A stretch of 64,000 bases of DNA, from positions 96,001 through 160,000 of the forward strand of contig CAWKAR010000028.1 of the NCBI GenBank assembly GCA_963847625.1, read 5' to 3'. A model generated the notes under the pieces. The model was not told the DNA's origin, did no database searches, and was given only the letters and a program-made list of their open reading frames with translations. Within the stretch, counting starts at the first letter, position 1. Each line of letters starts with the position of its first letter. The DNA is from a candidate division FCPU426 bacterium. GTDB lineage: Bacteria > Oederibacteriota > Muellerivitia > Muellerivitales > Muellerivitaceae. This document shows positions 1 through 64,000 of the stretch, piece by piece. A program made the translations under genes and the position numbers.

Positions 1-374
1 TGGGCCAGGAAAGAGAAGGTGAAACCCGCAGTTGCGCCCACCGGCGCCGTCAGGAGGATGGCCAGGATGGAAATCCCCGGTAAGCCGGGAAGGGCTTGGA
101 ACCGGAACACGGAAAAAACAACGCGCGTGGCAAAAACCGCAAGCGGCAGGGTCAAACTTGAAAAAAAGAGGGCCGCGGCGGGTCCCCGGGGGTTCTCCAT
201 CCATCGCCGGGGCATGCGGGTAAAGAGCCAGGTTCCGATTCCCCCTCCGCAAAACCAAGCCGTAAGCAGTAATCCCAGCACCGCTTCGTTGCCCTTGAAC
301 AGGTCCCCCCATTCCCTCAAAAGAACGGCCTGGGCCATCACGCAATAGGCGCCATGAAGGAGGGTTAAAACCAT
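1..374 (-). CDS. 5' part of a multi-TM membrane protein resembling the N-terminal membrane domain of fused MFS/spermidine-synthase-like proteins (runs off the window)
   Basis: Hand-translated open frame from ATG at 374: MVLTLLHGAYCVMAQAVLLREWGDLFKGNEAVLGLLLTAWFCGGGIG. The Q-x-x-LLRE...F-x-GNE...LG...W pattern matches this family. It overlaps the stop of the upstream gene and is not in the ORF track. Confidence 0.6.
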   Translation of the reverse strand, partial: MVLTLLHGAYCVMAQAVLLREWGDLFKGNEAVLGLLLTAWFCGGGIGTWLFTRMPRRWMENPRGPAAALFFSSLTLPLAVFATRVVFSVFRFQALPGLPGISILAILLTAPVGATAGFTFSFLA

Positions 375-982
375 GTGGCCGCCCCCTCCAGGAGAAACCA
401 GATCCCCGCCGCGATTCCAAAGAAACAACCCAGCCGCCTGAAAAAAGGCGTCCGCATCCTTGACGCGATGAAAGGCGCGGGCAGAAGAATGAGGGTCGTG
501 CCCAGGAAAAGAAAGAGGAAGAAAAGGGTGCCGCCGATGGGGTTGGCTATCGAGGCCGCCTTGGCCAGGCCGGCCGCGAATGGCGCGCACGGATAAAATC
601 CCAGGACCAAGCCCGTGAGAAAAGGCCAGCCCTTAAGGGGCTTCAAAGAAGCGCCCGGACAGAAACCCGCGGATGTCTTTTTCAAATCCCTCCATGAAAA
701 AACCAAAAGCAGGATGGCGCCGGTGCAAAGAAGCCCGCCCCTCAGGCCCATGCCGGAGGGTCCCTTCAACAAAAGATTTCCCATTTCCCCCGCCAGGGCT
801 CCCACAGCCAGGTAGGCTATCAATCGTCCCGATAAGAAAGCCCCGAAAGCCCAGGCCCTTCCCTTGAGGCTCGGGACATCCCCGCCCAGAAGATAGGGCA
901 CCAGAAAAGGCAGACAGGTGACCAGGCAGGAGCCGCCCATGGCCAATCCCAGGACAAAACCTTCCGCCGATTCCCGGATCAT
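365..982 (-). CDS. DsbD_2/sulfite-exporter TauE/SafE-like membrane protein (cytochrome c biogenesis-type TM domain)
   Basis: Motifs GLAMGGSCLVTC, F-x-SGRLIAY and G-x-x-LGFYPCAPF; hydrophobic throughout. ATG at 982 overlaps the TGA of the upstream gene (ATGA coupling), so I prefer it to the 1156 start. Confidence 0.65.
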   Translation of the reverse strand: MIRESAEGFVLGLAMGGSCLVTCLPFLVPYLLGGDVPSLKGRAWAFGAFLSGRLIAYLAVGALAGEMGNLLLKGPSGMGLRGGLLCTGAILLLVFSWRDLKKTSAGFCPGASLKPLKGWPFLTGLVLGFYPCAPFAAGLAKAASIANPIGGTLFFLFLFLGTTLILLPAPFIASRMRTPFFRRLGCFFGIAAGIWFLLEGAATWF

Positions 983-2118
983 TTGATCAACCCCTGGACC
1001 AGGTTGACGACCGCCAGGATTCCCTGGGGCGCGTAAAACAGGGAGAGCGCCCCGCCAAACCCCAGTGAGATAAAATCCATCCAGGCCGATCCTTTTTGAC
1101 CCGCCGTGACGACCGAAATCCCCCCCTTGGGACAAGCCGGTACGCACTTTAGACAAAGCGTGCAGTAGCGGGTGATCTTGGTTTCATAGATGTCTTTCCG
1201 TTTTAAGGCCGTCTGGGAGGATACGGTTTCTTCCACCTTGTTACCCGCTGAGGAGGTTCTCTTTTTTACTGTCTCAATGGCGAAACTGGGGCATTCGGCC
1301 TCGCACAACCCGCAGGAGGTGCAGGAATCTGGGTCGACTTTTACCTGGTAAGGGGACCACTTTTGAACCAGGGGGGTCAGGGCCCCAAAGGGGCATAGGG
1401 TGCTGCAGAAGGTCCTTTTGCGGGTCAGAATCGGCAGGATGACGACGAAAACAGCGGCGACCAGCGCGTAAGCAGCCATTTGCGCGGCATAAATCCTCGA
1501 GGAAGGGTCCAGGATTTCTCCCTGGGTTTTAAAGGGGCAGAGCCAAAGGCAAAACTCGCTTTCCTGCCTCGAAAAAGACATGAAAGCCAGGAACAAAAAC
1601 AAGGCCAGTTGGAATTCGCGGGGCCTGGTCTTTAGGGGCAGGCGCAGGAAAGGTTTTTTTAGGATTCTGGAAAAAGCATCGTCCCAACCGCCGAAAAAAC
1701 ACACGCGGCTGCAGAACCCTCCACCGCAAATAAACAACACGAGAAGCCAAAAGATTCCCAACCCCAGAAACCCGTAACGGCCGTAAGTGCTGTTAAGAAA
1801 GGCTTCCACCTGCTGGTAGCCGATGGACAGGATGTTGCCGGACAAGCTCAAATGGCAGTAAGGCTGTATATCCGTCTTCCCTCCTGCCTGAAAACCTCTC
1901 ATGTGCAAACCGCTAAGAAAGAAAAACGCGAGGGATAGAAAGTAAAAGGTCCGGACTTTTTCAGGCCTGTCGGAACGTTCAAGGCGCCAGTAAAAACAAC
2001 CTAGGACGAAGCACCAGAGAAGGGCGATTATTAAAAAGGGGGCTGAAGCGTGGTAAATCCGGACTCCCAGGGCCGCCCAAAGGAGGAATAAGGCGAAAGG
2101 CCTCCAAGATTGCTTCAT
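979..2118 (-). CDS. Membrane-bound 4Fe-4S binding protein (NapH/MauN/polyferredoxin-like)
   Basis: Repeated FCxxxC(P/F) motifs in the TM region, plus two ferredoxin motifs CTSCGLCEAECP and CTLCLKCVPACP. Confidence 0.8.
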   Translation of the reverse strand: MKQSWRPFALFLLWAALGVRIYHASAPFLIIALLWCFVLGCFYWRLERSDRPEKVRTFYFLSLAFFFLSGLHMRGFQAGGKTDIQPYCHLSLSGNILSIGYQQVEAFLNSTYGRYGFLGLGIFWLLVLFICGGGFCSRVCFFGGWDDAFSRILKKPFLRLPLKTRPREFQLALFLFLAFMSFSRQESEFCLWLCPFKTQGEILDPSSRIYAAQMAAYALVAAVFVVILPILTRKRTFCSTLCPFGALTPLVQKWSPYQVKVDPDSCTSCGLCEAECPSFAIETVKKRTSSAGNKVEETVSSQTALKRKDIYETKITRYCTLCLKCVPACPKGGISVVTAGQKGSAWMDFISLGFGGALSLFYAPQGILAVVNLVQGLIK

Positions 2119-3635
2119 TTTTCAGGAAATACTTGGGCCGTGAATTTCCAAAGTTCCGCGTCCTTGCGTTTGTAGGCGTTCGAGTCCAGGCCGGCCTTGT
2201 GCCCAAGCTGTTCGAGGTATTCCTTTTTGTCCCACTTCCATTCGACCGGCACCTGGGGGAGGAAGACCCCGGAGTTCCATCCCGCGCGGAGGATCAGCCC
2301 GTCCCGGCCCACCACGATGTCGTCAAGTGAGTTAACCTTAACCAAGGGCGACATCACCGAGATCTCGATTTCGATGCCCTTCAACTCTTCCTTCCGGACG
2401 GGGTTGAAGCGGGGGTCGTGGGCGGCGGCGTTCATGGCGTTGGCAATGACTCCCTGGTAGAGGGGGTCCTGGGGTTGGATGCTTCCGATGCAGCCCCTGA
2501 GCTGGCCTCCCTCGTTGAGGGTCACGAACACTCCCGAGGGTTTTTTCAGGTTCTCCGTCAGGTTGAAATCCCCCAGGTCCTTTTCCGGATACCGGCTCAC
2601 TCCGTCCCGCACGAACTTCTCCAGCACATGGCGGGCGAGCTTTAAAAGCGTCTTTTCCTCCCCCTCCGTCAGGTATTTTTCCTGTTGCAGCATGACGCCC
2701 TCCTTGCGGGACCCCAGCGCGATGGCCGTGTAGCTCACGCTGTTTTCCCAATTGCCAGTGACTTCCCCGCTCGTCGTGTAAGCCAGGAGCTTTCCTTCCG
2801 CCTTCCAACCCATCGCCTTGAACAATTCCAGGACCAGGCGGATGGGGTTGCGGCCGCAAATGGTGGCGCCGGTTCGCTCCACGTATCCGGTGAAACCCTC
2901 CCCGTCGCCCTTGAGGATAAAGTCCGCGGCCCCCATGTCCAGGTCATGGAGTCCTTGTTTCAGTTTCTTCTTGAACTTGGGCAGGTAACCGTAATTCGAG
3001 CCGCAATGGGTGAAATCAGAGCTCACCACGATCGCCGTGGAATCGTCCACGATCAAAGCCAGGGCCTTGGCCGCGTCCTGGTATTCCATCAGGCTCATAT
3101 CCCCCACGATCAGGGGGACCAGCTTGGCCTCCGGAAGTGTTTTTTGCAGGAACGGCACCTCCACCTCGTCGGCGTGCTCCTGGGTGGAGGCGGTTTCGTT
3201 CTTCGTCCAGGTAAAACCGGAAGCCTTGAGTGTCTTAATGGCCGCCTGGTCCAAGGGATAAACCCCCAAAGGTGTTTGGTAGGGAAGCTCGTTTAAAACC
3301 ACCCCCTCGAAGCCGGCGTAATGGCTGGGGGCCAGGAGAATGACGCGTTTAATGATGGGGCTTTCAGCCTGGAGTGCCTTAAAGGAGTAGGCGGCGGTGG
3401 CGCCGCTGAATTCGTAACCGGCATGGGGGGAAATCACGGCTCGCGGCCTTAAATCGGGGGGTATGGATGCCTGATTGAGGGCGCCGTCCAGGAAATTTCC
3501 GAGTTCCTTAGCGTCGGCGGGATAAAACCGGCCCGCTTGGGCCGGAAGCCGGACAGCTTGATTGCCGGAGGATGAACAAGCGGGGACCAACAAGAGAACG
3601 GCAGATATCAGGACGGCGGTCAAAGTTGGTCGCAT
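2115..3635 (-). CDS. amrB: AmmeMemoRadiSam system protein B (MEMO1-like) fused to protein A (AMMECR1-like), with an N-terminal lipoprotein-like signal
   Basis: MEMO motifs AGRFYP, PHAGYEFSG, EHADEVEVPFLQ, SSDFTH and TICG. AMMECR1 motifs GVFVTL, LRGCIG, DPRF, EISV and FLPQV. ATG 3635 follows GAGGTGG. Confidence 0.9.
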   Translation of the reverse strand: MRPTLTAVLISAVLLLVPACSSSGNQAVRLPAQAGRFYPADAKELGNFLDGALNQASIPPDLRPRAVISPHAGYEFSGATAAYSFKALQAESPIIKRVILLAPSHYAGFEGVVLNELPYQTPLGVYPLDQAAIKTLKASGFTWTKNETASTQEHADEVEVPFLQKTLPEAKLVPLIVGDMSLMEYQDAAKALALIVDDSTAIVVSSDFTHCGSNYGYLPKFKKKLKQGLHDLDMGAADFILKGDGEGFTGYVERTGATICGRNPIRLVLELFKAMGWKAEGKLLAYTTSGEVTGNWENSVSYTAIALGSRKEGVMLQQEKYLTEGEEKTLLKLARHVLEKFVRDGVSRYPEKDLGDFNLTENLKKPSGVFVTLNEGGQLRGCIGSIQPQDPLYQGVIANAMNAAAHDPRFNPVRKEELKGIEIEISVMSPLVKVNSLDDIVVGRDGLILRAGWNSGVFLPQVPVEWKWDKKEYLEQLGHKAGLDSNAYKRKDAELWKFTAQVFPEK

Positions 3636-4027
3636 CAGCCCACCTCGAGGAAATTGGAATGGAACCGGGTCTATTTTATCAGGCCCGTCTCTCAACAGTA
3701 TGCATGTATTGAAATCTTCAAAACAGCTTTGGATGGGTTGGGAACCGAATCCCCAACCGTGGCGGGAAGTGACGAGTTTGGGCCCCGGATAGCCGTATGA
3801 CGTCCCTCTTTCGGCCTTTTTCCTTAATTTTCAGAGTGTATTTGCTTTTATAATTAATCCTGGCAGGCTGAAAAAATCCCAAAACCGGATTTTTTCAGCA
3901 TTTTGTGAGATATTTTATTAGGTGATTATCCCTTTGAAGTCCGTACCCTAAAAAGCTATCATTTTTCCTATGAAAAAGCCCTCAAAGCAGTTTCCTATAT
4001 TGGGCGAAAATTTGAGAAAATTCTACT

Positions 4028-4840
4028 ATGCCAAAAAGTAAAATTCCTGAATTCGATCACTTTGATTTTATTATTAATTCGTCCCTGTTTTGCATTTGGG
4101 GACTTTTTATGAGCCTAGATCATTATGACGGCCAAATCATTATGTGTGTTTTAATTTTGATTGCTGGATACATTTTTACTCTTTGTTATTTCAAAATTTG
4201 GGTTGATTTTAAAAAAAGATGGAAAATATTTCTCACAGCAACTATTGTTTTCGCGGTATTCATTTCTAGTACTGTATTTTTTCAAATAAAAAAAATAAAT
4301 CAAGAATTAGTTAAGCTGGAAAAAAATTCGGTTGATAATTTATCCCTTGAAATGGAAATGGAAAACCCCAAGGATGCAAATACTTCTTGTGTTTCTATTA
4401 TAAATAATGGTGAAAGTGTTCTTTCCAACTATTCAATAGTTTATTTTTTCTTTATTTGTGATTGTAATCGTATTTTTATACAGAATCGCCCAATTAGTAG
4501 GCCTTTTGATGGTGATTTAGATGTTCATAAAGGATTTCGAGATTGTTTTATAAAGGAAATTTTTTCCAAAGAATTTGTAGAAAATCATAAATCTTCTTTA
4601 GGCCATGATATTTATCACGTAGTCAATTCAGGGAAATTTTGTTTTATGGATGTAATGGTTACGTTTGAATATGTTTTAAAAGGCCACAATAAACAATTAA
4701 TGCAAAGCAAAAGATATAAATTGGATTTTGATGGTAAAAAATATTGCTGGAATACTCCTCAGAATGAACCAAAAGAGACGAAACTATATTCTTTGGAAGA
4801 AATGTTACACATCTCGGCAACGCCGTCAAAAAATAGGTGA
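4028..4840 (+). CDS. Hypothetical AT-rich membrane protein, passenger of the IS1595 element
   Basis: 270-aa ORF with 2-3 N-terminal hydrophobic segments, lying inside the IS IRs, with visibly AT-rich codons. Confidence 0.7.
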   Translation: MPKSKIPEFDHFDFIINSSLFCIWGLFMSLDHYDGQIIMCVLILIAGYIFTLCYFKIWVDFKKRWKIFLTATIVFAVFISSTVFFQIKKINQELVKLEKNSVDNLSLEMEMENPKDANTSCVSIINNGESVLSNYSIVYFFFICDCNRIFIQNRPISRPFDGDLDVHKGFRDCFIKEIFSKEFVENHKSSLGHDIYHVVNSGKFCFMDVMVTFEYVLKGHNKQLMQSKRYKLDFDGKKYCWNTPQNEPKETKLYSLEEMLHISATPSKNR

Positions 4841-4846
4841 ATAAAT

Positions 4847-5029
4847 ATGTCCATAGGCAAATACATTTCACTTCAAGAAGCTAGGAAACATAAGAAACTA
4901 GACCGCTTTATAAAAGAGCATCCTTCTAAGGGAAATGCCCGACAATTCGAGGATTTACTTGATCGAATGGCTCATAACAAGCCCGTTAAAAAGATGCCAA
5001 AAGGCGGGAAAACATCAGCCAAGGCGTAG
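4847..5029 (+). CDS. Small basic hypothetical protein inside IS1595
   Basis: 60-aa ORF with SD-like AGGTGA just upstream; overlaps the 3' end of the transposase convergently. Confidence 0.45.
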   Translation: MSIGKYISLQEARKHKKLDRFIKEHPSKGNARQFEDLLDRMAHNKPVKKMPKGGKTSAKA

Positions 5030-5858
5030 AGCGCATATTGTAACGGAATTCAAATTCTCCGAGATACTTCGGAAGATGCTTTTGGGAGACATGAACGTGA
5101 GTACCTTTGATGCTTCTCTTGATGTGGCTCCAAAACCCTTCAGTGGAATTAACATGATGGGTTCCATTGACGTATTGTTTATGCCCGTGATTGCAAACCC
5201 CGTGCTTAAAACCTTCTTGAGGAAGAATGTTGTAGGTTTGGAATTCGTCGGTTTCAACCAAGCTTCCCCTCTTAACGTGTTCTTTAATAATCGGGATGAG
5301 GGTTTCTCTTTTAACATTAGGAACAACGTGCGTCATGACATCCCCACCACGCTCAACCATTCCAAAAACGATAGTCTTACCTTCTGCACCACGCCCACGC
5401 TTGCCGGAATGCTTCCCACCAATAAGGGTTTCATCGGCTTCGACTTGGCCCGAAAGTTCGTCATCCCCATCAACCTTTGCCATATATTTGCGGATTTCAT
5501 GCGCCATTCTCCAAGCGGTTTTATAAGTCAAGGAAAGCTGTCTTTGAAGTTCCTTGGCAGGAACACCATGCCGGGAAGTGGTAAAGAGGTACATAGCGTA
5601 AAACCACTTTTGAAGGGGAGTGTGGGAGTCTTGAAACGGAGTGCCAACCATTGGGTGAATATGATCGCCGCACCATTGACAGCTATAAGCCGGGATGCCT
5701 GTAAGTTTGTGAAACTTGCTTTCCTTCTTACCGCAAGGGCATTGAGTGGGATTTCCAAAACGAATCTGCATAAGGTGTTCCAGGCAGGAATCATCGTCTG
5801 GAAAGGTTTTGAAGAACTCTTGAACCGTCATTATTTTATTCATGGTTTCTACCTCCAT
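4986..5858 (-). CDS. IS1595-family DDE transposase
   Basis: N-terminal Zn-ribbon CPC...CQWC, then [25 protein letters not shown] and [10 protein letters not shown]. The start may be the ATG at 5843 after GGAGG. Confidence 0.95.
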
Positions 5859-5952
5859 GAATAATAGTATATCAAGTACATACGGATGTCAAGGGGATAA
5901 TCGCCTTTTATTATATCGTTTATATGTTTGGCTGTTGAACGGGGATTTACCT

Positions 5953-7989
5953 ATGCCGATAAATCAAAACCGACACCTCACCAGGTATATTCTTCTTATA
6001 TTTCTAGCCTTTTCAGTAAAACCTTGCTGGGCTTTAACGGCCGGTAACCAGGGTATGGATTTCTGGCTGGCCTTTCCGGACAGCTACAACAACACGATTA
6101 ATGCCACCGCAAAACAATTGTTGGTCACCAGCTTGAACTCGGCTGCCGGAACGGCCCAGATTCCCGGCCTTTCCATTTCCGTTCCCTTTTCGGTGCCGGC
6201 AGGGGGCATGACCGTTGTGACTCTCCCTCTCACCGCCAGTGTCACGCAGCTGGACGGCGTATCCCAACAGGGAATCCATCTGACGGCGACCAATAACGTC
6301 GCGGTTTTCGGTTTGAATTACATTCCCGCCGCCACCGACGGCTACCTGGCCCTTCCCACGGACGCCCTGGGCGTTACTTACATGGTTTCGACATACCAGG
6401 TGGATGACCTCGACACCTCTCCCACCGTCGACAACGGTTATTCCCTCTTCACGATCGTGGGGGCGGTGGACTCCACTTCGGTGACCATCACCCCCTCGGT
6501 GACCGTCGGTTCCAGGACCGCCGGTATCCCTTATGTTATTACTTTGAACTCAGGGGATACTTACCAGCTGGCGGCCACGAATATGGGGGACGACTTGAGC
6601 GGCAGCACGATCGCCTCAAGTAATCCGGTCGCGGTGTACGGGGCCAATGTGGCCGCCTATATGCCAACCAGCGTCTACCAGGCGGCCAACAGCCTGGTGG
6701 AACAACTCTGGCCCCTTTGCGATTGGGGTTTGACTTTTTTCACCGCGCCTTTGGCCACAAGATCGAACGGGGACACGATCAAGATCACGGCCTCCGCGAA
6801 CAACACGAATGTCTTCCTCAACGGCACCCAAGTGGCGGTCCTGAACCAGGGCCAGGTTTACCAGCAGGAAGTAATCGTGGCCTCGCAAATCACATCCAAC
6901 AACCCGATTTACGTGGTGCAGTATTCCAACAGTTCCACCTTTGACAACAACACGAACGCCGACCCCAGCATGATGTCCATTCCGCCCGTAAACGATTTTG
7001 ACACGGGATACCTGGTGGCCGCGCCCGTCACCGGAGGGGCCATTACAACCCCCTTCTCCAGCTACGAGAATATCGTCGCTCCCTCGGCGGTCGTGGGTTC
7101 CATTTACCTGGACGGAACCCTCATTCCCACTACGGTTTTTTCTGCCATCGGCTCCAGCGGTTACTACAGCGCCGTTGTGCCCGTGCCACCCGGCCCCCAT
7201 CAGTTGACCGGGGACGGAGTGACCCGGTTCGGGGTGGTCGCCTATGGTTTCGGCTTATATAACCCCCCCGCCAATCCCGGCTATGACGCCTACAGTTATC
7301 CCGGCGGGCTTGTCCTCTGCTCCAACCTTCCCACTCCGACCCCCACGCCCACGAGGACCCCCACTTCCACGCCGACGGTGACTGTGACCCCGACTATCAC
7401 GCTCACTCCCACGCCTACGAACTCGCCAACCATTACATCGACGTCCACCGCGACGCCGACCCCGACGGACACCCCGACCCCCACGATCACCGACACCCCA
7501 TGCGGATATCCCGGCCTCACCTGCACCCCGACGATCACCTCGACCTCCACCTCCACCCCCACCGGCACTCCAACGCCGACCGTAACCGACACCCCGACAT
7601 TCACTTCCACTCCGGCCTCCACGGACACTTCCACCCCGACTTCCACCTCTTCGGCCACTTCCACCCCAACGAACACTCCGACTGCGACAAACACTCCCAT
7701 CCCCGAATGCTTTTACGTCGACAAGAACGTGTTTCAATCCGGCCAGGCGTCCGTTACCATCACTTTCTGCCTGCCCAATGCGGGTAATTATTCCTTGAGA
7801 ATTTACAACTCGGCCGGGGAGCATATTAAAACCCTGGCCGACGGTTACTTCACGCCCTCCTCCTCCTCCCAGGCCTATCCCTGGGACGGAAAGAACAAGT
7901 ACGGCGATACTTGCGCGAGCGGGGTTTATCTCATTTACCTGGTCACACCCGTCGAGAAAAAACTCGCCCGCGTACTCTGGATGCATTGA
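5953..7989 (+). CDS. Secreted IgGFc-binding-domain protein with Thr/Pro linker and FlgD-Ig-like CTD (subtype I)
   Basis: G-x-[18 protein letters not shown], GDTYQL...DLSGSTI and EQLWP...WG motifs; ~125-aa TPT linker; [13 protein letters not shown]...WDGKN...CASGVY. Start moved to ATG 5953 because 5842-5905 is IS DNA. Confidence 0.85.
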
Positions 7990-8059
7990 ACCTTTTTTCT
8001 TTTCGTTTTTACCGCCTCACAGCCGAAAATTTTCGTAAATCCAGACTGGAAAGATCATC

Positions 8060-9019
8060 TTGATCCCTCCGGCTATTTTTTTAATCATCCTATGCGTCAC
8101 CCTCGCCCTGATGTTATGGCTGGGAAAACCCAAGGCCCCGCCTCCCAAGGAAAGCATCGTCGGCCCCTTTCAGGACGCCGATTTTTCAGGCCTTCCTCCC
8201 GTGCGGAATTTCCAAGCCCGGGACGGAACCCAGCTGGCCTACCACCATTACCCCGTACAAACCGGGAAAACCCGTGGAACCGTCGTGCTCCTGCACGGCT
8301 CCTCCTCCAGGAGCCATAGCATGCATCCCCTGGCCTCAGGCTTTTCTGCCGCCGGATGGGAAGCCTACGCCTTGGACGTCAGAGGACATGGCGACTCGGG
8401 AACGAGGGGGAAGATTTCTTATATCGGCCAGTTGGAGGATGATCTCCAGGATTTCACCGCCGCGACCCCTTCTCAGGGACCTAAAGTGTTGGTTGGATTT
8501 TCATCGGGCGGGGGTTTCGCCTTGCGGTTTGCCGGAAGCCCCCGGCAAGACCTTTTCGATGGTTATCTATTGCTTTCCCCGTTCCTCCACCAAAGCTCGG
8601 CTGCCTACCGGAAAAACAGCGGGGGCTGGGTCGGTCTCGGCCTTCCCCGCCTGATCGCGCTGATCCTCTTGAACCGTTTTGGATTTAAAGCCCTCAATGA
8701 TCTTCCCGTGCTGGCTTTCGCCTTGCCGGAAAAGGACCTGAAATTCATGACCCCGGAATATTCCTTCGCCCTTTGGTCCAATTTCCGGCCGCACGACGAT
8801 TACCGGAGAGATATCCGCAACACGAAACGCCCCATGGCGGTCCTGGCCGGGGAAGAGGACGAAGTGTTCAAATCTAATATGTTCGCCCAGGAATTCAAAA
8901 ACGCCGAGGGCCACGCCCAAGTCACCCTCGTCCCGAGGCTGAGCCATGTGGGCCTGATCCTTGACCCCAGGGGAATCCAGGCCATCGTCAACTCCCTGGA
9001 CCGTTTTCAAACCTCATAA
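8060..9019 (+). CDS. Alpha/beta hydrolase with N-terminal membrane anchor
   Basis: LLHG, DVRGHGDS, nucleophile elbow GFSSGG, C-terminal D and H candidates. Confidence 0.85.
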   Translation: MIPPAIFLIILCVTLALMLWLGKPKAPPPKESIVGPFQDADFSGLPPVRNFQARDGTQLAYHHYPVQTGKTRGTVVLLHGSSSRSHSMHPLASGFSAAGWEAYALDVRGHGDSGTRGKISYIGQLEDDLQDFTAATPSQGPKVLVGFSSGGGFALRFAGSPRQDLFDGYLLLSPFLHQSSAAYRKNSGGWVGLGLPRLIALILLNRFGFKALNDLPVLAFALPEKDLKFMTPEYSFALWSNFRPHDDYRRDIRNTKRPMAVLAGEEDEVFKSNMFAQEFKNAEGHAQVTLVPRLSHVGLILDPRGIQAIVNSLDRFQTS

Positions 9020-9168
9020 CCACATCAGAATAATCCACGGAAAATCGCATAAAACATCAGCTTAACCCCATCGAAGAAATTCCCTAAAAATAAACTAAAA
9101 AACAAATGGGCTGAAACATTCTTCTTCGGTTGTAAAATATCCCTTCTTAAAACCGCCCTGAGGGAACC

Positions 9169-9969
9169 ATGAAAAAAATCCTTATCATCGCCTTCCTGCT
9201 CGTGCCCGGCTTCGCCTTTTGCGCCGCGGCGGAGGATTATTTTTCCGGCGGATTGGCGATGCTTAAAAAGGGGGATTACGACAAGGCCATCCGTTACTTC
9301 AGCTCTGCTTTGAAAGTGAAGCCCGACTATTGGCAGGCCTATGAATACCTGGGCAAGACCTACTTCTTGGATTCCAACCGCACCGAGGCCCTGGTAGCCA
9401 TGAAAGAAAGCCTCGCGCTCCATCCCGACAATCCCGAACTCAAGAAATTCGTCAAGCGCATCGAGGCATCCAGCCCCTGGCTCCCGGCTGGCTCCACCTC
9501 TCTCCGGGACAAATTGGCGGTTCTTTCCATCATTGTTTCCCTCCTGACCCTGGGTTGGACCCTCTTTTGGACCTACCGGCATCGGTCCCGGTCCGTCGTT
9601 ACTTTCCTGTTGAGACAGCAGAATCTGTCCAATTCCAATTTGGTCACGAGCGTCTTCCTGGATTTCACGCTTTACAACACCGGGAATAAGGCGGTCCAGG
9701 TGGCCGCCTACCGCATCAGGTGGGGCGAGAAAAAGGAATGGGAGAAGTGGACTTTCCTGGAGAACCCCCAGGTCTTGAGCGCGCCAGACCATAAGCAGGT
9801 TCTCCACCTGACCTATACCTCCCCCGGATTGAAGGTCGGCGCGATGGAATTCGGCGATGGCGTGAGGGAAAGGTGGCCCCTGCCCCCCAAACACTTGGCG
9901 GTCATGAACGAAGCCCTGGATATGGTCGGCAAGCCGAGAAGGGACCTGCCGGAAGCTGTGTTAGGTTAA
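9169..9969 (+). CDS. Signal peptide + TPR repeats + TM segment protein
   Basis: Signal peptide MKKILIIAFLLVPGFAFC, TPR-like KGDYDKAIRYFSSALKVKPDYWQAYEYLG and a central TM helix; SD GAGGA. Confidence 0.7.
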   Translation: MKKILIIAFLLVPGFAFCAAAEDYFSGGLAMLKKGDYDKAIRYFSSALKVKPDYWQAYEYLGKTYFLDSNRTEALVAMKESLALHPDNPELKKFVKRIEASSPWLPAGSTSLRDKLAVLSIIVSLLTLGWTLFWTYRHRSRSVVTFLLRQQNLSNSNLVTSVFLDFTLYNTGNKAVQVAAYRIRWGEKKEWEKWTFLENPQVLSAPDHKQVLHLTYTSPGLKVGAMEFGDGVRERWPLPPKHLAVMNEALDMVGKPRRDLPEAVLG

Positions 9970-9981
9970 TAAGTAAGGAGA

Positions 9982-10176
9982 ATGAATATGGAATGCACTC
10001 AAAAGGCAAACATGAAAAACTGCCCCTGCACTTACGATTGCGAGCGGAGGGGAAAGTGCTGCGACTGCGTCACCTACCACCGCCGCCGGGGTGAGCTTCC
10101 GGGCTGTTTCTTCGACGCCAAGGCTGAAGCCACCCATGACCGGTCCATCGGGAATTTCGTGCGGCTCAATTCTTGA
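9982..10176 (+). CDS. Small Cys-rich protein, DUF6485-like
   Basis: CPCTY-x-C-x-R-x-G-x-CCDCV-x-YH...LPGCFF...DRS pattern; SD AAGGAG (start may be 9988). Confidence 0.65.
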   Translation: MNMECTQKANMKNCPCTYDCERRGKCCDCVTYHRRRGELPGCFFDAKAEATHDRSIGNFVRLNS

Positions 10177-10252
10177 TGGCGGTATCTCAAGCCTTGTCTT
10201 GAAATGTCATTTCGTTTTATTGAACCCCGTTCACCGGTTGGAACCCCCGTTT

Positions 10253-11428
10253 TTAATGGACGTTTCCGCATTTCCGGCATCGGATCTTCCGAAAAATCCA
10301 ATCAGCAGGCCACACCTTGACCGAGCCGCATTTCAAACAGGCCAGGTTGAAAAAACTCCTTGCCGAAGAAAACCCCAAGGCCAGAAATACCACCACCAGA
10401 ACCGTGACATGGGCGAACAAAAGTTGAATCGCGTCCGGAATATTCCCCGTGCCCCTCACTATCGGCATAAGGATTTGAAAAGAGATCAATCCCCCCGTCA
10501 ACAAGCACAATAGGCGGTTGACTAACCACGCGGCCCGGTTTCCCCTGAGAGTTCCAATCAACAATACTAGCCAAAGCGCGACCGGGATCAGTCCGGAAAA
10601 AGGTATAGGAGGCGAACCTTCCGGGTTAGCTAAAAAAGGCCAAACCTGCATGGCCAGAATCCAGGCCGTTCCCAAAACGGCGATCCGCGCGCTCCAGGGC
10701 ATGGGTAGCGGGCCTGCGGTCCCTGCCGGTACCCGGCGCGGGAAAACCAAAGGGATGAGAAATAACATTGCGGCCAGGAAAAAAACCAGGATCAGACACC
10801 TGCCCCATGAAAAGGCCTGGGGATTTTTCAAGTATCCGTCCAGGACCGTCTGTTCCACCAAGGCGTCCCAATCGGGCGATTCCAGGTCGAACCTGAAGGA
10901 AGACGCGACAAAGGTGACCAGGACGCAAAAATTTTTACCCCCCGGAAGGAAATATCTCAAGCATTTATCGGTTTTAAAACTTCCTTTTGGCAGGCCCAGG
11001 ACCAACCGCAGGGCCGCCTCCCCTCCCAGGGTGGCAGGAGCGCAATCCAAGAGTTTCAAACCTTCGGGCGCGCCCGAAGAAGCGGTAGGCAGGTCATTGG
11101 CGAGTTGGAGTAGGAAATCCGGGTAACTCACGTCCTTGGGTATGGGAAAAAGGGCCACATCCATGTATTCCACGACCTTGTTGCGGATCGTGCGGGGATT
11201 AACGGCGATCACCGGGTAGGTCTCTCTTTTGCGCATATCGGCCAAAAAAGTAGGTAATTTAAGGCTGACGGACTGGGAACCGGGGGAAAGGTCGGTCCAG
11301 CCCTCGGGAATGCGGAACCGGTAGAACTCCTGGCCATACGCGGGCAAGAAAAGAAAACCCAGGAAGCAGGCTAAAAGTGCTGATCTTAATAAATTCAAAT
11401 GAATCCTTCCAAAATAAAATTTAGCCAC
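10253..11428 (-). CDS. Hypothetical membrane protein (exported domain + multiple TMs + C-terminal CxxC...CxxC zinc ribbon)
   Basis: 391-aa ORF with signal-like N-terminus, about 5 hydrophobic segments and CLKC...CRKC; start uncertain. Confidence 0.6.
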   Translation of the reverse strand: MAKFYFGRIHLNLLRSALLACFLGFLFLPAYGQEFYRFRIPEGWTDLSPGSQSVSLKLPTFLADMRKRETYPVIAVNPRTIRNKVVEYMDVALFPIPKDVSYPDFLLQLANDLPTASSGAPEGLKLLDCAPATLGGEAALRLVLGLPKGSFKTDKCLRYFLPGGKNFCVLVTFVASSFRFDLESPDWDALVEQTVLDGYLKNPQAFSWGRCLILVFFLAAMLFLIPLVFPRRVPAGTAGPLPMPWSARIAVLGTAWILAMQVWPFLANPEGSPPIPFSGLIPVALWLVLLIGTLRGNRAAWLVNRLLCLLTGGLISFQILMPIVRGTGNIPDAIQLLFAHVTVLVVVFLALGFSSARSFFNLACLKCGSVKVWPADWIFRKIRCRKCGNVH

Positions 11429-11518
11429 GGATTCAGGGGATACACTCAGATGGCCAAAGAAAAAGGCTTAAAATTTTTGTTTTTTAAAATCCCATGAATC
11501 CCATGCATCCGTGGCTAA
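11421..11518. repeat. REP/MITE-like inverted-repeat element
   Basis: Perfect 12-bp IR TTAGCCACGGAT (11421-11432) / ATCCGTGGCTAA (11507-11518), with internal ~9-bp AATCCCATG tandem repeats. Confidence 0.6.
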
Positions 11519-11626
11519 GATGTTGTTTTGGCTTTTGTTTTTTCTGGTTTCTTACTCTTTCGGGTAGCTTTATGGACTATATTAACAAAATTGTGGAAGC
11601 CGCGATACGAGAGGAGATCTGGCTAA

Positions 11627-12364
11627 ATGCGCATTGCGTTGGAAATTGTGCCGAGAAACCCGGAATTTTTATCCACCGCCATCCAAGAAGTTAAATCCCG
11701 CTTGCGGCGCGTCACCACCCTGACCCTGCCGGATTTGAAAGATTCCAAGCTGAGTAGCCTGGATGCTTCCCTTTTCACTCGCTGGCATTTCCCCGACGTC
11801 ATTCCCTGCTTTCGGGCCTTGGAGATCGACCTGGAAAAACCCTGGCCCGAGGCTTCCCTCATCCTGGAGAAGGGTTTCAAGGAAATTGCCTTGGTAACGG
11901 GTGATCCGCCCAAGAATTCCCCTGCGTCCCCAAAGGACGAGGTTCTACTGGAAGCCATCCGGAAGTTGAAACGAGAAATCTCCGGTCTCAAGATTTATGT
12001 TGGGCTGGACCCCTACCGGAAAGCGCCCGATAAGGAAATGGAATACGCGCGGGCCAAGTTGGAAGCCGGGGCCGACGGATTCATCACCCAGGCTTTCTTC
12101 GACCTCCGGTTATTCGAGACCTACTCGAACCTTTTAAAACCCCATGATGTTTTCTGGGGCGTGTCTCCCGTGCTGGATGAATTCGCCTGGAATTTCTGGA
12201 ATGACAAGATCAAGGCTGTCTTTCCGTCGGATTTCAGCCCCACCCCTGATTGGAACCGGGCCTTCGCCAAGAAAATGATGGATCTAGTCGGGGAACGGGG
12301 CGGGAACCTTTTATTCATGCCCATCCGTGCCCCGATTTTGGATTGCTATGAGGGAATACTTTAA
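11627..12364 (+). CDS. Short methylenetetrahydrofolate reductase-family protein
   Basis: ALEIVPR, LVTGDPP, GLDPYR and KLEAGADGFITQAFFD, typical of the MTHFR/MetF fold; SD GAGGAG. Confidence 0.75.
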   Translation: MRIALEIVPRNPEFLSTAIQEVKSRLRRVTTLTLPDLKDSKLSSLDASLFTRWHFPDVIPCFRALEIDLEKPWPEASLILEKGFKEIALVTGDPPKNSPASPKDEVLLEAIRKLKREISGLKIYVGLDPYRKAPDKEMEYARAKLEAGADGFITQAFFDLRLFETYSNLLKPHDVFWGVSPVLDEFAWNFWNDKIKAVFPSDFSPTPDWNRAFAKKMMDLVGERGGNLLFMPIRAPILDCYEGIL

Positions 12365-15300
12365 AAATTAATGACCTCAGCGTTCTTAAGAAGCCCCTTC
12401 AACTCGGACTCCCATTTCTCGCCCCCGGCGAGGCGCGCCAGTTCCACGGCCATATGGCGGGGCTTGACCCCCATAGCCGAGATTCTTCCCAGGCCCTGCA
12501 GGCAGCTGGGGCAGTTGGTCAGCATGATCCCGTCGTTTTCCCTTCCCTCCATGGCCTTTTTCACGGCCTCCGTCTTTTTATCCAGCATGTTGAAGGCGAT
12601 GTCGGGCCGGCTCATGGCAAGGGTCCCGGCCTCCGAACAGCAATGGGGCACCAGGGTCAGCTTGAACCCTGAGTTTTTCTTGAAAAATTCCAGGGCGGTT
12701 TCTTTCAGGGAGTCGTGGCAGGGCCGGTGGTAGAGGTAGTCCCCGCCCGTGCCGGTCTTCAAGCCGGCCTGCACGGCGAAACGGCTCACATCCTCCAGGG
12801 GGGCGGAGAATAGGCCTTCGACGCCCATGGTCTGCAGGGCCTCGCGGCAGGTGCCGCAGGAAACCACGATCGCGTTGAAAGAAAGGTGCCTCAGCATCTC
12901 GCGGATCTGGCTGAAGATGATGGTGTCCCCCAGGACCCTCCGGTTGTTGTCCGCCACCTGGGCGTTCACGTTGATGGGAAACCCGCAGCACAGGAAGGGC
13001 GGCGGCAGGACGACCCTGACCCCCGCCTTGAGCATCAGGAAAAGCGAGGCCTTGCCCACGTCCGAGAAAAGCCTTTCGGACCCGCACCCGGGGAAATAAA
13101 AAACCGTCTTGGCCGCTTCCACGGCGGGGGAAAGGATCAGGGCCTGGTGGAGTTCCAGTTTGGGAAGAATCCGGTGCAGGGTGCCCCGCCCCGAGGGAGG
13201 CATGGGCGTCCGGAGCATATTGAAGGGCCATATTGCCTTCCAGTCGCTGAAATTGGGCACATAGGCCAGGACCCTGGCTCCCAGGCGCTGGAAAAAGAGG
13301 CCCCACACCAGCACCGCCTGCCGGAACAGGGCGTTATAGGCCCTCGACCGGCTCTTCAGGTACCCCAGGGACATGCGGGTGGCGATGGCCGTGTGCTTGT
13401 ACTTTCGGGCCGCCAGGATGCGCCTCTCCAGGATGGAGATTTCTCCCGTGTCGATATCCACCGGGCAGGGTTTCAGGCACTTATGGCAGATGGTGCAGTG
13501 GTCGGCGATCTCTTCCAATTCCTTCAGGAACTCGAACCGGGTCGAGCGGGCCCGCTGGGCGTCGTAAAGCAGGGCCTCGATGACCGCCGCGATGGCCAGG
13601 TTCTTGTTGCGGGGGTGGTAGAACATGTTCTTTCCCGGGTGGAACACACAGCAGTCGGGCTTGCACCGGCCGCAGCGGATGCACTTGGAAATCTTGTCGG
13701 CCAGCTCGAAAAGCGAGTCGTTCTGCAGGATACGGGCTTCCAACTCCAGTAAATTGAAGGAGGGCGTGAAGACCTTGTCGGGCACGGTCATGTCGGAGAG
13801 CTTGCCGGGATTCATCAACCCGCCCGGGTCCACCTGGTGGCGGTATTGCGCCAGGGCCTCGAGGCGGCCGTTCTCCAGGTGTTTGAGCTTGGTGACGCCG
13901 ATGCCGTGCTCGCCCGACACAACGCCGCCCAGGGTCACCACGTGGCGCATGACGGTGTCCGCGGTCGTGAAGGCCCGCCTCAGCATTTCCTGGTCGTTGG
14001 AGAAGGTGGGGATGTTCACGTGCACGTTGCCGTCGCCCGCGTGCATGTGGGTGGCGATGACGATCAGGCGCGAACGGGTTTCCTTGAAGATGCGCTCCAC
14101 CTCCCGGCAGGCGGCCGCGTAACCGCGGAAAAGTTCCAGCAGGCCCTTGAGCAGGTCTTGGGCGGGTTTCCCCTCCCTCAAGGGTTTCTTGGCCTCGGTT
14201 TTGATTTCTTCCAGGGCCTTCCGGCAAAGTTTCTCGGCGGCGGGACGCTTGGCGGCCAGCCATTCGGTATCCTCGGCTTCCTGCGCCCTCTCGAGGAATT
14301 TGAGCGCCTCCTCCACGAAACGGGACTGGTTGTGTCGTTCTTCCTTGATGTTGTATTCGCCGATATAGGTGGCGAAGCCCGCCAGGGATTCCAGGGGCAG
14401 GACGATATCCTCGTTGAGCTTGAAGGCGTTGGTGTGCTTGGCGATGGCGCCGAGCCGCTTGCGGTCGGCCCAGAATTTAACCCCCTCCTGGGCATCCCTG
14501 GCCAGGAAAAGATCGGTGTTGGGGTAACGGTCCACCAGGGCCTTGAGCCGCTTTTCCCCTTGGGCCAGGTCCTCGGGGGTGTGGGCCACAATGTCGATTA
14601 AAAGCACCGCCTTGGGGCGGTCGCCGCGGGCGGCCTTGGTCTTGTAGCCGATGGCCCTCACGTATTCCTCGTCGAAATGCTCCAGGGCCATGAGGGTTTC
14701 CCGACCCTTGTTTACGAACTCTTTGGAAAGGTCCAGGATGACCTTGCCCGCCTCGTCCATGCTCTCCCCGAAAAACTCCAGGCAGGCGGTGCGCAGGTGC
14801 TCGTAGGCCGGGTACAGCACGAACCGGGCCGAGGTGATGACCCCGTCGGTTCCCTCTTTCTGGAGGCCGGGCAGGCCGCCCAGGGCCTTGTTGGTGATGT
14901 CCTTCCAGACGTTCTTCTTGCGGATATCCAAACCGCCCAGTTCCACCGTCCTCAGGATGGCGTTGGTTTCCCCGTCCCGGACCAGGAAGGCCACCTTGTC
15001 CGAATGGAGGATCTTCCTTAATGGATGCCCCTTTCGCTTGACCACCACCGTTTTCCCGCCTGGAAGCGCCATTCGGAAGGAAAGCACGTTGTCGATGGCC
15101 GTGCCCCATAGAACGGCGGTCTTGCCCCCGGCGTTTTCGGAAAGGTTGCCGCCAATGGTGGAGGCCCAAGAGCTGGTGGGGTCGGTGGCGAAGACCCACC
15201 CTGCTTTGGCGGCGTAGTTAATGGCGTCCTCCGTCACGACGCCCGCTTCCACCTCCAGGACCTTGGTCTTGCGGCTGGTGCCGTCATCCAGCGTGAATCT

Positions 15301-15981
15301 CTTCTCGGAGAAGCCGCGGATTCGGTCCAGCTTTTCCAGGTTCACCATGACGCAGTCGCCCGTCACCGGAATGGCCCCCCCGGTGAGGCCCGTGCCGGCG
15401 CCCCGGGGGATGGCCTTGAGGCCCAGGTTCTCAATGGCTACTAGGAGGGGGGCTACCTGCGCTTCCTCGGAGGGAAAAACCACCGCCACCGGCATGAAGA
15501 GGCGCCAGTCGGTTCCGTCCGTGACGTGGCTGATGAGCGCGAAGGGATCGAAAAGAACGTTGGCCTCGCCCACCACCGCGCCCAGTTCCCGCCGGATGCG
15601 TGCCCTTTGGCCCAGGGCCGAGACCAGCTCGGATTGCAGGCGGTCCAGGTAGTCCTGGCATTGGCCCAGGACCCAAAGCACGTCGGGGTCGCTCCCGGAA
15701 TTCTTGTTCAGGATATCCAGGTCTTCCTGGTAGGCGGCCAGGAACTGCCGCCGGGAAGAGGGGGAGTCGACCATCTCTTGGTAGAGAAAGGGATTGCGGC
15801 GCAGGATGAAGATGTCGCCGATGAACCGCATGAGAAGGCGGGCCGAGCGCCCGGTTTTTCTGCGGGCGCGGAGTTTTTCGAGGGTTTCCCAGACCTGGGC
15901 CCCGAATAGGATGCGGACGACTTGCTCGTCATCCGCCGATGTGTAGTTGTAGGGAATTTCTCTTCTTGTTTGGGTTTCCAT
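12361..15981 (-). CDS. FAD-linked oxidoreductase with Fe-S and CCG domains (DUF3683/DUF3400-type GlcD+GlcF-like fusion)
   Basis: REIPYNYTS N-terminus, PRGAGTGLTGG, DPTS...STIGGN, HMHAGDGNVH, SGEHGIG, CIRCGRC, CTICHKCLKPCP and CCG motifs. Confidence 0.9.
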   Translation of the reverse strand: METQTRREIPYNYTSADDEQVVRILFGAQVWETLEKLRARRKTGRSARLLMRFIGDIFILRRNPFLYQEMVDSPSSRRQFLAAYQEDLDILNKNSGSDPDVLWVLGQCQDYLDRLQSELVSALGQRARIRRELGAVVGEANVLFDPFALISHVTDGTDWRLFMPVAVVFPSEEAQVAPLLVAIENLGLKAIPRGAGTGLTGGAIPVTGDCVMVNLEKLDRIRGFSEKRFTLDDGTSRKTKVLEVEAGVVTEDAINYAAKAGWVFATDPTSSWASTIGGNLSENAGGKTAVLWGTAIDNVLSFRMALPGGKTVVVKRKGHPLRKILHSDKVAFLVRDGETNAILRTVELGGLDIRKKNVWKDITNKALGGLPGLQKEGTDGVITSARFVLYPAYEHLRTACLEFFGESMDEAGKVILDLSKEFVNKGRETLMALEHFDEEYVRAIGYKTKAARGDRPKAVLLIDIVAHTPEDLAQGEKRLKALVDRYPNTDLFLARDAQEGVKFWADRKRLGAIAKHTNAFKLNEDIVLPLESLAGFATYIGEYNIKEERHNQSRFVEEALKFLERAQEAEDTEWLAAKRPAAEKLCRKALEEIKTEAKKPLREGKPAQDLLKGLLELFRGYAAACREVERIFKETRSRLIVIATHMHAGDGNVHVNIPTFSNDQEMLRRAFTTADTVMRHVVTLGGVVSGEHGIGVTKLKHLENGRLEALAQYRHQVDPGGLMNPGKLSDMTVPDKVFTPSFNLLELEARILQNDSLFELADKISKCIRCGRCKPDCCVFHPGKNMFYHPRNKNLAIAAVIEALLYDAQRARSTRFEFLKELEEIADHCTICHKCLKPCPVDIDTGEISILERRILAARKYKHTAIATRMSLGYLKSRSRAYNALFRQAVLVWGLFFQRLGARVLAYVPNFSDWKAIWPFNMLRTPMPPSGRGTLHRILPKLELHQALILSPAVEAAKTVFYFPGCGSERLFSDVGKASLFLMLKAGVRVVLPPPFLCCGFPINVNAQVADNNRRVLGDTIIFSQIREMLRHLSFNAIVVSCGTCREALQTMGVEGLFSAPLEDVSRFAVQAGLKTGTGGDYLYHRPCHDSLKETALEFFKKNSGFKLTLVPHCCSEAGTLAMSRPDIAFNMLDKKTEAVKKAMEGRENDGIMLTNCPSCLQGLGRISAMGVKPRHMAVELARLAGGEKWESELKGLLKNAEVINF

Positions 15982-16134
15982 GGGCCTCACCCCGGTCCAG
16001 TGTTGGCGTATGATGGGTTAAAAATAGTGAATTTTGTATGACTGCTGTCATGTAATAACGTTTATCAGCCGTCAGTTGTCGGTTGTTTGTTGATTGCGAC
16101 GGAGAGGAAAAACGATGGGAAAATATTTTTCATC

Positions 16135-16827
16135 TTATTTATTCACTGGTGGCGCTTTTATAAAAGAAACAAATCTAGAACCATGAGTAGTAGTTTTCTT
16201 TGAAAGTGTGTCAGCACCCATTACATGGAGACTTTCCTGACCAACTAATCCCTTTGCGTACAAATCTTTCCAAATTATTCTATAAAAGTCTTCCCGATTC
16301 TGAAGTTCCGGAAAAGCTTTTTCAATCATATCGGCAAGTCCACCAATCTGATAATTACGATCCCCCGGCTGACGCCCAAACCATCCCTGGGGGTCATCGG
16401 CCAAGTCTAATATTTTTAAATGCCAAACACTAAAAGTATCCACATAACTTAAAAATATTTGTTGTAGTGACCTATCAAGGTTATGAGAGATTCCCGAATT
16501 TATTATTGCGTTTTTAAGAGCGTCAATTTTTTCATGTTGGTTATTCGATACCGCAATTCGAGATGCCTGAATCACTGAATCAATGAACGCCTCATTGCTT
16601 TGCAATTCTTCTAACCGGCCAACATGTGCTTTTAATACCTGAAACGCTTGAGCTAATTGTTCCATCCATTCAGCGCGTCTTCTTTCCAGGGGTGGGGCAA
16701 TAATAGCGTTGAATATTTCTAAAGCGGGGCCACCTATTCCAGGTATTGCGCTCACTACCGCTCACGCAATTAGATGCACTGTGTCCCCCGGAGTACCGCT
16801 AGGCGCTTTAAGATTTGATTCTGTCAA
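16135..16827 (-). pseudogene. Hypothetical protein with an in-frame TGA near the N-terminus (or shorter CDS from GTG 16755)
   Basis: The frame continues upstream of the track ORF: TTG 16827, MTESNLKAPSGTPGDTVHLIA*AVVSAIPGIGG. The TGA is at 16762-16764. TTG lies 1 nt after the DUF4238 stop, with GAAGG upstream. Confidence 0.6.
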
Positions 16828-16828
16828 A

Positions 16829-17914
16829 TTAGCCTTCTTTACTTTTATTTGTTTTCAAATCCTTTTCCTTTATCTTTTTTATCATTTCCACTATATCTGC
16901 CGGAACATCGATTTTACGGCCAAAAGCATCCCGGGATATAAATGAACCATCTTCAAATCCGACAGTTGTTTGGCCTCCGTAGTTCCAAATTTCATTTTCA
17001 GGCGGAATCAAAACCTTGGCTATCTCTTTCCAAGTAAAAATCTCCGGATTAAGCCAATCTTTATCTGCCGCCGCTAAAAATTTTGAAGCTTGGGTTTTGA
17101 AAAAATAATTAATTGCCATTACTTGCTCTGTTTTTAATTTACGGACTTGGATTGTATTGTTTGTCATAAATATCGTTTCGCCGGAAAATCTTGCATTCGT
17201 TCTGGGGATTAAGGGATCAACCCCAGTTGGATCCTTTCCATATTCCAGGTTAGTCAGAATTAAACATTTATTCATATCCAAAGGAAATACCGTTTGGGAG
17301 CCCTTAAAAGCTATTGATGGTTCATCTGGATTCGTGTTGAAAGGATGATTTGGTGGGCAAGCAATATTAAAAATAGTTACCGGATGATCCGAAAGGATAA
17401 ATTTGACTGATGAATTTTCAGCGGATACGACTTCCCTAATTGCCTCAGACCACATTACACAATGGCTGTTTCTAAGGGAAAGCATTTCAGACATTAACTT
17501 GTTTTGGTTCAAATTCGGGAAATGGTTCTTAATCCATTGAAGGCCTTTTGGTGTACGAAGTTTTTGGGCATCTAAATATTCAAAAAGTTGCTTGAAGTGG
17601 TGGTGAAGGGTTGGATAATCATTTTGGGCCATTGCCCTAACAGCCAATGCACCCCTGTTGTCAATTTCCCCGAAAAGAAATTTTTCTATACTATCGTCGA
17701 GCTGAGAAAAAATATGTGTCGTGTACAAATCCCTTTTCTTAAAGCACTGTGTTGGGACACTAGTTGTGTATTCGCCGATTTTAATTTTTTCATGACTTGG
17801 CAATTCTTTTATAAGAGGGTCCAGATTGCGGCAATGATACGACTGTTCTCCAGGGAGGATAAAACCCTTTTGGTGCCATTTTGGAACGTAATGGTTTTCG
17901 TGGCTTTGTTGCAT
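16829..17914 (-). CDS. DUF4238-domain protein
   Basis: N-terminal NHYVPKWHQKGF, DLY, IEKFLFGEID, QKLRTP, FILSDHPV and FPLD motifs; AT-rich. Confidence 0.75.
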   Translation of the reverse strand: MQQSHENHYVPKWHQKGFILPGEQSYHCRNLDPLIKELPSHEKIKIGEYTTSVPTQCFKKRDLYTTHIFSQLDDSIEKFLFGEIDNRGALAVRAMAQNDYPTLHHHFKQLFEYLDAQKLRTPKGLQWIKNHFPNLNQNKLMSEMLSLRNSHCVMWSEAIREVVSAENSSVKFILSDHPVTIFNIACPPNHPFNTNPDEPSIAFKGSQTVFPLDMNKCLILTNLEYGKDPTGVDPLIPRTNARFSGETIFMTNNTIQVRKLKTEQVMAINYFFKTQASKFLAAADKDWLNPEIFTWKEIAKVLIPPENEIWNYGGQTTVGFEDGSFISRDAFGRKIDVPADIVEMIKKIKEKDLKTNKSKEG

Positions 17915-18174
17915 TAGTTGTCTCGAATAAATTCGTTAAAACATTATTTTTCAAAAACATATATGCGTGTTCGGAATTAGGTCTGAAAAAAGAAAAATCA
18001 TCATCAGACCAAAACCAAATCATATTATGCCACCATTCATACCAGTTAGGACTGAGGTACCCGAAGTAAGAAACTAAAACTTGAGATTATGGATAAACCG
18101 ATTCCGATTTTGTGCTATTTTTGGCGTATAAAAAATTGGATATTATCTTTATAGATAGGTAAACAAATGAAATG

Positions 18175-19224
18175 CTGAATTCAACCAGTAAGTGCAACAC
18201 CTTGACTAAAGACCTGCTCCGGCGTTTTGAAACGAAGGCACTTGCGAGGACGATGGTTTAGGATCCGTTCCACGCGTCGTACATTCGCTGGGGTTATAGT
18301 AGCAAAATCCGTTTTCTTGGGATAGAAGCGACGAACAAGACCTGCAGTATTTTCAACACAACCTTTCTCCCAACTGTGGAAGGGCAAACAAAAGAATGAA
18401 CGAGTGCCTGAAACACGATTCACCTGGAGATGTTCGACGTTTTCGGAGCCATTGTCGTATGTGATGGTACGGCGGAGGCCTTTTGAAATCCGAACCAACC
18501 GACGGTTGATTGCGGCTCTAGTGTGGAAAGCTGATTTTTGAGGTAGCCAAGCCAGTTTCACCAGACGACTTTTGCGCTCGACCATAACCAGAAGTGAGGG
18601 TTTGCTTTTCCGGGAGATGATGGTGTCGGCCTCCCAGTGCCCGAATTGCTGTCTTGTTTCAACGATAGCTGGTCGTTGGGTAATGGGAGTACGTTGAGGA
18701 ATATGGCTTTTGCGATGTTTTTGAGTGTGCCAACGTCGCAAACGTTTTCGATGGGCCCGGGCTAGATGAGGAATGAGGTTTCGAGCTTCGCAGTAGATGA
18801 ATTGATAGATGGCTTCATGGGAAACGGAAAGTTTTGGTTTCTCCCGGCGAAGAAAACCGGCAATTTGCTCGGGCGAGAGTCCACGAGGTATTTCTCGCAG
18901 TACTAAACGGCGAATCTCAGGATTTTTAAGCCTTAAATGAGTACGTGAAAGACGGTTTCGGTGTTCTGCACGCATGTGAGCTCTGGCGGGCAGGTAGCGG
19001 CAAGATCGTATAGGAGGGGCGTTGCGCTTCAGTTCTCGGGAAATGCTGGATACATCACGGCCCAGACGGCGTGCGATTTCCCGAAGGGAGAGGCCTTCAG
19101 CATTCCAAACTGAAATTTCTTCACGTTCGGCTAACGACAGATGCTTGTAGGATGATTTCATAGCACTTAGGATAACCCCCGGGTTCTGCCGGGTCTAAGT
19201 GTTGCACTTCGTTATTGAACTGGG
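18175..19224 (-). mobile_element. IS30-family element (copy type 1)
   Basis: ~26-bp imperfect IRs CTGAATTCAACCAGTAAGTGCAACAC and rc CCCAGTTCAATAACGAAGTGCAACAC; exact ends +/-2 bp. Confidence 0.88.
18181..19161 (-). CDS. IS30-family transposase
   Basis: YKHLSLAER HTH, SISRELKRN, HEAIYQ, GHWEADT, TYDNGSEN, SWEKGCVEN and LNHRPRKCL. Confidence 0.95.
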   Translation of the reverse strand: MKSSYKHLSLAEREEISVWNAEGLSLREIARRLGRDVSSISRELKRNAPPIRSCRYLPARAHMRAEHRNRLSRTHLRLKNPEIRRLVLREIPRGLSPEQIAGFLRREKPKLSVSHEAIYQFIYCEARNLIPHLARAHRKRLRRWHTQKHRKSHIPQRTPITQRPAIVETRQQFGHWEADTIISRKSKPSLLVMVERKSRLVKLAWLPQKSAFHTRAAINRRLVRISKGLRRTITYDNGSENVEHLQVNRVSGTRSFFCLPFHSWEKGCVENTAGLVRRFYPKKTDFATITPANVRRVERILNHRPRKCLRFKTPEQVFSQGVALTG

Positions 19225-19227
19225 GAA

Positions 19228-20049
19228 TTGATATTAACTTTACTGTTCTTTTTATTGACTCTTATGAGACCCAACTGGATCAAGGCGGACAGCTTTGATT
19301 CGGAAAACTATTGGAATTTTAATGGTGCATTAGGAGACCATCAAGATATTGGTCTATCTTTATATCTTTTTAAAGATGGAACTTTAAAGGGGGACTATTT
19401 TTTTGATGAAAATGAAAAACCTATCAAATTAGAGGGAAAATGGAGTCCCATAATTAAATCGAATAAGGATTCGAGTTATCATTCATCTGATTTTAATTTT
19501 GTATCTCAGGAATTATCTGATACAGGCAAAGCACAGGCCACTTTTGAAGGCCAATTTAATTCGAACGATGATCGTGATGGGCTTAAAGGGGTTCGAATTG
19601 ATCTAAAAAGCGGTCAGAAAATATCTTTTAAATTAGAACTTGAATCAATCACTCCTCAAGATTTCGGCAAACGATATGAAGCGGCAGACTCCAAAAACGA
19701 TTCAGAATTCGATAATTTCGCGAAAGAATTAAAGGGTGAAATACTTACCGGTAAAAAAGAAGAAGTGGCACAAAAAATTGTTTATCCGTTAACCGTTTGT
19801 ATAAGAGATAAGGAAATCGAAATAAAAAACAAAAAAATATTTGTCAGAAAATATGATCAAATCATTACACCGGATTTTATTAAACTTATTAATAAAGCAC
19901 ATCCTTATCACATGTTTTGCAGGAATGAGGAGGTCATGTTTGGGGAGACTGGTGCCATCTGGCTTGCTTATAACAGCGGATTGAAAGTTGTAGCAATCAA
20001 TAACTGTTATCCTGATGCTCAATTAAAAATATTGGACCATGGAAAATAA
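19228..20049 (+). CDS. Hypothetical exported protein, AT-rich, between two IS30 elements
   Basis: 273-aa ORF with hydrophobic N-terminus. It starts 3 nt after one IS end and stops 5 nt before the other; the native start may have been cut by the IS. Confidence 0.7.
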   Translation: MILTLLFFLLTLMRPNWIKADSFDSENYWNFNGALGDHQDIGLSLYLFKDGTLKGDYFFDENEKPIKLEGKWSPIIKSNKDSSYHSSDFNFVSQELSDTGKAQATFEGQFNSNDDRDGLKGVRIDLKSGQKISFKLELESITPQDFGKRYEAADSKNDSEFDNFAKELKGEILTGKKEEVAQKIVYPLTVCIRDKEIEIKNKKIFVRKYDQIITPDFIKLINKAHPYHMFCRNEEVMFGETGAIWLAYNSGLKVVAINNCYPDAQLKILDHGK

Positions 20050-20054
20050 ATTTC

Positions 20055-21107
20055 CCGAGTTCCATAAGTAAGTGCAACACTTAGTGTCTGAAGAAGGCCG
20101 CATGAATAGGATATGCGGCTATGAAAAAGAAATACAAGCATTTAAGCGTTGAAGAAAGAGATCATTTATCCGTCTTGAAAGGAAAGGGTCTTAGCCTTCG
20201 AGCCATTTCCCGCGCCTTGAAGAGGTCTCCTTCCACCCTCTCCAGGGAACTCAAGCGCAATGCTCCCCCTATCCGTTCTGGTTATTATCTTTCTCATCGA
20301 GCCCATCAACGGTATGTTGACCGCAACCAACAACGAGCACGCCGTTTACGCCTGAAAACAAAACGAATTCGTGCCTACGTCCGTCGTCAATTGAAACGAG
20401 GCTGGTCACCAGAACTCATTTCAGGTCGATTAGGTCACCTACGGCCTAAGCAAACCATTGGTCCTGAAGCTATCTATCAGTGGGTTTACGCTGAAGCCAC
20501 TGAGCTGATTCCTTGCCTAGTTCGACACCACCGGCGACGATTCTCATTTGGCCACAGCCGTAAGCACGCCAAAAACCATATCCCAGGCCGTGTTTCCATC
20601 GATAAGCGCTCCGAGATCGCCAATCAACGCAAGCAATTCGGCCATTGGGAAACCGACACCATGGTCTCTCGTCAGAGTAAAGTGGCTATGCGGGCTCTCG
20701 TCGAGCGTCAAAGCCGTTTTTCCAAGTTGGGAAAGCTCAAACGAAAGACCGCTCGCCAAATGAGTCATAGCCTCAACCGCGCTTTATGCCGCTTCCCTCA
20801 AGACGCCCGCTTGAGTCTGACCTATGACAACGGAACCGAAAACACCAACCACTTGGAAACCAACCACGTGCTTGGTACAAAATCCTTTTTCTGCGCCCCT
20901 TTCCACAGTTGGGAAAAAGGTACTGTGGAAAATACTATCGGTCTTGTCCGCCGCCATTTGCCTAAAAAGACTGATCTTGCTAAAGTGTCCTTCAAAAAAT
21001 TCAGGGCCATAGAAAGATGGCTCAATAACAGACCCAGGAAATGTTTGGGCTTTAAAACTCCGGCGGAAGTCTTCCGGCGAAGTGTTGCACTTACTCCGTG
21101 AATTCGG
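20055..21107 (+). mobile_element. IS30-family element (copy type 2, diverged from type 1)
   Basis: IRs CCGAGTTCCATAAGTAAGTGCAACAC and rc CCGAATTCACGGAGTAAGTGCAACAC. Confidence 0.88.
20121..21101 (+). CDS. IS30-family transposase
   Basis: YKHLSVEER, STLSRELKRN, GHWETDT, TYDNGTEN, SWEKGTVEN and LNNRPRKCL. Confidence 0.95.
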   Translation: MKKKYKHLSVEERDHLSVLKGKGLSLRAISRALKRSPSTLSRELKRNAPPIRSGYYLSHRAHQRYVDRNQQRARRLRLKTKRIRAYVRRQLKRGWSPELISGRLGHLRPKQTIGPEAIYQWVYAEATELIPCLVRHHRRRFSFGHSRKHAKNHIPGRVSIDKRSEIANQRKQFGHWETDTMVSRQSKVAMRALVERQSRFSKLGKLKRKTARQMSHSLNRALCRFPQDARLSLTYDNGTENTNHLETNHVLGTKSFFCAPFHSWEKGTVENTIGLVRRHLPKKTDLAKVSFKKFRAIERWLNNRPRKCLGFKTPAEVFRRSVALTP

Positions 21108-21219
21108 CTTTTAATAAATAAGGTGTCTCATTCATCACTTTGTTAATTTTTCCGAGAACTTCTTATCGGATGCCAATCTTTTTTTCAGGGCAATTAAAAA
21201 TAAGAAATCGGTCCAGAAT

Positions 21220-21469
21220 TTAATCGGCCCAATAGGTAACAGGTTTATCCAAAAACTCCTTCAAACCAATTCCCTGCCCGCCCACGCTTAAGCAGTGTTT
21301 GGGTTTAAAGGCTTTTGAAAAGGCTTGTAACCCGGGCAAAACGGTTTCCCCCAAGAGCCGCCTTTCACCTCGATCGCGGTCAATTCCTTCCCTTTTTTCA
21401 ATAAAAAATCCACCTCCTGGTTTCGCTCCCGCCAATAATAAACTTCCATAGCCGTCCCCAGGCATCCAT
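21220..21469 (-). pseudogene. 3' fragment of an AAA-ATPase/DUF4143-type gene, frameshifted (copy 1)
   Basis: EVYYWRERNQEVDF...AIEVK PD-(D/E)xK-like tail; 2-bp insertion relative to copy 2 (CCAAGAGCCG vs CCAAGCCG); no ATPase domain upstream. Confidence 0.75.
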
Positions 21470-21784
21470 GGGGCGGGGTCAGTCCTGAAAATAGAAAATT
21501 CGGGACCATCTCCCATGCACAAAACCAACTCACATTATGCACCAATAGCACAAGTCCGGGTTGTTTTAAGGAACCACCAATTCCAACTTCTTCCTTGGAG
21601 TTTGCGGTGATCCGTTCTTGTCCTACAGCGTCCTTCCCTTCACCATGTTCCAGGCCGCTAGAATGGCCGAGAGGAAAAACCCGATTTTTTAAAAAAAGGT
21701 ATAATGGCCTTACTTTTTCACCCGCCCGGAGAATTCAAAAGGGCGGCTTTAAAAAAATGATTACTATTAGGGGAGGAATATAAT

Positions 21785-21869
21785 GCGCCGATTCTCTATT
21801 AACCAAATATCTAAAAAGGAAATCGGTGCCATACCGATCACTTTAAAAGCTTCATGGAAGATAGGCATG
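21785..21869 (+). repeat. Tandem hairpin element, copy A
   Basis: GCGCCGATT...AATCGGTGC followed by ATACCGATCACTTTAAAAGCTTCATGGAAGATAGGCAT; homologous to 41648-41760 and to rc 46608-46683. Confidence 0.65.
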
Positions 21870-22835
21870 CGCCATTCGTTATTAACCCTGGGTTCCGGCT
21901 TCATCCTCCTGGTTTTACTGTTGGTATTCCCCCTGGCGTGCAGTAATAAATCCACTGTCGCCATCATTCGTTTCACGCCCCAAACACCAACGCCGACGGC
22001 CACCACCACCCCCACGGTCACCACCACCCCCGCGGTGACCATGCCCTCTTATGTCAACCAATGGTCCTTTGGCAGTGGATTCCCGATGGATATGGCCGTC
22101 AACGGGTCAACGCTTTATTTAGCCGCTTGTAGTTATGATTTCGAATTGTTCAACCTGGGCAACCTGTCCACGCCCGTCAACACCTGGAGCGGATACGGAT
22201 CCACGGTCTTTGCTTGGGTCCAGGGGGTCGCGGTGAATCCGTTAAACGGCAATGTTTATGTTTTGGATTACGGAGCCGATACGGTTTATCAATTTACCTC
22301 CGCGGGGGCGGCGGTGAACGCCTCGACCTACCCGTTTAATAACCCCTATGATATCGCGACGGATTCCAGCGGTAATTACTATGTCCCTGATATGGCCAAC
22401 GCCGCGGTATATGAATTTAACCCGAGTAACACGCTTCTCAAAACCTGGACTACCGCGGGGCCCAACGCGTTTGTATGGCCCTCGGCGGTGGCTTTTGATT
22501 CTTTGAACAACATTTACATCGCCGATGCCAGCGCCGAAAAACTTTATGAGCTGCAGGCAGGGACGAACACCTTGTTGAACACCTGGTCGTTACCTAATTA
22601 CGCCTTGTTTTATCAAATGGCGATCAACGGCAGTGGCCTCGTCTATGCCCCGGATTTCAATAACCAAATTGTGGAGGAATTTATCCCGGGGACCTCGGGC
22701 CCTGTCACCACCTGGAACGGTTCGCAGGGCGGAGGCACGGCGTTCACGGGGCCTGTGGGCATTGTCATCCTCCCGAACGGAAACATCCTGGTGTCTGATT
22801 ACTATTCCGACCTCCTGGAGGAATACTCCCCCTGA
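21867..22835 (+). CDS. Putative lipoprotein: short Thr/Pro linker + NHL-repeat beta-propeller
   Basis: Lipobox PLAC; repeats P-x-DIATDSSGNYYV and P-x-AVAFD-x-x-NNIYIAD. Alternative start at 21783. Confidence 0.8.
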   Translation: MRHSLLTLGSGFILLVLLLVFPLACSNKSTVAIIRFTPQTPTPTATTTPTVTTTPAVTMPSYVNQWSFGSGFPMDMAVNGSTLYLAACSYDFELFNLGNLSTPVNTWSGYGSTVFAWVQGVAVNPLNGNVYVLDYGADTVYQFTSAGAAVNASTYPFNNPYDIATDSSGNYYVPDMANAAVYEFNPSNTLLKTWTTAGPNAFVWPSAVAFDSLNNIYIADASAEKLYELQAGTNTLLNTWSLPNYALFYQMAINGSGLVYAPDFNNQIVEEFIPGTSGPVTTWNGSQGGGTAFTGPVGIVILPNGNILVSDYYSDLLEEYSP

Positions 22836-22977
22836 CCCAGGCCGCTTGGTTTCCCGTGGTTGAGCCCGATTCCCCAAAAAACGTTCCTCGGAGGTAAAAT
22901 GTCCCCACCATGGTTTTTATGGGTTTACATCAAGGGGCTGTTTTTAAAATAAAATTTAGTCTCAGTGGTGGTTGTTC

Positions 22978-24285
22978 ATGAAATTCAGGATTTTAGGGAT
23001 TCTTTTTCTTGCCACCACCGTTTCAACGGCGATCACTAGTTGCTCCAACACCAACAACCCCGCCTGTCCCATCGCGCAGGCACCGACCCAAACCGCCGCT
23101 ACCACCCTGATGCCAACGGCCACGCCCACCAATACCATGTCCCCCACCATCACCCATTCCCCTACTGTGACCAATTCCCCCACCGTGACGATGACCCCGA
23201 CCTCCACCCCCACGGACACCTCCTCGCCCACCCCCTCGATTACCCTGACGCCCACGGACAGCCCCACCGTTACAAACTCTCCCACCTTCACCAATTCCCC
23301 TACCATTACCAACACCCCCACGGAAACCCTGACGCCCACCGACAGCCCCACCGCTACAAACTCTCCTACCATCACCAATACTCCTACGGTGACCATGACC
23401 CCGACCCAAACATCAACCCCGACGGCCACAAGCGCCACCACGGAAACTTCGACCCAAACATCAACACCAACATCCACCGCCACCTTTATTCCCACACCCT
23501 CTTACGTCAATCAATGGGCCTTTACCGATTTATATCCGAGCGCGATGGCCCTTAACGGTTCAACGCTTTATGTTCCCGATGGATCTGGTGTCGACTTGTT
23601 CAACCTGAGCGATCTCTCCACAGTCACCGCCCCCTGGACCGGGTATGGGACAACAACCTTCGTCAATACCTACACGGCGGCTGTGAACCCGGTGAACGGC
23701 AACGTTTATATTTTGGATTTTGGCGCCGGTATTGTCTATCAGTTCACTTCCGCCGGGGCAACGGTGAACGCCTCCACCTATGCGTTCAGTAACCCCGAGG
23801 ACATCGCGACGGATTCCAGCGGCAATTACTATGTCGCGGATATAAATAATAACGAGGTGGAGGAATTTGACTCGAATAACACATTGCTAAACACTTGGAC
23901 TTCCGCGGGGAGTAACCCCCTTTATCTCCCGATGGCGGTGGCTTTGGACACCTCAAACAACCTTTACATCGCCGATTACGACAACGGGAACGTTTATGAA
24001 TTACAGGCGGGAACGAACACCTTGTTAAATACCTGGACGTTGCCCAGCGGCGCCATTGTTTTCCAAATGGCGGTCAACGGCAGTGGCTTGGTTTACGCCG
24101 CGGATTATCAAAACATGCTTGTGGAGGAACTCAGCCCCGGAATGACAGCCCCGGCCGTCACCTGGAACGGCTCCCAAGGCGGAGGCACGGCGTTTTCGGA
24201 ACCTGACGGGATTATCATCCTTCCGGGCGGGAATATCCTGGTGGCCGATTACCTCCTTAGCATCCTGGAGGAATATTCCCCCTGA
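22978..24285 (+). CDS. Putative lipoprotein: long Thr/Pro linker + NHL-repeat beta-propeller (paralog of the preceding gene)
   Basis: Lipobox ITSC, ~135-aa TPT linker, and a propeller clearly homologous to 21867-22835 (PSYVNQW...WNGSQGGGTAF...LEEYSP). Confidence 0.82.
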   Translation: MKFRILGILFLATTVSTAITSCSNTNNPACPIAQAPTQTAATTLMPTATPTNTMSPTITHSPTVTNSPTVTMTPTSTPTDTSSPTPSITLTPTDSPTVTNSPTFTNSPTITNTPTETLTPTDSPTATNSPTITNTPTVTMTPTQTSTPTATSATTETSTQTSTPTSTATFIPTPSYVNQWAFTDLYPSAMALNGSTLYVPDGSGVDLFNLSDLSTVTAPWTGYGTTTFVNTYTAAVNPVNGNVYILDFGAGIVYQFTSAGATVNASTYAFSNPEDIATDSSGNYYVADINNNEVEEFDSNNTLLNTWTSAGSNPLYLPMAVALDTSNNLYIADYDNGNVYELQAGTNTLLNTWTLPSGAIVFQMAVNGSGLVYAADYQNMLVEELSPGMTAPAVTWNGSQGGGTAFSEPDGIIILPGGNILVADYLLSILEEYSP

Positions 24286-24323
24286 CCCAAATCGCAAGGA
24301 TTTAGGCGGAATCGGCCCAGAAT

Positions 24324-24590
24324 TTAATCGGCCCAATAGGAAACAGGTTTATCCAAAAATTCCTCCAAACCGATTCCCTGCCCTCCCACGCTTAAGCAGT
24401 GTTTGGGTTTAAAGGCTTTTGAAAAGGCCTGTAAACCGGGCAGGACGGTTTTTCCCAAGCCGCCTTTCACCTCGATCGCAGTCAATTCCTTCCCTTTTTT
24501 CAATATGAAGTCCACCTCCTGGTTTCTCTCCCGCCAATAATAAACTTCCATGGCCGTCCCCAGGCATCCATTGACCAAGTGGGCCCCCAA
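24324..24590 (-). pseudogene. 3' fragment of an AAA-ATPase/DUF4143-type gene (copy 2)
   Basis: GAHLVNG...EVYYWRERNQEVDF...AIEVK...VGGQGIGLEEFL; 24310-24571 aligns with 21206-21469. Confidence 0.75.
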
Positions 24591-24605
24591 GGGAGCCTTT
24601 ACAAT

Positions 24606-24636
24606 TTACTCAATGTGTTGAGTAATATTACTCAAC
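24606..24636. promoter_or_regulatory. Palindromic operator-like site
   Basis: Perfect 20-bp palindrome GTTGAGTAATATTACTCAAC (24617-24636), plus a third half-site TTACTCAA at 24606-24613. Confidence 0.5.
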
Positions 24637-24699
24637 GTTTCGAGGGATTGTTAAGGTAAGGAATGTCTTTGGGATAATTTCCCTCGAATAGGGGATGCC

Positions 24700-25440
24700 C
24701 GTGCGGGCAGTGGATCCCAAAATGCGGGCAGGACCCCCGGCACCTGCGGGCAGGGATGTGGGCAGTTAAACCTCCCTTCCGGCAGGTTTACCGCCTTTCC
24801 GGCAGGTTCGCCGAAGTCCTTTCCGGCAGGTTCACCGCCTTTCCGGCAGGTTCCGACGGAAATGTGGGCGGTTTATCCTCCCCTGCTGGCAAATGCCACC
24901 AGGAATGTGGGCAGTTTATCTCCCTTGCCGGCAGATGTTACCGGGAATGTGGGCAGTTTATCCCCCTTTCCGGCAAATGCCACCAGGAATGTGGGCAGTT
25001 TATCCCCCCTGCCGACAAATGCCACCAGGAATGTGGGCAGTTTATCCGCCATGCCCGCAAATGCCACCAGGAATGTGGGCAATTTATCCCCCTTTCCGAC
25101 AGATGCCACCGGAAATGTGGGCAGTTTATCCCCCCCAATACTGGGTTATCTCCTCCAATACTGGGTTACCCAGTTCCGCATACTGGGTTCATGGCTCCGC
25201 GTACTGGGTTCATGGCCGGGACTGGGTTCGTGGCACAGATTTCATTTAAATCTGCGCTGGCAATCATTGCCCTCGGCTTGTAGCCTCGGGCAGCCAGCCT
25301 TGTGCACTGGGTTCCCGGCAAATGCGGGCAGGACAAGCCACTGCGGGTAGGATCCTCGCCTCATGACCATAAGAGGCCCGGCCATGTTCATAGGCCCCCG
25401 GCCTTATGACTAATAGGGGACCCGCCCATGACATTAGGCG
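24700..25440. repeat. Degenerate 21-bp/42-bp tandem repeat region
   Basis: About 6 near-identical 42-bp units AGGAATGTGGGCAGTTTATCCCCCTTTCCGGCAAATGCCACC (24858-25135), flanked by ~21-bp-spaced TGCGGGCAG, TTCCGGCAGG and TACTGGGTT cores; a 4-unit GCC-ATGAC-ATAGG array at 25358-25440. Confidence 0.85.
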
Positions 25441-25459
25441 CGTCTTTCTTCCGTTTTCT

Positions 25460-25525
25460 GGTTGGCTGATAAGTTTACTGATGGTTGTCTGATTGGTTGA
25501 CTTATGGTTGTCTTATAATTAAACT
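25460..25525 (+). promoter_or_regulatory. Sigma70-type promoter overlapped by five 11-bp direct repeats, upstream of fic
   Basis: TTGACT (25497-25502), 17 bp, TAAACT (25520-25525), then 6 nt to the ATG with no SD. Repeats GGTTGNCTKAT-like at 25460, 25472, 25483, 25495 and 25506. Confidence 0.6.
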
Positions 25526-25531
25526 TGATTC

Positions 25532-26548
25532 ATGGCTTACGAACCCCTTTTTACGGTCACCCCACACCTGCTCAAACTCCTGGAGGAAATAGCGTCTTTC
25601 CGGGAGAAAATCCTGGCCGCCACGATCCAGGTCCCCTGGATACCCGTCCTGCAAAGGGACGCCCGTGTGCGCAACAGCCACAGTTCCACCGCCATCGAGG
25701 GTAACCCCCTCACCCTAGCGGAAGTCCGCTTATTGGAGGAAGGAAAGGAAATTTCTACCTCCACCGAACGCGCTTCGAGGGAAATCCTGAATTATTTCGC
25801 CGGCCTACGATACATCGAAAAACACGCCAGCAAAAAGTCCATTACACACGAGGATCTTTTCGAGCTGCATGCCATCCTGTCCACCGGCGTCATGGACCAG
25901 GGGGAAGCGGGGAAATACAGGACTTTCCAGGTTCGGGTCGGTAACCACCTGCCTCCGTCCGCCGCCCAGGTAAGCGGCCTCATGCGCGAGCTTTTGGACT
26001 GGTGGGACAAGAAAGCCCATGCTTGGCCTCCGGTGATCACCTCCGGGGTCATCCATTACCGCTTCGAAGCCATCCATCCCTTCGGCGACGGCAACGGCCG
26101 GTCCGGAAGGATGTTGGCCCTCTGGGAACTGTACCGCCGGGGCTTCGATACCTACCACATCTTTTCCGTGGACGAGGTTTTCTGGGAAAAGAGGCCCCTG
26201 TACTACCAGAACTTTGATCTTGTCCGAAGGGAAGGGGAAAACCTGACGGGCTGGCTGGAATTCACCGCCGAAGCCGTGCACCTGACCCTGGAGCGGGTAT
26301 GGGAAAGGATCCAGCGTTTAAGGGGGGAAAAGGGGGACGGAAAAATCGTCCTGAGCCCGAAACAGGAAAGGCTTCTCGGTCTGTTGCGGGACCAGCAAAG
26401 TCTGTCACCCCAGGAAATATGGAAAGCCTTGGGCATTACGCGGCAGGGCGCGATCAAACTGATGAATCCCTTGATTCAGGCTGGATTGATCAAGCGAATC
26501 GGCACCAAAAAGACGGGCAAATATATCTTTACTAATTCCGAAGGTTAA
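25532..26548 (+). CDS. fic: Fic-family AMPylase with C-terminal winged HTH
   Basis: Canonical HPFGDGNGRSGR motif, N-terminal STAIEGN inhibitory motif and C-terminal HTH (LSPQEIWKALGITRQGA). Confidence 0.92.
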   Translation: MAYEPLFTVTPHLLKLLEEIASFREKILAATIQVPWIPVLQRDARVRNSHSSTAIEGNPLTLAEVRLLEEGKEISTSTERASREILNYFAGLRYIEKHASKKSITHEDLFELHAILSTGVMDQGEAGKYRTFQVRVGNHLPPSAAQVSGLMRELLDWWDKKAHAWPPVITSGVIHYRFEAIHPFGDGNGRSGRMLALWELYRRGFDTYHIFSVDEVFWEKRPLYYQNFDLVRREGENLTGWLEFTAEAVHLTLERVWERIQRLRGEKGDGKIVLSPKQERLLGLLRDQQSLSPQEIWKALGITRQGAIKLMNPLIQAGLIKRIGTKKTGKYIFTNSEG

Positions 26549-26587
26549 AAGATTTAAAAACTTAAACTAAATTCAAGTTTTGAACTA

Positions 26588-26675
26588 GGGATTCTAGAAC
26601 TAAACCGTTTGGCAAAAGAACGTCAGTGGAGAACGAGGACTTTGAGGATTTTTATTGTTTTGGCGCCCCCCAACC
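26588..26675 (-). pseudogene. Orphan 3' tail of a subtype-II CTD gene plus its downstream flank
   Basis: Reads GGAKTIKILKVLVLH* (stop 26623-26625); the flank AAAAGAACGTCA matches the flank of the 41845 gene. Confidence 0.7.
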
Positions 26676-26691
26676 ACGGACAAAAACCTGG

Positions 26692-29600
26692 TTACTTGAT
26701 GAGGATTATTTTCTTCCACCTGGTTTGATGGGGTTCGGTTAGCGCAAATATATAAACCCCGCTGGCACAGGGGTCGCCATTTTGGTTGGTTCCGTCCCAA
26801 AGATAGGAATGGGTATAGGTGGACTTGAGGTAATGGTCATCCAATGTTTTGACCAGTTCACCGGCCGAGTTGTAAATTTTCAGTGAAAAGGGGCCGGGGG
26901 GGAGGATATTGCCGGCAAATAGTGAAATAGGACCCTGCGCCGGTTGAAACAAGTTCTTGCCGACGTAAAAAACGTCAAAAGCAGGGTTAGGGGTGATGGT
27001 GGCCGTCGGAGTAAAGGTCATCGTGGGGGAGGGCGTCATCGTGTAAATCCTCAGCGACACACAACCCGTCAAGGGGCTGGACCCCGCATGGTTCATCACA
27101 GCGCAATTCACGATAGAAGCCGCCGTCGTGGAACTGTCGATACTCACAACATAGGTCAGCAGGTAGTTCCCTGGAGTCAGGACAGGAAGGGTCCAGGACA
27201 TCGTTGTCACGCCGCCCGCCACGTTCAACGAGGTGACAGTTCCCGCCGGAGAAACCCCGAACATCATGAAACTGCAGTTGGCCGGAAGAAGATCCTGCAC
27301 CACCACCCCTGCCGCGGTGTTGTTCGTCACGCTCAGGGTCAAGGTATAGGTCACTTGGTCCCCCGGCGAGCCTATCACCTCCGACTCCTGCTTTTGGAAT
27401 GCCATCGTCACCGCGAGCGTGGGAGTGCCCGTCGGGGTAATAGTCGGGGTATTGGTGATAGTGGAAGTATTGGTGACCGTCGGTGTAGGCGTTATCGTTG
27501 GAGTTTTAGTGGCCGTCGCGGTGTTGGTCGGAGTGGGGGTGAAAGTGGGGGTGGGGGTGTAGCTGGGGCATGGGATCCCCGGACAGGGACAAAATTTCAA
27601 TACCTCCCCGTCGCTCGGGACGCACAAGTACCAGGCTCCCGCTCCGATGGCGATTCCCTCGGTGTCGGTGGCGTCGAGCATCTTGGTGGAGAACCAAACC
27701 CCGGTGGAAGGGTTCAAGACCCCGATGTCGCCGTACGCGTCGGAAACGTATATATTCCCCGTGGAATCCACCTCCAGGTAATTGGCGGCCCAAAGGTCCG
27801 TGCCCTGCGTGACATCCCACTGGGTGATCGGACCGCCGTTCCAGGTGAATTCCTGGATCAACCCCGTGTAAAAATCCGCGGCATAAACGTTCCCGGACGA
27901 GTCCAAAGCCACGCCCATGGGCTCCTCCAAGGTTCCTCCCCAGCCGAACCCGGCGGAACCCCACTGGGTCTGGGGATTCCCGGCGGAATCGAATACCGCC
28001 ACCCGGCTGTTGTAGCAATCCGTGACGTAAACGCTGGTCCCGGCCGAGTTGACCGCCACACCCTGGGGGAAGTTGAAGGTCACGCCCCCGTAACCCGACC
28101 ATTGGGTGACGAAACTCCCGTTCGCGTTCAATACCTGCAACAGGTTGTTCCCGGAATCCGTGACGTAAACCCTCCCGCTGCCGTCCACCGCGATCCCGGT
28201 GGGCGTGTTGAATGTCCCGTGACCTGTCCCCGCCCCGCCCCAATGCGTGACGGCATGGCCCAGGGTGTCGTAAACATAAACCAAATTATCGTTGGCGTCG
28301 GTGACGTAAAAATTCCCCGCGCCGTCCAGCGCGACGTCCAGGGGCGAATTGACATTATAGGAAACCACGGGGCTGCAAAGAGACGGCGAGGACGGGGTCG
28401 CGGTGGGGATGGGGGCGACCGGCGTCGGAATCGCGGCCTTGAGGTCCACCAGGTCGTTGATCAGATTCTGCCCGGCCGGGCTTCCCCAGCCTGTGGCGAG
28501 GTCATAGCCTTTCACGGCCAGGAAAAACACCGTGTTGCGTCCGTCCCAGTTGTTGTTGCTTCCATCCGCGATGTCGTGGAAGTCGGCGAGGTAATTCGGG
28601 CCCAGGCCCGCGGCGTAAAGGGAGGGATTGGCGAACCCCACCGTCACGCCCGCCGTGGCCGAGGCTTGCTGATTGACGAGAGCCATGAAACCCGCCCATA
28701 ACGGGGCCGCGGCGCTCGTTCCGCCCGTAAAGGAGGACTGGCCGGCGCAATAAATGAAGATGTTGTCGGCGACCATGGAAACATCCGGGATATTCCGCCA
28801 CAGGATCGAACCGCCGTTCAAGCCCATGGGAACGGCGGCCTGGTAATTGGGGATCCCGAGTAGGCCCGCGCAAATCCCCCCCGCGCTCGACCCGAAAGCC
28901 GAGTTCCAGGACGATTCCGTGGAATAGGAAACCGCGGGGGGGGAACCCGACGCTGAAATCCACAATTGGGTACCGCCCGCGCACGTGATATAGGGACTCA
29001 TGGATCCAGGTGGGCTCATAGCCGGCCATACATCCCCTCCCCCGAACGCGCCGTAATCCCCCGATGCCAGGAAAAAAGACTGGCCCTGCGCCGCGAACTG
29101 CGCCAGCAGGTTCACGGTTGTGGAATCCCCGAACCCGCCCCAGGAACAACTGATCTCCGGGCAGAGGGGGGAGCGGCCATCGCGGCCAGGATGTCATTGG
29201 AGTAGGCGTCGAAGGTCCCCGGTGTGTCAGGCGCCTCGTAAACCTTGACCTGGGCCCCCGGCGCCATGGAAATCACCATGTCGATATCCAGGGTCACCTC
29301 GTTTTGATCGCCCTGATCGGTCGGAATCCCGTTAAAACCGTGCAACAGGACGGTCACGGGAACAGGCGCCGAGAAGGAAGGGGTGGAGGTGCTTTCGTAT
29401 AGAAGGACATCGGAAAGGGAAAATCCATTGATTTCGAACAACCCGACCGTTTGCCCCGCGCCGTTGAGGGCCGCCGGCACATCCGAAGCATAGGCATTCC
29501 GGAAGTCCATCCCCTGGTAATTCCCCAAGGGCCCCGTGCCCAGGCTTTTCCCCGGATCGGCGGCCCTTTTCGCGGCGATGTTTGGCGGATAAATGACGAG

Positions 29601-30179
29601 GTTATGCCGGGGCCGGTTGAAATTGTCCAGGCCCGACGCGTGAAGGATCGGGATGCCCGGGCCCGCCGTCGGTTCCCGGTCCGGGGCATAGAAAAGGGTT
29701 CCATCCGGCCGGAAATGGGTGACAAAGTTGACGTGAAACGCCCTTCCGACGTCCCCCACGGTTCCTTCCACGTCCACCAGCATCCGGGAAGGATAGGTTT
29801 TCACCACGCGCAGGCCGTTGGCTTGGGCGAAGTCCTGAACGGCTTTGTACTCGCTTTCGGCCGGGCCGAACTTTTCGGTGAATTCCCCGGGGGACAAGAA
29901 ATGCCGGTATTGGGGGCTCTGGGGATCGTAGAGTTTCTTTAAAACCTGCTGGAGGGCGGCGGTATTTTTCAGTGGAAGCCCAAGTGCTAATTTTAAACGC
30001 CGGGAGGAAGGCAATGTCCCCTGAACAGGCATAGAGGCCCATTCCTTTTTCAAATGGACATCCATGGGCCCTTGACCATAAGCCGGGGCTGGGCCGCTGA
30101 GCGCTGACAATAGCGGGATCACCGCAAGGGGAACCGCGATGGCGCGGCGCAAATAGGGACAAATGCTGTTTGAATTCAT
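26692..30179 (-). pseudogene. Frameshifted S53 (sedolisin/kumamolisin-like) peptidase + NHL propeller + Thr/Pro linker + DUF11-like + CTD (subtype I)
   Basis: Propeptide and EVTLDID lie in ORF 29112-30212; ASGD, GGTSAAAP and GYDLATGWGSP lie in ORF 26692-29115. One extra G in the G6 run at 29166-29171 restores APPLCPEISCSWGG and joins them. Confidence 0.85.
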
Positions 30180-30340
30180 ATTACCTTTATCCAATAAAAG
30201 AACCGGCGCCAACCCATTGATAAAATCATACCCGGAAAGAAGACTTTTTAGGCGGTTTTTTCCCTGAAGGGTCGTTCTTTGAATCCGCGTTTAGAAATGT
30301 ATATTTTCGGGTTGCCGTGGTTGAAAGATTTGGGCCAAAA

Positions 30341-33300
30341 TCAGCGGAGAACGAGGACTTTCAATATGGTTGTCCCCATGACCGGGCCGTCAACTTGGAC
30401 CCGTATATAGTAAAGCCCATCAGCCACCGGCTGGCCCCAGCAATCTTCCAAGTTCCAAACTAGGGTGGCATCTTTGCCGGTAACGGGATTGGAAACATCC
30501 AGGATCTTGCGGAAAGCCGTGGTAAAGACGCTCCATTCGACCGTGGAAAAGGTTGGGAACCGCAGCCGGATAGAAACGGGCCCCGCGCCCTGGACGGGGT
30601 TGGGATAGGGCGGCCCGATTACAACACCCGCCACAGTCGAGGTTGGGGTAAGAGTGGAAGTGAAAATTGGAGTTGAAGACAGTGTCGGTGTCGGGCTTGG
30701 GGTGGCGGTCGGACTTGCGGTGAGGGTGACTGTGTCGGTCACAGTGGCCGTCCCAGTCTGTGTTGCAGTGGCTGTTGGGATCTGGGAGGCTGTCGCGCTA
30801 GGAGTCATCGAATCCGTCGAGGTGTTCGTAGGCGTGCTGGTGGATGTGGAAGTCGGCGTATTGGTGATGGTGGGAGTGGGGGTTGGTGTGGGTGTGATCG
30901 TCATCTTCGGCGTAAGCGTAGGTGTGTGAGTGGGTGTGGATGTCATCGTTGACGTGGGCGTACTGGTGGGGGTCCGGGTAATGGTCCACATCATAGTAAA
31001 TGAGTTTGTAGGGGTCATCATCCAATTCGTGGGCGTCATTGTAGCCGTTAGCGTGTTCATGAACGTGTTCGTCGGCGTGAATGTGTTGGTCGGTATAGAA
31101 GAAGTGGAGGTGGGTGTCGGGGTCGCTGTGGGCGTCAGAGTGGGTGTATAGGTATAGGTAAAGGTATAGGTGAAAGTTTCGCTGAATGTCGGCGTGAATG
31201 TATCCGTTGGCGTCGACGTGAGCGTAAGCGTCGGTGTATTCGTAGAAGTAGCTGTCGGAGTGTTGATAAGGGTAATCGTACCGGTAGGTGTTCTCGTCGA
31301 TGTGGGGGTGTTCGTCGGGGTCGGGGTCTTCGTGGGCGTTTGGGTCCAGGTCGGCGTGCGTGTATTGGTCAGCGTGCGCGTAAGCGTCGGCGTGAGTGTC
31401 GGGGTCAAAGTGCGGGTGTCAGTAGGGGTTCGGGTTAACGTCCAGGTCAGGGTGGGGGTTGGGGTTTCCGTCTGAGTTCGGGTCAATGTCAGCGTGATCG
31501 TCGAAGTGGACGTACCCGTACTGGTTGCAGTCAACGTACTCGTAGAAGTGGGCGACGCGCAAAAGGGGCCGCAAGGCGAGAAAGTAAACGTTGGGGTTGG
31601 TGTAAACGGAACATGGGTCGCGTTGGGATTGCAGTAATTCGAACGGGTGAAAATCCCATTGCTTCCATAACCCCCATATTCATCGCCTTGGCCCCCGGCA
31701 CCACCAGAAATCAAAGCGGAACCGGTAAAATTATAGCTGCTCAAAATGCAAAAAGTAATGAATCCCCCGCTGCCGCCGCCGCCGCCAAAAGCGTCAAAAT
31801 CATCGTCAATTCCCGATTTTCCTCCATTCCCACCTATCACACTGATTACACCAGTACCCACAATTCTACTTGCGCTGATATTAACCGTTCCACCTGAACC
31901 GCCTCCGGCGCCGTTTGAAGAATCCCCAGATCCGCTAATAGTACAAGAAGCACCGGCCGTACCGCTAAAATCCAATGTTCCATTCAAGACTACTGTGCCG
32001 GTGGTAGCCGTTAAGATCAGTGCCGATCCTCCATTCCCTCCGGGCAAATTTATACTCGGCAAGCCGGACGGAACATTGTATGTCGATCCCCCAGCGCTTC
32101 CTGGCTGGGTGGGATTGGCGGCATCGTCATAGGAAGGCCCCGCGCCAAAATACAAATTCCACGGTTCCTGTTCATATATCCCGGGCCCGCCGGGGCCGGC
32201 GTGTCCGCCCCCTCCGCCGCTGCCCGGGCCGCAACACCCAGATACTCCAAAAAAACCGACACCTGGCCCCGCACTACCCGCCAACCCAGAGCCGTTAATA
32301 GAACCTCCGGCATCAACCGTGACGCCTCCGGTCACGTTTATGGTAACCACTCCCTCTATATAAAGGATCCCGCCGGATGAAACATGAAGACTGCAAAGAT
32401 TGTAAGTGCCTGATGGAAGATACGAAACGCCGGTAACCGCCCAATTGCAGGGCGGTGTCGAAAACGTCGGGGTAATCGTCGGTGAGCCGGTGGGGGTTGA
32501 TGTGGGTGTCGGAGTGGAGGTAGAAGTATTGGTAGGAACATTAGTCGGCCATGGAGTAATGGTGTAGGTGGGCGTAGGGGTAATAAAAGCGGTCACATCA
32601 AACTTTGCTACAAATGCGTCTGAACTTCCGCCAAAAACTGTCTGAAAGGCCCCACTGGTCGCGGGAAAATTTGCGGGGGTTTCACCCGTGACATAAACGT
32701 TTCCCGACCCATCCAACGCGATTCCATAACCACATTCTTGATAACCCCCACCAAGATAGGTCGAATAGAGAAGAATGTTACCCGAAGCATTCAACTCCGC
32801 TATATAAGCACTGCCATAGTTAGTATCCCATGTCGTTTGATATGACCCACCTGTCATAGGGAAACTTCCTTCGGTACTTCCAGTCACATATGCATTCCCC
32901 GACGCATCTAAAGCTATGGCATAGCCCCAACAGGTACCACTCCCACCCAAATAGGTTGAATAGACCAGTGCGCTTCCCGAGGCATTCAATTTCGATACAA
33001 AAGCATCATCGTTATATCCTTGAGCCGTCTGATAAGCCCCACTAGTGGTGGGGAAATTAGGGGTATCGGTATATCCCGTTACATATGCACACCCCGAACC
33101 ATCCACTGCGATACTATAGCCATAAGAACCCCAATCAGTTGGACTACTCCCGCCCAGGTAGGTTGAATAGATCAAATCACTCGCCCCTCCACCAGCTGGA
33201 TTCAACTTTGCAACAAAAGCATCATACGTGTCGTTGCCGAAAACCGTCTGAAAAGCCCCACTAGTGGTGGGAAAATATCCTTCGGCCGTTCCTGTCACAT

Positions 33301-34888
33301 AAACGTTTCCTGAACCATCTAACGCGATACCTTGGCCCCCGTCATATCCCCCACCACCGCCCAGGTAAGTTGAATAAACCAGAGTGCTTCCTGAAGAGTT
33401 CAGTTCCGTTATAAAAGCATACGTACCACCACTAGAAGACGTTTGATAAGCCCCATTGGTCGTGGGAAAATCCGTTGAAGTCGTACTTCCTGTCACATAA
33501 GCGTTTCCCGAGCCATTCACCGTGATTGAATAACCCAAATCATCAGCGCTTCCACCCAAATAAGTCGAATAAACCAGATTGCTTCCCGAGGCATTCAGTT
33601 CCGTTACAAAAGCTTCCAGGTTGCCGCCATAAACCGTCTGAAAGGCCCCACTCGTCGTGGGAAAATTCGCTGAAGATGTAGTTCCTGTCACATAAGCGTT
33701 CCCAGCCCCATCCACTGCGATACCTGTGCACCAATCTTCACTGCTTCCACCCAGGTAGGTTGAATATACCAAGGCGCTACCCGATGCATTCACCTCCGTC
33801 ACAAAAGCGTCTCGACCACCGGCATAAATCGTTTGAAAGGCCCCGCTGGTCGCTGGAAAATCTATTGAATACGTATATCCTGTCACATAAGCGTTTCCAG
33901 ATCCGTCCACCGCGATTCCACACGGAAAATCTAAATCACTTCCGCCTAGGTAGGTTGAGTAATCCAATTGGGGATCGATCACCAGGGGACTGGTTTTGTC
34001 ATAGTTCCCCATTTCAAATCCAATTTTCCCATCCCTCTTGATCTTGTAGGCACCATCAATTTTGGTTTTTCCCGCTCTCTGTTCTTGGTAAACAACCGGC
34101 GCCTTAAAAGCCACATCCCCTTGGGCCAGGTGGAAAATTAGATTTCCCTGGCCGTCCACTTCGGCGGCTTTGGCGCCCTCGTAACTGAGGCCAATGACAC
34201 TTGGATCCGCCCCGGGTTTTACTTCGAAATCATATTCCAACTTTCGCTGTGCGCCGTAATACACCATGTCAATGCCGGGATAAACTTCCTTCATCTTCAC
34301 TTTGGCGTAGTTAGCAATGTTGGTGTGCCACTTGGTAGAATCATTTCCGATAAAGTAATTGCTCTTCCCTTCCGCCTTTTCCAAACCTTCGAATTCAGCC
34401 AAGCGGTTCCCTCCCTCGAGCCTCAAACGCAAAACCTCTGGAGAACCAATTAGTAATAAGGCCCCTGTAGCAGATGCCTTTGGCATCGCTGACAGGGCAT
34501 GGTTAGGAATTTGGAATTTACGACTTTGGCTACCGGCTTTACGTGATAAATCTTTAGGCTCTCCATGCTTCAGGACAAACACCGCTTCGGAGGGGGTGAT
34601 GAAAAGAGAATAGCCGCTTCCCCGGGAGATAAACTTTACTTGGGGATTGAACTGGCCCTCGTTTGGCTCGAAGTAAAGCGGGATTTTTCCGTAATTCTGG
34701 TTAAGTTTTATTAGCGCGGATTGATTGGGCTGGGTGATTTTGGAAGAGACGTTTGATTTTTTCAAAGCGGGAGAAGAACTGTTTCGGCTTGTTGATACTA
34801 AACCCATTCCAAATACCGCGATGACGCAGGCCAATAGACCTGCATTTAAAAGACGTAACCTATTTCGAAATATTTTCATCAGAATCAT
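30341..34888 (-). CDS. Secreted SBBP beta-propeller protein with Gly-rich passenger domain, long Thr/Pro linker and CTD (subtype II)
   Basis: FEPNEGQ...VYPGID...LEYDF...LVIDP N-domain; many [20 protein letters not shown] repeats; CTD PYPNP...TTAFRK...ADGLYY...KVLVLR. Confidence 0.9.
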
Positions 34889-35045
34889 GAGTCCGTCCAG
34901 GGTGAGCCAGATATGGTTAATTTTCCCACGATTTGGCTATTAGGGATGTCTCTTTCCACACCCTCTAGACGGAAAAAGGGCCGATTTAATCCAAAAACAA
35001 TGCAAAAAAATGAAGCTAAAAAAGCCGGTTTTATTGGCTTTTCGG
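34889..35045 (-). promoter_or_regulatory. Conserved 5' leader/promoter region, copy 1
   Basis: Aligns over ~155 bp with 46321-46475; contains complementary segments 34893-34904 and 34959-34972. Confidence 0.7.
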
Positions 35046-35070
35046 GAGTATACGCAAGTTGAATTTCCGC

Positions 35071-35157
35071 TCTGCGGAGAACGAGGACTTTCAAGATCTT
35101 TACCGTCGTGGTTCCCTCCACAACCGCCTTCACCCGGAGGTAATAAAGCCCGTCGGC
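35071..35157 (-). pseudogene. Orphan 3' tail of a subtype-II CTD gene
   Basis: [28 protein letters not shown], nearly identical in DNA to 41845-41931, with the stop TGA changed to AGA. Confidence 0.8.
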
Positions 35158-35215
35158 CATAGGAATTGAAATAAACCAGCAGGCATGGCCAGCTTGCATA
35201 TAAAAGAAAACAAGC

Positions 35216-38200
35216 CTACTTCAGAAGAAGGACCCTTTTAACTTTCCGGCTATATGGTTCGACGAGGTATAAAACATAGACCCCACTGGCGCAGGGGTCC
35301 CCGAATTTGTTCTTCCCGTCCCATTGGTAAGAAGCAGCGATCGGGCCATCCAAATACTGCTCATCCAGGCCCTTGATGTGTTCTCCGGCCGAATTATAAA
35401 TCCCCAGGGAATAATTACCAGGATACCGATCGTATTCCACGAATATGGAAACCGGGTCCGAGGAACTGAAGACATTTTTGGATACGTAAAAGATGTCGGT
35501 GTAAACAGGGATCGGGGTGGGCGTACAGGTATTGCCGGGATACCCGCAAGGCGTGTCCGTGACAGTTGGGGATGGAGTTGAAGTAGGCGTTGGGGTAATA
35601 GTGGGAGTATTCGTGATCGTAAAGGTATCCGTAATGGTGGGAGTGGAAGTAGGGGTGCGGGTTAGGGTGGGGGTCCAAGTGTTCGTGGGTGTGCGGGAGG
35701 GCGTGGAAGTTGGACTCAGGGTGAAAGTCTTGGTAATGGTCAGAGTGGGCGTTACCGTGGGAGTAAGCGTGACGGTCGGGGTGTTGGTGGGAGTGGCCAA
35801 CACGATGCTAATGGCGGCCCCGTTGACCGTTGTCGGGGTGAACAGCACCGGCTGGCCGTTGTTGCCCGTCTCACCCGTGATGCTGAATTGGTAGCTCCCA
35901 ACCGTGGCGGTGTCCGAGAAATTCGCCTGCACCTGATAGGTCACCGACCCGTTGTTCGCCGGGATCGTGTCGTTGAAATTAATGGTCGTGGCCGATCCGG
36001 TGACGGCCACCGTCGTGACCGGAACACCGTTCTTCAAGAGCGTGATCGAGGTGACCCCGGATGCCGGCGCGCCCGATTCCGTCACGGTCAGGCTCGTCAG
36101 GCTCACCGGGTTGGTCCCCGGGTTTGTCAACACGATCTGATCCACCGGCACCCCCGAAGTACCCTGCAATTGGGTCCCGTTGGCCGGGGGATTGGTCCCC
36201 GCCGAGACCTGGACCGTCACCTGCGTCGGGGTAAAGGTGGGAGTGGCCCCGCCGGGAGTCGGGGTAATGGTGGGAGTGGCGGTGTTGGTGGGAGGAGGAG
36301 TGCTGGTATTAGTGGCGGTGATGGTGGGAGTGCCCGGAATGACCGTAATCACGGCCCCACATAGGGGCAATGGGGCGAAGAGGGCGGGTTGCCCGTTCGA
36401 TCCCGACGCGCCGGTCAGGCAGGTTTGGTAGGTTCCCGTAATAGCGCTATTCGAGAAGTTTGCCTCCACCGTGTAGGTCGCCGCCCCGCTGTTCGCCGGG
36501 ATCAGGTCAGTGAAGCTGAAGACGGCCGTGGACCCGGTAAAGATGGCGGTGCCGATCACCGTACCGTTCTTCAAAAGGGACACCGAGGTGATTCCCGTGG
36601 CGAAATTCCCCGACCCGGCCGCGGTAAGGGTAAGGCTGGTCATCGTGACCACGCTGCTGCCCGGGTTGGTCAGCTGGATTTGCTGGATCGTGACGCCGGC
36701 CGTCCCCGGGTATTGAACGCTGCTCCCCGGGGGGTTGGTCCCCGCCGAGACCTGCACCGTCACCTGCGTCGGGGTGGGGGTAGAGGTAGGCCCACCGGGA
36801 GTCGGGGTAATGGTGGGTGTGCGCGTCAGAGTGGGTGTTGATGTGGCCGTTTGGGTCGGGGTCCCTGTCGGCGTATTTGTCCGGGTCGGAGTGTTCGCGG
36901 GGGTGTTTGTCATCGTAGGCGTATTCGTTGCCGTGGGCGTCGGTGTTCGCGTGGGCGTGGGTGTATTCGTGGACCCGCCCGGAGTAAGGGTACAAAAATT
37001 ATAGGAGGCAAACTTCATCACGAAGGCGTCGTCCCCGCCCCCCCCATAGAGCACCTGGTACACCCCGCTGGTCGCGGGGAAGGTTCCGGACGTTTGACCC
37101 GTGATATAAACCGCCCCGGCCGGGTCCAAAGCGATGCCATTGCCGTAATCGTCCACAGCATTGGAGTTAAGGTAAGTCGAATAGAGCAGATCGCTCGCTC
37201 CGCCGCCCGCCGGGCGAACCACGGAGAAAAATGCGTTGATGTTGTCGGCGCTGCCCGTTGTCAGGTAGGCCCCGCTCGTGGTGGGGAATCCCGGCTGCCA
37301 GTTCCAACCGGTGATATAGGCGTTCCCGCATCCATCCACCTCCAACGCGTTGCCACCGGATTGTTCGCAGGTCCCGTGCACGAAGGTCGAATAAAGCAGG
37401 TCGGCCCCTCCGCCGCCCGCCGGGTTTATCTTCATCAGGATGCACGCGCCCGTCAACCCAACCACCGTTGTTTGGTAGGCCCCGGGGGTGATGGAAATGG
37501 GCGCGGAAGCCCATCCCGTGAGATATACGTCCCCGGCCGAATCCAACGCGACGGCATTGGCTTCATCTTGCATACCACCCAGGTAGGTCGAGTAAAGCAA
37601 GCTGGTTCCCGTAGGGTTTAATTTCACTAAAAAACCATCTGGAAAAAAACAACCCGCAACGGGAGCGGTATTGAAGGCCCCGCCCGTGGTGGGGAATGCC
37701 CCGAAGGTATAGCCAGTGATATAAACATTATCGGCCGAATCCACGGCGATGCCAGTGGTGGACACGGCGGCGCTTCCGCCCACGTAGGTCGCCCAAAGCA
37801 TGTCGCTCGCCCCGCCGCCCGCCGGTTTCAACTTGGCCACGACCGCGTTGGGATTCGCGCCCCCGTTGCTGTTGGGCTGATAGACCCCCCCGGTCGTCGG
37901 GTAACCCGTCCCGTAAGTTCCGGCGATATACATGTTCCCCGCCGAATCAATCGTAAGGTTTCCACCGGCCGTCAGGTAGGTCCCATAAAGCACCCCGTTC
38001 CCAGCGGGGTTCAGTTTCATGGCAAAACCCAGTCCATTATTGGTATTGTAGGCCCCCGTAGAGGTGGGAACTTGGCCCCACCAATCGTACCCCGATATAA
38101 AAGCGTCCCCCGCCGAGTCCACCGCGATGGAATTGCCGGGATATAAATAAGTGCCGGTATTCCCGATGATATAAGTCGAATAGACGAGCGCGCTTCCCGA

Positions 38201-39211
38201 GGGATTCACTTTCGTCACGAAGACATCCATATAGCCGTCACCGGCCGTATTAAGGGCCCCCGGCGTTGCTGGAAATGTTCCAGGATAAGCGCCGGTGGTA
38301 TTTCCCCCCACGTAAGCGTTTCCGGAGGGATCCACCGCGATCGCCGTGCCCAGGTCGGCCCCTGTTCCGCCCAGGTAGGTGGAATAGTCCAACGCCGGGT
38401 CGATCACCAGCGGAAGGGATTTGTCGTAGGCCCCCGCTTGGAAACCGATCCGCCGGTCGCCTTCCAAAAGGTACCGGCCCGCCACCGGCTTCCTTTCCCC
38501 TCCCGCCATTTGGTACATCACCGGCGGTTTGAAGGCCACTTCCCCCGCTTCCATTTGGAAAATCAACTGACCCAGCTCATCCACAAATACTTTCCGGCAG
38601 CCCGTTGAATCCAGGTTGATCAGGCTGGGGTCCGACCCCGGTTTCACCACGAAGTCATATTCAAGATTCCGATGATTGCCGTAATAGACCATATCGATGC
38701 CCGGGTAGACTTCCCTCATCCTTACCTTGGCGTAATGTGAAATACCGGTAAACCAACGGGCCCGGTCCTTCCCGATGAAATAATTGCTTTTGCCGCCGGT
38801 CTTATCCAAACCCTCCAAAACGGCTTTTCGGTTCCCTCCCGCAAGACGCAACCGCAACACATCCGGGGAAGAAGTTAGGAGTGAGGAGTTAGGAGTTAGA
38901 AGTTTGGATGGATTAGAACCACCGCGTTTCAGGACGAAGACAGCTTCGGCGGGAGTCAGGTAGAGGGAGTAACCGCTTCCCCTGGACAAGAACCGCACCT
39001 GGGGATCGGCCTGACCTCGGTTGATCTCAAAAGCCAGCGGGATCCTGCCGTAAGATTTGGTGATTCGAAACTTATCAGCAGTGGAAACCGGCGGAATTCC
39101 GGCAGGAAAAGAATTTTTAACCCTTAGATTTGAATCCGTATTCATGGCGCTCAGGAAAAATAAGGCCGCGCCCATGACTGGAAAACTCAAAATATTTTTA
39201 TAACAATTCAT
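35216..39211 (-). CDS. Secreted SBBP beta-propeller protein with two Ig-like repeats, Thr/Pro linkers and CTD (subtype I)
   Basis: Same N-domain and YSTY repeats; duplicated QVTVQVSAGTNPP...ANFS...GQP module; [13 protein letters not shown]...CASGVY. Confidence 0.9.
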   Translation of the reverse strand: MNCYKNILSFPVMGAALFFLSAMNTDSNLRVKNSFPAGIPPVSTADKFRITKSYGRIPLAFEINRGQADPQVRFLSRGSGYSLYLTPAEAVFVLKRGGSNPSKLLTPNSSLLTSSPDVLRLRLAGGNRKAVLEGLDKTGGKSNYFIGKDRARWFTGISHYAKVRMREVYPGIDMVYYGNHRNLEYDFVVKPGSDPSLINLDSTGCRKVFVDELGQLIFQMEAGEVAFKPPVMYQMAGGERKPVAGRYLLEGDRRIGFQAGAYDKSLPLVIDPALDYSTYLGGTGADLGTAIAVDPSGNAYVGGNTTGAYPGTFPATPGALNTAGDGYMDVFVTKVNPSGSALVYSTYIIGNTGTYLYPGNSIAVDSAGDAFISGYDWWGQVPTSTGAYNTNNGLGFAMKLNPAGNGVLYGTYLTAGGNLTIDSAGNMYIAGTYGTGYPTTGGVYQPNSNGGANPNAVVAKLKPAGGGASDMLWATYVGGSAAVSTTGIAVDSADNVYITGYTFGAFPTTGGAFNTAPVAGCFFPDGFLVKLNPTGTSLLYSTYLGGMQDEANAVALDSAGDVYLTGWASAPISITPGAYQTTVVGLTGACILMKINPAGGGGADLLYSTFVHGTCEQSGGNALEVDGCGNAYITGWNWQPGFPTTSGAYLTTGSADNINAFFSVVRPAGGGASDLLYSTYLNSNAVDDYGNGIALDPAGAVYITGQTSGTFPATSGVYQVLYGGGGDDAFVMKFASYNFCTLTPGGSTNTPTPTRTPTPTATNTPTMTNTPANTPTRTNTPTGTPTQTATSTPTLTRTPTITPTPGGPTSTPTPTQVTVQVSAGTNPPGSSVQYPGTAGVTIQQIQLTNPGSSVVTMTSLTLTAAGSGNFATGITSVSLLKNGTVIGTAIFTGSTAVFSFTDLIPANSGAATYTVEANFSNSAITGTYQTCLTGASGSNGQPALFAPLPLCGAVITVIPGTPTITATNTSTPPPTNTATPTITPTPGGATPTFTPTQVTVQVSAGTNPPANGTQLQGTSGVPVDQIVLTNPGTNPVSLTSLTVTESGAPASGVTSITLLKNGVPVTTVAVTGSATTINFNDTIPANNGSVTYQVQANFSDTATVGSYQFSITGETGNNGQPVLFTPTTVNGAAISIVLATPTNTPTVTLTPTVTPTLTITKTFTLSPTSTPSRTPTNTWTPTLTRTPTSTPTITDTFTITNTPTITPTPTSTPSPTVTDTPCGYPGNTCTPTPIPVYTDIFYVSKNVFSSSDPVSIFVEYDRYPGNYSLGIYNSAGEHIKGLDEQYLDGPIAASYQWDGKNKFGDPCASGVYVLYLVEPYSRKVKRVLLLK

Positions 39212-39503
39212 ATCTTATATTCCCAAAGCTCTTCAGAAAGATTTTTAATTGTTAATATTATTTTAACAACCGGTTAACCAGGAACCATGGCATTGATTAT
39301 ACCGCTAATCAGGGCTAAGGGATGGCCCTCGCGCCCCTAAAAACAGGAGTGTTGTTCAACAAAAAAACGGCATATCTTGATCCCTGTCCTCCCCATCCCA
39401 ATACCTTTCCAGCCATCCAGGGTTGAGTGAAATGAGCCCCTGAGAGGATTTTTAAAATTTCAGATTTGTATTTGAAAATAAATCTAAAACATTTTTCCGG
39501 GTC

Positions 39504-41543
39504 TTATTTAGGTTTTGTCCGTTGGGCAAGGATCCGGGCCTTCGTAAAACATGCGGCCGCCCGGTCCTTCTTCCCCGCCTGGAGATAGGCCCGCCCCAAC
39601 TGCCGGTAAAATTCCGGCGTCTGGGGCGCAAAACTTTCCGCGTTTCCCAGCGCCTCCAGGGCCTTGGCCCGGTCGCCTTTCAGCCAATAGGTCTTCGCCA
39701 ATTGGGCCCATAGATCGGGGTTGTTGGGATCCAACTGAAGGCCCCTTCCGTAACAGGCGAAGGCTTCTTGATACCTTGCCCCGGACCCATAGGCGGACGC
39801 CAGCTGGATGATGCATTCCACGTTATCGGGTTTTAAGGCAAGCGCCGACTTGAAGGCCCGGACGGCTTTTCCCCATTGATTCAGGCTTTGGTAAAAAACG
39901 CCCAGGTCCCGGTAGGCCGCGAAGCATTGGGGGTCGGCCTTGATCGCCTTTTCCAGTTCACCCTGGTTCTCTTTCGTCATTCCCTTATGGCGGTAGGCGA
40001 TGGCCAGGTTCAGGTGGGTATAGGGGTCCTGGGGGTTCAAAAGAAGGGCCTCCTGAAACTCCCGGATGGCCTCGTCATCGCGGTTGAGGTCGAGGAGTAT
40101 CGACCCGGTGTTGAAATGGGCCGTGGGGTCCTGGGGTGTGAGCGACTCCGCCTTTTGCGATTCCACCAGCGCGTCGCCGTACCTCCCCTCGTCCCTGTAA
40201 GCCTGGTCCAGGAAGGTGTGGAATATGGGGTAAGCATCCGGGCAGGACCGGGTGATGTCCTCGAAAAAAGGGATATCGTCATGCCAGATCGCCAGTTGGC
40301 GGAAGGTTAAAAAACCCAATCCCGCCGCCAACGTCAGGCCCAAGGCCAAAACCACCGCCCGGTTCCTAAAAATGAGAACCGACAGCCCTGCGCCAGCCAG
40401 GAGAAAAGGCCCCAGGCTGGCCAGGTAGGCGTAGTGGTCCGCCGCGGCCTGGCCCCCCGTCTGCACAAGCCCCAGCACCGGCCCCAGGGTGAGGACGTAA
40501 TAAGCCCAAGCGGCGGCTAACCAAGGACGGCGTTTGCGCCATAGAAAACAAAGGGCGCTGACGGCAAGTGCCAAAATAAGCGAAGCCAGATTGCCCGTGG
40601 AGAAGACACGGCAGGCCCTATCGAAGGGGTAAAAAGGATGGAAACCCAGGGGCAGGATCATTTTCCACAGGTAAAAGATAAGGGAATGGAAGGCGTGCAT
40701 GACCCGGTAACCCACAGGCAATACCTTGTTCATTTCCAAGAACCTGGATTCGGCCTGGGCCAGGAGGGCCGTGACGATTCCAGCCAGGGAAATTAGAAAG
40801 AATGGGATTTTCTCCCCGACCATCCTCGGAAGGGTGCCGGCCCGGAGGCGTTGGAGGGGCCATAGATCCAGCAGAAGGAGAACGAAGGGAAGGCTGACCG
40901 CCATGGGTTTGGACATCAGGGAAAGCGCGAAACAAACCAGGGCACCCCACAACGCCCAGCTTTTTTTCCCCGGGAAGGCCTTACTTGCCAGGTAAAGCCA
41001 AAGGCTTAACAGATAAAAGAACCCGCACAAAAGGTCTCTTTGCTCATTGGCCCAGGCCGTCGATTCCACATGCAGGGGATGGAGGCCAAACAGGATGGAG
41101 GTTAAAAAAGCCGCCGAAAGGGCCCAAGCCTGGGGTTGGTCCTTCGGGTCTTCCCCATCTTTTCCCGCGCGGCTCAAAAGCTTGAGGCTGAGGAAAAAAA
41201 CCAGCAGGGTGTTCAGGCAGTGCAGGGCCAAGCTGTGCAAGTGATAGATCCAGGGGTGGAGCTGTCCCACGGCATAATCCAAGGCCAAGCTGATCCAAGT
41301 CAGGGGAATCCAGTTGCCTGCGTAGAAAGTGGTGAAACACCAGCGGAAGAAGTCACCGTTCATCACCCGGATCTTGGAGTTATCCAAAATAAATTGATAG
41401 TCGTCCAGGTTAAGGAACCCGTCTTTCAAGAGGGGCAGATATATAAGAAAAGTGCAGAAGGCCGGTATCAGGGCGGTCTTCCATATCAAGGCGGCATTGG
41501 AGGTTTTCAGGTTCTGCTCCGATCCCGTAACTGGCTGATGCAC
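39504..41543 (-). CDS. TMTC-like GT-C membrane glycosyltransferase (putative protein O-mannosyltransferase) with C-terminal TPRs
   Basis: First-loop LDD motif, W-x-PLTWIS, HPLHVESTAW, SKPMAV and AADHYAYL; about 10 TMs followed by several TPR repeats; start uncertain. Confidence 0.75.
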   Translation of the reverse strand: MHQPVTGSEQNLKTSNAALIWKTALIPAFCTFLIYLPLLKDGFLNLDDYQFILDNSKIRVMNGDFFRWCFTTFYAGNWIPLTWISLALDYAVGQLHPWIYHLHSLALHCLNTLLVFFLSLKLLSRAGKDGEDPKDQPQAWALSAAFLTSILFGLHPLHVESTAWANEQRDLLCGFFYLLSLWLYLASKAFPGKKSWALWGALVCFALSLMSKPMAVSLPFVLLLLDLWPLQRLRAGTLPRMVGEKIPFFLISLAGIVTALLAQAESRFLEMNKVLPVGYRVMHAFHSLIFYLWKMILPLGFHPFYPFDRACRVFSTGNLASLILALAVSALCFLWRKRRPWLAAAWAYYVLTLGPVLGLVQTGGQAAADHYAYLASLGPFLLAGAGLSVLIFRNRAVVLALGLTLAAGLGFLTFRQLAIWHDDIPFFEDITRSCPDAYPIFHTFLDQAYRDEGRYGDALVESQKAESLTPQDPTAHFNTGSILLDLNRDDEAIREFQEALLLNPQDPYTHLNLAIAYRHKGMTKENQGELEKAIKADPQCFAAYRDLGVFYQSLNQWGKAVRAFKSALALKPDNVECIIQLASAYGSGARYQEAFACYGRGLQLDPNNPDLWAQLAKTYWLKGDRAKALEALGNAESFAPQTPEFYRQLGRAYLQAGKKDRAAACFTKARILAQRTKPK

Positions 41544-41644
41544 GCGTTAGGGCGCTTATTTAGATTACCACTCCCAATGGGATGGTGTTATGGGTTTTCA
41601 GGGACAATAAAATCATGGTTTTTCATCCAATCTCCCTGACCAAC

Positions 41645-41763
41645 GTTGTGCCGATCATCCTTAAAAATATATTAAGATCGGTACTATGCTGATTTCTTTA
41701 TAAGCTTCATGGAAGATTAGCCTGTGCCGACTCTCTATAAAACAATTATGGAACCGGCACAAC
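41645..41763 (+). repeat. Tandem hairpin element, copy B (three 37-38-bp units)
   Basis: Units 41648-41684, 41686-41723 and 41724-41760; whole element bounded by IR GTTGTGCCG/CGGCACAAC. Confidence 0.7.
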
Positions 41764-41844
41764 CAGGGATGTACCTCTTTAACAGTTTCAGTGATGGCAG
41801 CATGAGTAATTGGGGTTCTAAACTTTATCGGTTGGAAAAGAACG

Positions 41845-44800
41845 TCAGCGCAGAACGAGGACTTTCAGGATTTTCACCGACGTGGTTCCCCCCGCAACCG
41901 CCTTCACCCGGAGGTAATAAAGCCCGTCGGCGACAGGGATGCCGTCCATATCCTTCAAATCCCATGAGAGGGTGCCGTTCCCGGAAACTTTCTGTGAAAA
42001 CCCATCCACCTTGCGGAATGCCGTCGTGTAGACGTCACAGGTGAAGGTGGTGCCCGTGGGGCCCTGGACGTTAATAGAAACAGGCCCACCCTGGTTGGGG
42101 TTGGGATAGGGCGGGCCGACCACCACGCCCGTTACGGCCGGGGTCAAGGTAAGGGTCGGCGTGTAGGCGGAGAGGGCTGGGGTCCGAGTCAGTGTATTCG
42201 TGGGCGTGGCCGTCAGGGGTAGCGGCGCTACGACGGTCCACATCGAGAAGTGGGTCGTGACCACCGTCAAGGTGTCATTCGCCGTGTTCAGTGCCGCGGA
42301 AACGGTCACCCAAGAGGAACTGGCGGTGTCGTAATAAAGCACCTGCAATTGGCTGGCGGTCTTGCCCGCGGGGATCTGCGACGGATCGTAGGTAAACACG
42401 AGGGTGACGGGGGTGTTGAAAGTGGCCCCGGCGGAGGAGGTGAAAGTATAGACGTTCCCCAAAATCTCGAAGCTTGAAACCGGGGGGGCGGTGGAGGAGC
42501 TTGTTTCGGAGACCGTGATGGTCGCGGCGGTGGTGAGGTCCCCCGCCGGTATCTCCACGCCCGTCCCGTTGCTTACGGCCACGGTGGCCGGCGCCGAGGC
42601 ATTGACGACCTGCGCGGCCACATCAATGGGTGTTGCTGTCGGCGTGAATGTGCTAGTGACGGTGCCGGGGTCACTCGTGATGGTCGGGGTTGGTGTATTC
42701 GTATTTGTTTGGGTGATGCTTGGATCAATTGTGGGGATGAGCGTGTTCGTTAACGTGAATGTGGGTGTCCACGTGAATATACCACTAGTAACAGTAGGTG
42801 TGTTAGTCGAAGTGGGAGTTGGCGTAATAGTATTTATCGGAGTGTCGGTGAAAGTCCATGTAGGAACCCCCGTCGGCCAGGGTGTGGGAGTAGATGTGCA
42901 CGTGGGCGTGTTAGTTATAGTCGGTGTATTCATCGGCGCACAGGGCGTTAAGGTTGGTTGCGGATAAAACGGGCAGGGTGAAATTTTCACAACCAGGTTC
43001 GTGTCAGAGGCGGCCGTGTAAAGTGCTCCCGTCTCGTCCAACGCCACCCCGAAAGCCCCGTACATTTGCGTCAGGGCGCAGGACCCCGTCTGGCTCCAAG
43101 TCGCGCCATTGTTGGTGAATATCAGGTAACCGTTGTTCTCGTAATTGGTCACGTAAATGTTCCCCGCCCCGTCCCGGGCCATTCCGTAGGGCGTCGACAT
43201 GGAAGCCACGATGTTCGAGGCCATGGTATAGGAGTAGCTGTTCACCCCTGTCTCCGTGAAAAGCACGATCCGGTTGTTCACGGTGTCCGCCACGTATAAA
43301 TTCAACCCCACCTTCAAGGCCCCGCTGGGCGCGTTCAGGCCCCCCAGAGTCCCCGAACCCGTCAAGGTGGTTTTCAAGTTGCCGTTGTTATCCAGTTCGA
43401 AAATCGATCCGTCATCCGAGTAAGTGTAAACATTCCCCAGGTTGTCCACGTTTATTCCCCTCAGGGCTTCCGTTAGGTCAACCGAGGTCCAAAGGACGTT
43501 CCCGTTCGCGTCCAGTTTGGAGACGGTTTCATCGTCCCTCCTAGCTACGTACACCCCGTCGTAAGCGCAAGTCCCCACCGCCACACTGAAAGCATCCTCC
43601 ACTAGGTAGGTGGTCACCGGAGCGCCCGTGTAATCCAGCACCATCAGGGTATCCGCGTAATCATCCGGCACGTACACGCGCCCGCGCGAGGTATCTACTG
43701 CCACTCCGGCCGCTCCGCTTCCGTCGGCAAAAGAGGGCGAAGTCCACGGACTGGCCAGCTGGCAGCAGCCTGGCAGAAACGTTTCGGTTGGACTCGGAGT
43801 GATCGTTGGAGTTGATGAATCAGTTGAAGTCGGGGTGATGGTTGGAGTACTCGTAATGGTAGCGATTGGAGTGTCAGTGGTGGTCGGTGTGTCGGTCAGG
43901 GTCGGTGTATTGGTTGGAGTTGAGGTAATCGTCGGTGTATTTGTTATCGTCGGAGTCAAAGTAATAGTCGAAGTTAGTGTTATTGTCGGGGTATCGGTGA
44001 AAGTCCAAGTGGGTACGCCTGTCGGCCAGGGCGTAAATGTAGGGGTATAAAAGCCGGTCACGTCAAACTTGGTAATAAAAGCGTCCCAAAAACCACCAAA
44101 AACAGTCTGATCGGCCCCACTGGTCGCAGGAAAGTCCGCTTGGGTATATCCTGCGACATAAACGTTCCCCGAACTATCCAATGCGATGCCTTGCCCATTA
44201 ACCCCCTCATTTCCGCCTAAATAGGTTGAATAAACTAGGGCGATTCCCAAGACATTCAGCTTCACTACAAAAGCATTCCCACTACCCCCATAAACCGTCT
44301 GATAGGCCCCACTGGTCGCGGGAAAATTCGCTGAAGAAGTAGATCCCGTTACATATGCGTTACCAAATCCATCCACCGCGATGCCTTGGCCGGAATCCTC
44401 CACGTTCCCGCCCAGATAGGTCGAATAAAGAAGTGTGCTACCTGTGGCATTTAGCTTTGTCACAAAAGCGGTCTCAGAACCGCCGCCATAAACCGTCTGA
44501 TAGGCCCCGCTGGTCGTGGGAAAATCCGTTGAAGTCGTATATCCCGTCACATAAGCGTTCCCCGATCCATCCACCGCAATGCCGTTTCCTTGATCAGCCC
44601 CACTACCGCCAAGATAAGTCGAATAGACCAAATCGCTAGCCCCGCCACCAGCCGGATTCAGCTTCGCTACAAACGCATCATATGGATAAACACTAGTGCC
44701 GCCGCTGTAAGCAGTTTGAAAGGCCCCACTGGTTGTTGGAAAATCTCCTAAGTTATAACCCGTCACATAAATGTTTCCCGACCCATCCAACGCAATCGCA

Positions 44801-46320
44801 TTTCCTTGGTCATACCCGCCCAGGAAGGTTGAATAAACCAGGGCACTTCCTGTGGCATTCACTTCTGTCACAAAAATATCCGGAAGTCCCCCGGAAGCTG
44901 TCTGGTAGGCCCCACTGGTCGTGGGGAAATTCGTGGAACCGGTTTCCCCCGTCACATAAGCATTTCCTGATCCATCCACCGCGATGCCATAACCTATATT
45001 TCCGCCCAGACAGGTCGAATAGGCCAGGGTGCTTCCATCGATACTCAATTTCGTTACAAAAACGTTCTCAGAGCTGGAGGATGCCTGAAAGGCGCCACTG
45101 GTCGTAGGGAATATTCCAAAGGTTATTCCAGTCACATAAGCGTACCCTCCCCCATCGACCGCGATAGCATAGCCACGAGCGCCCCCGCTACCTCCAAGGT
45201 AGGTTGAATAAAGCAGCTCACTTCCATCGGCACTCAGTTTCGTCACAAATGCGTTTGCATTTTCACTACCGCCACCAATAACTGTTTGATAAGCCCCATT
45301 GGTTGTTGGAAAATTTTCAATGGTTGCGGGTACACTTCCGGTTGTTTCTCCAGTTACATAAGGGTACCCTGAGCCATCCACTGCAATGCCATAGCCCCAA
45401 TCCTGGCCGCCCCCACCCAAGTATGTCGAATAATCCAATTGGGGATCGATGACCAGGGGAAGGGTTTTGTCATAATTCCCCATTTCAAATCCAATTTTCC
45501 CATCCCTCTTGATTTTGTAGGCACCATCGATTTTGGTTTTTCCCACTCCCTGTTCTTGGTAAACAACCGGAGCCTTGAAAGCCACATCCCCTTGGGCCAT
45601 GTGGAAAATCAGGTTTCCTTGGCCGTCCACTTCCGAGCTCTTGGCGCCATGATAACTGAGGCCAATTACACTTGGGTCCGCGCCCGGCTTTACCTCGAAG
45701 TCGTACTCTAACTTTCTCTGAGCGCCGTAATACACCATGTCGATGCCGGGATAGACATCTTTCATCTTCACTTTGGTGTAATTGGGAATGTTGGTGTGCC
45801 ACTTGGTAGGATCGTTTCCGATGAAGTAATTGCTCTTCCCTTCCGCCTTATCCACCCCCTCGAATTCAGCCAAACGGTTCCCGCCTTCAAGCTTCAGTCG
45901 CAAAACCTCGGATGGATTAGTTTGGAGTGAAGACCTAGGAGTTCGGAGTTTAGGGTCAAAACCTTTAAACTTGTTTAGGGAGTGATTGGGATCCCCACGT
46001 TTCAATACATACACCGCCTCAGCGGGCGTGATGAATAGAGAGTAGCCGCTCCCCCGGGAGAGGAACTTCACTTGGGGATCAAGTTGTCCTTCGTTAGGCT
46101 CGAAATAAAGAGGAATTTTTCCATAATTCTGGTTTAGTTTCATAAGCGCGGCTTGATTGGGCTGGGCAACTTTGGAAGAGACTTGTGATTTTTTCGGGGT
46201 GGAAGAAGAATTTTTCTGGTTGGTGTTAGCCAAACCCAAACCAAATACAAGCATGATGCCGGCCAATAGACCTGCATTTAATAACCGCAACTTATAGCGC
46301 GATACTTTCAACAGGGTCAT
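41845..46320 (-). CDS. Secreted SBBP beta-propeller protein with NHL propeller and ZU5-like/beta-sandwich passenger domains, Thr/Pro linkers and CTD (subtype II)
   Basis: N-terminus closely matches the 34888 gene, which places the start at ATG 46320; EIPAG...F-x-TPVTL...TTHFS module; CTD PYPNP...TTAFRK...KVLVLR. Confidence 0.9.
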   Translation of the reverse strand: MTLLKVSRYKLRLLNAGLLAGIMLVFGLGLANTNQKNSSSTPKKSQVSSKVAQPNQAALMKLNQNYGKIPLYFEPNEGQLDPQVKFLSRGSGYSLFITPAEAVYVLKRGDPNHSLNKFKGFDPKLRTPRSSLQTNPSEVLRLKLEGGNRLAEFEGVDKAEGKSNYFIGNDPTKWHTNIPNYTKVKMKDVYPGIDMVYYGAQRKLEYDFEVKPGADPSVIGLSYHGAKSSEVDGQGNLIFHMAQGDVAFKAPVVYQEQGVGKTKIDGAYKIKRDGKIGFEMGNYDKTLPLVIDPQLDYSTYLGGGGQDWGYGIAVDGSGYPYVTGETTGSVPATIENFPTTNGAYQTVIGGGSENANAFVTKLSADGSELLYSTYLGGSGGARGYAIAVDGGGYAYVTGITFGIFPTTSGAFQASSSSENVFVTKLSIDGSTLAYSTCLGGNIGYGIAVDGSGNAYVTGETGSTNFPTTSGAYQTASGGLPDIFVTEVNATGSALVYSTFLGGYDQGNAIALDGSGNIYVTGYNLGDFPTTSGAFQTAYSGGTSVYPYDAFVAKLNPAGGGASDLVYSTYLGGSGADQGNGIAVDGSGNAYVTGYTTSTDFPTTSGAYQTVYGGGSETAFVTKLNATGSTLLYSTYLGGNVEDSGQGIAVDGFGNAYVTGSTSSANFPATSGAYQTVYGGSGNAFVVKLNVLGIALVYSTYLGGNEGVNGQGIALDSSGNVYVAGYTQADFPATSGADQTVFGGFWDAFITKFDVTGFYTPTFTPWPTGVPTWTFTDTPTITLTSTITLTPTITNTPTITSTPTNTPTLTDTPTTTDTPIATITSTPTITPTSTDSSTPTITPSPTETFLPGCCQLASPWTSPSFADGSGAAGVAVDTSRGRVYVPDDYADTLMVLDYTGAPVTTYLVEDAFSVAVGTCAYDGVYVARRDDETVSKLDANGNVLWTSVDLTEALRGINVDNLGNVYTYSDDGSIFELDNNGNLKTTLTGSGTLGGLNAPSGALKVGLNLYVADTVNNRIVLFTETGVNSYSYTMASNIVASMSTPYGMARDGAGNIYVTNYENNGYLIFTNNGATWSQTGSCALTQMYGAFGVALDETGALYTAASDTNLVVKISPCPFYPQPTLTPCAPMNTPTITNTPTCTSTPTPWPTGVPTWTFTDTPINTITPTPTSTNTPTVTSGIFTWTPTFTLTNTLIPTIDPSITQTNTNTPTPTITSDPGTVTSTFTPTATPIDVAAQVVNASAPATVAVSNGTGVEIPAGDLTTAATITVSETSSSTAPPVSSFEILGNVYTFTSSAGATFNTPVTLVFTYDPSQIPAGKTASQLQVLYYDTASSSWVTVSAALNTANDTLTVVTTHFSMWTVVAPLPLTATPTNTLTRTPALSAYTPTLTLTPAVTGVVVGPPYPNPNQGGPVSINVQGPTGTTFTCDVYTTAFRKVDGFSQKVSGNGTLSWDLKDMDGIPVADGLYYLRVKAVAGGTTSVKILKVLVLR

Positions 46321-46475
46321 TGATCCGTCCAGGGTGAGGAAGATATAGTTAATTTTCCCACGATCTTTATAAAAAGGGCGTTTCTTTCCACACCCTCTAG
46401 ACGGCAAAATGGCCGATTTAATCCAAAAATAATGCAAAAAAATGAGGCTAAAAAGGCCGGTTTTATTGGTTTTTT
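46321..46475 (-). promoter_or_regulatory. Conserved 5' leader/promoter region, copy 2
   Basis: Aligns with 34889-35045; complementary segments 46325-46336 and 46391-46404. Confidence 0.7.
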
Positions 46476-46528
46476 AGGATGAATATGGGTTTTGAGATTC
46501 TTGAAAAGCAGATCCATCGAAAAACGAA

Positions 46529-46607
46529 CACTTCGATACGCTTCGCTACTCAGTGCAGGCTTGGGGTCGCCACGCTCCTAAGCGCGCCGATTGGGGCTGC
46601 TCCTCGC
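46529..46607. repeat. REP-like palindromic remnants
   Basis: CACTTCGATACGCTTCGCTACTCAGTG and GTCGCCACGCTCC...CTCGCA resemble common extragenic palindromes. Confidence 0.4.
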
Positions 46608-46683
46608 ATGCCGACCTACCATTAAGCTTTTAATGAGGTCGGTATCGTACCGATCTCAATTTATCTTTATAGATGATCGGCAC
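46608..46683 (-). repeat. Tandem hairpin element, copy C (two units, inverted relative to A and B)
   Basis: ATGCCGACCTACCATTAAGCTTTTAATGAGGTCGGTAT (38 bp) + GTACCGATCTCAATTTATCTTTATAGATGATCGGCAC (37 bp). Confidence 0.72.
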
Positions 46684-46740
46684 AATGACAGCTTAGACCG
46701 AATCGCGAAGTCGGGGGGCAAAGTACGGACAAAAACCTGG

Positions 46741-49557
46741 TCACTTAATCAGGATGATCCTCTTCCACTTTGTTTCCAAGGGCTCGGAAAGCTTGAGCAA
46801 ATAAACCCCGCTGGCGCAGGGGTCGTTAAACTTGTTCGTCCCGTCCCAAAAGTAGGTTTGGGTATAAGAGGACTCAAGATATTGGTCGTCCAGGGTTTTG
46901 ATATGCTCCCCGGCCGAGTTGTAAATTTTCAGGGAAAAGGGGCCCGGGAAGGAGGAATTGCCGACGTAAATGGAAACCGGGCCCTGGCCTGGTTGCAGCA
47001 GGTTCTTATCGACATAAAAAACGTTAAAATAAGGAAGGGGGGTGTTTGTCACGGTCGGCGTGAACGTCACCGTGGGAGTATCCGTGATGGTTGGCGACAG
47101 GGTGATAGTCGGAGTATTGGTCATGGTCGGAGTATTGGTTGGCGTAGCCGTAGGCGTAGCGGTGAGGGATGCCGTAGGCGTCATCGAATCCGTCGGGGTC
47201 AGTGTAACGGTGGGACTATCCGTCACAGTAGGTGTATTCGTAATGGTAGGAGTATTCGTAAAGGTTGGCGTTGATGTCGGCGAAGCTGTAGGCGTAGCGG
47301 TGAGGGATGCCGTAGGCGTCATCGAATCCGTCGGCGTGGGGGTATTAAAGGCAGTCACGTCAAACTTCGCCACAAAAGCGTCCCCGCTTCCGCCATAAGC
47401 CGTCTGATTGGCCCCGCTGGTCGTTGGAAAATTCCCGTTGGTATATCCTGTCACATAGGCATTTCCCGACCCATCCACCGCGATGCTTTGGCCATAATCG
47501 GTGTCGTTCCCGCCCAGATACGTCGAATAGGACAAAGCGTTCCCCGTGGCGTTCAGTTTCACCACGAAAGCGTCATAAAAACCGCCAGCGTAGGCTGATT
47601 GAAAAGCCCCGCCGGTCGTGGGGAAATTTCCGCTGGTTTCACCCGTCACATAAGCGTTCCCCGATCCGTCCACCGCGACGCCATAGGCTTCATCGTCCCC
47701 GCTCCCGCCCAGATAGGTCGAATAGGCCAGGGCGCTTCCCAAAGCATTCACTTTCGCCACAAACGCATCCGCGGTACCCCCGCCGAAAACCGTCTGGTAG
47801 GCTCCGCCGGCCATGGGAAAATTTCCGGTGCTTAACCCAGTCACATAAGCGTTTCCCGACCCATCCACCGCGATACCCCGGGCCGTGACAGAAGCGCTCC
47901 CGCCCAGATAGGTCGAATAAGCCAGGGCGCTTCCCAAGGCATTCAGTTTCACCACAAACGCGTCCGAGATACCGCCCCCGTAAGCCGTCTGGCAGGCCCC
48001 GCCGGTCGTGTGGAAACTTCCGGTGGTATATCCCGTCACATAAGCGTTCCCCGACCCATCCACGGCGATGGCATTGCCTTGATCGTCCGACGGCCCGCCC
48101 AGGTAAGTTGAATAGACCGGGACGCCCGCGGCATTCAATTCCGCCACAAAAGCGTCATAACCGCCGCCATAAACCGTCTGATAGGCCCCGCTGGTCGCGG
48201 GAAAACCACCGGAAGTCACTCCCGTAATATAAGCGTTCCCGGAACCATCCAACGCGATGCCATTGCCCCAGTCGTTCCCGTTCCCGCCCAGGTAAGTCGA
48301 ATAGACCAGGGCGTTTCCCGCCGCATTCAGCTCCGCCACAAAAGCGTCCTCACCGCCTCCCCCGTAAGCCGCCTGGTAGGCCCCGCCGGTGGTGGGAAAA
48401 CTTCCGGTGGTCGATCCCGTGATATAAGCGTTTCCGGCCCCGTCCACCGCGATGCCGTTGCCCCAATCGTTCCCGCTTCCGCCCAGATAGGTCGAATAAA
48501 CCACCGCGTTGCCCGAGGAATTCAGTTTCACCACAAAAGCGTCCTCCGTGCCGCCGAAAGCCGTCTGTTCGGCCCCGCCGGTCGTGGGAAAATTCCCGGT
48601 GGTGTAACCCGTCACATAAGCGTTCCCCGGGCCATCCAACGCAATGCCATTGCTCCGATCGCCGCCGGTCCCGCCCAGATAGGTCGAATAATCCAATACC
48701 GGGTCGATCACCAGGGGAAGGGCCTTGTCGTAAACCCCCAGCTTAAATCCAACCTGCCCATGCCCCTTTAACGAGTAGCGGCCCTCCACTGATATCCGTT
48801 GGCTGTTCTTCATTTGGTACGCTACTGGAGCCCTAAAGGCCACTTCCCCTTGGGCCATATGGAAAATCAAGTTCCCTTGGCCGTCCACTTCCGCTTTGTG
48901 GGCACCCTGGTAGCTGAATCCGATCACGTTCGTATCAGCCCCTGGAGAAACCACAAAGTCGTACTCGAGTTTTCCCTGTGCGCCGTAATACACCATGTCG
49001 ATGCCGGGATAGACGCCCCTCATCTTCACTTTGGAGTAGCGGGCAATATTGGTTCGCCACTTGGAACGGTCATTCCCGATGAAGTAATTGCTCCTCCCGC
49101 CTGCCTCTTCCATCCCCTCGAATTCGGACTTCCGGTTCCCACCCTCGAACCTCAAGCGCAAAACCTCATGAGAGGCAGTTAGGAGTGAGGAGTGAGGAGT
49201 TAGGAGTGAAGAATGATTGAAATGGCCACTTTTCAACACAAACACCGCCTCGGCGGGCGTCAGGTAAAGGGCATAGCCATTTCCACGGGATACAAACCGC
49301 ACTTGTGGGTCGTATTGGCCCTGGTTGGGCTCGAAGGAAAGCGGAATGCGCCCGTAATTCCGGTTGATTTTCAGAAGCGCGGCCTGATCCAGCAGGGCAA
49401 TTCCGGAAAAAACACGGGATTTCTTCGGGGAGAGGGAAAAACTCTTGCCAATCCGGTTCACTTGGCTGGTGGGAACCAAACCCATTCCAAAAACCGTGAT
49501 GACGCAGGCAAAAAAACCAGGGTAAAAAAGCCGGATTCTATTCCGGAATACATTCAT
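46741..49557 (-). CDS. Secreted SBBP beta-propeller protein with Thr/Pro linker and CTD (subtype I), no passenger domain
   Basis: Same N-domain, regular YSTYLGG repeats, [13 protein letters not shown]...CASGVY. Confidence 0.9.
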
Positions 49558-49602
49558 TTTTATTCCATTTATAGGAAGTGGGAACGCCTGGATAAAACCC
49601 GG

Positions 49603-52425
49603 TTATCTGATGAGGATGACCTTCTTCAACTTGGTTGCATAGGGCTCACCCAGCTTGAATATATAAACCCCGCTGGCGCATTCGTCGTTGAACTTGTTCG
49701 TCCCGTCCCAATGATAGGACTGGACATAGGAATAATCGAGGTAGCGTTCGTCCAGGGTTTTGATATGTTCCCCGGCCGAGTTGTAAATTTTCAGGGAATA
49801 AGGGCCTGGATAAGCGGAATTGGCCACGAAAATGGAAACCGGGCCCTGGTCAGGGTTGAACACGTTCTTGTCGATGTAAAAAGCGTCGAAATACGGAATA
49901 GGGGTGTAGGTCTCGGTCGGAGTGAACGTCACCGTGGGGGTAGGGGTATTCGTCAACGTTGGGGTAACGGTCGGCGTGCTGGTCATCGTGGGCGTGGGAG
50001 TGGGGGTCGGAGTCGGGGTAGATGTGTTGGTGACCGTCGGAGTGGGTGTCAGCGTGGGGGAATTGGTATCGGTCGGCGTCGGGGTAACGGTCGGCGTGTT
50101 GGTCGGGGTGCGGGTGGCAGTGGGGCTTGAGGTCTGGGTGGGAGTGCTGGTGATTGTCGGTGTGGACGTCACCGTGGAACTGACAGTGTTCGTTGGCGTC
50201 GGGGTTACGGTGGGTGTATTCGTCGTCGTGCGGGTGGCAGTGGGGGTTGAAGTCTGGGTGGAAGTATCCGTTACCGTCGGGGTCAGCGTCACCGTGGGGG
50301 TTGAGGTTGGAGTGGGAGAGTTGGTCGGTGAATTGGAGGGTGTGAGAGTCGGGGTGTTCGTGGGGGTGTTGCATTGCATCATCGCCGTCACCGCGTTGGA
50401 AGTGACCGCCGCGTCGCCATCGGCGGTGATGGCGGCCTGGTTGACATAGGTCGCGGAACCGGAAGTCGCGCAGTTGACCGTACCCCACCAGGTAACGGCA
50501 CCCTGAAGATTGTAATTGGTGCCCGGGAAGGACCATTTCAGGGTGCTTCCCGTCTGGGAGAAGTTGACGGTCCCGCCCCCAATGGTGACACCGGCGTTGG
50601 ACTCGTTATGGCCCCCCGGGAAGGTGATCCCCACGGGAATCACATCCGTAAGAACGGTATTATTCACTTGATCGGCGGTCTCCATTTTTAAATTGGAATA
50701 ATAGTCAGGGGCCGCCGTCGCGTCCGACTGCCAGCCTTGCTGCCAAGTCCCCGAGCAGAGGTTCGAAAATGGCGAGTTGTCCGTGTAAACATAGACATCG
50801 TACAGGGATGGGTTTCCCCTCTGCCAAACATACTCCGCGATGACCACCGATCCGGCAGAGACCGTCATGACGGCCCTGACCGTGTACCAGACGCCCGCCT
50901 GGATCGTGACCGGCTGGGGATAAGTGGTAATGCCGCCCGTTGCCGGGTTACAACTGCCGCTGCACGCGTTTCTCTGGATAAAGATGTAACCGGGGTTGTT
51001 GTCCACGGATATTCCCGCGAAATAGGCCTGGGTCACCCCCCCATTGATGTTATAAGCCAGGACCATATGAGCGTCGGCGGCGGCTGAGGCTCCTTGAGCC
51101 CCTTGGGCGGTCACGGGAATCTGCATATCGCCTTCCTCAACATAAGTCCCGGGGCATAAGTTAACGCCGCCCGGCCGCAAATAAAGCGGATAATCCCCGC
51201 CGTTCGTGGCGTAATTTGAATTCGCTAAAAGATAATGATTCCCCTGGGTGTCGGACTCGACCGTAAAACCGCCGGTCGTCTGGCTGGGAATATCCTGGTA
51301 GGCGAACCCGTCATAGGTGGTTCCCCCCTCGACGGTGCCGGTCGTGTCGTTATCGTAAGAATCATAATACTGCAGGCTGAAACCGTTGACGCTGTAGGCC
51401 AGGGCATAGGTGACGGCCTGACCGCTCGTGAGCTGGCCGCCGGAAGGGATCTGGGACTTGACCAGCGAGAACCCCCCGCCGCCAATCGTCGAGTTGGCGA
51501 TATTAGAGGTTTGGGAAACTACCGTACCATTCAGGCTGAAATTCGCCGTGTTGCTGATGGTCCCGCTGGTTTCGTTGACCCTGGCCAGGAACCAAGCCTG
51601 CCCCTGCACTTCCGTCGAACCGCCCGGAACCGTCCAGGTCAGCAGTGACCCGGGCGTCGTGCCGGACATGGATGTCCCCGTGGGGGCCCCCGGCCCCATT
51701 TGAACCACCGTAACGCCATTGGGCACCGTATCAGTGACCGTCCCCCCGCTGGTGTCGTTCACGAAATCATAATTGATCGTGAACAGCACCAGATCGCCGT
51801 TGGCCGCGCTTCCCCCTTCGGCGGTCTTCTGGACCGAGAGGATGGTGGGGGGCGGAATCGGAACGGTGAAAGAGAGGGCGTATTCCCCCGAAACGGAGGT
51901 GTTCCCGCCATAACCCTGCTGGGGTTGTTGTCCGCACTGGATGTTGTACATCCCCCCCTCGACGATCAGGTTATAGGCGCCGCCGTAACCCGCGTCGGAG
52001 GGCATGGTCAGGTTCCAAACGATTTGCTTTCCGCAAACCCAGTTGTTACTGCTGGGGTTGTCCGCAATTCCCGTGTACCCGATGTTGCTGGTACTGGAAG
52101 GGTTGACTTCGTCAACATTGATACCATCATTGTCAACCAGGAATTCCTGCCCTTTGACGGGGCAGCTTCCCACCGTGGTCGCCAGGCTGCTGACAGCCAC
52201 CGTCCACTTGGAATTGCCGTAACCGTTGATGCAATAGTTGATGGTAAGGGTAAAGTTCTGGTTCGCCGCAGGGCTAGCCGGGTTCATCGCCACGCTGACA
52301 ATGGAGACCCCTTGTTGGGCTTGGGCCTGGACGGCCGGCAGTGAGCAAACCACCAGCAAAAACAAAAACCTCGCCCATCTGCCGCGAACGGCTCTAAAGG
52401 ACAAAATGGATTTTGAGATCACCAT
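49603..52425 (-). CDS. Secreted protein with DUF11-like repeats, lectin-like beta-sandwich, Thr/Pro linker and CTD (subtype I)
   Basis: Signal peptide ending AQA; K(T/S)...G-x-x-V-x-(F/Y)...D-x-(V/I)P-x-G DUF11-like motifs; [13 protein letters not shown]...CASGVY. Confidence 0.82.
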
Positions 52426-52622
52426 GGATTGAACCGCCGAAAAGTTGGAAAAAATTTATTGATGAATCCCCTTAATTTTAACGCAAAAATAGGCCCCTAA
52501 ACAGCTAAACCAAGGTTTGAAAAAATCATGCCTGACAAAGGTTCGAATGAAAGGGGGGGAACGCCGAAAGCGGTTTCTTAATGATTATTTTCGGTCTTTA
52601 CTCGCGCGGACCTTCATGCGGC

Positions 52623-53366
52623 TCAAACGAATATCCGAAGCCATTCCAGGAAGGCCTCCGGATGCTTGAAACGCAGGTCACAAAACCTGTCCGGGATGCG
52701 GTTCCCCACGGCCACCTTCAACCCTCTTTTTCCCATGGCCTTGAACACCGTCAGGTCGGTCAAGTCATCCCCGGCGAAGATGGGCAGGTGATCCGGGAAT
52801 TTTTCAAGTATTTTCCGGACCGCCTTTCCCTTGGTGTAACCGCGGGGTATGGCCTCGATCATCTTTTTCCCCGCTTGAAAGGTCCAAAACCGTCCGGTCA
52901 CAGCCTGGATATACAAACGGCGGAAGTCCCGGTGGAGAGACCTTTCCTTTTCCGGCGGCAGGTTCAATCTCCGGTAATGCAGGGTGGAGGAGAAAGGTTT
53001 GCGCTCGATATGGATTCCGGGATAACGTTCGGGCAGGACTTGGATGGCCTTCCAGAGGGCTGCCGCTTCCTTCCGATACCTGCGCTGGTGGGCGGGGGAA
53101 GCCAGCCGGATATTCCGCGGAAGGCGCCACCCCTCGAACCCGTGGGTCCCCGCGATGGATATTTCACCCAGCCGGGAAACCCTTCTCAGCCCCTCGGCAT
53201 GCCGCCCGGTGATGAAAATGACGGGGTATTTCCCTATCAGTTTTTTCAGGAGCCCCCGTTTTTTGGGCGTCAGGTTGGAACGCTCCGGGTCGTGCGTGAA
53301 GTCCGTGAGGGTTCCGTCATAATCCAGAAGGAACAGGATTTTTCGGCGCTTGTCCTGGTATTTCAA
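52623..53366 (-). CDS. otsB: Trehalose-6-phosphate phosphatase (HAD IIB)
   Basis: LDYDGTL, ITGR, GTHG-x-E, LHYR, KG-x-A and GDDLTD; start set at TTG 53366, just after the qor stop. Confidence 0.85.
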   Translation of the reverse strand: MKYQDKRRKILFLLDYDGTLTDFTHDPERSNLTPKKRGLLKKLIGKYPVIFITGRHAEGLRRVSRLGEISIAGTHGFEGWRLPRNIRLASPAHQRRYRKEAAALWKAIQVLPERYPGIHIERKPFSSTLHYRRLNLPPEKERSLHRDFRRLYIQAVTGRFWTFQAGKKMIEAIPRGYTKGKAVRKILEKFPDHLPIFAGDDLTDLTVFKAMGKRGLKVAVGNRIPDRFCDLRFKHPEAFLEWLRIFV

Positions 53367-53376
53367 TGGAATGCCC

Positions 53377-54339
53377 TCACGGGATGAGGACGATCTTTCC
53401 GTAAGCTCCGGGCGCCATGACCGCCACATGGGCCAGGGGCGCGTCCTTGAGCGCGAATTCCCGCCCAATGACCGGTACCAGGGAACCGTTCTTGAGGCCC
53501 TTCGCCAGGTCTGAGTGGATTTTAGCCAGTTCCACGGGCGCGGTGTTGGCCAGGGTCATTCCCCGGATGTCCGCGTCCCGGCCCATGGTTTCGCGCGGGT
53601 TGACCTCCACCGGACCGCGGCTTCCGATGACGACCACCCTTCCCCTCTTGGCGAGGTAAGTCAGGTCTTTCCCGAGGTTCACGTTGGCCATCATCTCGAG
53701 GATGAGGTCCACACCCTTGCCGTCCGTGATTTTGGAAAGTTTGGCCCCGAAGTCCGGGTCGTGATGGTCCAGAACGTGGTGCGCGCCCAGTCTTTTCACC
53801 AGGGCCCGTCCCCCGTCGGTACCCGCGGTTCCGATGACGGTGAGCTTGGCCCTCTTCGCCAATTGCACCGCGGCCGTTCCCACTCCCCCGCTGGCTCCGT
53901 GAACCAGGATGGTTTCCCCTTTTCGGGCTCCGCCCCGGCCGAAAAGCGCCCGGTGGGCCGTTCCATAGGGGATTCCCATGGCCGCTCCTTGCGTAAAGGT
54001 TACTTTCTTGGGGAGGGGATGCACGTTGTCCGAGGCCACCAGGGCTTTTTCCGCGTAGGAACCACCCATTGCCGCGTTGAAATAAACCCTGTCCCCCGGT
54101 TTGACACTCCTCACTCCCTTTCCAACTTCATCTACGATGCCGGCGCCGTCGGCCCCCGGCGTATAGGAAAGAGGAACCAATACCGGGTAGGTGCCTGCCC
54201 GAATGTAAGTCTCGACCGGATTGACCCCGGCCGCTTTCACTAGGACCGTGGCCTGGCCGGGACCCGGTTTAGGATCAGGGACATCCTCCCATTTCATGAC
54301 TTCAGGACCGCCGAATTGGTGTACCCGTATGGCTTTCAT
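53377..54339 (-). CDS. qor: NADPH:quinone reductase (zeta-crystallin/MDR family)
   Basis: MKAIRVHQFGGPEV, GVNPVE, PGADGAG and HGASGGVG; SD GGAGG/GAAGG before ATG 54339. Confidence 0.9.
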   Translation of the reverse strand: MKAIRVHQFGGPEVMKWEDVPDPKPGPGQATVLVKAAGVNPVETYIRAGTYPVLVPLSYTPGADGAGIVDEVGKGVRSVKPGDRVYFNAAMGGSYAEKALVASDNVHPLPKKVTFTQGAAMGIPYGTAHRALFGRGGARKGETILVHGASGGVGTAAVQLAKRAKLTVIGTAGTDGGRALVKRLGAHHVLDHHDPDFGAKLSKITDGKGVDLILEMMANVNLGKDLTYLAKRGRVVVIGSRGPVEVNPRETMGRDADIRGMTLANTAPVELAKIHSDLAKGLKNGSLVPVIGREFALKDAPLAHVAVMAPGAYGKIVLIP

Positions 54340-54515
54340 ACCTTCCCTCCCGACGCTTTTTTCCAATCACACACATAGACGATAACCAGCCGGTCAATAA
54401 AACAAACTCTTTTCTATTTTACCCGTTTCCAAGCGGTTTATCAGAATGCAGTGAAAGGATTTTCACAAAAAGGGTTATTATTTTCATCAGGAATTGTTTT
54501 ATCCGCTTCCTAATA

Positions 54516-54677
54516 CTATTTGGCGAGGGGATTTTCGTAGGCTCGCACGGGATTCCGGCTTTCGGGGTTGGAGAAATATTTAAACCCGGCGTAAGCCACC
54601 AGGGCCAGCAACGCGCCATAAAACAGGAATTCCAAAAAGCTCAAACCCTTTTGATCCTTCAATCGGTTCCATTTCAT
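54516..54677 (-). CDS. 53-aa Flp/type IV pilin-like protein with class III signal peptide
   Basis: Hand translation MKWNRLKDQKG|LSFLEFLFYGALLALVAYAGFKYFSNPESRNPVRAYENPLAK*: basic leader, Gly at -1, Glu at +5, hydrophobic helix; below the ORF-track cutoff. Confidence 0.75.
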   Translation of the reverse strand: MKWNRLKDQKGLSFLEFLFYGALLALVAYAGFKYFSNPESRNPVRAYENPLAK

Positions 54678-54753
54678 AATACTCTGGTCCTTTTCAGTTT
54701 CTCTACCGGAAATTCTTCCTTGTTTTTTCCTTTAATAAGTATAATAAATTTAC

Positions 54754-56775
54754 ATGAGAAAAATACTCAACCTTTTCGGCCCTATCGGCAAAAAGTTCAA
54801 CTGGCCTTTCTGCGTTACGGGCGTTATTTCGGGGGCCGTGGGAGCCCGCCTCTGGTCGGGATCCCAGGACCAACATTGGCTTTCAGGCGCTCTTTTCCAG
54901 GCCCTGTCCTTATTCCTGATATGGAAAGCCTTTCCCAATCGGGATTCCCGCCTTCCGGAAGCCCGGGAGTCGTTCTCCCCAAAACCCCCGAAAAAAAAGG
55001 GGAAATCACGCCTCTCTTGGAATGATCTGTTTCCCCTGGGATCAGTCCTTCTTTTCAGCGTAATCGGGCAACTATTTTTTAGTTTTCGCTTGACCATCCT
55101 GGCCTTGGCGTCCTGGGGGGTGGCCCTTTTCATGTTTTCGCAGCTTCCCAAGGCCGGTCCCGCGAAAACCTGGACCCCGGGACCGGTAGCCGAAAAAAAG
55201 CTTCTCGCGCTGGTCCTCCTGGCGGCCGCCCTCATGCGGTTTCCATTCATTGGCCAGCACATCACCGGCCTGCAAATTGACGAGTCGAATTGCATCTGCG
55301 ACGCATACAGTTTCCTGGATGGCTCCCTGAATTCCCCTTTTGTCACGAGTTGGGGCGGCAACGAATCCTTCCATTTCTGGTGGCTCTCGATGTTCATGAG
55401 GATTTTCGGCGCAACCTGGGTTACGGCCCGGCTCTTCTCGGCGGTTGTTTCCATGGGCGCCCTTTATGTTTTTTACCGCTGGTGCCGCTTATTCTTCGGA
55501 TTCCTCCCTTCCCTCCTGGCTGTTTTCTTGATGTCCATCGGCTGGTGGTACCTCTTTTACAGCCTTTCCCCGTTCCAAAATATGCTGGTGGTTTTTTGGG
55601 AGATCCTGGCTATTTACTTCCTGTCCAAGGCCCTCAAGGAAGGGCGCAAAGCCGATTACTTGTGGGCGGGCCTCTTTATCGGCTTTTGCGAGTTGGAATA
55701 CCTGCCGGGGCGGCTCGTGGTTTTCATGGCTGGTTTCGCGTTATTGGGAATCTGGGCCGTGGAAGGCAGGGCCTTTTGGAAGAACCACGCCCAATACCTG
55801 GCCTTGGGCATCCTCTCCATGTTATGGCTGGCAGGCCCATTCATTGTTTACGGCATCCATAACCCATCCGCCATTGTGAGCCGGGCCAAGGAATTGAGCC
55901 TCCTCGCCGAAGTCCAACGGACGGGGCATTACAGCCTCATACTCAAGAGGTTCTTTTGGACTTTCCTGTCTTTTCTAAACCACAACGAGGGCATTGACCC
56001 GCGGTTTTGCGCCAACGCGTCCCAGTTGGACCCGGTTTCCGGGGGCTTGATGGTATTCGGACTTCTTTTAGCTTTGGCTCATTGGCGGCGGAGAGCCTGC
56101 TGGTACGCCCTGGGCGGGCTTTTCTTCGGCTTGGTGGCCAACACCTTCGCCATCCAGGGCCCCAATCCCGACCCTTCTTTCGTCAACGGCCAGCGCTATT
56201 TCGTCGTCTTCCCGTTTCTTTTTTTCATGGCGGCTTGGACCCTGGACCGGGTGGCCGGCGTTTTTCCCGATTTCAACCCGGCCATGAAACGCACGGGCAA
56301 GGGCTTGTTGGCTTTGTTGGTTGCTTTCGCCCTTATCTGGAACATTTACATCTATTATTTTTCCTTCAGGAATTTCAAGGTGGAGGGCCCCAATTATTGG
56401 GATGCCCTGGGTTTCAACCATATCCAAGTGGCTGATTACCTGAGGACCCAATGCCCCCGATGCCACGCATTGATGGAAATAGAGTACAGTTCCAGCACCG
56501 TCTACGTGTTGACCCACGATTTATTCACCTTCAACAGGCTCGGGGATTATTTTCCGGTCCCCATCCGGCAGAAAATAACGAAAAACGTGCTTTTCGTCAT
56601 CCCGCCTTCGGAATACCCGGAACTCCAGGAAAAATTGCGCCAGACCTATCCCAAGGCAGTTTGGGGCTCGCTCAAGGACCCGAAGGACAATGTCAACGTA
56701 TTGACGGTGGAAGTACCCAAGGAAGACATCCAAGCCAAGCAGGAAGGAGTTTCCCTGGAAGGTGCGCTCGAATAA
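54754..56775 (+). CDS. GT39/ArnT-like (PMT_2) GT-C glycosyltransferase
   Basis: LMRF...GLQIDE motif after TM segments, FG-x-x-x-x-TARLFSA, many TMs and a C-terminal periplasmic domain. Confidence 0.78.
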   Translation: MRKILNLFGPIGKKFNWPFCVTGVISGAVGARLWSGSQDQHWLSGALFQALSLFLIWKAFPNRDSRLPEARESFSPKPPKKKGKSRLSWNDLFPLGSVLLFSVIGQLFFSFRLTILALASWGVALFMFSQLPKAGPAKTWTPGPVAEKKLLALVLLAAALMRFPFIGQHITGLQIDESNCICDAYSFLDGSLNSPFVTSWGGNESFHFWWLSMFMRIFGATWVTARLFSAVVSMGALYVFYRWCRLFFGFLPSLLAVFLMSIGWWYLFYSLSPFQNMLVVFWEILAIYFLSKALKEGRKADYLWAGLFIGFCELEYLPGRLVVFMAGFALLGIWAVEGRAFWKNHAQYLALGILSMLWLAGPFIVYGIHNPSAIVSRAKELSLLAEVQRTGHYSLILKRFFWTFLSFLNHNEGIDPRFCANASQLDPVSGGLMVFGLLLALAHWRRRACWYALGGLFFGLVANTFAIQGPNPDPSFVNGQRYFVVFPFLFFMAAWTLDRVAGVFPDFNPAMKRTGKGLLALLVAFALIWNIYIYYFSFRNFKVEGPNYWDALGFNHIQVADYLRTQCPRCHALMEIEYSSSTVYVLTHDLFTFNRLGDYFPVPIRQKITKNVLFVIPPSEYPELQEKLRQTYPKAVWGSLKDPKDNVNVLTVEVPKEDIQAKQEGVSLEGALE

Positions 56776-56809
56776 GTATTGCGTGGAATGAATAGGCGTG
56801 AAAGATGTT

Positions 56810-57613
56810 TCAGGGGTTTCCACTGATCCAATTTTTACCGAGGCTCAGCAAACTCAGGCTCTGGTAACCGCTGGGAGGGTTGAAAGCCGATGAGTCAAAG
56901 GTCCGGGAACGGATACTGCGGATTTTGAACTGGCTTGAGGGCTTTCCCTGCGCGTAAAGGATTGCGCGAACCGGCAATTGGGGATCGGAAAGGCCCAGTT
57001 GAAAAGCCGTCGTATCCGCGCCCAATTGGGCCAGTTCGTCCCCGCAAAAGTCCACCGCCAGGTGAATGAGGCCCCGGAAGGTGTTGTAGTCTTCCCCGCT
57101 CATGCCGGCCGTTTCAGGGCGGGTCACCCATACTTCGCGGGCCTTTTTCCCGTTCAAATCGGTCTGGTAGGCATCGCAGGTAAAACCCGCTTTCCGGACG
57201 CCTTTGTCCCTTAAGGCCGGAACTCCGTTGAAAAAAGCCTTGGCGTTTTCCTGGACAATGGCATAGGTCTTCTGGACACTAAGCGGATAATTGGCGGCCC
57301 CGCCCTTGAGCTTTCCGGATGCGATGGCGCCCATTATTTTAAGGGCGGTTTGGTCGCCCTGGCTGAGCGACAGGACAGTCTTGTGGAGATCGTCCACAAC
57401 CGTCAACTGGGAGGTTTCCCGGTCGTAAATCAGGGACCCATGGGTCCAGGGCCCCTGGAAGTCCAGCCTCAGGTGCCCATCGCCAATGGAGGCCGCCACA
57501 TCCACCCAGGCATCCTTATAGGACAAGCTTTCCAGGTGGGCCCTCAAGTCGGTTCCAGCCCAAAGGGGTGCCGCCCAACAGATCAGAAGCAGGGGGATAT
57601 AGCTTTTTCTCAT
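56810..57613 (-). CDS. Exported protein, DUF4412-like
   Basis: Signal peptide, LRLD, G-x-RKAGFTC-x-x-Y...EVWV and F-x-PPSGYQ tail. Confidence 0.55.
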   Translation of the reverse strand: MRKSYIPLLLICWAAPLWAGTDLRAHLESLSYKDAWVDVAASIGDGHLRLDFQGPWTHGSLIYDRETSQLTVVDDLHKTVLSLSQGDQTALKIMGAIASGKLKGGAANYPLSVQKTYAIVQENAKAFFNGVPALRDKGVRKAGFTCDAYQTDLNGKKAREVWVTRPETAGMSGEDYNTFRGLIHLAVDFCGDELAQLGADTTAFQLGLSDPQLPVRAILYAQGKPSSQFKIRSIRSRTFDSSAFNPPSGYQSLSLLSLGKNWISGNP

Positions 57614-58024
57614 GGCTTTTTCACCGCGCCATCATACCAAATATCCCTTCGGGAAACCCGTTGGCGCTTTCTTTTTGATCCTAAAGGCATCATCAAACCG
57701 CTTATTCGGCCTCCACAAGCGCCGAAAGGGCTGCCCGGCAGATCAAGTTTAGAAGAGGTTTGGGCATGTAAGCGCGACACGACGACAATATCTAAAAGTT
57801 AGTCATTGAATAAAATGATGAATAGTTTTTTAGTTAACCGAAACACCCTATTTGTTGCCCTTTAAGGGTTGGAACTTTGACCAGTCCTCATTTAAGCGTT
57901 AAAATATATGACAAAACAACTCTCTGCCAACGGATATCTTCGTTGATTACCCTTTTTCCAGCACAATATTTAACACATTGCAGTGATTTTACTAATCACT
58001 ATTTCAATCGGTGAAGGTACGAAC

Positions 58025-61000
58025 TTGAATAAGTTTTGTTTTGGGCGCCAAACTCAAAATGGATCATGGGTAAAGGAAATCTTCCTGATTTCTTTTTTAA
58101 CGCTTGGATTTCTTCCGCCCGCCGCGTTGTCTCAAACTTATTTCGGCAACCAGAGCGCCGCCACCTCGGGACTTTCAAGGCCCATGAACAGTTCGAGTTA
58201 TCAAACATCCCTGCGCTTCACGGCCCGTAACTCAAACACCTTGACCCAAATACGCCTGCTGGCCCAAGGATATGGAACCTGCCCTCTTTATACTGTTGGA
58301 TTGCAGGCTGATGACGGATTAGGCAATCCCAGTGGAACCTTCCTGGCCAACAGCGTGCCTTCTCCTTTTTCTTCCAGCTATGGCTGGAATCTCTTTCCCA
58401 TGACTTCCTCCTACACCCTTGTTCCAAGCACGGTTTACCATATTGTGGTGCAGTTTTCCTCAGGGACCCTGGATGGTAACGATTATGGTTCTCTTAATCC
58501 TGGAGATACACCCAATACCCATCTCATCCCCTTGGATCAATTCCAGGACAACCAGTTGGAAGTCCTTTATTACAACGGGTTGGTTTGGTCCCCTCAAAGC
58601 GCCGCGCCCATATTCGTGCTGGATTTCAGTGATTCCACCGAGTATGGAAACCCCTTTGACAATCTGAACGGAAACATTTACGGCGGCCAATATATCGGTG
58701 AAAGTTTCACGCCCAAATCGAACATACAGGTCAACAAAGTTGGTTTTTACGTATACCGCACCGGGATTCCAGCCGACAACCTCAATTATGTTCTCTTGGA
58801 CACGACTCAGGGTGTCACGATCGACTCCGGCATCGTCGGCTCGTCTACCACCATACCCCTTTCCTGGGCCTGGGTGGATGTGAACATGACGGGGAGTTAC
58901 ACCCTTTATTCCTCCGACACTTACCTGCTTTACTTGAAGTCATCCTTGAGTTCAGTGGGCAATTTTTACTATGTCAGCGATCCCGAGTCGGGCGGAGCCG
59001 TTAATAATTATGATGGCCTCACTTACGATTCCGTTAATTCCTTTGCCATGGTCTCGACGAATTCCGGCGGCTCTTGGGGCGCTAACACGAGTCAGGATTT
59101 GACTTTCCGGTTCACCTTGGACACCAATCCCACCGCCACCCCAACGGTCACCTCGACGGTCACTCCCACCCCGACCCTTCCGGCTCCCAACCTTTCCCTG
59201 ATTGAGAACGTTGTCACGGACTCGGCTGCGGCGAACGGCATGCTCTTGTTCAGAGTGGATTGTAACTTCGGGAATAGCATCGGGGTGACCCTCACCTCTT
59301 CGGTTCCAGTCAATACCACCCTCGTGGAGCTGAGTACTACAGGAAGCAGCGCTGGGAGTGGAGCCGGGAGCGCGGTGACCTGGGTTGTCTATAACGGAAC
59401 CGCAACCCCACAACAAGATATTTCGGTTTTCATGCTTTTAAACGTTAATTCGGCTGTCACTACAGGAACCGTCATCTCAAACGCAGTCACAGGTACCGCC
59501 ATTAGCGTTGTATCGGCTGCTTCCGCCGCGGCTACGGCGGTCGTGGGGCCGAATCTCAAGATCAACAAGACGGAATCGGAATCCACAGGATACTTGGGGG
59601 ATACGGTCACTTACAGCCTGCCTTGGACCGTCACCGGAGAAACCTTGGACTTTTTCGATTCCTATGACTCCCTAACCGGTGGAACGACGACTATTACCGG
59701 TTACGACGGAACTCTCTATACTCCCGAGGCGGGGCCCATCAGCTGGAATATTGTCGCGACGAGCGTGAATAACTACCTTTCGGCGAACGCACCCTCGGCC
59801 ACTGGCTGTCTCCTACGCAGCGCCCCCACAGTAAACCTGTACGGAAATTACGCCGTGGTGGGTGACATCTATTTGGACCCTTCCAATCTCATTCCCAATG
59901 GAGGAATTGTGGTCGCCTCGGACGCGGCCGTTACTAACGCTTATATCGCGGCCCTTTCGGGAACCGGCAGTCCAGGGAATTTTTATCTTGAAAAAATCAG
60001 TGCCGGCCTTCCGACCACCCTCGCGATGGTGAACAACACCAGCCTGCCTGTCTCCGTGGAGGTGGGAAAATGGTGCTCGTTGGAGATTTACGTAGCCAGC
60101 AGCGGCGTAAATGGTAGCCCTCTAACCTTTTACGCCAAGATCTGGCCTCCGGGTCAGGTCCCGCCGCAGGGTTGGGCAGTGACGGTCACCGACACCACTC
60201 CCATATCCTCCAGCGATACTTACAACACGGGATGGTTAGCCGGAGGCAGCAGCCCCATGTCAAGACTTAATTCGTTTGATAATTTACAGGTTTACGTGCC
60301 CAACGCGCCCGTCAGCCTAAACATGGAGGATACCCTACCTACAGGTATGACTTACGTAAGTTCTTACCCTCTGGCCACATTCCATTCGCCGTTGGTTTCG
60401 TGGAATTCCACGGCTACGGTTTTCGGGGGTGGGGCCACTTACAGCATTGTGGCGCAGGTTTCCACCCCGTGCCAGTCCCACATCGTGAACCACGCGATCA
60501 TCACTGCGGCCAACGCCTCCACGGGTATTTCCAATCCGGTGACCTTGTCGATCTCATGCCCGAATACCCCCACCCCGACCTCAACCATTACACCTACCAA
60601 AAGCCCGACGGCCACGATTACACCCACTCCCACTAATTCCCCGACACCAACCAATACATCTACTCCGACAATTACACCCGCGAACACCCCGACTATTACA
60701 CCCACCCCAACGCTTACTTTGACGCAAACTCCTTCAAGCACACCCTCTAATACTCCAACAGCTACACCATCACCCACGAACACTCCAATGAATACCGGAA
60801 CAAACACACCCACGAACACACCGACAAACACTCCCACTTCAACAAACACTCCTATCCCGACACCCACCGACACTCCGGCGAACACCCCTACCTATACATC
60901 CTCCAACACAGCTACCAATTCCCCAACCAACACCACTACTTCCACGCCTTCCAATACCCCCACGATTACTTCAACAAACACACCAACCCTTACGCCAACT

Positions 61001-61453
61001 CCGACCGGCATCTTAACGTTTACTCCCACGCCCACTTGGAGTTCGACCCCCACCACGACTGATACGTCCACAGATACTCCAACCTTTACGAATACGCCCA
61101 CTATCACCATTACACTTACCATCACGCCGGCTTTCACACCGACGGAGTCCCCCACCGCAACACCCACGCCGAACGCAGCCCTTTACTTGGACCAGAACTT
61201 CTTCAACCCCCTCCAACAGCCCCTGGGAATGGAAATGCGTGTGGATACGGCGGGCGAGGTAAAAGTGTTGGTTTACGACATCGCGGGCGAGGAAGTAGTG
61301 AAGCTTTTGGATCAATACGAGAACGCCGGCAACTACCGGCTTTCCTGGGATGGGCGAAACAGCTCTGGCGACATGGTGGGGAACGCGGTTTATTTCATCG
61401 TCATTCAACAGCCTTCCGGCAATTTGGTAAGAAAAGTCATTGTCCTGAGATAA
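58025..61453 (+). CDS. Secreted protein with DUF11-like and lectin-like domains, long Thr/Pro linker and divergent FlgD-Ig-like CTD
   Basis: Central region parallels the 49603-52425 gene (FDSYD vs YDSYD); CTD VYDIAGE...WDGRNSSG...VY...KVIVLR; start uncertain (57983 or TTG 58025). Confidence 0.82.
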
Positions 61454-61467
61454 AGCATCGTCCCTTT

Positions 61468-61724
61468 GAACAGCGGGGAAACTCCTGCTTCTAAAAACCC
61501 TCCCTTGTTCGAATCCTACATCTCTATATAACAAAACCCAACTTCCCAATCCGCGAAATTGGGCTTTTGGGAGACTGAATGTCGAACCGCTTCGCTCACA
61601 GGGGAACTTCCCCCTGTGTACCCCTTTGAACATCATGGGGACCAACTGTTCCACATACCTCTCACGGTTCGAATCCTCCTCCAAATAATAAAGCCCAGTC
61701 TTCCAAAGGAAGACTGGGCTTTAT
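61468..61724. repeat. tRNA-linked degenerate tandem repeat containing tRNA 3'-end-like fragments
   Basis: GTTCGAATCCT at ~61507 and ~61667. GGGCTTTTGGGAGACTGAATGTCGAACC (61561-61588) mimics GGGCTTTATTGGCTGGGAGACTAGGATTCGAACC at the tRNA end. Confidence 0.55.
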
Positions 61725-61725
61725 T
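61687..61725 (-). terminator. Perfect hairpin directly after the tRNA CCA end; likely intrinsic terminator
   Basis: AATAAAGCCCAGTCTTCC-AAA-GGAAGACTGGGCTTTATT, 18-bp stem. Confidence 0.7.
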
Positions 61726-61798
61726 GGCTGGGAGACTAGGATTCGAACCTAGATATGCAGATCCAGAATCTGCTGTCCTACCATTAGACGATCTCCCA
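61725..61798 (-). tRNA. tRNA-Gln (anticodon CUG)
   Basis: rc TGGGAGATCGTCTAATGGTAGGACAGCAGATTCTGGATCTGCATATCTAGGTTCGAATCCTAGTCTCCCAGCCA: cloverleaf, GCAGA/TCTGC anticodon stem, GGTTCGAATCC T-arm, encoded CCA. Confidence 0.97.
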
Positions 61799-61833
61799 AG
61801 AATGCAAAAGGAAAGGACTGCGGAAGAGGGTGG

Positions 61834-61842
61834 ATTGTAGCA
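61834..61842 (-). promoter_or_regulatory. Extended -10 element for the tRNA gene
   Basis: TGCTACAAT (TGn-TACAAT) about 35 nt upstream of the mature tRNA. Confidence 0.45.
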
Positions 61843-62138
61843 CAAGTCATCTGCCGCGAAAAATCGAATTTCCTGGATCAACAACCATTTAAAAAACGGA
61901 TTCGTCCCGGTTAATCGAAAAGGTTGGGTCCACGAAATGCACATCAAACAATCGCCGTACTTCAGGGTCGTTCTACCAACCCACGATTTGTCCCCAATCC
62001 TTGCGGTGGATGGGCCTCATTCACCTTTTTTCCGCCTCTATTAAAAACGAACTCAATATTTTCTATGACAGCTTCTCTTTGGCAACTCTAATCACACATT
62101 CCATTTTAGTTTTTTTCTGTTCTCCACGCCTTCTCAAC

Positions 62139-63650
62139 TTATCCAAGGTCCTCCCCCTTTGGCAATCGGTCGGCCGATGAAACTTTTGGGATATCCTTCT
62201 TGAGCATGCCGACAAACCTCAGCAATCGCACGATGCAGCGGCCTTTTCCCAGGATTTCAACCAGTTCGAACAAGTTGGGGCTAGCGGTTCGCCCCGTGAT
62301 GGCCAACCGCATGGGGTGGACATAATCTCCGAATTTACGGCCGCTTTCGGTAGCCGCATTTCGAAGTTTTTCCTCCAGGGTCATGGCATTGAAATCGACG
62401 GTTTCCTCCAGGATGAAAAGGGCCTGTTCCAGGACTTTGATGGTTTCGGGTTTTCGCCACTTGGCCAATCCCTCGGCATCATAGATATGGACTTCCCCCA
62501 GAAAATACGTGATTTGGTCCCCTACTTCCGATATGGTTTTTAAGCTGTTTTTCACGGTTCCGATCATGCGTTTTAACGCGCCACCTCCGAAACGCATGAA
62601 ATTCTCGTTGATGGCATCGGCATCCCAAAGGGTTTCCAGACAAAGTTGGTATATTCTTTCGTCGTCCGCAGCCCGTATGTATTGGCCATTGAGCCACTGC
62701 AATTTATCGTAATCGAAGCAGGCCGCGCTTTTCACCACCCGTTCGAGGCTGAACTTATGGACCAAGTCATCCTTGGAGAATATCTCTGTTTTTCCGTCGA
62801 GGGACCAACCCAGGAGGGCAAGATAATTCAGCATGGCCTCAGGCAGGTAACCCTGGCGTTTGAACTCCCCGATCGAGTTTGCGCCGTGACGTTTGGAAAG
62901 GGGCAAGCGGTCTTGGCCTAAAATAAGGGGTATATGGGCGAAGATGGGCGGTTCCAGCCCCAAGGCCCGGTAAAGAAGGATTTGCTTGGGGGTATTGGAT
63001 AAATGGTCGTCACCCCGGATGACATGGGAAATTTTCATGAGGGCGTCGTCCACCGTGGCCACGAAATTATAGGTGGGCTCCCCGTCGCTTCTCACCAGGA
63101 TGAAGTCGTCCATTTCGGAATTTTCAATGGTCACCTCCCCCCGAACCAAATCGGAGAAGGCAATTCGCCCCTCGGGTATTTTGAGCCTGACTGAATAGGG
63201 ATGGCGGGATTTTCGATGCTCTTCCACATCCGCCGGCGAAAGGTTACGGCACTTCCCGGAATACCGGTAGCTTTTGCCGAGGGCTTGGATATCTGCCCTT
63301 TCGGCCTCCAATTCCTTGGTGGTGCAATAACAGGGATAAGCGGCGCCAGATTGGAGGAGTTTCTTCAGTTGTTGCCGGTATTGAGGGGCCCGGTCGGTTT
63401 GGCGGTAGGGCCCATAAGGCCCGCCAATGGAGGGTCCTTCGTCCCAATCCAAGCCGAGCCATTGCAGGTTCCGGATGATGCTCTCTTCATATTCCGTCTT
63501 GGACCTTTCGCGGTCGGTATCCTCGATTCGAAGGATAAACTTACCCCCATGGTGACGGGCGAAAAGCCAGTTAAACAAGGCGGTCCGGGCTCCTCCCACA
63601 TGGAGATAACCGGTAGGGCTCGGCGCGAATCTCACGCGAACAGTTGACAT
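62139..63650 (-). CDS. gltX: Glutamate--tRNA ligase
   Basis: RFAPSPTGYLHVGG (HIGH), LRIEDTD, CYC...C zinc site, IRGDDH and LSKR (KMSKS-like). Confidence 0.97.
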   Translation of the reverse strand: MSTVRVRFAPSPTGYLHVGGARTALFNWLFARHHGGKFILRIEDTDRERSKTEYEESIIRNLQWLGLDWDEGPSIGGPYGPYRQTDRAPQYRQQLKKLLQSGAAYPCYCTTKELEAERADIQALGKSYRYSGKCRNLSPADVEEHRKSRHPYSVRLKIPEGRIAFSDLVRGEVTIENSEMDDFILVRSDGEPTYNFVATVDDALMKISHVIRGDDHLSNTPKQILLYRALGLEPPIFAHIPLILGQDRLPLSKRHGANSIGEFKRQGYLPEAMLNYLALLGWSLDGKTEIFSKDDLVHKFSLERVVKSAACFDYDKLQWLNGQYIRAADDERIYQLCLETLWDADAINENFMRFGGGALKRMIGTVKNSLKTISEVGDQITYFLGEVHIYDAEGLAKWRKPETIKVLEQALFILEETVDFNAMTLEEKLRNAATESGRKFGDYVHPMRLAITGRTASPNLFELVEILGKGRCIVRLLRFVGMLKKDIPKVSSADRLPKGEDLG

Positions 63651-64000
63651 TTTTTTCCTTTAAAGCTTGGTTTGGATCCTTTTTTGGCTAAAGAAAAACG
63701 CCTGCGTTTCCTTGAGCCCGCTCCCATCTGGAAGAAAATCCCCAGCATTAATTCGGTGGTTCAAAAATCTTCACGGCAAAACCTTTGAGTCTGCGCGGGG
63801 CAGGCCACAAAGATAGCGTATAAAATAACGTTTTGAAAAACCTTCCTACCAAAAAAATTCCCGGGCTTTGTTTTTTTCCCAGAAAACAAACGAAAATGTT
63901 ATCCTAATGGAGTTGCAGAACCCAGTCATTTTACCAGTTACTCAATGAGAATATGATTTGTCCGAATGGCCTTTTCCATTCCAAAAGGCGCACATTCCGG

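What the first reader, a model, noticed from the sequence alone, without database searches (positions are those of the whole stretch)
5953..61453. Candidate surface-glycoprotein export system: eight unrelated cargoes share a Thr/Pro stalk and a T9SS-like C-terminal sorting domain, with co-located GT-C transferases
Seen: genes at 5953, 26692-30179, 30341, 35216, 41845, 46741, 49603 and 58025 have different N-terminal domains. All end in a TPT-rich segment plus a ~95-aa CTD finishing in a basic/hydrophobic strand (K-I/V-x-L-x-K/R in most). Two GT-C enzymes lie among them. Established: T9SS type A CTDs have YPNP...Y-x-x-x-G...G-x-Y...K-I-x-K motifs, and Thr/Pro linkers are commonly O-glycosylated. 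Inference: these genes form a dedicated secrete-glycosylate-display pathway making a mucin-like surface coat in a poorly studied lineage (FCPU426-like). No secretion machinery is visible in this window.
Basis: partly seen in the sequence, partly recalled or inferred. Interest (0 to 1): 0.8.

Follow-up and report, generated by a model that had tools for sequence, protein, structure and literature searches.

The report
Stalked cargo, stripped-down type 9 secretion
Eight genes here belong to a family of about 120 proteins in one uncultured bacterium, most with a threonine-rich stalk and all with an export tag, which are likely secreted by a type 9 system that seems to lack its usual motor and anchoring enzyme; the two neighbouring sugar-transferase genes are chance neighbours, and an unstudied enzyme family elsewhere in the genome is a better candidate for sugar-coating the stalks.

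Summary
The eight genes are real. Each has a (T-x)n stalk and a ~92-aa C-terminal domain (CTD) whose best sequence and fold matches are T9SS CTDs (PorU, PorZ). They are not eight unrelated cargoes: four are DUF7948/SBBP paralogues, and one is a frameshifted S53 peptidase. They are 8 of 126 CTD ORFs in a genome that encodes SprA (over cut-off) and 17 PorV-like barrels. A window CTD docks on the stand-alone PorV in prediction (0.67, best control 0.00). No PorU-type C25 peptidase was found (0 of 17 family genomes; controls ring); GldL/M/N were not found (no positive control). The GT-C link fails: the genome has 89 GT-C genes, 1.3 are expected per 64 kb, and they are not enriched beside cargo genes, whereas PorV genes are. 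The same-genus relative lacks 30 kb of the cluster. Heads and CTDs are swapped across the stalk. A DUF2298 operon elsewhere tracks stalks across the phylum (80 of 81 vs 0 of 18 genomes, but only 1-2 evolutionary events). Glycosylation is untested. This scan had already noted the motor-less T9SS on other DNA of this genome, and DUF2298 operons in other genomes.

The parts
5842..7989 (+). Cargo 1: likely start 5953, hydrophobic leader, IgGFc-binding domain, Thr/Pro stalk (aa 493-623), main-class CTD (7711-7986)
   Evidence: (PF17517 E 4e-55); orthologue at the same place in G051
21783..22835 (+).
22972..24285 (+). Predicted lipoprotein with 140-aa Thr/Pro tether and NHL propeller, no CTD; 63% identical to the previous gene
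26692..30212 (-). Cargo 2: S53 (kumamolisin-type) peptidase + NHL propeller + stalk + DUF11 + main-class CTD; split into 29112-30212 and 26692-29115 by a one-base frameshift near 29166-29171
   Evidence: intact 1069-aa orthologue in G051 carries a different CTD class
30341..34888 (-). Cargo 3: DUF7948 + SBBP propeller, Gly-rich domain, long stalk, 'PYPNP'-class CTD
35071..35166 (-). Relic 3' end of a 'PYPNP'-class CTD between two cargo genes, 88.5% identical to the end of cargo 5
35216..39211 (-). Cargo 4: DUF7948 + SBBP propeller, two repeated domains between three stalks, main-class CTD
39504..41543 (-). TMTC-type GT-C + TPR protein, one of 17 paralogues; DD motif intact, but His in place of the Arg that the other 14 aligned copies have in the 'DRY' motif
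41845..46437 (-). Cargo 5: DUF7948 + SBBP propeller, NHL propeller, stalks, a further folded domain, 'PYPNP'-class CTD
46741..49557 (-). Cargo 6: DUF7948 + SBBP propeller, 110-aa stalk, main-class CTD
   Evidence: positional orthologue in G051 is interrupted by another gene
49603..52425 (-). Cargo 7: DUF11-like/lectin-like head (lead only), 160-aa stalk, main-class CTD (49606-49881, the one modelled)
   Evidence: (scores 0.85 or less); G051 gene at the same place keeps the CTD (82%) with a different head (25%)
54754..56775 (+). PMT_2-type GT-C, one of 72 in the genome
   Evidence: (PF13231 E 1.5e-9)
57983..61453 (+). Cargo 8: head partly related to cargo 7, 207-aa stalk, third CTD class (TIGR04183 22.9 bits, cut-off 23; PF13860 over cut-off)
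   Evidence: absent at this place in G051
16146..46740 (.). 30.6-kb variable segment (IS30 genes, DUF4238, Fic, two stalked lipoproteins, cargoes 2-5, the TMTC-type gene) absent from the syntenic locus of the same-genus genome G051

Best explanation
The eight genes are ordinary members of a 126-member family of tagged proteins in this genome, likely exported by a reduced type 9 secretion system (SprA plus PorV-like barrels) in which no PorU-type peptidase and no Gld motor were detected, and the two GT-C genes between them are chance neighbours. Shown: gene anatomy, family size, SprA and PorV genes, CTD likeness to T9SS CTDs, lack of GT-C enrichment, swapping of heads and CTDs between relatives. 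Predicted: a Sec signal takes the protein to the periplasm; the CTD folds as a T9SS-type beta-sandwich and binds a PorV barrel at SprA; the window cargoes have no PorV gene of their own and so would use a shared stand-alone PorV (C19:29852). Inferred: without PorU the CTD is probably not cleaved, so cargo would stay on the surface non-covalently on a PorV-like barrel, as PorU and PorZ do, or be released whole; the (T-x)n stalk would hold the head (lectin-like, propeller, protease) away from the membrane and also act as the recombination joint that shuffles heads and tags. Inferred and untested: the stalk Thr residues are O-glycosylated in the periplasm by a general system that also serves the stalked lipoproteins; the best candidate is the DUF2298/TIGR03662 operon with GT2 genes (C13:31.8-44.9 kb) plus the TIGR03663 gene (C19:40972), not the window's GT-Cs. 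The energy source is not identified.
For: CTD profile vs PDB: best hit PorU CTD, E 2e-8 over positions 2-88, ahead of FlgD (partial, 8-78); 38 of 48 aligned CTDs hit TIGR04183 at E<=0.05. Model pLDDT 96.7; Foldseek's only E<=0.001 match is PorZ; VIA-align top row is PorU, Z 11.0, rmsd 2.9, 89 aligned. SprA 236 bits, cut-off 200, in 92 of 99 phylum genomes. 18 PorV-family matches in 17 genes; 10 of 17 lie within 2.5 kb of a CTD gene on the same strand, 1.4 expected, 0 of 3000 shuffles. CTD-PorV model 0.67 vs best of 3 controls 0.00; mark reached by 116 of 157 solved and 2 of 215 mismatched pairs; runs agree in >=90% of contacts, partner pLDDT 80-82. lpxD/C/A/I and lptFG-like genes next to sprA indicate an LPS outer membrane (read from sequence). 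C25: 0 of 17 family genomes, 8 of 10 outgroup genomes ring. GT-C: 89 genes; 6 of 89 adjacent to a CTD gene, 6.0 expected; 33% of windows hold two or more. Shuffling: (9 of 15 multi-member head families use more than one CTD class). DUF2298: 80 of 81 genomes in the 18 stalk-bearing families, 0 of 18 in families f3-f7, which have 0-5 stalk motifs yet all have SprA.
Against: Most window CTDs score below the curated cut-offs (as whole proteins none passes TIGR04183, two pass PF13860), and generic Ig folds reach Z 9-10 just under PorU. Solved PorV-CTD complexes exist, so the complex pass may be from memory. In F. johnsoniae the energy chain is needed to pull carrier and cargo out of SprA (PMC10994853 passages), so a motor-less system needs an unknown substitute; the GldL/M/N searches had no positive control. 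TMTC-type genes show a weak tilt towards cargo genes (4 of 17 adjacent, 1.1 expected, p 0.02 in one of twelve tests; p 0.05), and one outside the window stays among CTD genes in G051. The DUF2298 pattern is only 1-2 changes on a SprA tree, has soft spots (G097: DUF2298 but 2 motifs; G039, G036: motifs not clearly above the reversed-pattern control), and I could not show a GT-C fold for DUF2298. No secretion, surface location or glycan has been observed.
Confidence: 0.68

Rival explanations
1. One reading: the locus is a dedicated secrete-glycosylate-display unit in which the two co-located GT-C enzymes glycosylate these stalks, as GT39 Cbes_1864 does for CelA in Caldicellulosiruptor bescii.
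For: The TMTC-type gene is on the same strand between cargoes 4 and 5; TMTC-type genes are adjacent to CTD genes in 4 of 17 cases vs 1.1 expected; 64-kb window counts of TMTC and CTD genes correlate (rho 0.33, overlapping windows). Precedent: PMC6151902 passages. JGI names many homologues 'protein O-mannosyl-transferase'.
Against: No enrichment for all 89 GT-Cs or for the 72 PMT_2-type genes (4 of 72 vs 6.7). 16 of 34 stalk-rich genomes have no TMTC-type match and 5 of 9 stalk-free genomes have one. Within the family neither GT-C count tracks stalk density (rho -0.06 and 0.18, n=17). The TMTC gene and four cargoes are absent from the syntenic locus of G051. Ten other best matches of the PMT_2-type gene have no CTD gene within about 1.5 kb. 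The window TMTC copy lacks the conserved Arg.
Confidence: 0.1
2. The system is a complete T9SS whose motor, ring and sortase are too diverged for the HMMs, or missing from a 94%-complete assembly; cargo is then cleaved and anchored as in Bacteroidota.
For: SprA aligns only in patches and barely passes its cut-off, so partners could be more diverged. No positive control for Gld searches. C25 matches exist in other families of the phylum (8 of 31 searched, 7 strong).
Against: GldM 0 of 31 family genomes, GldN 0 of 48 phylum genomes, C25 0 of 17 with working controls: incompleteness cannot explain this. The three FGE-domain proteins do not look like GldK (two of 258 and 280 aa, one with an internal membrane segment, judged by eye).
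Confidence: 0.12
3. The CTD is a FlgD-like Ig module that binds cell wall, LPS or other cargo and is not an export signal; the proteins stay periplasmic or leave by another route, and the stalks are plain flexible linkers.
For: 39 of 48 CTDs hit PF13860 FlgD_ig; FlgD chains rank second in sequence and Foldseek searches. Related domains occur internally in two PorV fusions and in a doubled C-terminus. Stalks also occur on lipoproteins without CTD.
Against: C-terminal in 124 of 126 ORFs; full-length match to PorU/PorZ CTDs including the last strand that FlgD hits lack; strong genetic pairing with PorV barrels; CTD-PorV model with controls at 0.00; SprA conserved phylum-wide and followed by a CTD gene in 3 of 3 family genomes viewed.
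Confidence: 0.1

Closest known systems
Type A CTD cargo of the Bacteroidota T9SS (PorU 6ZA2, PorZ 5M11, NucA 8GLK; SprA-PorV 6H3I/8GL6)
   Same: N-terminal hydrophobic leader, passenger, C-terminal beta-sandwich with a near-terminal Lys/Arg; SprA translocon and PorV-family barrels in the genome; predicted CTD-PorV binding.
   Different: Host lies outside named phyla on the GltX tree; CTD is longer (~92 aa vs 72-75) and mostly under cut-off; no C25/PorU, GldL, GldM or GldN detected; 17 PorV-like genes, many with C-terminal extensions; most cargo has a (T-x)n stalk (94 of 124).
Type B CTD / PorP-SprF cognate pairs of Flavobacterium johnsoniae (PMC12618676, abstract read)
   Same: Cargo genes genetically paired with their own shuttle barrel; orphan cargoes share one shuttle.
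   Different: Here the paired barrels are PorV-family (PorP_SprF PF11751 not over cut-off) and the CTDs resemble type A; the window's eight cargoes are all orphans.
Caldicellulosiruptor bescii CelA linkers and GT39 Cbes_1864 (PMC6151902, passages read)
   Same: Alternating Thr/Pro linkers in secreted multidomain proteins; a lipid-donor glycosyltransferase is required for their glycosylation.
   Different: There one GT39 gene lies in the cargo locus of a monoderm; here 89 GT-C genes are scattered, co-location is at chance level, and no strong PF02366 match exists (best 50 bits, an ArnT-like protein).
Eukaryotic TMTC1-4 O-mannosyltransferases (PMC7801869, passages read)
   Same: Membrane GT-C domain with DD motif in the first loop, followed by TPR repeats.
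   Different: No DUF1736 match in 15 of 15 aligned copies; SHKSYRP and KE motifs not conserved; substrate unknown; thousands of bacterial homologues in many phyla.
Haloarcula hispanica Agl22/Agl23 (TIGR03663), known here through PMC11182771 passages; original paper not seen
   Same: [quoted passage not shown]
   Different: Bacterial diderm host; DUF2298 is uncharacterised; its acceptor is inferred from co-occurrence only.

Membership tests
T9SS (Bacteroidota type) | SprA/Sov translocon | tested here: met
   TIGR04189 236.1 bits, cut-off 200, 2013 aa; 92 of 99 phylum genomes match
T9SS (Bacteroidota type) | PorV-family shuttle | tested here: met
   NF033709 172 bits, cut-off 90; below the PorV equivalog cut-off (70 vs 250); only PDB hit is PorV 6H3I_F, E 3.5e-9
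T9SS (Bacteroidota type) | GldL/GldM (PorL/PorM) motor | tested here: inconclusive
   No match in G000 or, for GldM, in 31 family genomes; no genome known to have them was searched
T9SS (Bacteroidota type) | GldK/GldN (PorK/PorN) ring | tested here: inconclusive
   GldN 0 of 58 and 0 of 13 genomes, no positive control; FGE-domain proteins do not resemble GldK by eye
T9SS (Bacteroidota type) | PorU sortase (C25 peptidase) for CTD cleavage and LPS anchoring | tested here: not met
   PF01364 0 of 17 family genomes; 8 of 10 outgroup genomes ring
T9SS (Bacteroidota type) | PorZ, SprE/PorW, Plug, PorG | not tested
T9SS type A cargo | CTD at the extreme C-terminus with beta-sandwich fold | tested here: met
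   8 of 8 window genes, 124 of 126 genome-wide; model and fold matches
T9SS type A cargo | Score over the TIGR04183 / PF18962 cut-off | tested here: not met
   best window protein 22.9 vs 23 bits; 38 of 48 isolated CTDs match only at E<=0.05
T9SS type A cargo | Sec signal peptide | tested here: inconclusive
   hydrophobic leader in 7 of 8 ORFs by a Kyte-Doolittle proxy, the eighth on the upstream piece of the split gene; no signal-peptide predictor available; SBBP paralogues could be signal-anchored
T9SS type A cargo | CTD-dependent export and binding to PorV in cells | not testable with these tools
   only a predicted complex
TMTC-type GT-C (gene 39504) | GT-C fold, DD motif, TPR tail | tested here: met
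   D32-D33 invariant in 15 of 15; TPRs; the top 13 Foldseek rows are GT-C enzymes (STT3/AglB, ArnT) but none reaches E 0.001, model pLDDT 68; Atlas 0.96 to GT39/PMT_2-named clusters
TMTC-type GT-C (gene 39504) | DUF1736 loop and SHKSYRP / KE / ERxxY motifs of TMTC1-4 | tested here: not met
   no DUF1736 match; motifs differ, and this copy lacks the Arg (equating 'DRY' with ERxxY is my inference)
O-glycosylated Thr/Pro linker proteins | Glycan on Thr | not testable with these tools
   needs glycoproteomics
GT-C superfamily (DUF2298 proteins, outside the window) | GT-C fold | tested here: inconclusive

The most novel reading that the evidence does not exclude
A whole candidate phylum runs a minimal type 9 pathway (SprA + many PorV barrels, no Gld motor, and in this family no sortase) that displays ~120 interchangeable heads on glycosylated (T-x)n stalks held by uncleaved CTDs; and DUF2298/TIGR03662 with TIGR03663 is the Thr O-glycosylation machinery for those stalks, the same family being present in Haloferax volcanii and Methanosarcina acetivorans, where the O-glycosylation enzymes of Thr-rich S-layer tails were still unidentified in a 2018 review.
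Probability: 0.22. Interest if true: 0.88.

Novelty: new variant of a known kind. Interest (0 to 1): 0.6.

Why it matters
T9SS is described as specific to Bacteroidota or the FCB group and as needing the GldLM-KN energy chain to pull cargo out of SprA. A lineage with SprA, 17 PorV-like barrels and 29-119 tagged cargoes per genome but no detectable motor or sortase would show which parts are the ancestral core and poses a testable question about energy and anchoring. The window adds evidence that heads and sorting tags are swapped through the Thr/Pro stalk. The negative result matters too: neighbouring GT-C genes mean little in genomes with ~90 of them. The DUF2298 co-occurrence gives a cheap test in H. 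volcanii of a long-open question, the enzyme of archaeal O-glycosylation.

Tried and rejected
Co-location of GT-C and cargo genes: 12 neighbourhood tests and 2 distance tests; only TMTC adjacency was nominal. Search for one PMT_2-type gene shared by all stalk-bearing genomes: none among 30 of 41 loci from six genomes. Fisher test on families for DUF2298 (p 3e-5) rejected as invalid: the tree gives 1-2 events. Taxonomy: GltX relatives at 75-79% carry only 'bacterium' or 'proteobacterium' titles; cluster look-up gave no names; the GltX tree is the quick one, the careful search did not finish. Positive control for GldN: phylum of G099 gave 0 of 13, so it is no control. Sequencing runs over the S53 frameshift: none was listed, so artefact vs real is open; a second split gene (DUF2298 copy, 730 aa + 106 aa vs 841 aa in G043) hints at assembly indels. 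TMTC profile vs PDB by sequence: no match. Atlas search of cargo 7's head: under 0.9, lead only. Literature: searches listed no paper on SprA/PorV in this lineage; one listed two papers naming DUF2298, neither read; 119 was swamped by 'YYY'. Subscription papers and supplements were not seen and may bear on both claims.

Full report
Setting. The window is G000:C28:96001-160000 of a 4.43-Mb, 63-contig genome, 93.9% complete. GltX groups with nine MAGs titled only 'bacterium' or 'proteobacterium' (75-79% identity) on a long stem (0.76, SH-aLRT 100, quick tree) apart from all named rows. The tool's phylum holds 99 genomes in 23 families.

Observation. All eight ORFs exist and end in a ~92-aa domain. 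Stalks of 80-330 aa in total per protein are 38-46% Thr with strict T-x-T alternation. The heads are not eight unrelated domains: four are DUF7948 + SBBP paralogues (44-66% identity), two are weakly related to each other, one is an IgGFc-binding domain and one an S53 peptidase with an NHL propeller. The S53 gene is split by a one-base frameshift near 29166-29171; its orthologue in the same-genus genome G051 is intact. Two predicted lipoproteins in the window carry the same stalk without a CTD; genome-wide, 40 of 59 stalked non-CTD ORFs have a lipobox-like leader against 159 of 2257 background genes (crude pattern).

The CTD family. An iterated HMM finds 135 domains in 126 ORFs; 124 have one within 15 aa of the C-terminus; 94 of 124 have a stalk of 40 aa or more, 51,263 aa in all. 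The profile's best PDB hit is the PorU CTD (E 2e-8, full length), then FlgD (partial), NucA and PorZ CTDs. The model (pLDDT 96.7) matches PorZ by Foldseek (E 1.9e-4) and PorU by VIA-align (Z 11.0, rmsd 2.9, 89 aligned), with generic Ig folds close behind at Z 9-10. Individually the domains are mostly below curated cut-offs.

Machinery. A 2013-aa SprA passes the TIGR04189 cut-off and sits divergently from lptFG-like genes beside lpx genes, followed by a CTD gene. SprA matches occur in 92 of 99 phylum genomes. Seventeen genes encode PorV-family barrels; 10 of 17 lie within 2.5 kb of a CTD gene on the same strand, against 1.4 expected. None of the window cargoes has one, so they would use a shared barrel. 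The stand-alone PorV (C19:29852) and the cargo-7 CTD give a predicted complex at 0.67 with all three controls at 0.00; the mark was reached by 116 of 157 solved and 2 of 215 mismatched pairs, runs agree in at least 90% of contacts, partner pLDDT 80-82; solved PorV-CTD structures exist, so this shows likeness, not binding. C25 peptidase is absent from 17 of 17 family genomes searched, while 8 of 10 outgroup genomes and 8 of 31 other phylum genomes (7 strongly) ring. GldL, GldM and GldN were not found, with no positive control. By the review PMC10202324 (passages), uncleaved CTDs keep PorU and PorZ bound to PorV and PorQ; I infer the same, or release of whole protein, here. By PMC10994853 and PMC12635249 (passages) the energy chain extracts carrier-cargo complexes, so the power source here is an open gap.

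The GT-C link. The genome has 72 PMT_2-type and 17 TMTC-type genes. That predicts 1.29 per 64 kb, and 33% of 134 overlapping windows hold two or more. Six of 89 are adjacent to a CTD gene, 6.0 expected. TMTC-type genes alone show 4 of 17 vs 1.1 (p 0.02, one of twelve tests; p 0.05 by distance), PMT_2-type 4 of 72 vs 6.7. PorV genes pass the same test decisively, so the test has power. Across 55 near-complete genomes, 16 of 34 with 100 or more TPTxTPT motifs lack a TMTC-type match and 5 of 9 with three or fewer have one. The window TMTC copy keeps the DD motif but has His for a conserved Arg. Its GT-C nature rests on motif, Atlas neighbours and weak fold matches.

The cluster is a hot spot, not a unit. 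In G051 the syntenic locus runs from cargo 6 straight to the 12361 dehydrogenase: window 16146-46740, with four cargoes and the TMTC gene, is missing, and cargo 8 is missing beside gltX; cargoes 1, 6 and 7 and the PMT_2 gene keep their places. Modules are exchanged at the stalk: the S53 orthologue keeps the head (72-78%) but has a 'PYPNP'-class CTD; the gene at cargo 7's place keeps the CTD (82%) but has a 25%-identical head. Nine of 15 multi-member head families in G000 use more than one CTD class, and three 'PYPNP' SBBP genes are interspersed among main-class ones in a nine-row FastTree. A relic CTD end lies at 35071-35166.

A better glycosylation candidate. Looking for enzymes shared by stalk-bearing genomes led to a TIGR03663 gene (234 bits, cut-off 126) beside a stand-alone PorV gene on C19, and an operon on C13: GT2, GT-C-DUF2298 fusion (TIGR03662 345 bits, cut-off 300), DUF2298, two NHL proteins, GT2; G043 has the same core. 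DUF2298 is in 80 of 81 genomes of the 18 stalk-bearing families (the miss is 63% complete) and 0 of 18 genomes of f3-f7, which have SprA and, in f3, 22 to at least 46 PMT_2 genes but 0-5 stalk motifs. It rings in Haloferax volcanii and Methanosarcina acetivorans among 14 controls. [quoted passage not shown] Limits: the negatives form two clades on a 26-row SprA tree, 1-2 events; G097, G039 and G036 fit poorly; I did not establish a GT-C fold for DUF2298.

Verdict. Observation partly confirmed. Export by a reduced T9SS-like system: about 0.7. Stalks O-glycosylated: about 0.6, by analogy with C. bescii (PMC6151902, passages). Window GT-Cs dedicated to these cargoes: about 0.1. It works like a T9SS; full membership is not shown, since PorU is tested and absent and the motor is undetected. 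Published surveys place T9SS only in Bacteroidetes (10.1101/031039, passages; complete genomes of 2013), and my five searches listed no paper on this lineage. The scan had already noted the motor-less system on other DNA of this genome. New variant of a known kind; interest 0.6.

Noticed in passing
window 21783-24285; genome-wide: A second class of stalked proteins: about 40 predicted lipoproteins with a Thr/Pro tether, mostly right after the lipid-anchor Cys, and no CTD. How they reach the surface, if they do, is unknown.
   Followed up: partly
G000 genome-wide: 89 GT-C genes in about 3,500 genes (2.5%), with tandem arrays on C27 and C33; TMTC-type copy number ranges 0-17 within the family.
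   Followed up: partly
L224 (G000:C13:31.8-44.9 kb), L212, L242: GT2 / GT-C-DUF2298 fusion (2097 aa) / DUF2298 / NHL / NHL / GT2 operon; second DUF2298 gene split in this assembly; TIGR03663 gene divergent from a PorV-like gene on C19.
   Followed up: partly
L155:10903-12471, L156:8167-9684, L157: In families f8/f9 a ~510-520-aa GT-C gene sits between sprA and lptFG-like genes; it has no BLAST match in G000 at E 1e-8. sprA next to lptFG is conserved in 6 of 6 loci viewed.
   Followed up: partly
G000:C45:151486-156228 (after sprA): A 1580-aa CTD protein directly follows sprA and is conserved there in G051 and G068; a candidate accessory component.
   Followed up: no
window 5842-7989, 35216-39211; genome-wide: A short Cys-bracketed motif (CGYPGxTC type) interrupts the stalk in two window cargoes; related Cys-bracketed motifs occur in 22 of 124 CTD proteins (loose pattern). 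Possible disulfide loop, function unknown.
   Followed up: no
G000 PorV paralogues (C26:27125, C6:24003, C49:47292, C57:76295, C22:62388): Many PorV-like barrels carry C-terminal extensions that by eye resemble OmpA-like, FN3-like or TPR domains; two contain an internal CTD-like domain.
   Followed up: no
nine ORFs on C5, C34, C37, C41, C49, C50: One CTD class has a second, weaker CTD-like match 203 aa before the C-terminus.
   Followed up: no
window 18181-21101, 16135-17914, 25532-26548: IS30 transposase (18181) and a second similar gene with identical copies elsewhere (20121), DUF4238, Fic and low-GC ORFs mark the left part of the variable segment.
   Followed up: partly
window 24756-25350: Short tandem-repeat ORF (CHQECGQFI-type units); a similar DNA repeat occurs many times in G051.
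   Followed up: no
window 2115-3695: Fused AmmeMemoRadiSam B + A gene, both over cut-off.
   Followed up: no
L016, L017, L023, L032, L180: The slot downstream of gltX is variable: CTD genes in 4 of 9 relatives viewed, mobile genes in G051.
   Followed up: partly
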